Shown here: positions 1-44,435 of the stretch, piece by piece
Position numbering within the stretch: the first letter of the stretch is position 1
Layout of the letters: the number at the start of each line of letters is the position of its first letter
DNA from: Vulcanococcus sp.
GTDB taxonomy: Bacteria; Cyanobacteriota; Cyanobacteriia; PCC-6307; Cyanobiaceae
Direction: 5' to 3'
Assembly (NCBI RefSeq): GCF_044369115.1
Contig: NZ_JBIPMN010000001.1
Span: 1-44,435 of the forward strand
Length of the DNA: 44,435 nt
Notes under the pieces: generated by a model
Told to the model about the DNA's origin: nothing
The model's input: the letters and a program-made list of their open reading frames with translations, nothing else
Databases searched by the model: none
Program-made: the position numbers and the translations under genes

Positions 1-119
1 GCCGGCAGATTGCGCCGCAGCTCGAGGCGAAAGTCGTCGCCTTCGAGTTTGAGCTCCTGGATATCGCTCTCGCCGAGCAGAGCGATCAGCTCCCGCAGTT
101 GGTTGTGATCGAGTTGCAT
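1..119 (-). CDS. accB: Acetyl-CoA carboxylase biotin carboxyl carrier protein, N-terminal part (truncated by window edge)
   Basis: Manual translation MQLDHNQLRELIALLGESDIQELKLEGDDFRLELRRNLP matches the BCCP N-terminus; lies directly downstream of efp, the usual cyanobacterial efp-accB pair. Confidence 0.9.
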   Translation of the reverse strand, partial: MQLDHNQLRELIALLGESDIQELKLEGDDFRLELRRNLP

Positions 120-124
120 GGCGC

Positions 125-685
125 TCAGTTCTCGCGGCCGAGATAGCTGTCGGTGCGGGTGTCGATCTTGATCTTTTCGCCGATCGACAGGAACAGCGGC
201 ACCATCACCTGGGCGCCGGTTTCCACAATCGCGGGCTTGGTGCCGCCGGTGGCGGTGTCGCCCTTCACGCCGGGGTCGGTTTCGGTGATCTCCAACACCA
301 CCGAGTTGGGCAGTTCCACCTCAAGCGGCTTGCTGTTCCAATACACAACGTTCACCTCCATGCCTTCCTTGAGGTACTTGCGCTGATCGCCGATCTGCTT
401 GGCGGTCAGGCGGGTTTCCTCGTAGGAGGCCATATCCATGAAGACGTAGTCGTCGCCTTCCATGTAGGTGTGCTGCAGCACAGCCTTCTCCAGCTGCGCC
501 TGGGGCATGGTCTCCCCGGCGCGGAAGGTTTTTTCCACCACGTTGCCGCTCTGCACCGCCTTGAGCTTGGTGCGCACGAACGCTGAGCCCTTACCGGGCT
601 TCACATGCAGGAATTCAACGACGCGCCAGACCTGGCCATCGAGCTCAATCGTTGTGCCGGTGCGAAAGTCGTTGCTTGAGATCAT
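125..685 (-). CDS. efp: Elongation factor P
   Basis: [10 protein letters not shown] start, [14 protein letters not shown] loop, [17 protein letters not shown]; start trimmed from the 314-aa ORF to ATG at 685. Confidence 0.98.
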
Positions 686-752
686 TCCGGCAGAACGGGT
701 CAGGCCGGATTGTACGGCTGTGCCAGAGTCCGGGCAGAAACGAGGCTGCAGC

Positions 753-1826
753 ATGGATCTCAAGCGCTGGCTCCTGGCCTTGGTGGTGCTGCTGGGCCTG
801 TGGGGCCCCATCAGCGCCGCCCCGGCCCACGCCGCTTTGCCCCCCGGCAATGCGGTGAAGGACCCCACCGCGATCCTGCGCAACGCCCTGCCGATCGATG
901 CACCGGATCTGCAGGAACTGCAGCACCGCTTAGAGAGCACCAGTGACGACCTACGCGCCAAACGCTGGAGCGCCCTCACCAGCACGGCCCGCCGCAGCCA
1001 GACGCTGCTGAGCAGCAAGCGCGAGGCGATTCTCAAGAGCCTGCCCAGCGCTGACCAAGCCGAGGGCAACGCCCTGCTGGATCAGCTGGAAACACAGCTA
1101 CAGGCCGTGGCCGCTGCCACCGAGGTGAGCGATCGCGACAGCTTCCTGGAGGCCCGCCGGATGGCTCTGAGCACGATCGGCCAGCTCGAGGCGCTGCTGG
1201 TGGGCAATTTCCCGTTTGAGATCCCAGCTGAATACGCCGAGCTACCCCGTCTGCTCGGCCGGGCCACGGTGGAGATCGAAACCACCCAAGGCACCGTCAT
1301 CGCCGTGGTGGATGGCTACAACGCGCCGCTCACAGCCGGTGCGTTTGTGGATCTGGTGCAGAAGGGCTTCTATGACGGCCTCCCGTTCACTCGCGCCGAA
1401 GACTTCTACGTGCTGCAGACCGGCGATCCCAAGGGCCCGGAAACCGGCTACCTCGATCCAAAAACAAAGGCTGAACGCACCGTTCCCCTGGAAATCAAGG
1501 TTCCCGGCGAAGCCGAGCCCTTCTACAACGCCACCTTTGAAGATCTGGGTCAGTTCACGGCGCAGCCGGTGCTGCCCTTCGCCACTCTCGGCACCCTGGG
1601 CTGGGCCCATTCCGATGAAGCGCTCAACGACGGATCGTCGCAGTTCTTCTTCTTCCTCTATGAGGCGGAACTCACCCCCGCGGGCCTCAACCTGGTGGAT
1701 GGCCGCTACAGCGCCTTCGGCTACGTGGTGGACGGTTTCGATGTGCTCGAGGAGCTCGGCATCGAAGACGGCATCGTGAAAGCCAAGGTGATCGAAGGGG
1801 CCGAGAACCTCCAGGCGCACGCCTGA
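753..1826 (+). CDS. Cyclophilin-type peptidyl-prolyl cis-trans isomerase (TLP40/CYP38-like, with signal peptide)
   Basis: Signal peptide ending [13 protein letters not shown], helical domain, cyclophilin domain ([34 protein letters not shown]). Confidence 0.9.
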
Positions 1827-1830
1827 TCCC

Positions 1831-2814
1831 ATGCTGCTGCGCGACCTGGGCGAATGGGAGCTGCTGCGGCTCCTAGCCGCCTACGCCCCGGCCGGCCAGT
1901 TCAACGACGACGCCGCCCTACTGGAGGAACGCAGCGGCCAGCAACTGGTGGTGAACACCGATGTGCTGGTGGAGGGCGTGCACTTCCGTGACGCCACCAT
2001 TGGGCCGAGAGATCTGGGTTGGCGCGCCGCGGCCGCCAACCTCTCGGATCTGGCGGCCATGGGCTGCACCGGCGTGGCCGGTGTCACCGTGGCCCTGGTG
2101 GCCCCCGGTGACACCGCCTGGAGCTGGGTGGAAGGGGTGTACGCGGGGCTGCGCGATGCGCTGGAGCCTTACAGGGCCGTGATTCTCGGGGGCGACTGCA
2201 GCAGCGGCCGCGAGCGGCTGCTCTCGATCACCGCCCTGGGACATGTGGCCAACGGCATGGCGATCCGGCGGGGCGACGGGCGCCCGGGCGACTGGCTGGT
2301 GAGCAGCGGCCCCCATGGCCTGAGCCGTCTGGGGCTGACATTGCTGCTGGATGAGTGGGAGGCCTCCCAGGTGAGTCCAGCACTGCGGGAGCGGGCCATT
2401 GAGGCCCACCGCAGGCCCAAGCCACGGCTGGATGTCGCCAGGGCCCTGCACAGCTGCCGGCCCAGCGGGCAACCCTGGAGGGTGGGGGGCACCGACAGCA
2501 GCGATGGCCTGGCGGCCGCCGTGAAAGCGATTGCCGCCACCAGTGGCTGCGGGGCCCTACTGGAGCGCAACCAGCTGCCGATCGACCCCGAACTGGCCCA
2601 GCTCGAGCCCGGCGAGCGCTGGTGCCTGGGGGGCGGCGAAGATTTCGAGCTGGTGCTGGCGCTGCCGCCCAGCTGGGCCGAGGCACTGCTCGGGGCCTTA
2701 TCTGGCACCAGCCGCATCGGCAGGCTTGTGGAGGCAGAGCCAGGCCTGGTGCGCTGGCAGGAGAGCGGTGAAGCGCTGGCGGCAGCGGAACAAGGGTTTA
2801 CGCATTACCGCTGA
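1831..2814 (+). CDS. thiL: Thiamine-monophosphate kinase
   Basis: GEWELL, NDDAA, NTDVLVEGVHF, ANLSDLAAMG, GGD, DSSDGL, GGEDFEL motifs. Confidence 0.95.
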   Translation: MLLRDLGEWELLRLLAAYAPAGQFNDDAALLEERSGQQLVVNTDVLVEGVHFRDATIGPRDLGWRAAAANLSDLAAMGCTGVAGVTVALVAPGDTAWSWVEGVYAGLRDALEPYRAVILGGDCSSGRERLLSITALGHVANGMAIRRGDGRPGDWLVSSGPHGLSRLGLTLLLDEWEASQVSPALRERAIEAHRRPKPRLDVARALHSCRPSGQPWRVGGTDSSDGLAAAVKAIAATSGCGALLERNQLPIDPELAQLEPGERWCLGGGEDFELVLALPPSWAEALLGALSGTSRIGRLVEAEPGLVRWQESGEALAAAEQGFTHYR

Positions 2815-2856
2815 CCTGCCAGCCAGGGTCGCGATCAACCCAAAGCACAGGCCAGC

Positions 2857-2886
2857 AACAAACAGCCGCCCTTGAAGGGGCGGCTG
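2857..2886 (-). terminator. Intrinsic terminator downstream of gap2, between convergent thiL and gap2
   Basis: Stem CAGCCGCCC (2863-2871) / GGGCGGCTG (2878-2886) followed by TTTGTT on the minus strand. Confidence 0.7.
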
Positions 2887-2930
2887 AAGCGGGTGAGCCC
2901 AGGCTGATCAGCCCCGGGCTGCAACCGAAC

Positions 2931-3953
2931 TCACTTCCAGTTCTTGGCCACGATCTCAGCGAGATCAACAACGCGCTGGCTGTAGCCCCACTCGTTGTCG
3001 TACCAGCACACGATCTTCACCATGTTGCCGCCCATCACCAAGGTGAGATCGGCGTCAACGATGGTGCTCTCATCGGTGCCGGCGTGGTCGCTCGACACCA
3101 GGGGCAGATCGCAGTACTTGATGATCCCCTTCATGCCGTTCTCAGACGCGGCCTTGAGTACGGCATTGACCTCCTCAGCGGTGGTGTCGCGACCGGTCTC
3201 GAACACCATGTCGCACACCGACACGTTGGGGGTAGGCACGCGCAGGGCGATGCCGCTCAGCTTGCCCTTCACCTCGGGGTAAACCAGAGCCACGGCCTTG
3301 GCGGCGCCGGTGCTGGTGGGCACGATGTTCACTGCAGCGGCCCGGGCGCGGCGCAGGTCGCGGTGGGCGGCATCAAGAATGCGCTGGTCACCTGTGTAGC
3401 TGTGGGTGGTGGTCATCGTGCCCTTCACGATGCCGAAGGCCTGGTCGATCGTTTTCACGATCGGCGCCATGCAGTTGGTGGTGCAGCTGGCGTTGGAGAG
3501 GATGTCCCAGTCCTCGTGGCGGTATTGGTCGGCGTTCACGCCCACCACGAAGGTGCCCACCTTGGCGCCCTTACCGGGGGCGGTGAGAATCACTTTCTTG
3601 GCACCGGCCTCGAAGTGCTTGCTGGCGCCCACGTCATCGTTGAACACGCCGGTGGACTCAATCACCAGATCCACGCCCCACTCCTTCCAGGGGAGGTTGG
3701 CGGGGTTGCGGTCGTAGAAGGTTTTGATCGTCTTGCCGTTGACGACAATGGTGTCGTCGGTGGTGGTCACCTCTGCGTTGCGCAGGGGGCCAAGCATCGA
3801 GTCGTACTTGAGCAGGTGAGCGTTGGTGGTCGTGTCACCTGAGCCGTTGATGCCCACCAGCTCGATGCCGGTGTTCTCTCCACGGCTGAGCCAGCAACGC
3901 ATGAAGTTGCGACCGATACGGCCGAATCCATTGATCGCAACCTTGATGGTCAT
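2931..3953 (-). CDS. gap2: Type I glyceraldehyde-3-phosphate dehydrogenase, Gap2 (Calvin cycle) type
   Basis: INGFGRIGR, catalytic [19 protein letters not shown]-loop, WYDNEWGYS. Confidence 0.95.
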
Positions 3954-3998
3954 GGCATCGAGCGGGGAAGCCCGCTAGCAAGGGGGATTTGGCCGCCG

Positions 3999-4038
3999 AT
4001 CATACAGAGATCATTGGGATGTCCCCATCTGGGGACAT
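3999..4038 (-). promoter_or_regulatory. Putative gap2 promoter: -10 TATGAT plus inverted repeat over the -35 region
   Basis: TATGAT on minus strand at 4004-3999; perfect inverted repeat ATGTCCCCA-TC-TGGGGACAT at 4019-4038. Confidence 0.45.
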
Positions 4039-4139
4039 GGGTTTCAGAGCCTGGATCGAGGCTCTCAAATCCCTCTCAAACACACCGATCCGGGCAGACA
4101 AGGGGAACTTCCCGGCTTACCGTCTCCCCAGGCTTGGAG

Positions 4140-5588
4140 ATGCCCTTGGCCCAACAGCTCGATCGCCGTCAACCCCTCCATTTCATTGGAGTCGGCGGCA
4201 TCGGCATGTCGGCCATCGCCGGAATCCTGGCGGATCGGGGCTACCAAGTGAGTGGTTCCGACCCACGCGACAACGCTGTGCTGCAGGACCTGCGCAGCCG
4301 TGGTGTACGGGTCTTCCGCGAGCAGAGCGCCACCACTATCGCCGCCATCCGCAGCGGCACCTCCACCCAGCCGCTGGTGGTGGTGAGTTCAGCGGTGCCC
4401 GCCACGAACCCTGAACTGCAGGAAGCCCGCCGGGCAGGCCTGGAGATCGCCCATCGCTCCGATGTGCTGGCGGCGCTGATCGCCGGCCAGAGCTCCGTGG
4501 CCGTGGCTGGCAGCCATGGCAAAACCACCACCAGCACGCTGATCGCGAGCCTGCTGCACGCCACCAACCACGACCCCACCGCCGTGATCGGCGGCGTGGT
4601 GCCCGCCTTCGGCAGCAATGGCCGCAACGGCAAGGGCGCCCTGCTGGTGGCCGAGGCCGATGAATCCGATGGAACCCTGGTGAAGTTCCAGGCCTGGTTG
4701 GGAGTGATCACCAACCTGGAGCTCGATCACACCGATCACTACCCCGATCTGGCCGCCCTGATCGCCACACTGCAACGCTTCGGGCGCGGCTGCGGGCAGC
4801 TGCTGGCCAACCGCGACTGTCCGATCCTCAGCCAGCAGTTCAACGCCAGCCACTGGTGGTCCACCAGCAGCCCAGATGGAGCTGATTTCGCGGCCATCCC
4901 TGTAGAGCTCAGCGGTGACAGCACCCTGGCGGACTTCTACGAGCAGGGCACCTGCGTGGGCCGGTTCACGCTGCCGCTGCCCGGACTGCACAACCTCAGC
5001 AATGCAACCGCTGCCATGGCCGCCTGCCGGCTGCATGGCGTGTCGTTTGCGGAGCTGCGCCAGGCGGTGGAGGGCCTGCAGGCGCCCGGTCGCCGCTTCG
5101 ACTACCGCGGCACCTGGGCCGAGCGCCAAGTGGTGGATGACTACGCCCATCACCCCAGCGAGGTGGGTGCCACGCTGGCCACCGCGCAGCTGATGGTGAG
5201 CAGTGGCCGCAGCTCCTTACCAGAGCCCCCACAACGGGTGCTGGCGGTGTTCCAGCCCCATCGCTACAGCCGCACCGCCGAATTCCTGGAGCCCTTCGCC
5301 GCGGCCCTGGGCCAGGCCGATGAGGTGCTGCTGGCTCCGCTGTACGCAGCCGGGGAAGCGCCGATCGCCGGTATCTCCAGCCATGCCCTGGCCGCCGCCA
5401 TCCAACGGCTCAGGCCCGACCTGGCGGTGACGGTGGCCGACAGCCTCGACGAGCTGGCCGATGCGGTGGCCGAGCGGAGCGTTCCAGGCGATCTGGTGCT
5501 GGCCATGGGTGCCGGCGATGTGAATGGGCTTTGGGGGCGCCTGCAGAAGCGCGAAGACCCCCTCGCCACGTTTCCCTTAGCGGCATGA
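4140..5588 (+). CDS. murC: UDP-N-acetylmuramate--L-alanine ligase
   Basis: [42 protein letters not shown]; start placed at ATG 4140. Confidence 0.96.
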
Positions 5589-6502
5589 CGTCCGCCACCC
5601 CCCTCGGCCTGCGGCGCTCCGTGGGATTGGCGGACTACACCACCTGGCGGGTGGGCGGATCGGCCCAGTGGTTTGCGGAACCGGAGAGCGCTCTTCAGCT
5701 GCAGGCTCTACTCGCCTGGGCTCAGGCCGAAGGCCTGCCGAGTTTGGTGATCGGCGCCGGCTCCAACCTGCTGGTGAGCGATGCAGGCCTTGAAGGCCTC
5801 ACCCTCTGCAACCGCCGCCTACAGGGCGCCGCTCTCGATTCCAGCACCGGCCTGATCGAAGCCCAGGCCGGCGAACCGATCCCGAGCCTGGCGCGCCGGG
5901 CCGCCCGGGCTGGCCTCTCTGGCCTGGAGTGGTCTGTCGGCATCCCCGGCACGGTGGGTGGCGCCGCCGTGATGAACGCCGGCGCCCAGGGGGGCTGCAC
6001 CGCGGAGGTGCTGGAGAGCGTCACGGTGATTGAGCCCCACAAGCCCAACCAGCCATTCGCACTACGCGCCGGCGAGCTCGATTTCGCCTACCGCCACAGC
6101 CGCTTGCAAGAGGAGCCGCTGGTGGTGCTCTCCGCTCGCTTCCGGCTGAACGCCGGCCACGATCCAGCCGAAGTGAGCCGGCGCACCAGCAGCAATCTGC
6201 ACAGTCGCACCAGCACCCAGCCGTATCAGCAGCCCAGCTGCGGCAGCGTGTTCCGCAATCCCGAACCCCAGAAGGCCGGCCAACTGATCGAGGCCCTGGG
6301 CCTCAAGGGCCTGAGCATCGGCGGGGCACAAGTGTCGCCGATTCACGCCAATTTCATCGTGAACACCGGCGCCGCCACCGCCGCCGAGATCGATCACCTG
6401 ATCAGCGCGGTACAGGAGCGGATCCAGGCCGCCCACGGCATCACCCTGCACACCGAAGTGAAGCGGCTGGGCCCCTTCAAGGGCATTGCTCTCGCCGCCT
6501 GA
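5585..6502 (+). CDS. murB: UDP-N-acetylenolpyruvoylglucosamine reductase
   Basis: [41 protein letters not shown]; ATGA overlap with the murC stop. Confidence 0.96.
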
Positions 6503-6551
6503 GCCCACCCGCAGCACCGCGTAACCTGCGCCCAACTGCACAGGCGCCGCG

Positions 6552-6890
6552 ATGGCCGGTTTCGGACTTCCCAACTTCGGCCAGCTCACCGAAGCCTTCA
6601 AGAAGGCGCAGCAGATCCAACAGGATGCCGCCAAGCTCCAGGAGGAGCTCGATGCGATGGAGCTCGAAGGCACCAGCAGCTGCGGCCGCGCCAGCGTGTG
6701 GCTCTCCGGCAACCAGCAACCGCTGAAGGTGCGCCTCGATCCCGCCCTGCTGGCCGAGGGTGCTCCTGCCGCAGAAGCCGCCACCCTCGATGCCCTCAAA
6801 GCCGCCTATGAGCTCTCCACGGGCACGATGAAGCAGCGCATGGAAGAGCTCACCGGCGGGCTCAATCTCAACCTGCCTGGCCTGGGCTGA
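6552..6890 (+). CDS. YbaB/EbfC family nucleoid-associated protein
   Basis: 112 aa, [17 protein letters not shown] coiled coil, [17 protein letters not shown]-terminus. Confidence 0.9.
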
Positions 6891-6899
6891 GCCCGAGGC

Positions 6900-7913
6900 T
6901 CACTCCGCCTCGTCGGGTTCATTCTGGCGCTGACGGCGCCGCGACACCTGCCGCAAACGCTGATCCAGCAGCGGCTCGCGGCGACTGCCCCGCTGCTTGA
7001 GGCCAGCCCCTTCCGCGCTGCGGGAACGCTCCCGCCGCGCCGCTGCCTGCACGGCCTCCAGGCAGCTGATGTAGAGCGGATGGCGATCCCAGTCGGCGCC
7101 CACGGCGCAGCCGGGATCGCCTTGATGCAGGCAATTCTTGAAGCGGCAAACGCCTCCTAGCAGGCGCTCACGAATTTCAGGAAAGAGCGGCCCCAGCTCC
7201 TCGGGATCCGCGGGCAGATCCGGGCGGTTGAAACCCGGCGTGTCGGCCAACAAGGCGCCAGGGGCCAGCGGGAACAACTCCACATGCCGGGTGGTGTGTC
7301 GGCCGCGCTGCAGCCGGCCCGACACGGCACTCACCCGCAGGGCCAGTTCAGGCACCAGAGCATTGATCAGGCTGCTTTTGCCCACACCGGAGGGGCCGCA
7401 CAGCACCGCAATCCCGGGCTGGGTAAGGCGCTCCCGCAAGGCAGCGATCCCCTCGCCCTGCTGCGACGACACCAAGAGCGGCTCGTAGCCCCAAGCCTGC
7501 AGGCGCTCATGCCAGCTCCGTTGCTGCGCGGCGCTGAGCAGATCGGCCTTGGTGAGCACCAGCTCCACCGCCACGCCGGTGCGCTCCGCCGTGAGCAGAA
7601 AACGGGTGAGCTGCAGCAGATCGAGCTCGGGCTGCTCCAGCGCCACCGCCACCACCACCCGGCTGCAGTTGGCCACCGCCGGTCGCTCCAGCAGGCTGCT
7701 GCGCGGTTCGAGGCCCGCCACGGCACCGCGGCGCTCTGGCCAGTCGATGCCATCGATCTGCACGTGATCGCCCACACAGATCTGCTGGCCGGTTTTGCCG
7801 AGGCGGGTGCGACGCACGCAGAGCAGGTGCTCGATGCCATCAGGTCCGGGTTGATCGAGCTGCACACGGCAGAAGTTGGCCTCCAGGGCCATCACCCGCG
7901 CCGCTTCAGCCAA
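6900..7913 (-). CDS. rsgA: Ribosome small subunit-dependent GTPase A
   Basis: Circularly permuted GTPase motifs TKAD, GPSGVGKSS, GRHTT, DTPG; Zn motif CRFKNCLHQGDPGC. Confidence 0.95.
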   Translation of the reverse strand: MAEAARVMALEANFCRVQLDQPGPDGIEHLLCVRRTRLGKTGQQICVGDHVQIDGIDWPERRGAVAGLEPRSSLLERPAVANCSRVVVAVALEQPELDLLQLTRFLLTAERTGVAVELVLTKADLLSAAQQRSWHERLQAWGYEPLLVSSQQGEGIAALRERLTQPGIAVLCGPSGVGKSSLINALVPELALRVSAVSGRLQRGRHTTRHVELFPLAPGALLADTPGFNRPDLPADPEELGPLFPEIRERLLGGVCRFKNCLHQGDPGCAVGADWDRHPLYISCLEAVQAAARRERSRSAEGAGLKQRGSRREPLLDQRLRQVSRRRQRQNEPDEAE

Positions 7914-8157
7914 GGCGCTGGATCAGCAGGCGCACACCACCGCCCTCCCCGGATTGACGCTCAACACGATGCCCAGCCTCACGCAACCCGGAGGCCACCA
8001 TCTGCTCGGGCTCACCTGGATCCAGCTCGAGCTGCAGCCAGGCGCCGGGATCGAGCTTCTCCAGTGCCAGCTTGCTGCGGATGAAATTGAGCGGGCAGGG
8101 CGTGCCGCGCAGGTCGAGCTGCAGGGCTGAATCCGGCACAGCAGCAGAATCGCTCAC
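7906..8157 (-). CDS. TusA/SirA family sulfur carrier protein
   Basis: [12 protein letters not shown] (CPxP-like motif), 83 aa. Confidence 0.88.
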
Positions 8158-9284
8158 CCAAACAGCCCGCCGAACAGACCGCTCTTGTGGGGGTGTTTGT
8201 GCCCCTTCGCGGTGTGATGGCCGGCCAGCTGCTCCAGCAGCTCCTTCTCCTCGCGGTTGAGCTTGGTGGGCAGCTGCACCTTGATCGCGATCAGGTGATT
8301 GCCGCGAGCAACGGGGTTGCCCAGCTTGGGCACGCCCTTGCCGGTGAGGGTGAGCACCGCGCCAGGCTGGGTGCCGGCGGGGATCTCCAGCTGCTCGTGG
8401 CCATCCACGCTTTCCACCTCGATCGTGTCGCCGAGGATCGCTTGGAGGTAATTCACCGTCACCTCCGAGTGGATGTTGATGCCGTCGCGGCGCAGGTGCG
8501 GATGCGACTGCACCGTGAGGAACACATACAAATCACCCGGCGGGCCACCGCGCTGACCGGCGTTGCCTTCGTTGGCCACCCGCAGGCGGGTACCGCTGTC
8601 CACGCCAGCGGGGATGTTGATGCGCAGCTTCTTGCGCACCTGCTGCAGACCCTGACCGCCGCAGGCGTTACAGGGGTCGGCGATCACCTGACCGCTGCCC
8701 TCGCAGGTGGGGCAAGGGGCCACCTGGGTGAAGCTGCCAAAGGGGGTACGGGTGGCGCGGCGCACCTGGCCGGCCCCGCCGCAGGTGCCGCAACTGGTGG
8801 GGCCGCTGCCACTCTTGGCGCCGGAGCCGCTGCAGGTGCTGCAGGTTTCCAGATGGCGAATCTGGATCTCTTTTTCCTTGCCGAACACCGCTTCGCTGAA
8901 GCTCACGGTGAGGTCGAAGCGCAGGTCATCACCCTGGCGGGGGCCGCGGCGGCGGGCACCACCGCCACCGGGGCCGCCCATGCCACCGCCGCCAAAACCG
9001 CTAAAGAAGGTTTCGAACAGATCGGCGAAGCCGCCCATATCGCCCATGTCGGGCATGCCGGCAGCGCCGCCGAGGCCGGCCTCACCGAACTGGTCGTAGC
9101 GGGCGCGGGTTTGGGGATCACTCAGCACCTCATAGGCGCGGCCGATCTCCTTGAACTTGTCTTCGGCACCTGGATCTTTGTTGATATCCGGGTGGTATTG
9201 ACGCGCCAAACGCCGATAGGCCCGCTTGAGGGTGTCGGCATCGGAATCGCGGGCGACCCCCAGCAGGTCGTAGTAATCGGCCAT
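8154..9284 (-). CDS. dnaJ: Chaperone DnaJ (type I)
   Basis: J domain with HPD, G/F-rich linker, four CxxCxGxG repeats. Confidence 0.98.
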
Positions 9285-9287
9285 CGA

Positions 9288-9965
9288 TCAGGCCTCGTTC
9301 TCGGCGGGCGCGCTGTCAGCCGGGGCAGCCTCGGAGCCGCCGGGACCGGGGCCCATCGACACCTTCACCAGGGCGTGACGCAGCACCCTGCCGTTGAGGT
9401 GGTAACCCCGCTGCAGCTCGGCGATCACAACGTCTTCGCTGTGCTCATCGCTGGGCTCCCGCAGCACGGCCTCATGCAGGTTGGGATCGAAAGGTTCACC
9501 CTCCACGCGCATCGGCGAGACGCCGAGCTGCTTGAACACATCCACCAGCTGCTTGTAGAGGCCTTGGTAGCTGCGGTGGATGGTCTGGGCCTCCTCGGCC
9601 TGGGGTTCGAGCTGCTGGCGGGCGCGCTCGAAGTTGTCCACCACCGGCAGGATTTCGCTGAGGGTGTTGCAGGCGATCTGCACGCGCAGATCATCCTGAT
9701 CGCGGCTCTGACGCTTGCGGAAATTATCAAAATCGGCGGCGATACGCATGTATTGGCTGCGCACCGATTCGTGCTCGGCCTTCAGCGCTTCGAGCTCCGC
9801 CTCCAGCTCCCGCACCCGCTGCTCAGGATCAGCGCTGGCCGCAGGAGCCTCAGCAGGAGCTTCGGGAGCAGGAGCCTGCTCTGCCGCCACCTCAGCAGGG
9901 GCTTCACCAGAGGTGTTGAGGGTATCGGCGGATTCCTGGGGGAAGGGGGTCGCTTCGCCGCTCAT
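9288..9965 (-). CDS. grpE: Nucleotide exchange factor GrpE
   Basis: [47 protein letters not shown]; start at ATG 9965. Confidence 0.96.
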
Positions 9966-10060
9966 GCTGACCGAACCGGAGATCTGTTCTAGACATGTTG
10001 GTGTGAAGGGGCTCCCCCCCACAAGCGGCGGAAGCCCGCACCTCCCGTGCACAGCCGCTA

Positions 10061-11896
10061 ATGACCCTCACCCCCACGAGGCCCGTACCGGCCGCGGCCA
10101 GCGCTGATCAGCAACGGCTGGAGGTGGAACTGCTCCTGGGCGAAGCGGTGCTGACCCGCCAGGAGCTTCAGGCCGCCGGGGAGGAGCGCTGGCGCTGGGC
10201 CCAGGCGTTCTCGCTGGATCACTGCCGTGCGCTGGGCTGCCTGCCGGTGGCCCACAGCAATGGCGAGCTGGTACTGGCGATCCCCAGCCACTGGGGGGCA
10301 GAGCAACGCCAGCACCTGCAGCAGAGCGCCGCAGCCGCCTCGATCACGATCAGGCTGCGACTGGCCCTGCCCGATGAGCTGGAAGCCGCGCTGCAAACCA
10401 CTGCTCCCACCGCAAGCCCCCCAGCGCCAGAACCCACACCGAAGCCAACCCCCAGCTCAGCGCCAGAGCGCCCTGCTGCAGCGGCCTCACTGGTAGAAGA
10501 CCTCCAGCTGGAGGACACGCTGGAGGTCGCGCCGAACGATGACTTCAACGATCTCGACGTGGAGTCGAGCCTGTCGGTCTCCAACGCCTCGCCGGTGGTG
10601 AGCCTGGTGGACCGGATCCTGGTGCAGGCCTTGAAGCGCAGCGCCAGCGACATCCACCTGGAACCCCAGGAGGATGGACTGCTCATCCGTCTGCGGCAGG
10701 ACGGCGTGCTCGAGCAGCTCGACAAGCTGCCGAAGAACCTCACCCCTGCGGTGACCTCCCGCCTGAAGATCATGGCGGACCTGGACATCGCCGAACGCCG
10801 CCTCCCCCAGGACGGACGGATCCGCCGCCGCTACCAGGGCAAGCTCTTCGACCTGCGGGTGAGCACCCTGCCAACGCGCTACGGAGAGAAGGTGTGCATG
10901 CGCCTGCTCGACAGCGGCACCACTCATCTGGGGCTCGACCGGTTGATCAGCGATCCGGTGGCCCTGGCCAGCGTGCGCGAGATGGGCAGCAAGCCCTTCG
11001 GGATGCTGCTGGTGACGGGCCCCACCGGTTCGGGCAAGAGCACCACGCTCTATTCGCTGCTGGCGGAGCGCAACGACCCGGGCGTGAACATCTCAACGGT
11101 GGAAGACCCGATTGAGTACACGCTGAAGGGCATCTCCCAGACCCAGGTGAACCGGGAGAAGGGCTACGACTTCGCCCTGGCCCTGCGGGCCTTCATGCGT
11201 CAGGACCCGGACGTGCTGCTGGTGGGGGAGACCCGCGACCAGGAAACCGCCAAAACGGCGATTGAAGCCGCCCTCACCGGCCACCTGGTGCTCACCACAC
11301 TCCACTGCAATGACGCCCCCAGCGCCATCGCCCGGCTCTCGGAGATGGGGGTGGAGCCGTTCATGGTGAGCGCCTCGCTGATGGGGATCGTGTCGCAGCG
11401 GCTGGTGCGGCGGGTGTGTCCCGATTGCCGCCAGCCGTATCACCCCAGCGAGCAGGAGCTGGGACGTTTCGGCCTGTTCGCCAGCAACGAGCAGTCGATC
11501 ACCTTCTTCAAGGCCCGCCGCCAACGCGACGAGGACGACGCGGTGTGCCCCAGCTGCCAGGGCCTGGGTTACCGCGGCCGGGTGGGGGTCTACGAGGTGC
11601 TGCGCATCAACGAAACCCTGGCTACCGCCATCGCCCAGCAGGCGAGCACCGATCGGATCCGCAAGTTAGCGATCGAGTCGGGCATGAAAACGTTGCTCGG
11701 CTACGGCCTCGATCTGGTGCGCCAGGGCCACACCACCCTCGAGGAGATCGAGCGCATGATCCTCACGGATTCCAGCCTGGAATCGGAGCGGCGGGCCAAG
11801 GCGCTGCACACCATCACCTGCGGCGGCTGCGGCGCCGGGATGCGTGATGAATGGCTGGAGTGCCCCTACTGCCTCACGCCACGAGGGCTCAGCTGA
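10061..11896 (+). CDS. pilB: Type IV pilus assembly ATPase PilB (GspE/PulE family)
   Basis: [16 protein letters not shown], Walker [34 protein letters not shown]-terminal CxxC-x10-CxxC. Confidence 0.93.
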
Positions 11897-11980
11897 CACA
11901 GGGGGCCCACCCCGCAGCGGCGCCATTGCCGCCACGATCCGCCGAGCTCACACTGACGGCAGGCAGGGCATCGCAGCGGC

Positions 11981-13063
11981 ATGGAGCTCCAGATCGAGCA
12001 GCTGATGGAGGAGCTGGTGCAGCAGGGCGGCAGTGATCTGCACCTGGCGGCGGGCCAGCCCCCCTACGGCCGCTTCAGCGGGGCGCTGCGCTCGATGCGC
12101 GAGGAGAAGCTCAGCGAAGACCAGTGCAACCGCCTGATCTTCTCGATGATCAACAACGCCCAGCGCAAGCAGCTGGAACAAACCTGGGAACTCGACTGCG
12201 CCTACGGGCTGCGGGGCGTGTCGCGCTTCCGGGTCAACGTGTACCGCCAGCGGGGCAGCTATGCCGCCTGCCTGCGGGCTCTGGGCAACACAATTCCCAG
12301 CCTGGAGAGCCTCGAGCTGCCCCCGGTAGTGGAGGAAACCAGCCGCCGGCCGAGGGGCCTGATCCTGGTGACGGGGCCCACCGGCTCGGGCAAAACCACC
12401 ACCCTGGCGGCCCTGCTGGATCACATTAACCGCAGCCGCGCCGAGCACATCCTCACGATCGAAGACCCGATCGAATTCACCTACCGCAACGAGCAGAGCG
12501 TGATCCACCAGCGCCAGCTGGGGGAAGACACCCGCAGTTTCGCCGCCGCCCTGCGCGCTGCCCTAAGGGAAGACCCCGACGTGATCCTGGTGGGGGAGAT
12601 GCGTGATCTGGAAACGATCCAACTGGCGATCACGGCCGCGGAAACGGGGCACCTGGTGTTCGGCACCCTGCACACCAGCTCCGCGGCGCAGACGGTGGAT
12701 CGCATGGTGGATGTGTTCCCCGCCGAGCAGCAGACCCAGATCCGCGTGCAGCTGAGCAGCTCGCTGGTGGGAGTGTTCTCCCAGACCCTCTGCAAACGGC
12801 TCAACCCGAAGCCCGGGCAGTTCGGGCGGGTGATGGCCCAGGAGATCCTGATCAACACGCCTGCCATCGCCAACCTGATTCGCGAGGGCAAAACGGCGCA
12901 GCTCTATTCCCAGATCCAGACCGGTGGCCAGCAGGGCATGCAAACCCTGGAGCGGGCCCTGGCCAATCTGGTGGTGCAGGGAGCCGTGAGCCGCGAGGAG
13001 GCGATGGCCCAAGCGAGCAAACCGGAGGAGCTGGGCCGCCTGCTCGACGGCCAGAGCGGTTGA
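11981..13063 (+). CDS. pilT: Type IV pilus retraction ATPase PilT
   Basis: GSDLHL, GPTGSGKTT, LREDPDVILVGEMRD, GHLVFGTLHT, AIANLIRE. Confidence 0.95.
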   Translation: MELQIEQLMEELVQQGGSDLHLAAGQPPYGRFSGALRSMREEKLSEDQCNRLIFSMINNAQRKQLEQTWELDCAYGLRGVSRFRVNVYRQRGSYAACLRALGNTIPSLESLELPPVVEETSRRPRGLILVTGPTGSGKTTTLAALLDHINRSRAEHILTIEDPIEFTYRNEQSVIHQRQLGEDTRSFAAALRAALREDPDVILVGEMRDLETIQLAITAAETGHLVFGTLHTSSAAQTVDRMVDVFPAEQQTQIRVQLSSSLVGVFSQTLCKRLNPKPGQFGRVMAQEILINTPAIANLIREGKTAQLYSQIQTGGQQGMQTLERALANLVVQGAVSREEAMAQASKPEELGRLLDGQSG

Positions 13064-13078
13064 GCTGAGCCAACCCCC

Positions 13079-14386
13079 ATGCCCAGCTTCAGCGCTACGT
13101 ACACCACCCGCGCCGGCCAGACCCGGCAGCTGCGCCTCACGGCCGCCGATGCCGCCAGTGCCCGCCGCGACCTGCGCCGGCGCGGGATCGTGCCCAGCGC
13201 CCTGGAGCTGGTGGACAGCGCCAGCGGGCGAGGCCGCAGCGGTCCGGCCATGGCCAACCGCGCTCCCGCAGCACCAGGAACTCCCGCCGGCTCCAGCCCC
13301 GCGGCCACCACCGTGTTCGGCCTGGATCTCTCCGGCCTGTTGGAAGCCCGGCCTGGGATCCGCGAAAAAGCCCTGTTCGCCAACAAGCTGGCGGCGCTAG
13401 TGGATGCGGGGGTGCCGATCGTGCGCAGCCTCGATCTGATGGCGCGGCAGCAGCGGATGCCGCTGTTCAAGCGGGCGCTCACGGCGGTGAGCGCCGATGT
13501 GAATGAGGGCGGCAGCCTGGGGGCGGCCCTGCGGCGCTGGCCGAAGGTGTTCGACAAGCTCACCATCGCCATGGTGGAGGCCGGCGAAGCGGGCGGGGTG
13601 CTCGATGAGAGCCTCAGGCGACTGGCGAAGCTGCTGGAGGGCAACGCCATGCTCCAGAACCAGATCAAGGGGGCGATGGGCTACCCGGTGGCGGTGCTGG
13701 TGATCGCCGTGCTCGTATTCCTGGGGATGACGATCTTCCTGATCCCCACCTTCGCCGGCATCTTTGAGGATCTCGGCGCCGAGCTGCCGCTGTTCACCCA
13801 ACTAATGGTGGACCTGAGCAAGCTGCTGCGCTCCTCGTTTTCGCTGTTGCTGGCCTTGGTTCTGCTGGTGGGGGCCTGGCTGTTCAGCCGCTACTACGCC
13901 ACCAGCGCGGGCCGCCGCCGCGTGGATGGCTTGCTGCTGCAGCTGCCCCTGTTCGGCGATCTGATTCAGAAAACCGCTACGGCCAAGTTCTGCCGCACCT
14001 TCAGCTCCCTGACCCGGGCGGGGGTGCCGATCCTGCTCTCGCTGGAGATCGTGCAGGAAACGGCGGGCAACGCTGTGATCGCCGACGCGATCGTGGGATC
14101 ACGGCAAGACGTGCAGGAGGGCATCCCTCTGAGCGTCGCCCTGGGGCGCAAACAGGTGTTCCCCGAGCTGGCCCTGAGCATGCTCGCCATCGGCGAGGAA
14201 ACAGGCCAGATGGACACGATGCTCTCCAAGGTGGCCGACTTCTACGAAGACGAGGTGGAAGCAGCCGTGAAAGCGCTCACCTCAATGCTGGAGCCCGCCA
14301 TGATCGTGATTGTGGGCGGAATCGTGGGCTCGATCCTGCTGGCGATGTATCTGCCGATGTTCTCGATCTTCGATCAGATCAAGTAG
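13079..14386 (+). CDS. pilC: Type IV pilus platform protein PilC (GspF family)
   Basis: Duplicated GspF domains (AGVPI, GEAGG, GEETG), three hydrophobic segments, MYLPMF C-terminus. Confidence 0.94.
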   Translation: MPSFSATYTTRAGQTRQLRLTAADAASARRDLRRRGIVPSALELVDSASGRGRSGPAMANRAPAAPGTPAGSSPAATTVFGLDLSGLLEARPGIREKALFANKLAALVDAGVPIVRSLDLMARQQRMPLFKRALTAVSADVNEGGSLGAALRRWPKVFDKLTIAMVEAGEAGGVLDESLRRLAKLLEGNAMLQNQIKGAMGYPVAVLVIAVLVFLGMTIFLIPTFAGIFEDLGAELPLFTQLMVDLSKLLRSSFSLLLALVLLVGAWLFSRYYATSAGRRRVDGLLLQLPLFGDLIQKTATAKFCRTFSSLTRAGVPILLSLEIVQETAGNAVIADAIVGSRQDVQEGIPLSVALGRKQVFPELALSMLAIGEETGQMDTMLSKVADFYEDEVEAAVKALTSMLEPAMIVIVGGIVGSILLAMYLPMFSIFDQIK

Positions 14387-14397
14387 AGGCATGGCGC

Positions 14398-14817
14398 TCA
14401 GTTAAAGAGAGGCACACCAAGGTCTGCCGCGGTCTGGTTGAGCTTGCGATCGAAACTGGCCAGCGTGGCCCCAAGGCGCTGGGCCAGATCAAGGTAGGTG
14501 GCGTCGTAACTGGAAAGGCCATGGGCACGGGCCAAGGCGATCAACCGAGGTTGTTGCTCCGGCCCGAGATCGCCATCCATGCAGATCGGCAAACCGCTCA
14601 AGCGGGCGAGAAACAGATCGCTGGCGCTCGACTCGATCATGCGACGACGTTCAGCCACCAGCAGGGCATTGACCACCTCCAGGTGCCAAAGCCCAGGCAC
14701 CCACCACGCCTGATCACCACAGGCGGCAAGCAGCCGATTCGCCCGGGCCGCATCAGAGGTCTGCTCACGCTCAAACACCCAGGCCAGGGCCATGGAGGCA
14801 TCGATCACCAGGGTCAA
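14398..14817 (-). CDS. VapC-like PIN-domain toxin
   Basis: LVIDAS, HLEVVN, LSSYDATYL, LASFDRKL: PIN acidic residues present; 4-nt overlap with the upstream antitoxin. Confidence 0.9.
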   Translation of the reverse strand: MTLVIDASMALAWVFEREQTSDAARANRLLAACGDQAWWVPGLWHLEVVNALLVAERRRMIESSASDLFLARLSGLPICMDGDLGPEQQPRLIALARAHGLSSYDATYLDLAQRLGATLASFDRKLNQTAADLGVPLFN

Positions 14818-15056
14818 CGGCGACCCTCCTCGATGAAGCTGGCCACATCGGTATCACCAACGCCACGGATGCGGGGAAAGGCCTGCAGCGCCTCAATCGC
14901 CGCGGCCAGACCCTCACTGGATGCCGCGCGATGGGGCACCAGATCGGCCACAGGCTTGCCACGCACAGTGATGGTGAAGTGCTCGCCCTGCTCCACAGCC
15001 CGCAGCAACCGCGAGAGCTGGGCCTTGGCCTCAAACGCGCCGATGGAGGGCTGCAC
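14814..15056 (-). CDS. Phd/YefM family antitoxin
   Basis: IGAFEAKAQLSRLLRAVEQGEHFTITVRGKPVADLVP, a typical Phd N-terminus. Confidence 0.9.
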   Translation of the reverse strand: MQPSIGAFEAKAQLSRLLRAVEQGEHFTITVRGKPVADLVPHRAASSEGLAAAIEALQAFPRIRGVGDTDVASFIEEGRR

Positions 15057-15079
15057 GGATCAGCAAGCTGGTTCGAGAG

Positions 15080-16408
15080 CTAGTTTATTGCTGGTGCATG
15101 CTGCGCCACCGCCTCAGCGATCGCCTGCCCAGCCAGCCAGCCGGAGCTCCAGCAGTGCTGGAAGTTGAAGCCACCGGTGATGCCATCCACATCCAGGAGC
15201 TCACCGGCTAGGTAGAGCCCAGGCGTGCAGCGGCTCTCCATCGTGGCCAGGTTCACCTCCCCCAGCGGCACGCCGCCCGCGGTCACGAACTCTTCGCCAA
15301 AGGGACCGCGGCCCGCCACGGCGTATGTGCTGCGCCGCAGGCTCTCGATCAGGCCCTGCTGCTGGTGCTTGCCCAGATCTGCCCAGCGGCGATCGGGCTC
15401 CACGCCCTGCTGATCGAGCAGGTGCTGCCAGAGGCGGCGGCTCAGGGCAGGCCAGGGGCGGGCGTTGCTCAGCTGGCGGCGGGCCTGATCACGGCGGCAG
15501 TCGGCGAAGAGCTGCTCGAGTTGGGGCTGGGTGCGGCCGCCGCTCCAATCCACCCGCACGCTGCCCCGGTAGCCGCAGTGGTGCAGCGCCCGGGCCGCAA
15601 ACGCAGTGAGCTTGAGCGTGGCTGGTCCACTCAAGCCCCAGTGGGTGATCAACAGCGGCCCCTGCTGACGGAAGCGATGGGCCATGCCCGGCGGCGGTGG
15701 ACCCGCGCCCTGATCAAGATCCAGCTCAAGCTCCAGATCGACCGGATCCATCACCACCCCCGCCAAGGCCACGAGCGGATTGGGCTTGAAGGCCAGGGTG
15801 AACAGCGACGGCACCGGCGCCACCAGGCCATGGCCAAGACCCTGCGCCAGGCGACGACCGCTGGGATGACTGCCGGTGGCGAGCAGGAGACGATCGGCCG
15901 TGAGTGCCGCTGGTTGGTCGTGCCCGCCCTGGAACGCCACACGAACCGTGAGCGCAAAACCCCCGTCAGGCAGCGCGTCTGCCCCCTGCAGCGCGCAGTG
16001 GGTGCGCAACTCCACGCCGGCGGCTGAGGCCGCCTGGCGCAGGCACTGGATCACCGCTGTGGAGCGATTGGCCCGAGGAAACATGCGGCCATCGGGCTCC
16101 TCCACCAGCTCAAGGCCGTGATCGTCGAACCAGGCCACCGCATCGCCGGCAGCAAAGCGGCTGAATGGACCGCGCAGGGCTTTGCCGCCGCGCGGGTAGG
16201 AACCCACCAACTCGCGCGGATCCCAACAGGCGTGGGTCACGTTGCAGCGACCGCCGCCGCTGATCAGCACCTTGCCCAGGGGTTCGGGCGTGCTCTCCAG
16301 CACCAGAACCCGCTGGAGCCCCGCCTCCGCCGCGGCGATGGCTGCCATGAACCCGGCTGGGCCGCCCCCCGCCACCACCAGCGACCAGTGTTCGGGGGAG
16401 GGGGGCAT
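15080..16408 (-). CDS. HI0933/BaiN family NAD(P)/FAD-dependent oxidoreductase
   Basis: GGGPAG, GKVLISGGGRCNVT, LITHWGLSGP, FVTAGGV, GELLDVDGITGGFNFQ. Confidence 0.93.
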   Translation of the reverse strand: MPPSPEHWSLVVAGGGPAGFMAAIAAAEAGLQRVLVLESTPEPLGKVLISGGGRCNVTHACWDPRELVGSYPRGGKALRGPFSRFAAGDAVAWFDDHGLELVEEPDGRMFPRANRSTAVIQCLRQAASAAGVELRTHCALQGADALPDGGFALTVRVAFQGGHDQPAALTADRLLLATGSHPSGRRLAQGLGHGLVAPVPSLFTLAFKPNPLVALAGVVMDPVDLELELDLDQGAGPPPPGMAHRFRQQGPLLITHWGLSGPATLKLTAFAARALHHCGYRGSVRVDWSGGRTQPQLEQLFADCRRDQARRQLSNARPWPALSRRLWQHLLDQQGVEPDRRWADLGKHQQQGLIESLRRSTYAVAGRGPFGEEFVTAGGVPLGEVNLATMESRCTPGLYLAGELLDVDGITGGFNFQHCWSSGWLAGQAIAEAVAQHAPAIN

Positions 16409-16461
16409 CGCGGCGAGAGGGGCAGAGATCAGCGTGCCTGGGCACCGGGCAGCATGAGGGC

Positions 16462-17460
16462 ATGCCCGATTCGCTACTGAACGGGGCCTACCGCTTCAGT
16501 GTGGCCCCGATGATGGACTACACCGATCGGCACTTCCGGGTGCTGATGCGGCAGATCACCCGGCGCAGCCTGCTCTACACCGAGATGGTGGTGGCCCAGG
16601 CGCTGCACTACAGCGAGCGGCGCGAGCGGCTGATCGATTTCGACCCCTGCGAACACCCGATCGCCCTGCAGGTGGGCGGCGACGATCCGCAGCTACTGGC
16701 CGAAGCGGCACGCATTGCAGCCGATCGCGGCTACGACGAGATCAACCTCAACGTGGGCTGCCCCAGCGAGAAGGTGCAGAAGGGACGTTTCGGGGCCTGC
16801 CTGATGGCCGAACCCGAGCAGGTGGCCCGCTGCATCAGCGCCATGGCCACAGCCTCACCGCTGCCTGTCACGGTGAAACACCGGATCGGTATCGATGAGC
16901 GCGATTCGTATGACGAGCTGCTGGCCTTCGTGGATACGGTGGCCGCGGCCGGAGCCCAGCGCTTCAGCGTGCACGCCCGCAAGGCCTGGCTGGAGGGCCT
17001 GGATCCGAAGCAAAACCGCACCATCCCGCCGCTGCGTTATGAGCTGGTGCATCAGCTCAAGCGCGAGCGCCCCCAGCTCACGATCGAACTGAATGGCGGC
17101 CTGCTGGATCTGCAGAGCTGCGAGGAACAGCTGCAGCAGGTGGATGGCGTGATGGTGGGCCGCGCCGCCTACGACCACCCACTGCGCTGGGCCAACGTGG
17201 ACCGGCGCCTGTTCCACGACGACAGCGAGCCGATCGCTTGCGCCTCCACGGTGGTGCGAGGCCTGATCCCCTACGCCGAGCGGTGGGTCAACGGTGGGGG
17301 CCGCCTCTGGGCCATCGCCCGCCACCTGGTGCAAGTGGTGGAGGGGGTGAGCGGGGCTCGGCACTGGCGCCGCGACCTCGGCTTGGCTGCTGGCGCCCGC
17401 GATGCCGGGCCAGAGGTGTTCGAGTGGGCTGCCGCGCAGCTGGAAGAGCGCGGGCTCTAA
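16462..17460 (+). CDS. dusA: tRNA dihydrouridine(20/20a) synthase
   Basis: VAPMMDYTDRHFR, NLNVGCPS catalytic Cys, VHARKAWL, GVMVGRAAY. Confidence 0.94.
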   Translation: MPDSLLNGAYRFSVAPMMDYTDRHFRVLMRQITRRSLLYTEMVVAQALHYSERRERLIDFDPCEHPIALQVGGDDPQLLAEAARIAADRGYDEINLNVGCPSEKVQKGRFGACLMAEPEQVARCISAMATASPLPVTVKHRIGIDERDSYDELLAFVDTVAAAGAQRFSVHARKAWLEGLDPKQNRTIPPLRYELVHQLKRERPQLTIELNGGLLDLQSCEEQLQQVDGVMVGRAAYDHPLRWANVDRRLFHDDSEPIACASTVVRGLIPYAERWVNGGGRLWAIARHLVQVVEGVSGARHWRRDLGLAAGARDAGPEVFEWAAAQLEERGL

Positions 17461-17519
17461 CGGGTTGCCTGCAAGGACCTAACGCGCTGCGTGCATGGGA
17501 AGGCGTCTCGCAAAGACTG

Positions 17520-17554
17520 CTTGCAGCTCTGTACGTGGCGTACAGAAACCTGGA
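17520..17554. repeat. Dispersed ~35-bp palindrome, copy 1
   Basis: CTTGCAGC-TCTGTAC-GTGGC-GTACAGA-AACCTGGA. Confidence 0.75.
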
Positions 17555-17595
17555 TGCCAGTGAGGAGAAGGACCTGCTGCCAAGAACGAGGGCAC

Positions 17596-17630
17596 AGGCA
17601 GGTTCTGTACAGAGCTTGCAGAACTTCGGT
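17596..17630. repeat. Dispersed ~35-bp palindrome, copy 2 (degenerate)
   Basis: AGGCAGGT-TCTGTAC-AGAGC-TTGCAGA-ACTTCGGT. Confidence 0.55.
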
Positions 17631-17704
17631 CAGATCACCGCAGTGAAAGCAGCAGGCCCTCCAAGCACTGAGACCCCCACCAGGCTGAGTCGCCCTTGAT
17701 CGAT

Positions 17705-18214
17705 TCAGTCGTCGCCGCCAGAGCTGCGCCGGCGACGGGTGCGGCCGGCACCGAAGGAATCAGCGCCGCGATCGCCGCCGCCATAGCTGCGGTCCTCCCA
17801 GCCACGGGCGCCGGAACCACGCTCACCGCCACCACCGGAGCGATCGCCGAAGTCGCTGCGGCCACCACCTCCATAACCACCGCCGCCATAGCCGCCGCCT
17901 CCGTAACCGCCGCCACCGCCATAGCCGCCGCGCCGGGGACCCCGGTCGCCGCCACCACCACCGCCGCCATTGCTGCGGGGTTCAGCTTTGTTGATGCGCA
18001 GCGGACGACCCATCAACTCGGCGCCCTGGAGGGCATCGATGGCGCGGGACTCACTGTCTTCATCGGCCAGCTCCACGAAGGCGAAGCCGCGCTTGCGGCC
18101 GGTGTCGCGCTCGAGGGGCAGGAAACAGTTGGTGACCTCGCCGAAGGGTGCGAACAACTCGGCCACGTCCTCCTGTTCCGCGCGGAAGGGGAGGTTTCCT
18201 ACAAAAATGCTCAC
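17705..18214 (-). CDS. RRM RNA-binding protein (cyanobacterial Rbp) with glycine-rich tail
   Basis: RNP2 IFVGNL, RNP1 RGFAFVEL, GGYGGG repeats. Confidence 0.95.
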   Translation of the reverse strand: MSIFVGNLPFRAEQEDVAELFAPFGEVTNCFLPLERDTGRKRGFAFVELADEDSESRAIDALQGAELMGRPLRINKAEPRSNGGGGGGGDRGPRRGGYGGGGGYGGGGYGGGGYGGGGRSDFGDRSGGGGERGSGARGWEDRSYGGGDRGADSFGAGRTRRRRSSGGDD

Positions 18215-18285
18215 AGGCCGAGGGGGCCGATCAGGCAGAACTTCAGCCCAGGAAGACTAAGCCGGCTCCGGCAGTTCGGAGGGCT

Positions 18286-19686
18286 TCACGCCGCGGCTGT
18301 CAGCCGCAAACGCGCCCGCTCCAGCTGCAAGCGCACCTGATCAAAGGCCGTGCCGCCTTCGCTGCGGCGGGCCGCCACCACCTGGCGCGGATGGATCGCC
18401 TCATAGATATCCGCCTCGAAGGCCGGATGCAGCTGTTGCCAACGCTCCAGCGCCAGATCACGCAACAGGATCCCCTCCTGCAGGCAGCCCTTCACCAGAC
18501 CGCCCACCAGCTGATAGGCCTCGCGGAACGGAACCCCCTTGGCCACCAGGTAATCAGCCACATCGGTGGCATTGGAGAAATCAGAAGCCACAGCGGCCTC
18601 AAGCCGCTCGGGGCGGAACTGCAGCCCCTCCTCAAACAGGATCGCCATCGCCTCCAGGCAGGCCAGGGTGGTAGCCACGGCATCGAAGAGGGCTTCTTTG
18701 TCTTCCTGGAAGTCTTTGTTGTAGGCGAGGGGCAAACCCTTGATCATCACCAGCAGGCCCTGCAGGTGGCCAAACACCCGGCCGCACTTACCCCGCACCA
18801 ACTCCGGCACATCGGGGTTCTTTTTCTGGGGCATCAGGCTGCTGCCAGTGGCGCAGCGGTCGGTGAGTTTCACGAAGCCGAACTCCTCGCTGGCCCAGAG
18901 GATCACCTCCTCACTCAGCCGGCTCAGGTGCACCATCACCAGACTGGCGGCGGCGCTGAACTCCACCGCAAAATCCCGGTCGCTCACCGCATCGAGGCTG
19001 TTGGCATATACGTCGTCGAAGCCAAGAGCCGCGGCGGTGTGGCGGCGGTCGATCGGCACTGGTGTGCCCGCCAGAGCCGCGGCCCCGAGCGGACAGATGT
19101 TCACGCGTTTGCGCAGATCTTGCAGCCGAGCCCGGTCGCGCTCGGCCATCTCCACATAGGCCAGCAGATGGTGGGCGAGGCAGATCGGCTGAGCCCGCTG
19201 CAGGTGCGTGTAGCCCGGAATCATCACCTCAGCGTGGGCTTCGGCCTGATCCAGGAGCGCCCGCTCGAAGCGCACCAACGCGCCATCAATGGCATCAATC
19301 TGGCCCCGCAGCCACAGGCGCAGATCCGTGCCCACCTGATCGTTGCGGGAGCGGCCGGTGTGCAGCTTTTTGCCCAGGGGGCCGAGGATCGCGATCAGGC
19401 GGCGCTCCACCGCGAAGTGCACGTCTTCGTCGTCGAGGCCGGGGTTGAACTCGCCGGCAGCTGCTTCGCTGCGCACCTGCTCCAGGCCCACCACCAGCTG
19501 CTCGGCTTCCTCAACCGTGATCACGCCGGTGCTGGCGAGCATGCGGGCGTGGGCGATGGAGCCGTCGAGGTCCTGCTGGAGCAGGGTGATGTCGAACCCG
19601 ATCGAGGCGTTGAAGCGTTCGATCGCCGGATGCAGACCCTCCTCGAAACGCTGGCTCCAAGTGGAGGAAGACGACTCAACGGCCAT
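18286..19686 (-). CDS. argH: Argininosuccinate lyase
   Basis: [37 protein letters not shown]. Confidence 0.98.
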
Positions 19687-19712
19687 CGGGGCCCGGCTCG
19701 ATCAGTTGAGGG

Positions 19713-21128
19713 TCAGCTTGGCAGGCGACTCAGTGAGGGGAGCATCACCTCCTCACGCACCTTGAGCACCACCATCGAGGCGTCGTCATCGAGCTGGCGA
19801 TCGGGCCCCACAAAGCGATCGAGGCGGGCGAACAACTGATCGAGAATGCCCTGGGCACCAAGGCCGGAGCGACAGGCCGCCTGCAAAGCGGCGATCAAGC
19901 GCTCCTCATCGAAACGCTCACCGTTGAGACCACTCGCTTCGGTGACACCATCGGTGTAGCAAAGCAGCACATCCCCCGGATCCAGCACGATCTGTTCGCA
20001 GCCGTATTGCGCTTCCGGCTGCAGCCCGATCAACAGGCCCGGCGCATCCAAGCGGTCGACGGCGTGGCGTATCCGCCGCCAGATCAGCGGTGGGTTATGG
20101 GCCGCATTGGCGAAGCGGAGCAGACGGGTGCGGGGGTCGTAGTCGGAATAGAAGAGCGTCACGAAGCGGTGCGACTGGGCCAGGTCCTCCTGGGCCAGCT
20201 GGTTGAGGTCGTGCAGGATCCGATCCGGGGCGTGGCCGCTGAGCACCTCGGCGCGGAGCATGCCGCGCAGCAGCGTCATCAACAGACCGGCCGGAACGCC
20301 CTTGCCCATCACATCCCCCACCACCAGCGCCCAGCGCCCCTGCTCGCGGCGGCGACCGAGCAGCTGGGGGCGGGTGGGGATGAAGTCGTAGTAATCGCCG
20401 CCCACCTGAAAGGCCGGGCGGCATCGGGCTGCCAGCTCCACCCCTTCAATCACCGGGCAGTGATCCGGCAGCAGCTGGGCCTGGATCTCGGCGCCGGTGG
20501 AGAGCTGCCGGTCGACGCGCTCATGGCGCCGCGCCTCCTGCAGCAGCTGTTCGCTCTCGATCGCCACCCCTGTGAGATCCGCCACCAGCTGGGCATAGCG
20601 GCGGTAACTCTCACTCCAACTCAAGCCGCTACGCGGGCCGTACACGTAGAGACGACCGCGGCTGCGGCTGCGGGCCACCACCGAGGTGGCAAACAGGGGC
20701 CGATCGGTGAGTTGGCGCCGCACCAAGCGATCGAGCAACAGAGCCACCGCTTCATCGCCGGAGGCCTGGAGCAGCTCCTCATCAGAAAGGCTGGCCAAGG
20801 CCCGCAACAGTTCCGGCGGCCCGCCATGCAACTGCTCGCGCCAGAGGCGGCCATCCGGGTGGAACGTGATCAGCAGCGCCCCTTCGCCCTCCACCAACCG
20901 AGTGGCCACGAGAGGCACTAGCTCCAGAAAGCGGCCAAGGTTGGTGAAGCTGCGCAAGGCAAAGCCGAGCGAGGCCAGCAGTTCCTGGTTGCGGCGCTGC
21001 TCGCGGCTGAGGCTGTCGAGCAGCTGCCGCACCGAAGCCAGCGGCGATGAGGGCCGCGGCAGCGCAGCGCGGTCGACGTGGCTCTGAAGCGGTGGATCAG
21101 ACCGCCGTGGGGGCGGCTTGCTGCTCAC
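19713..21128 (-). CDS. PP2C-family (SpoIIE/RsbU-type) Ser/Thr phosphatase with N-terminal GAF-like region
   Basis: VGGDYYD, GDVMGKG, NAAHNPPL, YTDGVTE, DDAS; start at GTG 21128. Confidence 0.92.
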   Translation of the reverse strand: MSSKPPPRRSDPPLQSHVDRAALPRPSSPLASVRQLLDSLSREQRRNQELLASLGFALRSFTNLGRFLELVPLVATRLVEGEGALLITFHPDGRLWREQLHGGPPELLRALASLSDEELLQASGDEAVALLLDRLVRRQLTDRPLFATSVVARSRSRGRLYVYGPRSGLSWSESYRRYAQLVADLTGVAIESEQLLQEARRHERVDRQLSTGAEIQAQLLPDHCPVIEGVELAARCRPAFQVGGDYYDFIPTRPQLLGRRREQGRWALVVGDVMGKGVPAGLLMTLLRGMLRAEVLSGHAPDRILHDLNQLAQEDLAQSHRFVTLFYSDYDPRTRLLRFANAAHNPPLIWRRIRHAVDRLDAPGLLIGLQPEAQYGCEQIVLDPGDVLLCYTDGVTEASGLNGERFDEERLIAALQAACRSGLGAQGILDQLFARLDRFVGPDRQLDDDASMVVLKVREEVMLPSLSRLPS

Positions 21129-21191
21129 CGAGCGGCCGCGAAGTGCCCGCAAGATAGCCGCGTTTTGTGGAGGAGCTGGCGGCGCTCTGAC

Positions 21192-22886
21192 CTACTTCGC
21201 CAGCAACGCCTCCACAAACTCGAAGCTGTTGAACGGACGCAGATCACGGATCCCCTCACCGGCACCGATGAAGCGGATGGGCAGACCGGCTTCCGACGCC
21301 ACCGCCAGGGCCACGCCGCCGCGGGAGCTGCCATCGAGCTTGGTGATCACCACACCGGTGAGGCCGGCAGCCTGGGCGAAGGCCATCGCCTGCTTCAAAC
21401 CGTTCTGACCCTGGCTGGCATCCAGCACAAGGAGCGACTGCACCACAGCATCGGGCGCCAGCTTGTCGACGATGCGACGCACCTTGCTGAGCTCCTCCAT
21501 CAGGTTGTGCTTGGTCTGCAGGCGACCGGCCGTATCCACCAGCACCAGATCGGTGCCTTTGGCTTGAGCAGCGCCGATGGCGTCAAACACCACAGCGGCA
21601 GGGTCGGCATTGGGGGAGGGGTTCGACACCACCGTGACGCCGCTGCGTTCCCCCCACACCGCCACCTGCTGGACGGCCGCAGCGCGGAAGGTGTCTGCAG
21701 CGGCGATCAGGCAGCTGTAGCCGCTGCGCACCGCGAGGTTGGCAAGCTTGCCGAGGGTGGTGGTTTTGCCCACGCCGTTCACACCCACCATCAGCCACAC
21801 GTTGAGGCGCCCGCGCTCGGGCGCCAGCAGCGGAGCACCACTGGCCTGAATCGGCGCATCGAGCAGGCCCTTGAGCTGCTCCTTCAGGAAGCGGATGCCC
21901 TCCGCGGGCTCCACCACCTCTTCGTTGAGCCGCTTGCGCAGGGCCTCGAGCACCTGATCGGTGGCCTGGACGCCCACATCGGCGCGAAGCAAGAGGCTCT
22001 CGAGGTCGTCGAGCACCTCGGGGGTGAGGGGATCGTCGCCGAGGTTGTCGAGCAGCTGGGTGACGAAGCCGCGGCGGGTCTTCTCCATGCCACGCCGCAA
22101 GCGGCCAAGCCAGTCGATCTCTTCAAGCGAGATGTCGCTGAGCTGGCGGCCCTGGGCGGCGAGCACTTCGGCCGACCAGGTGAACTCCTCATCGAAGGCA
22201 CCGAGCTGCGGGGCCGCATCATCGGCGGGTGTTGCAACCGGGGTCGCTGGCGCAGGGGGGGCCGCCGCGGGCACATCAATCGCCCGCTCCAACAGCTGCT
22301 GTTGGCGCTGCGCCCGCTGGGCGGCGGCCTGCTCCAGCAACGACAAACCAGCCGCCGGGGCAGAAGGCTCTGGCGGAGCGGAGGGCGCAGGAGCCGCCTG
22401 ATCACCGGCCGACTCCGGAGCAGGCTGTTGCGTGATCTGGGAGAGCTGCCCAGGAATCTGTACAGACTGAACAAACTCCTGGACAGGTGTTGCAGGTGGA
22501 TCTGCAGCGGTCAGCTGCGGCGCTGGCAACGATGGAGAGAGGTCGACTGGCGCGGCAGGAGCCGCTGATTGGGGCGATGGCTGCGCCGATGCGGGCTGTT
22601 TTTCAGCTTCTTGCTGGGCCTTCAACCGGGCATAGGCCTGACGAGCCCAATCGAGGGCGTCCTGATCGACGGCACCAACAGCTGGCGCTGACGCGGGTGC
22701 CGCGGCGGAAGGAGCGGGGGTAGCAGGAGCCGCCAGGGAAGGCTCAGGGTTTGGTTCCGGCTGAACAGCCTCGGGCGCTGGCACGGCAGGTGCCTCAGCG
22801 GCGGCCGGAGGCGGCGAGGTTTGTTCCGGCTGGGGCTCCTCGGGGTTCTGGGGGGCCGCGCTGCGCTTGAACCAGTCGAAAACCAT
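21192..22886 (-). CDS. ftsY: Signal recognition particle receptor FtsY with long Pro/Ala-rich N-terminal region
   Basis: GVNGVGKTTT, DTFRAAA, DTAGR, TKLDG, GEGIRDLRPF. Confidence 0.96.
   Translation of the reverse strand: MVFDWFKRSAAPQNPEEPQPEQTSPPPAAAEAPAVPAPEAVQPEPNPEPSLAAPATPAPSAAAPASAPAVGAVDQDALDWARQAYARLKAQQEAEKQPASAQPSPQSAAPAAPVDLSPSLPAPQLTAADPPATPVQEFVQSVQIPGQLSQITQQPAPESAGDQAAPAPSAPPEPSAPAAGLSLLEQAAAQRAQRQQQLLERAIDVPAAAPPAPATPVATPADDAAPQLGAFDEEFTWSAEVLAAQGRQLSDISLEEIDWLGRLRRGMEKTRRGFVTQLLDNLGDDPLTPEVLDDLESLLLRADVGVQATDQVLEALRKRLNEEVVEPAEGIRFLKEQLKGLLDAPIQASGAPLLAPERGRLNVWLMVGVNGVGKTTTLGKLANLAVRSGYSCLIAAADTFRAAAVQQVAVWGERSGVTVVSNPSPNADPAAVVFDAIGAAQAKGTDLVLVDTAGRLQTKHNLMEELSKVRRIVDKLAPDAVVQSLLVLDASQGQNGLKQAMAFAQAAGLTGVVITKLDGSSRGGVALAVASEAGLPIRFIGAGEGIRDLRPFNSFEFVEALLAK
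22449..22483. repeat. Dispersed ~35-bp palindrome, copy 3 (inside ftsY)
   Basis: CCCAGGAA-TCTGTAC-AGACT-GAACAAA-CTCCTGGA; encodes QEFVQSVQIPG in FtsY. Confidence 0.7.
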
Positions 22887-22899
22887 GGGCGCCTCCTGA

Positions 22900-23526
22900 T
22901 CAGCCCTTGGCGGGGGCGCTGGTGAAACGGCGGAGCACGCCGTTGATCATGCGGCGGCCTTGTTCGTCGCTGTAGCGATTGGCCAGTTCCACAGCCTCGT
23001 TGCAAGCCACGGCGGCGGGGGTGTTGAACTGCTCGATATCCACCGCAGCCAGGCGCAGGATGTCGCGGTCGATGCGGGGCAAGCGGGTGAGGCGCCAGCC
23101 TTCCATCACGGCATCGAGGCGTTGATCGAGATCTTCACGGCCCCTGAGCACAGCCCGGGCACGCTCCACTGCACCACGGCGGACCTCGTCCTGATCGGAG
23201 AGCATCAGCAGCCGCGGCAACTCGAGGCTGGCGGAGAGGCGGTTGAGGCCCTGCTCCGCGTGGGCGAGGCCGTCTTGCAGGTGCTGGCGGATGCGGGGCA
23301 GCTGCTCGACACCACCCTGATCCTGCAATTCGCTGTCGAGCAACTGCTGCTGAGCGGCCTGGAGGTCGGTGGCGGCCTGATCGAGAGCCTCGCGCACGTG
23401 CTGGCTCAGCGTCGCCTGGGCCTGCTGCAACAAGGCATCGAGCGGCGTGTCGGCCGCTGGCTGGCGATCGCTGATCTGACCGAGCATCAGCAGGGCCAGT
23501 TCACGGGCAACGGTGCGGCTCTGCAT
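22900..23526 (-). CDS. nusB: Transcription antitermination factor NusB
   Basis: RTVARELAL, WRLTRLPRIDRDILRLA, NEAVELANRY, INGVLR. Confidence 0.94.
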   Translation of the reverse strand: MQSRTVARELALLMLGQISDRQPAADTPLDALLQQAQATLSQHVREALDQAATDLQAAQQQLLDSELQDQGGVEQLPRIRQHLQDGLAHAEQGLNRLSASLELPRLLMLSDQDEVRRGAVERARAVLRGREDLDQRLDAVMEGWRLTRLPRIDRDILRLAAVDIEQFNTPAAVACNEAVELANRYSDEQGRRMINGVLRRFTSAPAKG

Positions 23527-24275
23527 CAGGCCTTGTTGGAAGGAAGAGGGGAGTAGGCCGGGGCCCGGAGCTGCGCCAGCAGGCTGGAGAAGCTGCGGCT
23601 GGCGGGGGTTTCGCGCTCGTCGGGATTGACGATGCCGGCCGAGATGATCGTGCGGAAAGCATCCTCCACCGAGAGGTTGAGATCCTTCACCGAAGCCTCC
23701 GGCACCACGGCATACCAGCCGGTGGTGGGGTTGGGGGCGGTGGGAATGAACACGCTCAACATCGGCTGATCAAAGCCGGCGGAGAGGGTGGCGCCGAGCA
23801 CACCGGTAACGAAACCCAGGGCATACAGGCCCTCGCGGGGATATTCCACCAACACCACCCGGCGGAAGCGCGTGGAGTTGTCGCGCAGGAAGGTTTCCAG
23901 CAGCTGCTTGAGCGTTTTGTAAACCGAGCCCGCCACGGGGATCCGCTGCAGGGTGCCCTCGCCGAATTCGAGCAGCCAGCGGCCCACGATGTTGCGGGCC
24001 ATCAGGCCGATTAACAAGATCCCCAGCAGGGGCACCAGCAGACCCAAGCCCAGGTTGATCAACTCCTGGAGGATCGGATCCAGGGTGTTGAACGGGTTGA
24101 GCTGCTTGGGGATCGAGGTGAGGAACGCCAGCACAAAGCGCGTCACCGTGGTGGCCAACCAGATCGTGGTGGCCAATGGGATCACCACCAACAGGCCGGC
24201 GATCAGATCGTTCTTGAGGTCCTGCTGGAGGCGATCGCCCAGGGGCTGCTCAGGTCTGGGACTGGATTGCACCAA
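23526..24275 (-). CDS. DUF502 (COV1-like) membrane protein
   Basis: GLLVVIPLATT, RIPVAGSVYKTLKQ, VLVEYPR, VFIPTAPNPTTG. Confidence 0.9.
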   Translation of the reverse strand: MVQSSPRPEQPLGDRLQQDLKNDLIAGLLVVIPLATTIWLATTVTRFVLAFLTSIPKQLNPFNTLDPILQELINLGLGLLVPLLGILLIGLMARNIVGRWLLEFGEGTLQRIPVAGSVYKTLKQLLETFLRDNSTRFRRVVLVEYPREGLYALGFVTGVLGATLSAGFDQPMLSVFIPTAPNPTTGWYAVVPEASVKDLNLSVEDAFRTIISAGIVNPDERETPASRSFSSLLAQLRAPAYSPLPSNKA

Positions 24276-24331
24276 TGACAGGCCGGGGCGTCCGGTGAAA
24301 AAAGTCCAATCCGCAACTTAGCCAGCCGCCC

Positions 24332-24982
24332 TCACAGAACGGCCACCACCGCCAGCAAGGTGAAGGCCACCAGGAGCACCACAGCCGTGCCGGTGCCGCC
24401 GATGCGGCGCTGATTGGCGGCCAGGTCGCGGCGGTTTTCAGCCTGCTTGAGCTGCTGTTCCGCCTGGTCCAGCTGGCGGTTCATGAAGGCCTGAGCAGCC
24501 TTCTTCTTCTGCTCATCGCTTGCGGTGGCAGGGATCTGACCGGCTTGCTCGCCCTGGGCAATCACCTGCTCCAGCACCTGGGGGTTATCCAGCTGGGCCT
24601 TGGCCATCTCCAGCTGGCCGCGCTGAGCCAACAGCGCCTGGTTGGCCTGATCGCTCACGGCGCGATCGCCGCTGATGCTCACGGGAATCGTGATCAGCAC
24701 GGCCAGTGCCAACAGGGCGCTCACGACACACACGAACCAGCGCAGCGGGGTGCGGCCCGGCACCGGCTCATCCAGGCGCTGACCGATCAGCATCAGCAGC
24801 ATCCCCACAAACGCCATGGGCGACTGGGTGACCAGCGTGGTGGCGAGCAGCTGGCGGAAGCTCTCTTCGCCCCAGCCGTTCACGCTGAGCACCGCCAGGA
24901 GCTGCAGGAACAGCAGCACCACCAGGGTGATGCCCAGCCAACGGAACAAGGTGCCGAATCGGCCGGACGCTGCTGAACTCAC
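24332..24982 (-). CDS. HpsJ-like membrane protein
   Basis: Three N-terminal hydrophobic segments, Gln-rich coiled coil and C-terminal TM helix; usual position between DUF502 and queG; start uncertain. Confidence 0.7.
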   Translation of the reverse strand: MSSAASGRFGTLFRWLGITLVVLLFLQLLAVLSVNGWGEESFRQLLATTLVTQSPMAFVGMLLMLIGQRLDEPVPGRTPLRWFVCVVSALLALAVLITIPVSISGDRAVSDQANQALLAQRGQLEMAKAQLDNPQVLEQVIAQGEQAGQIPATASDEQKKKAAQAFMNRQLDQAEQQLKQAENRRDLAANQRRIGGTGTAVVLLVAFTLLAVVAVL

Positions 24983-25014
24983 AGTGGTGCTGACGCAATC
25001 GCGCAATCGTAGGG

Positions 25015-25986
25015 GTGGTGGAACTCGCTGACACCCTCAAGCAACAGGCCCGGCAGCTGGGCTTTGCGGCGGTGGGCATTGCTTCCGCCGCAGGCAGCGA
25101 ACGGTTGCGGCTGCGCACGGCCGCCCTGGAGCGCTGGCTCGCGGCCGGCCATCAAGCCGACATGGCCTGGATGGCGGATCCGCGCCGGCGGGCGGTGGAA
25201 GCGCTGCTGCCAGGGGTGCGCAGCGTGGTGGCGGTGGGACTGCCCTATTGGGTGGACGCGGCGCGAGCCCCCGGCTCCCTCAAGGTGGCCCGCTACGGCT
25301 GGGGGCGCGATTACCACCGGGTGATCGATGGGCGGCTGCGGGCCCTGGGGCGCTGGCTGGAATCTCAGGTGCCCGACGGGGCATGGCGCGCCTGTGTGGA
25401 TAGCTCACCCCTGCTGGACAAGGCCTGGGCCGAGGAAGCGGGCCTGGGCTGGATCGGCAAACACAGCAACCTGATCAGCCGCGAGCACGGCTCCTGGCTG
25501 CTGATCGGCCACCTGCTCACCACCCTCGAGCTACCGGCCGATGCGCCTGCAGTGCCGGCCTGCGGTGCCTGCAGCACCTGCCTGGAGGCGTGCCCCACCG
25601 GCGCCATCACGGAACCGTTCGTGGTGGATGCCCGCCGCTGCATTGCCTTTCACACCATCGAAAACCGCGGTCCCGAACTGCCCAGCGCCATCGCGGATTC
25701 CCTCGAAGGCTGGGTGGCCGGCTGCGACATCTGCCAAGACGTGTGTCCGTGGAATCAGAAACCCTTCGCGAGCAGCAGCGATCCCGATCTGCAACCACGC
25801 CCCTGGTGGCTGGATCTGCGCGCCGAGGAGGCCCTGGGCTGGAGTGATGAGGACTGGGACGACAAGCTGCGCGCCTCCGCCCTGCGCCGGATCAAGCCAA
25901 CGATGTGGCGACGCAACATCCGCGCGGCAACAGGGCTTGGATCCGGTGAAGGCGCAGGCGCCGAACGATCGCTGGCGGACAGCTGA
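25015..25986 (+). CDS. queG: Epoxyqueuosine reductase
   Basis: ARYGWGRDYH, VDSSPLLDK, AGLGWIGK, CGACSTCLEACPT, GCDICQDVCPWN. Confidence 0.96.
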   Translation: MVELADTLKQQARQLGFAAVGIASAAGSERLRLRTAALERWLAAGHQADMAWMADPRRRAVEALLPGVRSVVAVGLPYWVDAARAPGSLKVARYGWGRDYHRVIDGRLRALGRWLESQVPDGAWRACVDSSPLLDKAWAEEAGLGWIGKHSNLISREHGSWLLIGHLLTTLELPADAPAVPACGACSTCLEACPTGAITEPFVVDARRCIAFHTIENRGPELPSAIADSLEGWVAGCDICQDVCPWNQKPFASSSDPDLQPRPWWLDLRAEEALGWSDEDWDDKLRASALRRIKPTMWRRNIRAATGLGSGEGAGAERSLADS

Positions 25987-26014
25987 GCAAGGTCCGCACA
26001 GATGGCGCGGTGAA

Positions 26015-26051
26015 CGCACAGGTTCCGTACGGTATGTACAGAAGCTGTGCG
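26015..26051. repeat. Dispersed ~35-bp palindrome, copy 4
   Basis: CGCACAGGT-TCCGTAC-GGTAT-GTACAGA-AGCTGTGCG in the queG-TPR spacer. Confidence 0.7.
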
Positions 26052-26138
26052 AGCGCACAAATCGCCGCAACGGGGCCCGCAGCCCGCGGTCAGCCTGAGC
26101 ATTGCTGCCTAACCTGCGGCTGTGATCGCCCTGCATCG

Positions 26139-27023
26139 ATGGCTGCGCGCTGGTTGAAGGTTCTGGCGGCAGCACCGTTGATGTTTTCGGCCCTCAGCGC
26201 CGCACCGGCGCAGGCGCTGGTGCCTTACGTGGTGGTGCCGAGCGAGCAAAACCTCGAGGGAGCGGGGCTCGGCATCGCCCAGGCAGCGGCGCGGCTGCTG
26301 CGCTTGGGCCAGGCCGAAGACGCGGCGCGGCTGGCGGCCCTCACCGTGCAACTGATTCCCAGCGATCCGCGCGGCTGGGTGCTGCTGGCGGAAGCCCAAC
26401 TGCGCAGCAACCAAGACAAGGAGGCCGCGGTCTCGCTGGCCAAGGCGCGGGAGCTGGATCCGAAAAACGCCGGCATCCTCTTCGCCCAGGGCTCCCTGGC
26501 CCTCAAAGACAGCCGCCCCTCAGAAGCCGCTGATCTCATCCGCCAGGGCCTGAAGCTCGACGGCAAGAACGCCGGTGCCTACTTCGACCTCGGCAACGCC
26601 TTCATCCTGATGGGCAAACCGGGAGATGCGCTGGGGGCGTTTGAGCAGGCCTCGAAGCTGCGCAGCGATTTCTGGGAAGCGATCAACAACCAGGCCCTGG
26701 TGCTCTACGAGCAAAACAAAGACTCTGAAGCGATCAAGCGTTGGCGCCGCGTGCTGGAGATCAAACCCGCCGCCGAGCCCAACCTCGCCCTGGCCACTGC
26801 CCTGAACAGCAAAACCCCTGGCAACGCCGAAAGCCTGGAGCTCGCGGCCAAAGCCCTGGCCGAAGACCCCAATTACGTGCTCGACAGCTGGCAGAAGGAG
26901 CAGCTCTGGGGCCCCAGGCTGCGCAGCGCTGCGGCCCGGTTGCTCACGGAGCCAGCCCTGAAGGCCGATGTGGAACGCGCTCAGGCCAACGCCGGCGGCA
27001 ACGACGACCTGGGCGACGAATAA
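26139..27023 (+). CDS. Tetratricopeptide repeat protein with signal peptide
   Basis: Signal peptide ending AQA, repeated TPR helices (AYFDLGNA, WEAINNQAL); start at ATG 26139. Confidence 0.88.
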   Translation: MAARWLKVLAAAPLMFSALSAAPAQALVPYVVVPSEQNLEGAGLGIAQAAARLLRLGQAEDAARLAALTVQLIPSDPRGWVLLAEAQLRSNQDKEAAVSLAKARELDPKNAGILFAQGSLALKDSRPSEAADLIRQGLKLDGKNAGAYFDLGNAFILMGKPGDALGAFEQASKLRSDFWEAINNQALVLYEQNKDSEAIKRWRRVLEIKPAAEPNLALATALNSKTPGNAESLELAAKALAEDPNYVLDSWQKEQLWGPRLRSAAARLLTEPALKADVERAQANAGGNDDLGDE

Positions 27024-27076
27024 GCCCGTGATCTGTAGGCTGAGCGCCACTTTCAGCCCCCCGGCCTGAGCCACGG

Positions 27077-29581
27077 ATGCCCAAGGCGCGCCCCGATCAG
27101 CCGCTGCCGGACCCATCCGACGATCGGCGCATCCAGCCGATCGAGCTGCACCAGGAGATGCAGCGCTCCTACCTCGAATACGCCATGAGCGTGATCGTGG
27201 GCCGGGCCCTGCCCGACGCCCGCGACGGCCTCAAGCCTGTGCAGCGCCGCATCCTCTATGCGATGCACGAGCTGGGGCTCACCCCGGATCGCCCCTACCG
27301 CAAGTGCGCCCGCGTGGTGGGCGATGTGCTCGGCAAGTACCACCCCCACGGCGATCAGGCGGTGTACGACGCCCTGGTGCGCCTGGTGCAGACCTTCGCC
27401 AGCCGCAACCCCCTGCTGGATGGCCATGGCAACTTCGGCTCGGTGGACGACGACCCACCGGCCGCCATGCGTTACACCGAAACGCGGCTGGCACCGATCG
27501 CCAACGAGGCGATGCTCGATGAAATTGGCGACGACACCGTTGATTTCGCCCCCAACTTCGATGGCTCCCAACAGGAGCCCACGGTGCTGCCGGCCCAGCT
27601 GCCGTTTCTGATCCTCAACGGCTGCACGGGCATCGCCGTGGGCATGGCTACCAACATCCCACCCCACAACCTGGGCGAGGTGGTGGATGCCCTGATCGCC
27701 CTGGTGCGCAAGCCCGATCTGAGCGACGAAAAACTGCTGGAGCTGGTGCCCGGCCCCGACTTCCCCACCGGCGGCGAGGTGTTGACGGGCAGCGGTGTGC
27801 GCGACACCTATCTCACGGGCCGCGGCAGCATCCCGATGCGGGGCGTGGCTCACATCGAGGAGGTTCAGCCCGGCAAGGGCCGCCACAAACGCGGCGCCGT
27901 GGTGATCACCGAGCTGCCATATCAGCTGAGCAAGGCCGGCTGGATCGAGAAGCTCGCCGAGCAGGTGAACGAGGGCAAGATCAACGGCATCGCCGACATC
28001 CGCGACGAATCCGACCGCGAAGGCATGCGCGTGGTGGTGGAGCTGCGCCGCGACGCCAACCCCGAAACAGTGCTCGCCGAACTGCAGCGCCGCACCGCTC
28101 TGCAAAGCAACTACGGCGCGATCCTGCTGGCGCTGGTGCACGGCAAGCCGATCCAGCTCACCCTGCGCCAACTGCTGCAGGAGTTCCTCGAATACCGCGA
28201 ACTCACCCTGATCCGGCGCACGCGCCATGCGCTGAAACGCACGGAAGATCGCCTCGAGGTGGTGGAGGGTCTGATCACCGCTCTTAACGCCCTGCCCAAA
28301 GTGATCGAGATGATCACCGCCGCCCCCGATGCCGCCAGCGCCCGGGCCAGCCTGCAGGTGCATCTCGACATCACTGAACGCCAGGCCGATGCGGTGCTGG
28401 CAATGCCCCTGCGCCGGCTCACGGGTCTGGAGCAGGAAAGCCTGCGCAAGGAAGCCGAGGATCTACGCCAGGAACGCAGCCGCCTGCGCCACCTGCTGGA
28501 TGAGCGCCCGGCCCTGCTCGACGCCATGGTGGCCGAGTTCAAAGCGCTCAAAAAACGCTTCGCCACGCCACGCCGCACCCGCCTGGTGGAAGGGGGCGAT
28601 GAACTGGTGGCCCAGCGCACCGCCGCCCAACGCCCCAACACCGAACTGCTGCGTCAGCGCGCCTTCGAGGGCCTGAGCAGCGATGGCCGCCTGGTGATCC
28701 AGGCCGATGGCCAGGTGAAGGTGGTGGGTCCGCAACTGCTGGGCCGGCTGCACCTGGATGAACCGGCACCGCTGGGCGACAACCCCTCACCGGCAAGGCT
28801 GATCCTGCCGATCAGCGAGAAGCCAGCGCTGCTCGCCTTCACCGATGCCGGCCGGGTGGCGTTGCTGCGTTGGGAATTCGCTGGCCAGCAGCCGGGAACG
28901 CTCGAGAAGTTCCTGCCGGAAGGCATGAGCGGTGAACGGGTGGTGCAACTGCTGCCTCTCCCCAGCGGTGCTGACGCCGAAGGCACCAGTGTTGGCCTCT
29001 TGAGCAGCGATGGCCGCTTCAAGCGGCTGCCGATCGAGGATTTCCAGGAGCTCTCTGGCAGGGCCGCCTCGGTGCTGAAGCTCAAGGACGGCGTGAGCCT
29101 GCGGCGGGTGGTGCTCTGCCGGGAAGGCGACGAGTTGGTGGTGGGGAGTTCCACCGGTCGCCTGCTGCGGCTGGCGGTGAATGAAGCCAACCTGCCGGTG
29201 ATGGGCCGCAATGCCCAGGGACCAGTGCTGTTCCGGCTGCTGCCCGGAGAAGCAGTGGTAGGCGCCGCCAGCGTCACCCTCGGGGGCTGCGTGCTGCTGG
29301 CGAGCCGCAGCGGCCAGCTCAAACGCCTCACGGTGAACAGCCTGCGCCGCTGCCAACGGGGCGACATCGGCCAGATCGGAGTGCGATTCAGCGAGCGAGG
29401 AGATCAATTGATCGATCTACAGGAAGCTCGAAGCAACGTGCTGGCCGCCGTGCTCAGCGATGGCCGCAGCCTGCGGCTGGATATAGCCGAACTGCAGGCC
29501 GAGGATGACACCGGCAGCGGTCAGCCCCTGGGGCTGGGCGGCCATGAAGCCGTGGCCGAGCTGGTGCCGCTGCTGGGCTGA
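27077..29581 (+). CDS. DNA gyrase/topoisomerase IV subunit A (ParC-like cyanobacterial paralog)
   Basis: [24 protein letters not shown], catalytic [21 protein letters not shown]; no QxRGGKG GyrA-box and a divergent CTD. Confidence 0.92.
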
Positions 29582-29586
29582 AACGC

Positions 29587-29667
29587 TCAGCGCAACAGGT
29601 CGTCATCCGCCAGATCGATGAAGACCTGGACTTCGGCCTCCTCAAGGCTCGGCGCCAAGAAAAGCAT
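29587..29667 (-). pseudogene. Possible C-terminal fragment of a small antitoxin (DUF3018-like)
   Basis: MLFLAPSLEEAEVQVFIDLADDDLLR* resembles the acidic AxxQAFID tail of DUF3018 antitoxins; recognised by eye only. Confidence 0.3.
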
Positions 29668-29709
29668 CCTCACCGCCGTGCCTTGGCAGTGGCCTCTGAG
29701 CCACTCACC

Positions 29710-29842
29710 TCAGCTTGAGCGGTGCAGTTCAACACGTTCAAAATCGGCAAACCGACGGTCAAAGCTCAACACTGGCAAGGCAGCGGTGTTGGTGGCCAAG
29801 GCCAGAATCAGCTGATCAGCCAGATCTCCTCCCTGGCGGAAC
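29710..29842 (-). pseudogene. C-terminal fragment of a PIN/VapC toxin
   Basis: FRQGGDLADQLILALATNTAALPVLSFDRRFADF contains the DxxD and (S/T)FD motifs of the PIN C-terminal half; N-terminal half absent. Confidence 0.7.
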
Positions 29843-29957
29843 CTTGGGGCGGTCCTGGAACAGATCCTCCGGCTCGTATTTGGAGGGCACCAGCACCAAG
29901 CGGCCGTTCCGGTCGATGGAGGCCTGCAACCTGGCACCAGGTGCCAAGCCAAGCGCG

Positions 29958-29959
<2 letters not shown>
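29840..29959 (-). pseudogene. Internal fragment of an AbrB/MazE/SpoVT-family antitoxin
   Basis: Frame not listed in the ORF track reads DALGLAPGARLQASIDRNGRLVLVPSKYEPEDLFQDRPKV (AbrB LGLxPG...GRLVLVP); no start codon, begins at the uvrA stop. Confidence 0.7.
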
Positions 29960-32915
<2,956 letters not shown>

Positions 32916-33088
32916 CCGGGCGGCTCGGGAATCAAGGAGTCTACGGGCGCCGACCAGCCCTCAGCAGTCATGCGATTGATGCGGCTGCGCCAGATGCAGC
33001 AGAGCGTGGATCCAGATACGGGCGCCATCCTGTTTCAGGATCCACGGCTGAAAGACCTGGTGGCCGCTAAGGCAATCCCGCAGCACTG

Positions 33089-33123
33089 TCCAGCCTTTTG
33101 CGCATGCTGTACAGAACCCCGGC
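33089..33123. repeat. Dispersed ~35-bp palindrome, copy 5
   Basis: TCCAGCCT-TTTGCGC-ATGCT-GTACAGA-ACCCCGGC between uvrA and the Uma2 gene. Confidence 0.65.
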
Positions 33124-33171
33124 GAGCAGCTGGAACAACATCTCAAGCAACGAAAGAGAAACTGAACCTGG

Positions 33172-33795
33172 CTAGCCCTGCCATACCTCAGCCAGATCGA
33201 TCTGCAACCCCGGGAAGAGGTTGCCGGCATCGAGTGTTGTGGCAGGCGCGATCCGCTCAGTCTGTGAAGCCCCGGCCAACCACACCTCCACAGCCCGCTG
33301 CTCGGGAATCAACAACCAGCCGAGCTGAGCACCGTTGGCTTGGTAGGCGGCCATCTTTCGACGCAGGGCCGTGAGGCCGCGAGGACCTTCGTCGCTGGGG
33401 CTGGCCAGCTCCACCACAAGATCCGGACACAGGGGCGCAAAACCACGCCGCTCCTCGGCCGTCAGCGCCTCCCAGCGCTCGCGCCGCACCAACGAGGCAT
33501 CGGGGCTCAGCACCGAGCCGTCGGGCAATCGAAACCCTGTGGAGCTGTCGAACAGTTTGAGGGGCAGCCCAGATGCGCGAACACCAAGCCAAAGAAGGGC
33601 GCCGAGTGCCTGGTTTCTGGCACCTGTTTCACTGCCGGTGGGAGTCATCTGAATCAACTCACCGCTGGCATCAAGCTCCAGCACGGCATCGGGGTTGGCG
33701 TGGCAGACGGCTTCAAATTGGTCGGCTGTCAGCCGCAGACGTTCAGGCAGGAGGAGCGGAGCCAGACCGTTAGCAGGCACCGTTGCAAGCGTCAT
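33172..33795 (-). CDS. Uma2 (DUF820) family PD-(D/E)XK endonuclease
   Basis: FDSSTGFRLPDG, SPDAS, PLCPDLVVELASPSD, KMAAYQANGAQLGWLL. Confidence 0.92.
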   Translation of the reverse strand: MTLATVPANGLAPLLLPERLRLTADQFEAVCHANPDAVLELDASGELIQMTPTGSETGARNQALGALLWLGVRASGLPLKLFDSSTGFRLPDGSVLSPDASLVRRERWEALTAEERRGFAPLCPDLVVELASPSDEGPRGLTALRRKMAAYQANGAQLGWLLIPEQRAVEVWLAGASQTERIAPATTLDAGNLFPGLQIDLAEVWQG

Positions 33796-33883
33796 GGCCA
33801 GGTCGCAACGCCAGCTTCAGCCTAGGGCGGCTGTTCGCTAGAGGCTGGAGCGCACAAGCCCCAAGACAGCAGTGGCCTGACGG

Positions 33884-35560
33884 CTAGCCCGCGCGCTTGA
33901 GCAGGCTGGCGGCATAGCTGCGGGTTTCGCCGGAATCACCACCGGCCAGTTCGGCCAGTTCGGCCTGGCGGGCCTGAGTGTCCCGCAGTTGGGACACCTG
34001 GGTGTGGGTGACACCATCGCGCACCTGCTTGGACACGCGGAAGTGGTGATCAGCCGCCGCGGCCACCAGGGGCTGGTGGGTGACGCAGAACACCTGGCGT
34101 TGCTGGGCCAGGCGCTGCAGCAGCTCGGCCATGGCACCGCTGACGCGGCCGCTCACGCCGGTGTCGATCTCATCGAACAGCAGGGTCACGTGCTGGTCAG
34201 CGGCAGCGAGGCAGGTTTTGAGGGCCAACAGGAAGCGGCTCATCTCACCGCCGGAAGCCACCTCGGCCAGGGGAGCGAGGGGCTGGCCAGGGTTGGCGGA
34301 AAACAAGAACTGCACGGCATCGGCACCCTCGTCGCCAGGGGCCGCCGCTTCCATGGCCACGCTGAAGCGCACATTGGCCAGGCCCATCGGCCGCAGAGCC
34401 TGCATCAGCTGGTTTTCCAGCTCAGCGGCAGCGGCGCGGCGAGCCGCACTGAGAGAAGCATTGCAACGATCGCGCTGCTGGCGGGCTGCAGACTCAGCCG
34501 CCTCGAGCGCCTCCAAACTGGCCTCAGCTCCTCCGGGAGCCAGCTGCTCCCGCAGCTGATCGCGCCACGCCATCAGCTCTTCAAGGCTCTTGCCATGGCG
34601 GCGCTCCAGGGCCTTGAGCTGGGCGATGCGCTCCTGCAGTTGCCCGAGGCTCTCAGGGTCGCTCTCGAGCAGCGCCCCATAGCGATCGAGATCGCGGGCC
34701 AGATCCTGGAGCTGGGCCAGGCCCTCGCTGCAACGGCTAGCCAGCGCCGCCGCCTCAGGGTCCAGCTGCTGCATCGCCGCCAACTCGCCCTCACAGGCCG
34801 CCAGGTGGTCCAGCACAGACGGAGCTTCTTCCGCTCCATCCACCAGCCGGCCCAGCAGGGTCATCACCCCTTCCTGCAGGCGCACCCCATGGGCGAGGCG
34901 GTTTTCCTCGGCCTGGAGGCGCTCCCGCTCCGTCGGGTCATCAAGCTGGGCGGCCTCCAGATCCGTGAGCAGTTGCTCCTGCCGCTCGCGCTCCTGCTGC
35001 AGCTGCTCCCAGTTGCTGCGGGCCTGCTCGAGCTTCTGAGCAGCGGCACGCCAGGCGCGGTAAGCCTCCGCTACCGGAGCGAGTAGACCCTGCAGCAGAT
35101 CACCGGCAAAACGATCCAGCCAGCGCCGCTGCTGACCCGGGCGCGCCAGGTGCTGGGTTTGCCCCTGCACGGTGAGATCGAGCAGCAGGGGGCGCAGCTC
35201 CTGGATCTGGGCGCGATTCACCGCCACACCATTGAGTCGGTGGCGACTACTGAGGCGCTCGTCGCTCAGGCGCCACTCCCGCGTGAGCAGGATTTCACCG
35301 TCTTCGGCGTCGAGCTCCTGCTGCTCGAGCCAACGTTGCAGCGGCGGCGTGAGGCTGAAGCTCGCCTCGATCACACCCCGCTCGCTCCCCTGGCGCAGCA
35401 GCCGCGGCCCTCCGGATCCACCCAGAAGTGCATCCAGCGCATCCAAAAGGATGGATTTGCCGGCGCCGGTTTCACCGGTGAGCACCGTGAACCCACCACT
35501 GAAATCGAGCTGCAAGTGCTCGATCAGGGCGATGTTCTGCAGGCGCAGTCCGGTGAGCAC
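33884..35560 (-). CDS. recN: DNA repair protein RecN
   Basis: LTGETGAGKS, long coiled coil, ASGGEMSR, FDEIDTG, VTHQP; start at GTG 35560. Confidence 0.96.
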   Translation of the reverse strand: MLTGLRLQNIALIEHLQLDFSGGFTVLTGETGAGKSILLDALDALLGGSGGPRLLRQGSERGVIEASFSLTPPLQRWLEQQELDAEDGEILLTREWRLSDERLSSRHRLNGVAVNRAQIQELRPLLLDLTVQGQTQHLARPGQQRRWLDRFAGDLLQGLLAPVAEAYRAWRAAAQKLEQARSNWEQLQQERERQEQLLTDLEAAQLDDPTERERLQAEENRLAHGVRLQEGVMTLLGRLVDGAEEAPSVLDHLAACEGELAAMQQLDPEAAALASRCSEGLAQLQDLARDLDRYGALLESDPESLGQLQERIAQLKALERRHGKSLEELMAWRDQLREQLAPGGAEASLEALEAAESAARQQRDRCNASLSAARRAAAAELENQLMQALRPMGLANVRFSVAMEAAAPGDEGADAVQFLFSANPGQPLAPLAEVASGGEMSRFLLALKTCLAAADQHVTLLFDEIDTGVSGRVSGAMAELLQRLAQQRQVFCVTHQPLVAAAADHHFRVSKQVRDGVTHTQVSQLRDTQARQAELAELAGGDSGETRSYAASLLKRAG

Positions 35561-35707
35561 AGCTGGCGGCCGGTGTTGAGCCCGACCGTAGCGGCTGCGT
35601 CTTTCGTTTAGAAGAGGGACAACACTGAATGGGCACCCGGGGCCCGAACCCGCGGTATGCCAGGCACCAACAGTCCACTCACCCCCCTGGAAGCCGCCAG
35701 CGCCGCC

Positions 35708-37828
35708 ATGCGCCGCTCTGTTCTGGGCGAGCTGATCGACGACCCCACGCGGGACGACCGAACCGAGGGCACAACTGACCACACAACCAGCACCCACGCA
35801 GATCACGGACCGACCGGGACGGTCAAAGAAGGATCAGCGTCGTTTCCAGAATTTTGTACAGACAGTACAGAGAACCGGACACTCCCCCAAACACAATCCA
35901 GCCCGTCGCCGATCGCTCCCTCTGCGCCACCCAACGCCGACCTCAGCGATTTCATTGAGGTGTCCGGCCTGCTCGAATACGACCCCGCGGCCATCAGCCG
36001 CATCTATGCCGGCGCCCCCCAGCGCCTGATTCGGCGCATCTGGCAAACGCTGGTGCCGATCGGCCTCTACCTAGTAAGCGTGGGGATCGACTGGCTCACC
36101 CGCCGGCTCAGCAATCCCGATCACGCGCGGGCTCGCGCCAAGGAAGCCGCCGACCTGGTGGCTTCCCTCGGCCCCGCCTTCATCAAGGCGGGCCAGGCCC
36201 TCTCCACCCGGCCCGACATCGTGCCCCCCCTTCTGCTGGAGGAGCTGGCGGGCCTGCAAGACCAACTGCCGGGCTTCGATTCAGCCCTGGCGATGGCCTG
36301 CATCGAAGACGACCTCGGCGCCCCGATCGCCTCGATCTACGCCGAGCTGGAGCGCGAACCGATCTCCGCCGCCTCCCTGGGCCAGGTGCACCGGGGCGTG
36401 TTGCTCAACGGCGAGAAGGTGGCCGTGAAGGTGCAGCGGCCGGGCCTGCGCGAGCAGATCACGCTTGATCTCTACATCGTGCGCAACATCGCCGCCTGGC
36501 TCAACCGCAACATCGGCCTGATCCGCTCCGATCTGGTGGCCCTGATCGATGAGCTGGGCAAGCGGGTGTTCGAGGAGATGGACTACTGCAACGAGGCCTC
36601 CAACGCCGAGCGTTTCGCCGAACTGCACGCCCACAACCCTCGGATCGCCGTGCCGCGCATCCACCGCCATGCCACGGCCCGGCGGGTGCTCACGATGGAG
36701 TGGATCGATGGGGTGAAGCTCACCAACCTCGAGGCGGTGCGCCAGCTCGGCATCGACCCCGACGACATGGTGAGCGTGGGCGTGAACTGCTCGCTGCAGC
36801 AGCTGCTGGAGCACGGCTTCTTCCATGCCGATCCCCACCCCGGCAACCTGCTGGCCCTGGCCGATGGGCGCCTCGCCTATCTGGATTTCGGGATGATGAG
36901 CACCGTGAGCCGCGAAAGCCGCACGGGGCTGATCCAGGCGGTGGTGCACCTGGTGAACCGCAACTTCGGCAAGCTCTCCAAAGACTTTGTGAGCCTCGGC
37001 TTCCTGGCGGAAGACGTGGATCTCTCACCGATCGTGCCGGCCTTCGAGCAGGTGTTCGGTCAGGCCCTGGAGATGGGGGTGAGCCGCATGGATTTCAAGG
37101 CCGTCACCGACGACCTCAGCGGCGTGATGTACCGCTTCCCCTTCCAGGTGCCGCCCTACTACGCCCTGATCATCCGCTCGTTGGTGACGCTCGAAGGCAT
37201 CGCCCTGAGCGTCGACCCCGACTTCAAGATCCTCGGCGCCGCCTATCCCTACTTCGCCCGCCGGCTGATGGAAGATCCCGATCCGCAGCTGCGCAACAGC
37301 CTCAAGGAGATGCTGTTCGACGGCGAGATCTTCCGCTGGCAGCGGCTCGACAACCTGATCAGCAGCGCCGCCAGCGGCAGCCAGCTCGATCTCGACGGCC
37401 TGCTGGATCAGGTGCTCGATTTCCTGTTCTCCCCCAACGCCGGGATGCTGCGCGGGCAGCTGGTGGAGGCAGCGGTGAATCAGATGGATGCCCTGGGCTG
37501 GCAAACCACCCTGCGCATCACCCAGCGGCTGCCACGGCTGCTGCGGCCGCCCGGCCTGCGCGATGCCCTGCCGATGAGCGCCAACGACGCCGAACTGCTC
37601 TCACTCGAACCGATCCAACGGCTTGTGGCCATCCTGGGCCAGCTCCCTGGCTTCGAGCCGCAGCTGCTGCTGAAGCGGATCCCGCGGCTGCTGCAGGAAA
37701 CTGAGCTGCGCCGCATGGGGGCCGAGCTGGCCCGCGGTCTGGCGGAGCGCGGTGTGGTGCACCTGGTGCGCGATGTGCTGATCGGGGTGGATCGCAGCCG
37801 ACCGATCCCCACCCAGCAACCCGCCTAA
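35708..37828 (+). CDS. ABC1/AarF/UbiB family atypical kinase
   Basis: LGPAFIKAGQALSTRPD, AASLGQVH, VAVKVQRP, FFHADPHPGN, LDFG; start uncertain (35657 or 35708). Confidence 0.92.
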   Translation: MRRSVLGELIDDPTRDDRTEGTTDHTTSTHADHGPTGTVKEGSASFPEFCTDSTENRTLPQTQSSPSPIAPSAPPNADLSDFIEVSGLLEYDPAAISRIYAGAPQRLIRRIWQTLVPIGLYLVSVGIDWLTRRLSNPDHARARAKEAADLVASLGPAFIKAGQALSTRPDIVPPLLLEELAGLQDQLPGFDSALAMACIEDDLGAPIASIYAELEREPISAASLGQVHRGVLLNGEKVAVKVQRPGLREQITLDLYIVRNIAAWLNRNIGLIRSDLVALIDELGKRVFEEMDYCNEASNAERFAELHAHNPRIAVPRIHRHATARRVLTMEWIDGVKLTNLEAVRQLGIDPDDMVSVGVNCSLQQLLEHGFFHADPHPGNLLALADGRLAYLDFGMMSTVSRESRTGLIQAVVHLVNRNFGKLSKDFVSLGFLAEDVDLSPIVPAFEQVFGQALEMGVSRMDFKAVTDDLSGVMYRFPFQVPPYYALIIRSLVTLEGIALSVDPDFKILGAAYPYFARRLMEDPDPQLRNSLKEMLFDGEIFRWQRLDNLISSAASGSQLDLDGLLDQVLDFLFSPNAGMLRGQLVEAAVNQMDALGWQTTLRITQRLPRLLRPPGLRDALPMSANDAELLSLEPIQRLVAILGQLPGFEPQLLLKRIPRLLQETELRRMGAELARGLAERGVVHLVRDVLIGVDRSRPIPTQQPA
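35845..35879. repeat. Dispersed ~35-bp palindrome, copy 6 (in ABC1 N-terminal extension)
   Basis: TCCAGAAT-TTTGTAC-AGACA-GTACAGA-GAACCGGA. Confidence 0.75.
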
Positions 37829-37858
37829 GGTCGGCCCCAGGTTGCTCATCCGCTCACC

Positions 37859-38446
37859 ATGGCCGCACGCAAGCGTCAGCGTCTGGTTGCCGCACTGCTG
37901 GGTCTGGGCCTGATCGGCGGTTCACCAGCAGCGCTGGCAGCCGAAAATGTGGTGTTCGTCACCGGGGCTTTCCGCCGCTCGATCGCGGTGGCCGACCTGG
38001 AGCTGTTGGCCTCCACGGGCGAGGCCCGGGGCCTGATCGCCGACGTGCTCAAGATCGCCAAACAGAAGCCGGAGGAGGTGAGCAAGCTGCTCAAGGCCGA
38101 GCTCTCGATCCCGCTGCTGCTCACCAGCCGCCTGCTCAGCACCCGCCTGGGGGAAGCGCTGCTGGCCCGGGTGGCGCAGATCATCTACCCCCTCTACGCC
38201 AAAGGGGCCGGCATCCCGGCGCTGCGGGCCGGCGTGATCAATGCCCTGGTGGCCACCGACGGCAAGCTCAGCGCCATCGGCTTCATCAAGGCCTACCCCG
38301 TGGATGAGATGGAGGTGAGCATCCCGGCGCTGCTGGCGGTGCTGCAGAAAGCCAAGTCGATCAGCGAGCTGGCCCAGTTCTTCATGGAGTCGCCCCTGGA
38401 TGGGCTGCGGGGGACCGGCGGCAGCACCACGAAACCCGCCCCGTAG
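37859..38446 (+). CDS. DUF1400 (alpha/beta hydrolase-associated) protein with signal peptide
   Basis: Signal peptide ALA-AE, GAFRRSIAVADL, GEALL, ALRAGVI, FIKAYP pattern. Confidence 0.75.
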   Translation: MAARKRQRLVAALLGLGLIGGSPAALAAENVVFVTGAFRRSIAVADLELLASTGEARGLIADVLKIAKQKPEEVSKLLKAELSIPLLLTSRLLSTRLGEALLARVAQIIYPLYAKGAGIPALRAGVINALVATDGKLSAIGFIKAYPVDEMEVSIPALLAVLQKAKSISELAQFFMESPLDGLRGTGGSTTKPAP

Positions 38447-38525
38447 ATTCGCCTTCAGACCGTCCCTGCAGCCTGTGGCCCTGTTGTCCTCCCTTCGCCG
38501 GCGCCTGGGACACACCCGCCCGGCC

Positions 38526-39584
38526 ATGCAGGACTGGCCCGGCCTGATCGAGGCCTACCGCAAGTGGCTACCGGTGAGCGACAAAACGCCGGTGATCACC
38601 CTGCGGGAGGGGGCCACCCCGCTGATCCCGGCGCCGGTGATTGCGGAACGCATCGGCCGTGGCGTGAAGGTGTACCTGAAATACGACGGCCTCAACCCCA
38701 CCGGCTCCTTCAAAGACCGGGGGATGACCATGGCCATCTCCAAGGCCAAGGAAGCGGGCTCCGAGGCCGTGATCTGCGCCAGCACCGGCAACACCTCGGC
38801 GGCAGCTGCCGCCTATGCCCGCCGCGGCGGCATGCGCGCTTTTGTGCTGATCCCGGATGGCTACGTGGCCCAGGGCAAGCTCGCCCAGGCTCTGCTCTAC
38901 GGCGCCGAGGTGCTGGCGGTGAAGGGCAACTTCGACCGCGCGTTGGCCATCGTGCAGGAGGTGGCCAACCAATACCCGATCACCCTCGTGAATTCGGTGA
39001 ACCCGTACCGCCTGCAGGGCCAGAAAACGGCGGCTTTCGAAGTGGTGGATGCTCTGGGCGAGGCGCCCGACTGGCTCTGCATCCCCGTGGGAAATGCCGG
39101 CAACATCAGCGCCTACTGGATGGGCTTCAACGAATACAAGGCAGCAGGCCACAGCCGCCGCCTGCCGCGGATGATGGGCTTCCAGGCCGCTGGATCGGCG
39201 CCGCTGGTGCTGGGTCACACCGTGGAGCAGCCCGACACGATCGCCACCGCCATCCGCATCGGTAACCCGGTGAACAAGGAACGGGCCCTGAAAGCCCGCG
39301 CTGAAAGCAACGGCGATTTCATGGCCGTGACGGACACCGAAATCATCGAGGCCTACAAGCTGCTCGGCAGCGGTGAAGGTGTGTTCTGCGAGCCCGCCAG
39401 CGCCGCCTCCGTGGCCGGGCTGCTCAAGCGCCGTGAGGAGGTGCCCGCCGGCGCCACGGTGGTGTGCGTGCTCACCGGCAACGGCCTGAAGGACCCGACC
39501 ACCGCCATCGAACACAACGATTCCAAGTTCCACACGGGGCTGGAACCTGACACGAGCATCGTGGCGAAGGTGATGGGGTTCTGA
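38526..39584 (+). CDS. thrC: Threonine synthase
   Basis: EGATPL, PLP lysine in NPTGSFKDRG, ASTGNTS, PVGNAGN, TGNGLKDP; alternative GTG start at 38475. Confidence 0.96.
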   Translation: MQDWPGLIEAYRKWLPVSDKTPVITLREGATPLIPAPVIAERIGRGVKVYLKYDGLNPTGSFKDRGMTMAISKAKEAGSEAVICASTGNTSAAAAAYARRGGMRAFVLIPDGYVAQGKLAQALLYGAEVLAVKGNFDRALAIVQEVANQYPITLVNSVNPYRLQGQKTAAFEVVDALGEAPDWLCIPVGNAGNISAYWMGFNEYKAAGHSRRLPRMMGFQAAGSAPLVLGHTVEQPDTIATAIRIGNPVNKERALKARAESNGDFMAVTDTEIIEAYKLLGSGEGVFCEPASAASVAGLLKRREEVPAGATVVCVLTGNGLKDPTTAIEHNDSKFHTGLEPDTSIVAKVMGF

Positions 39585-39619
39585 ACCCACCAACCTGAAC
39601 AAACGAGGGTTTACGCCCC

Positions 39620-39657
39620 CAAAAAGCCCCGCCGGGTTTCCTCGGCGGGGCTTTTTG
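39620..39657. terminator. Bidirectional intrinsic terminator after thrC
   Basis: CAAAAAGCCCCGCCG-GGTTTCCT-CGGCGGGGCTTTTTG. Confidence 0.9.
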
Positions 39658-39659
39658 CT

Positions 39660-40030
39660 GCAAGACAACCACAAAAGCGTCTGTTCACAGGCTGAGGAAA
39701 ACCCGCCAGACCAACCAGGGAAAACTATGGGCGTCCAACACAGCCTGAACCCGTGAGTTTTCCGCAATGGCGGGAATCAGCGGAAAACAAGCTTTTCCGG
39801 ATGCGCTCACTGACGCAATCACCAGGGCTGTGGAAACAAGATCAGTTGCGCTGCAGTGCTTTAGAAGGGTTTTGATCCGTTTCCCCACCCTCTACGGCTG
39901 CGAATTTGGATTTTGTTCTTTGAATCTCTTGATCCGTTAGACGTCGGGTTGGGGAGAAGTGGGGAAACCGCTCGCTGGCCCCGTTGCACTTCCCGCCCTG
40001 TTGTGGAAGCGTGGGAGCCGCTTTGCCCAT
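39660..40030. other. Probable chromosomal replication origin oriC
   Basis: Non-coding region upstream of dnaN with several near-matches to TTTTCCACA (39693-39701, 39758-39766, 39829-39837 with one mismatch; 39779-39787, 39793-39801, 39960-39968, 40002-40010 with two) and a T-rich stretch at ~39903-39939. Confidence 0.75.
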
Positions 40031-40033
40031 GCC

Positions 40034-41164
40034 ATGAAGCTGGTCTGTTCCCAGGCCGAACTCAACGCCAGCCTTCAGCTGGTGAGCCGGGCCGTGGCGG
40101 GTAGGCCAACCCATCCGGTGTTGGCCAATGTGCTGCTCACGGCCGATGCCGGCACGGGCCGCCTCAGCCTCACCGGGTTTGACCTGAGCCTGGGCATTCA
40201 GACCAGCCTCAGCGCCGCGGTGCAGACCAGCGGTGCCATCACCCTGCCGGCCCGTTTGTTGGGTGAGATCGTGTCGCGGATGCCTGCCGACAGTCCGATC
40301 GGGCTCACGGCGCTCGAGGGCGGCGAGCAGGTGGAACTCACCAGCGCCTCCGGCAGTTATCAGATGCGTGGGATGCCCGCTGAAGATTTTCCGGAGCTGC
40401 CCCTCGCCCAGGCCGCCACGCCGATCAAGCTTGACCCTGAGATGCTGGTGAAAGGCCTGCGGGCCACCCTGTTCGCCAGCAGCAGCGACGAAGCCAAGCA
40501 GCTGCTCACAGGGGTGCATCTGGGCCTGGATGCCGACGGCCTGGAATGCGCCGCCACCGATGGCCACCGGCTGGCGGTGCTGCGCTTGCCCAACAGCGCT
40601 GAGGCGGAAGCCGAACTGGATGTGACCGTGCCTGCCCGCTCCCTGCGGGAGCTGGAGCGGTTGCTCTCCAGCCGTGGCGGCAGCGATCCGGTGAGCCTGT
40701 TCTGTGATCGCGGCCAGGTGGTGTTCCAGTGGGCTGATCAGGTGCTCACCAGCCGCAGCCTCGATGGCACCTATCCCAACTACCGCCAGCTGATCCCGGA
40801 GAGCTTCGGCCGCAGCCTCAAGCTGGATCGCAAGGGGTTGCTCAGCGCCCTGGAACGGGTGGCGGTTCTGGCTGATCAGCACAACAACGTGGTGAAGATC
40901 AGCAGCGATCCCGCCGCCGGTCAGCTGGCGATCAGCGCCGACGCTCAGGACGTGGGCAGCGGCTCCGAATCGATCGCCGCCGCCGTGAGCGGTGACGCCA
41001 TCCAGATCGCTTTCAACGTGCGCTACGTGCTCGAGGGCTTGAAGGCGATGAGCGCCGAGCGGGTGGAGGTGCGCTGCAACGCCCCCACCACGCCGGTGGT
41101 GCTGGCCCCGGAGGATGCCTCGGCCTTCACCTACCTGGTGATGCCGGTGCAGATCCGCCAGTGA
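40034..41164 (+). CDS. dnaN: DNA polymerase III beta sliding clamp
   Basis: MKLVCSQAEL, HPVLANVLL, AATDGHRL, GTYPNYRQLIP, IAFNVRY, YLVMPVQIR. Confidence 0.98.
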   Translation: MKLVCSQAELNASLQLVSRAVAGRPTHPVLANVLLTADAGTGRLSLTGFDLSLGIQTSLSAAVQTSGAITLPARLLGEIVSRMPADSPIGLTALEGGEQVELTSASGSYQMRGMPAEDFPELPLAQAATPIKLDPEMLVKGLRATLFASSSDEAKQLLTGVHLGLDADGLECAATDGHRLAVLRLPNSAEAEAELDVTVPARSLRELERLLSSRGGSDPVSLFCDRGQVVFQWADQVLTSRSLDGTYPNYRQLIPESFGRSLKLDRKGLLSALERVAVLADQHNNVVKISSDPAAGQLAISADAQDVGSGSESIAAAVSGDAIQIAFNVRYVLEGLKAMSAERVEVRCNAPTTPVVLAPEDASAFTYLVMPVQIRQ

Positions 41165-41952
41165 GCCTCCCGGAGCAGTTGCTGCTCAGCGACCTGTTGC
41201 GGCGCCATGTGCGCTGTGATCGGGGGGTGGATCACGGCGCTGGCGCGCTCGCCTGGATGCATCCGCCGGTGCATCGCCTTCTGGGCTGGATCAGCAAGCC
41301 CTCGGCCTTCGGCGATCGTCGCCTCGCCTGGCGGCTCGATCAGCTGCGGGGGCTCAGTGAGCAGGAGGCGCTGGTGCAGGGAGACCCGGCCGACACCGAT
41401 CTCCCCACGGTGGATCGCCTGCCCACCCTGATTGATGCGGCGCTGCTCGATCGCCGCGGTGATCCGATCGGCACCGTGGCTGATGCGGCGGTGGAGCTCA
41501 GCAGCGGTCGGATTCTCCACTACTTGGTGTCGCGCAGCGACCCGCGTCTGCCCGGCAGCAGCCGCTGGCGCCTCAGCCCTGAGCGCATCAGCGATCAGCA
41601 GCCCGGTCAGGTGTTCACAGGGCTGAGCGAGCTGGATGATCTGCCCTTAGCTCGCGCCAGCGTGCGCCAGGAGTTTCTGCGCCGCGGCCGCCGCTGGCGC
41701 GATCAGCTGCAGGAGGAAACCGAGCGATTGCGCGACCAGTTCCAGCAGGCCGGCGATCGCTTCGAGGAGCGCTTGGAGGGTTGGATGGAAGAGGAACCCA
41801 GCTGGGAGCGGCAGCCCGACCAGCCTCAGCCCCCTCGACGGCCGGCCGAAGCCTGGGATGATTGGGACGACGACCGGGATTCCTACGACGCTCCGCCATC
41901 CCGGTCACGCCCCCAGCGGCCGGGCGGGCAAGACGATGATCCCTGGCTCTGA
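41161..41952 (+). CDS. Conserved picocyanobacterial PRC-barrel-like protein
   Basis: GTGA overlap with the dnaN stop; WMHPPVHRLLGW, YLVSRSDPRLPGSSRWRL; acidic tail DDDPWL. Confidence 0.75.
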   Translation: MSLPEQLLLSDLLRRHVRCDRGVDHGAGALAWMHPPVHRLLGWISKPSAFGDRRLAWRLDQLRGLSEQEALVQGDPADTDLPTVDRLPTLIDAALLDRRGDPIGTVADAAVELSSGRILHYLVSRSDPRLPGSSRWRLSPERISDQQPGQVFTGLSELDDLPLARASVRQEFLRRGRRWRDQLQEETERLRDQFQQAGDRFEERLEGWMEEEPSWERQPDQPQPPRRPAEAWDDWDDDRDSYDAPPSRSRPQRPGGQDDDPWL

Positions 41953-41962
41953 GGGCTGAACC

Positions 41963-43165
41963 ATGTGTTACGGCTGCTTCCTGCGTTCCGGTGATGCGGC
42001 TCAGGTGGGTCTGTCCCACCGCCTGGGTTTGGTGACTGAGTTGCGCAGCATCGATCCTGAGCTGCTGATCGCGCCCGACTTTCGCGACTTCACCACCCAG
42101 CTGGTGGTTCCCCCCGATGGGGTGCTGGATCTCTACCTGCATCGCCCCGCCGGAGCGGCCTGGGTGCAGGGCGGAGGTTTTGGGGCCCAGTGGATCAACA
42201 CCATGGCCATGGACGACGGCCTGTATGGATTTCTGCAGACCGCCCTCGGCCAGCTCGACGCTCTGATCCAGCTCGACTTCCGCTTCACCGATCAGGTGGA
42301 TCAGGCCGACTTGCGGCTGTATCTCGACACGGAGATCAATCTGGGTGACGACGGCGTCGCCCTCGGGATCGCCCTCTCCAACAGCGTGGCGGATCGCCAC
42401 TTCTGGGAGCTCTTCATCAACACCCCCGCTTTTGCGGGTCAGGAGCTCTATCTGCGTTATGCGCTCCTGCACGAGATCGGCCACGCCCTCGGCCTCGAGC
42501 ACCCCTTTGATCGCTCCGATGGCGATGTGTTTGTGAGTGGGGTGTCGGCCTGGAGCGCTTTCCCTGAGGAAACGCTGATGGCCTACCGCGATCCTCTGCT
42601 CGGGGCGTGGCCCACCTGGTTTTCCAGCAACGACATTCATGCCTTGCAGCGCATCTGGGGGGTGGAGACGGCTGTGGATCCGTTGGCGCAGCCTTGGCCG
42701 CAGCGCCTGATCGGCAGCAACCAGCCCGATCGCCTCACCGGAGGTCTGGCTGGCGATCTGCTCCTCGGCCATGGCGGCCACGACATCCTGATCGGCGGCG
42801 CTGGCGCCGATGAACTGTGGGGCGGGCGCGGTAGCAATCGCTTCAGCAGTGCGCCCGATGGGGCCGTGGATTGGCTGTTGATTACGCCTGATGGCTCTGC
42901 TAGACGCCGGGTCGCCGGTCGCAGCATTGACGTGATTGAGGCGCTCGGCAGCGAAGATCGTGTGGCGGTGCTGGGGGCCAGCACCCAGGAGCTGCGGGTG
43001 CGGCGGATCAAGCTCAACAGCACAGAACACGGTCGCCTGAGCGGCCTCGGGATCAGCATCGGCAAGCAGCTCGAGGCCATCTACACCGGTGATCTGTTGC
43101 AACGCCGGCAGCTGCAGGCCTGTCTGCTGGGGGTGCCGGAAGGCTTCGCGGGCAGCTGGGGATGA
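41963..43165 (+). CDS. Metzincin (M10/serralysin-like) zinc metalloprotease with RTX-type Ca-binding repeats
   Basis: [11 protein letters not shown] (HExxHxxGxxH), Met-turn ETLMAY, Gly-rich nonapeptides ([18 protein letters not shown]), no signal peptide. Confidence 0.85.
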
Positions 43166-43202
43166 CGCTCGGCGACACTGGATGGATCTGCATGCACGTG
43201 TT

Positions 43203-44435
43203 GTGGTGGCCGCTGCTGAGTCGAACTACTCCGTGCCCGAAGCGCTGAAGAAGGAGAACCTCAGCCAGGCCGATTACGACGAGATCTGCCGCCGTTTGGG
43301 CCGCGCCCCCAACCGCGCTGAGCTGGGCATGTTCGGGGTGATGTGGTCGGAGCACTGCTGCTACCGCAACTCGCGGCCGTTGCTGCAGGGCTTCCCCACC
43401 ACCGGCCCGCGCATCCTGGTGGGCCCCGGCGAGAACGCCGGTGTGGTGGATCTGGGCGAAGGCCAGCGCCTCGCCTTCAAGATCGAGAGCCACAACCACC
43501 CCTCGGCTGTGGAGCCGTTCCAGGGTGCGGCCACTGGCGTGGGCGGCATCCTGCGCGACATCTTCACGATGGGCGCCCGGCCGATCGCCCTGCTCAACGC
43601 CCTGCGTTTTGGCCCGCTCGAAGATGAGCGCAATGTGGGCCTGATGGAGGGCGTGGTGGCCGGCATCGCCCACTACGGCAACTGCGTGGGCGTGCCCACC
43701 GTGGGTGGTGAGGTGGCGTTTGACGCCAGCTATTCCGGCAACCCGCTGGTGAACGCCATGGCCCTCGGCTTGATGGAAACCGAGGAGATCGTGTGCTCCG
43801 GCGCCGAGGGCGTGGGCTACCCCGTGGTTTACGTGGGCAGCACCACTGGCCGCGACGGCATGGGCGGCGCCAGCTTTGCGAGTGCCGAGCTCACCGAAGC
43901 CTCCCTCGACGACCGCCCCGCCGTGCAGGTGGGCGACCCCTTCCTGGAGAAGGGCCTGATCGAGGCCTGCCTCGAAGCGTTCCAAACCGGTGATGTGGTG
44001 GCCGCTCAGGACATGGGCGCCGCTGGCCTCACCTGCAGCTGCTCGGAGATGGCCGCCAAGGGGGGCCTCGGCATCGAACTCGATCTCGACCGGGTGCCCG
44101 CCCGCGAGGCCGGCATGACCCCCTACGAGTTTCTGCTGAGCGAATCCCAGGAGCGGATGCTGTTTGTGGTGAAGCCCGGCCGCGAGCAGGCGCTGATGCA
44201 GAGCTTCACCCGCTGGGGTCTGCAGGCCGCCGTGGTGGGCCGCGTGCTCGAAGACAACATCGTGCGCGTGCTCCAGAACGGCGAAGTGGCGGCCGAAGTG
44301 CCCGCCAGCGCCCTGGCCGACGACACCCCGATCAACCGCCACGAGCTGATCAGCGAACCTCCCGCTGAGATCCAGGCCCATTGGCGCTGGAGCGAGGCCC
44401 AACTGCCCGCCGCCACCCCCAATGGCATCACGCCT
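43203..44435 (+). CDS. purL: Phosphoribosylformylglycinamidine synthase subunit PurL (truncated by window edge)
   Basis: Manual translation: [68 protein letters not shown]; alternative ATG at 43182. Confidence 0.96.

Follow-up and report, generated by a model that had tools for sequence, protein, structure and literature searches.

A dispersed palindrome in picocyanobacteria is a candidate operator-derived binding site of a Phd/YefM-PIN fusion protein

Results

Comparison of sequences across genomes suggests that a palindrome dispersed through a Vulcanococcus genome is the operator motif of a Phd/YefM-PIN fusion protein, that its copies are likely binding sites, and that the fusion is a chromosome-binding protein and not a toxin; we regard this combined reading as evenly poised between right and wrong. 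Its narrower element, that the fusion protein is the predicted binding partner of the sites, is very probable. Given that partner, an architectural or roadblock role is slightly favored. The fusion protein would likely bind about 25 sites concentrated near the origin. Toxin-antitoxin (TA) antitoxins normally bind their own operator only, and here the presence of the fusion predicts 3–20 extra copies per genome.

The palindrome family in Vulcanococcus

The window, meaning the whole 44,435-nucleotide stretch that was analyzed, makes up 1.6% of the present Vulcanococcus genome (G000; 2.70 Mb, 94% complete). Six dyads had been described in it from the letters alone, and all six are present where they were placed; the sole shift is at 26015, which is off by one (39-bp unit, 26014–26052). 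The 19-bp core as first written is exact in two of the six dyads and matches four with at most one mismatch. Shuffled windows gave a mean of 0.01 core matches, and four were reached in 0 of 100 shuffles. A profile refined from 218 cores of many genomes detected 26 sites at ≥10 bits in G000, six of them in the window, compared with none at the same threshold in a 2.7-Mb fifth-order Markov control. Contigs from other lake metagenome runs, one of which could be the source sample, span five of the six window sites with no differing letters and the ftsY site with 0–1. The window sites are not assembly artifacts because these contigs reproduce them.

The unit consists of two CTGTACAG octamers, 9 bp apart and joined by one free base. 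This architecture constrains the 5-nt spacer, which reads A/G/N/C/T at frequencies of 0.78/0.89/–/0.89/0.78 over 237 sites. Thus, the fixed geometry of the original prediction holds, whereas its free spacer sequence does not. The main pair is the one at 9 bp; outer units at 12 bp match at just 9% of sites. Profile information reaches the background level at distances above about 25 bp from the palindrome center, and one locus in three genomes has a center that is 1 bp shorter. An Rfam search of the window gave no match. The features in the window are as follows.

Site 1, 17518..17556, no strand: convergent dusA-rbp gap, holding a pair of CTGTACAG-like octamers spaced by 9 bp; 21 bits
Site 2, 17594..17632, no strand: weakest copy, dusA-rbp gap, 76 bp from site 1; 16 bits
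ftsY ORF, 21192–22886, minus strand: hosts site 3
Site 3, 22447..22485, no strand: in frame in the Pro/Ala-rich N-terminal linker of ftsY; 33 bits
Site 4, 26014..26052, no strand: centered in roughly 160 bp of extra DNA (about 25929–26087) in the gap between queG and a TPR gene; 26 bits
Site 5, 33087..33125, no strand: between a Uma2-family gene (Pfam) and uvrA; 26 bits
ubiB/ABC1 kinase ORF, 35657–37828, plus strand: hosts site 6; divergent from recN
Site 6, 35843..35881, no strand: in frame in the N-terminal linker of the ubiB/ABC1 kinase ORF; 33 bits
dnaN, 39750..41164, plus strand: NCBIfam; landmark outside the palindrome family, with TTTTCC(N)CA-like DnaA-type boxes upstream

The settings agree with the original prediction: two copies in a convergent gap, two in tandem gaps (queG-TPR and Uma2-uvrA) and two inside ORFs. 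The region upstream of dnaN is likely oriC, which we take to lie there in these cyanobacteria.

The palindrome precedes Phd-type genes

Of 54 picocyanobacterial fusion loci, 53 have the motif upstream of the Phd domain, and a 55th locus was left out as an unrelated Phd; seven fusion loci carry four tandem 9-bp units. Among 128 scan matches, 20 records are non-cyanobacterial or unlabeled, and in 12 of these the motif is just upstream of a Phd-type ORF. In two records (L149 and L176), a Phd-type ORF is followed by a related PIN ORF, forming a two-gene module with the motif upstream; Phd and PIN occur as separate genes only in such non-cyanobacterial relatives. In G000, six further Phd-like antitoxin ORFs were seen, all of them without the motif. 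The palindrome had been recognized as no named family, and it does have known kin: the Phd/YefM antitoxin operator, with the TGTACA core given for Escherichia coli YefM in the available part of PMC1802561. A literature search confined mostly to open journals and to main texts found no published description of the motif family or of the present Phd-PIN fusion.

The Phd-PIN fusion protein

The fusion gene is invisible in the window because it is located on another contig (G000:C285:6955-7686). It is a single 243-residue ORF between cobH and holA with a Phd/YefM-antitoxin part and a PIN (VapC-fold) part. A Phd-CobH fusion was considered and ruled out, since cobH is a separate, divergent neighbor and the domain fused to Phd is PIN. 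Pfam PhdYeFM (PF02604) matches the G000 fusion at E = 1.5e-6 and 28.3 bits, just below the 29.8 cut-off; the L253 fusion scores above it, and precomputed PF02604 assignments exist for most homologs. The best match among solved sequences is the N-terminal domain of Mycobacterium tuberculosis VapB46 (PDB 6jqy, E = 1.9e-5). An AlphaFold model has a pLDDT of 81.7, and Foldseek places VapC/PIN chains at the top for the C-terminal domain (E = 4e-4 to 1e-3, probability 1.00). The PIN part is 85–96% identical among six close relatives. A gene-content comparison of origin regions gave no partner gene for the sites; the public pattern scan gave it.

The fusion protein is probably nuclease-dead. Among the acidic active-site positions, Asp112 is present in 52 of 52 fusion proteins. 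The Glu of the two-gene relatives aligns with Arg153 in G000 and is kept in G005 and G027. Position 207, presumably the third catalytic acid as placed from VapC spacing, is acidic in 0 of 52. A four-copy model scored 0.59 compared with 0.00 for the best control and has a PIN-PIN interface, with runs sharing at least 34% of contacts and a partner pLDDT of at least 70; of 30 solved pairs, 20 attain this mark, as does 1 of 23 single chains, and the existence of VapC dimers among solved structures may account for the passing score.

Sites follow the fusion gene

At least three strict sites are found in 41 of 70 genomes with a whole or partial fusion and in 2 of 90 without it, the 160 genomes being kin and not independent, so that Fisher values come out too strong. 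For the minimal core pattern the counts are 38 of 45 and 1 of 32, again among related genomes, and inside genus g60 they are 20 of 22 and 0 of 16. Four genomes (G022, G023, G036, and G139) keep the fusion gene yet hold just 1–2 minimal sites. A de novo search for dyads around dnaN, covering four site-poor genomes, turned up no replacement motif. A single match common to G022, G023, and G036 (two mismatches) was rejected; it is below the profile threshold and falls in a coding region in G036.

A HolA tree, inspected by eye, places loss or breakage of the fusion gene on roughly eight separate branches. Comparison of G013, which has a gene remnant, with G202, where the gene is intact, gave 7 of 7 core substitutions at four orthologous sites that lower the G013 score, a result from one genome pair and seven changes. 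Broken-gene genomes G222, G229, and G158 still hold 7–13 sites; the broken genes of G264 and G031 are contig-end fragments. These data show that the extra copies track the presence of the fusion gene and weaken after its loss.

Genomic setting of the sites

Most copies are away from ordinary promoter positions, as the original prediction had argued. Seven of the 22 classified intergenic sites in G000 are in convergent gaps, and four more were called inside ORFs, or six counting ftsY and ubiB. Filled and empty orthologous loci both exist. Empty orthologs are shorter by 85–285 bp at 18 of 19 loci, and filled loci are a median of 152 bp longer; two further sets of orthologs, judged from coordinates alone, differ by indels of about 30–66 and 114 bp. 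In 18 pairwise alignments, the empty orthologs have no half-site, the core is central within the extra DNA, and neither a target duplication nor common, conserved ends were apparent. Non-orthologous copies have no common flanks (first set, 79 sites). Orthologous cores are 80% identical compared with 56% for their flanks and 49% for unrelated flanks.

The window loci illustrate this pattern. The site 1 gap is 197–216 bp shorter in G035, G020, G026, G028, and G008, all lacking the site, and site 2 has a weak orthologous copy in G016. Site 3 has orthologs in G016, G020, G028, G026, G035, and G027; G008 lacks it and is 105 bp shorter. The site 4 locus is filled in G000 and G035 and 156–162 bp shorter in G020, G016, G028, G026, and G008, and the short allele is also seen in lake contigs. 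The site 5 locus has 193 bp of extra DNA relative to G028. Site 6 occupies the same position in G035, G028, G020, G026, G016, G013, and G005, and its locus is 156 bp shorter in G008 and 192 bp shorter in G022/G036. The in-frame copies in ftsY and ubiB are retained across 7–8 genomes.

The sites are often biased toward the origin, as had been suspected. Fifteen of the 26 G000 sites are on contigs mapping near dnaN/oriC that represent 6% of the genome, a count based on a G035 segment picked partly since it held sites. In three closed genomes, 7 of 11, 7 of 12, and 9 of 10 sites lie within 250 kb of dnaN, and origin-proximal clustering is seen in G000, G035, G020, G026, G082, and G222. However, two of the five closed genomes show none (1 of 6 sites each in G008 and G204). 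The G008 cluster is 940 kb away within a polysaccharide/TA island, and therefore the sites travel with gene blocks. In the seven genomes with both loci placed, 11–83 kb separate the fusion locus from dnaN, and the origin bias is inseparable from proximity to the fusion gene.

Other binders, mobilizers, and hairpins

A fixed-geometry site read by a protein had been proposed, and the palindrome is a predicted binding site of this kind; hairpin covariation is absent (117 one-sided deviations compared with 7 compensated). Core complementarity equals the cross-site null (z = −0.5), with a mild excess at positions 11–19 (z about 3). The covariation test ruled out a hairpin and an inverted-duplication origin of the flanks. 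The named systems raised in the original prediction did not hold up. Against a REP/RAYT element, Y1_Tnp has no match in G000, G035, G020, or G170 and two in G082 among the five genomes searched. Strong tyrosine-recombinase matches differ among five site-rich genomes, and those in G000 are off its main site contigs except for a weak one on C177; neither enzyme type is linked to sites. Against parS/ParB, ParB_N (PF02195) has no match in G000 and occurs in 3 of 26 genus relatives; a ParA search gave one AAA_31 match in 21 of 24 genomes, which in G000 is MinD-like and adjoins minE. The cyanobacterial LexA box is GTAC-N4-GTAC. An N4 version of the profile finds two sites, and AGTAC-N4-GTACT occurs twice elsewhere, so that LexA-type boxes exist separately from the N5 palindromes, as do NtcA-type N8 matches. 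A DnaA-box variant was ruled out because the DnaA-type boxes upstream of dnaN are alike in site-rich and site-poor genomes.

Discussion

How the fusion protein might work can be outlined. The two-gene Phd+PIN module with its operator, found in other bacteria, would be the starting state, and in picocyanobacteria it is one ORF fixed between cobH and holA. By analogy with known Phd/YefM biology, each Phd dimer would read one CTGTACAG octamer, and a site would comprise two to four octamers at a 9-bp period. PIN-PIN contacts are predicted to link the subunits as an oligomer with a fixed 1:1 repressor-corepressor ratio, which could span several octamers or two distant sites. Selection for binding would maintain the extra copies, and new ones may arise by duplication of site-bearing fragments of 30–250 bp into tolerant places; our searches found no dedicated mobilizing enzyme for them. 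The probably nuclease-dead fusion would then act as a bridging or roadblock protein on the origin-proximal region. We tentatively extend this idea, with more doubt than belief, to freshwater picocyanobacteria without ParA/ParB having domesticated a TA pair whose dead-toxin bridge loops or compacts the origin region through 20–30 former operators.

The same protein could instead be an ordinary repressor of foreign TA modules, a polysaccharide island, and a few core genes, with the origin bias reflecting island location. Many copies are located 60–190 bp away from where TA operons or island genes begin, the G008 cluster moved along with its island, and Phd/YefM proteins are repressors according to the available part of PMC1802561. 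We nevertheless consider this rather unlikely: sites occur in convergent gaps, where a shared promoter is unexpected, and up to six in G000 are within ORFs, the neighbors of sites vary among genomes, and in g60 the center of the fusion gene's own operator differs from most dispersed copies, which are nearer the perfect double octamer. It is improbable that the site is an attC/pdif-like joint for DNA movement, with direct repeats flanking mostly TA cassettes, which recombination at the copies or close by would insert and excise, and lone copies marking empty ones. Direct-repeat arrays with 0.7–1.5-kb spacing and TA cargo (L234, L235, L242, L248, and G129), the added length of filled loci, and a 319-bp deletion in G229 that spans from one copy to another all suit such a joint. 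The empty orthologs with no half-site or target duplication, the central core, the lack of common flanks or shared ends, the inconsistent recombinase matches, and the Y1_Tnp genes confined to one of five genomes do not, and no recombinase domain is present in the fusion protein, which tracks the sites.

Quite improbable, too, are jobless relics or decoys, left by TA traffic or chance duplication and kept alike by gene conversion or bound-protein protection. Of 237 sites, just 20 adjoin any Phd-coding DNA, and scores in between are nearly absent (a protein profile gives 33 of 248); lone sites as stumps of Phd genes or modules are ruled out on this count. Cores outlast flanks, decay after gene loss runs one way, and the in-frame ftsY and ubiB copies are kept. 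On the other side are the patchy presence at each locus, the frequent loss of the fusion gene, the persistence of sites for a while after gene breakage, and extra copies with a promoter-type center, seen in several genomes of g60, that may represent additional Phd modules. There is very little likelihood that a LexA, DnaA, NtcA, or ParB variant is the binder and the link to the fusion incidental. LexA is present, uvrA and recN are close to two window sites, and one locus has the shorter center; against this, LexA- and NtcA-type matches occur separately, DnaA-type boxes are unchanged across genomes, G000 lacks ParB_N, and the motif precedes Phd ORFs in unrelated phyla.

The reading of the palindrome as the operator of the Phd-PIN fusion can be compared with known systems. 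The available parts of PMC1802561 and PMC7730913 describe paired TGTACA palindromes in operators of YefM-YoeB and of Axe-Txe. The present system shares with them, so far as those parts describe, the Phd/YefM-fold domain, the TGTACA core, and palindrome pairs placed immediately upstream of the antitoxin's start codon; their 12-bp spacing recurs in the weak outer units, 12 bp from the inner ones. It differs in the 9-bp spacing of its main pair, in having as partner a PIN domain that is part of a single fused ORF, and in the 20–30 copies located away from the gene. VapBC systems with a Phd-type antitoxin are similar in the VapB46 match and the VapC fold (structures such as 3zvk and 5ecw). Unlike two-gene VapBC, the fusion is a single polypeptide at a fixed chromosomal locus, with acidic active-site residues partly lost and an invariable toxin:antitoxin ratio. 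Sites of parS/ParB and Bacillus subtilis ram/RacA lie in the origin region, and like them the palindromes number in the tens, are origin-biased, and are independent of promoters; the differences are the lack of ParB_N/ParA, another motif, and clustering absent in two of five closed genomes. Cyanobacterial small dispersed repeats and Rickettsia palindromic elements are short, palindromic, and patchy, with some in frame in genes, and the palindromes resemble these and REP/REPIN-RAYT in such respects. They differ in having no RAYT, hairpin covariation, or conserved ends, in variable length, and in dependence on a TA-derived protein.

Among known systems, the nearest analog for a possible mode of action of the fusion is ω2 of plasmid pSM19035, which in the available parts of PMC4803016 and PMC3074150 is a small TA-operon repressor on short-repeat arrays, a global regulator, and a centromere-binding protein. 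As described there, ω2 is a plasmid-borne ribbon-helix-helix protein with a ParA ATPase, whereas the fusion has a Phd fold and is chromosomal, and no ParA was found. If the domestication idea is true, the sites would be a centromere-like array born of a selfish module. In several genera the TA pair appears as a fusion with a fixed place next to holA. It would offer a traceable case of how a selfish module becomes a DNA-binding protein of the host, for which natural loss mutants allow comparison, and it points to a specific protein and site in bacteria in which ParABS was not found. A gene named 'phd2' is listed for Synechococcus CB0101 in the available part of PMC5498466, and its product might be the Phd-PIN fusion protein.

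A spaced palindrome probably read as double-stranded DNA

All six dyads that the original prediction placed in the window are present. A refined profile identified 26 sites in the Vulcanococcus genome (G000; 2.70 Mb, 299 contigs, 94% complete, 64.6% GC), six of them in the window, its contig C284, and none in a Markov control. The family consensus is TGTCC-N4-TTCTGTACAG-N-CTGTACAGAA-N4-GGACA. The free 5-nt spacer of the original prediction has to be revised: the centre consists of two CTGTACAG octamers with a 9-bp period, so only one base is free and the rest belongs to the octamers. The core deviations in 45 non-redundant sites are 117 one-sided versus 7 compensated. This pattern fits the predicted protein-binding dyad, which would be read as double-stranded DNA, better than a hairpin. 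The sites are essentially unaltered on lake metagenome contigs. A centre shorter by 1 bp (TGTAC-N4-GTACA) stands in for the usual site at the infC-gntR gap of three relatives (G130, G146 and G229; records L375, L377 and L378), and G000 has two matches to this variant, C262:1406 and C262:3279.

The motif is the probable operator of a Phd-PIN fusion gene

An exact scan over species genomes returned at least 128 stretches. Judged by record title, the matches listed comprise 108 from cyanobacteria (Cyanobium, Vulcanococcus, Synechococcus lacustris and others), while the other 20 are non-cyanobacterial or unlabelled. In 12 of these 20 (Limnohabitans and other Burkholderiales, Kuenenia, Geminicoccaceae), a Phd/YefM-type ORF starts shortly after the motif. 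A PIN ORF comes next in the two Kuenenia records. The same arrangement, motif followed by Phd-type ORF, occurs in G000 outside the window.

Features of the fusion locus in G000
C285:6955-7686 (L088), minus strand: Phd-PIN fusion ORF of 243 aa between cobH and holA, encoding the candidate cognate protein
C285:7700-7738: 36-bit site upstream of the fusion ORF, ending 13 bp before the ATG

The amino terminus is a PhdYeFM domain and the carboxy terminus is predicted to adopt a VapC/PIN fold. We found 207 homologues, which databases name simply as antitoxins. At 53 of 54 family loci the motif stands ahead of the Phd domain, in seven of them as four tandem units, and the linker of some fusion genes also encodes a copy. 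E. coli YefM is described as binding paired TGTACA palindromes (PMC1802561; PMC7730913), so recognition of this core by a Phd-fold protein is what known biology would predict; the palindromes are spaced 12 bp there, compared to 9 bp here. The motif was absent from the other Phd-like antitoxins of G000. A two-gene Phd and PIN toxin-antitoxin (TA) module directly after pilC (window 14398-15056, minus strand) has no motif upstream. In G229 (C68 near 43400; L373), a 319-bp deletion from the upstream operator to the linker copy leaves a fusion gene without its Phd half. The G019 bin has two full-length fusion genes (C101 and C88, 95% and 84% identical to that of G000), which may reflect contamination.

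The first PIN aspartate is present in all 52 sequences compared, G000 has arginine in place of the second acid, and none of the sequences has an acidic residue at position 207. The PIN domain is nevertheless 85-96% identical among six close relatives. A four-copy structure model (contacts agreeing to at least 34%, pLDDT of 70 or higher) scored 0.59 versus 0.00 for the best control and places an interface between PIN domains. Of 30 solved pairs, 20 reached the mark used, as did one of 23 single chains, and solved VapC dimers may explain the score. The fusion protein would form a stable oligomer with two dimerising ends that is probably non-toxic.

Sites co-occur with the gene and decay without it

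The fusion protein was used to search 160 genomes. At least three strict sites occur in 41 of the 70 genomes with a full or partial gene, compared to 2 of the 90 without; the two exceptions are 94% complete, and one also lacks dnaN. A minimal core pattern in 80 of these genomes, setting aside three with a partial gene, gave 38/45 with the full gene versus 1/32 without, and 20/22 versus 0/16 inside one genus. The gene lies just upstream of holA wherever both are visible. A single-gene HolA tree, rooted at its midpoint and interpreted by eye, places its loss or breakage on about eight branches. Only a remnant is left in G013. G013 and G202, a close relative, have four sites in common; each of the seven core substitutions at these sites reduces the score in G013, and the flanks differ by ~4%. 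Contrary cases are four compact genomes with the gene but only 1-2 sites, and genomes in which the gene was recently broken yet 7-10 sites remain.

Distribution and origin bias

Of 36 relatives in the genus, 21 matched a 21-bp pattern (at most one mismatch); in the family, 80 of 300 genomes did so, and reversed-pattern controls gave 0-2 there. The genes on the window (murC, dnaJ, pilBTC, dusA, ftsY, queG, gyrA, uvrA, recN, ubiB-like and dnaN) are those expected around the origin in a picocyanobacterium. Upstream of dnaN, G000 and its relatives carry DnaA-type boxes, at a position that we take to be oriC. An origin bias holds in some genomes. Fifteen of the 26 G000 sites are on contigs mapping to a 180-kb dnaN segment of G035 (6% of the genome), a segment chosen in part because sites were in it. 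Eight of nine sites in G035 are within 101 kb of dnaN, 7 of 12 in G020 are within 20 kb, and the closed genomes G026, G082 and G222 have 7/11, 7/12 and 9/10 within 250 kb. The bias fails in closed genomes G008 and G204 (1/6 each); the G008 cluster is a polysaccharide/TA island far from dnaN. An RTX-repeat/metzincin-like gene near dnaN (window 41963-43165, plus strand) occurs in 6 of 16 compared genomes and in 0 of 6 site-poor regions.

Sites lie in the middle of extra DNA

Empty orthologous loci, anticipated in the original prediction, do exist. They are shorter by a median of 138 bp (279 pairwise comparisons), versus 6 bp where both loci carry the site, and by 152 bp at 19 loci of the closest seven genomes. 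The core occupies the middle of the extra DNA, and alignments of filled and empty loci revealed neither target duplication nor common ends. Identity between orthologues is 80% for cores, a value partly circular because the score was used to pick sites, compared to 56% for flanks and 49% for unrelated flanks. The ftsY and ubiB copies are in frame yet use different reading frames of the motif; therefore, the constraint acts on DNA. The queG carboxy terminus extends into the extra DNA of the site at 26014-26052 (window 25929-25986). DUF2887/DUF4351 (Rpn-like) gene 3' ends or remnants precede several island copies (L235, L237, L250 and L147). Stretches of 90-98% identity surround some sites in otherwise divergent genomes (G000-G016, ftsY region; G026-G016, loci near dnaN). 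This suggests that alleles were exchanged recently, a process by which filled ones could spread.

Possible roles of the sites

The analysis shows the motif itself, its association with the gene, the co-occurrence of the two, the decay of sites and their placement; that the fusion protein binds the sites, that selection maintains binding and what role binding has are inferred. In G000, 7 of the 22 classified intergenic sites are convergent and up to six sites are inside ORFs. A repressor regulon for the islands leaves the convergent and intra-ORF sites unexplained, and we consider it unlikely. These sites therefore favor an architectural or roadblock function, which the fusion protein would serve on its sites and to which we give about an even chance. 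In TA-rich islands the copies form direct-repeat arrays with TA modules between them, as expected if the sites were cassette joints, a reading that we judge quite improbable; that the sites are neutral relics is slightly less probable still, and binding by another protein is very improbable.

ParB, ParA and RAYT were not found in G000, so by membership the family is neither parS nor REP, two leads of the original prediction. The operator type and the Phd and PIN domains are already known; in the main texts searched, including PMC5499597 and PMC5498466, we found no description of the fixed-locus fusion or of a genome-wide, origin-biased operator spread. The omega2 protein of pSM19035 is described as a TA-operon repressor that is also a global regulator and a centromere-binding protein (PMC4803016; PMC3074150), and by analogy the fusion protein may work in a similar way.
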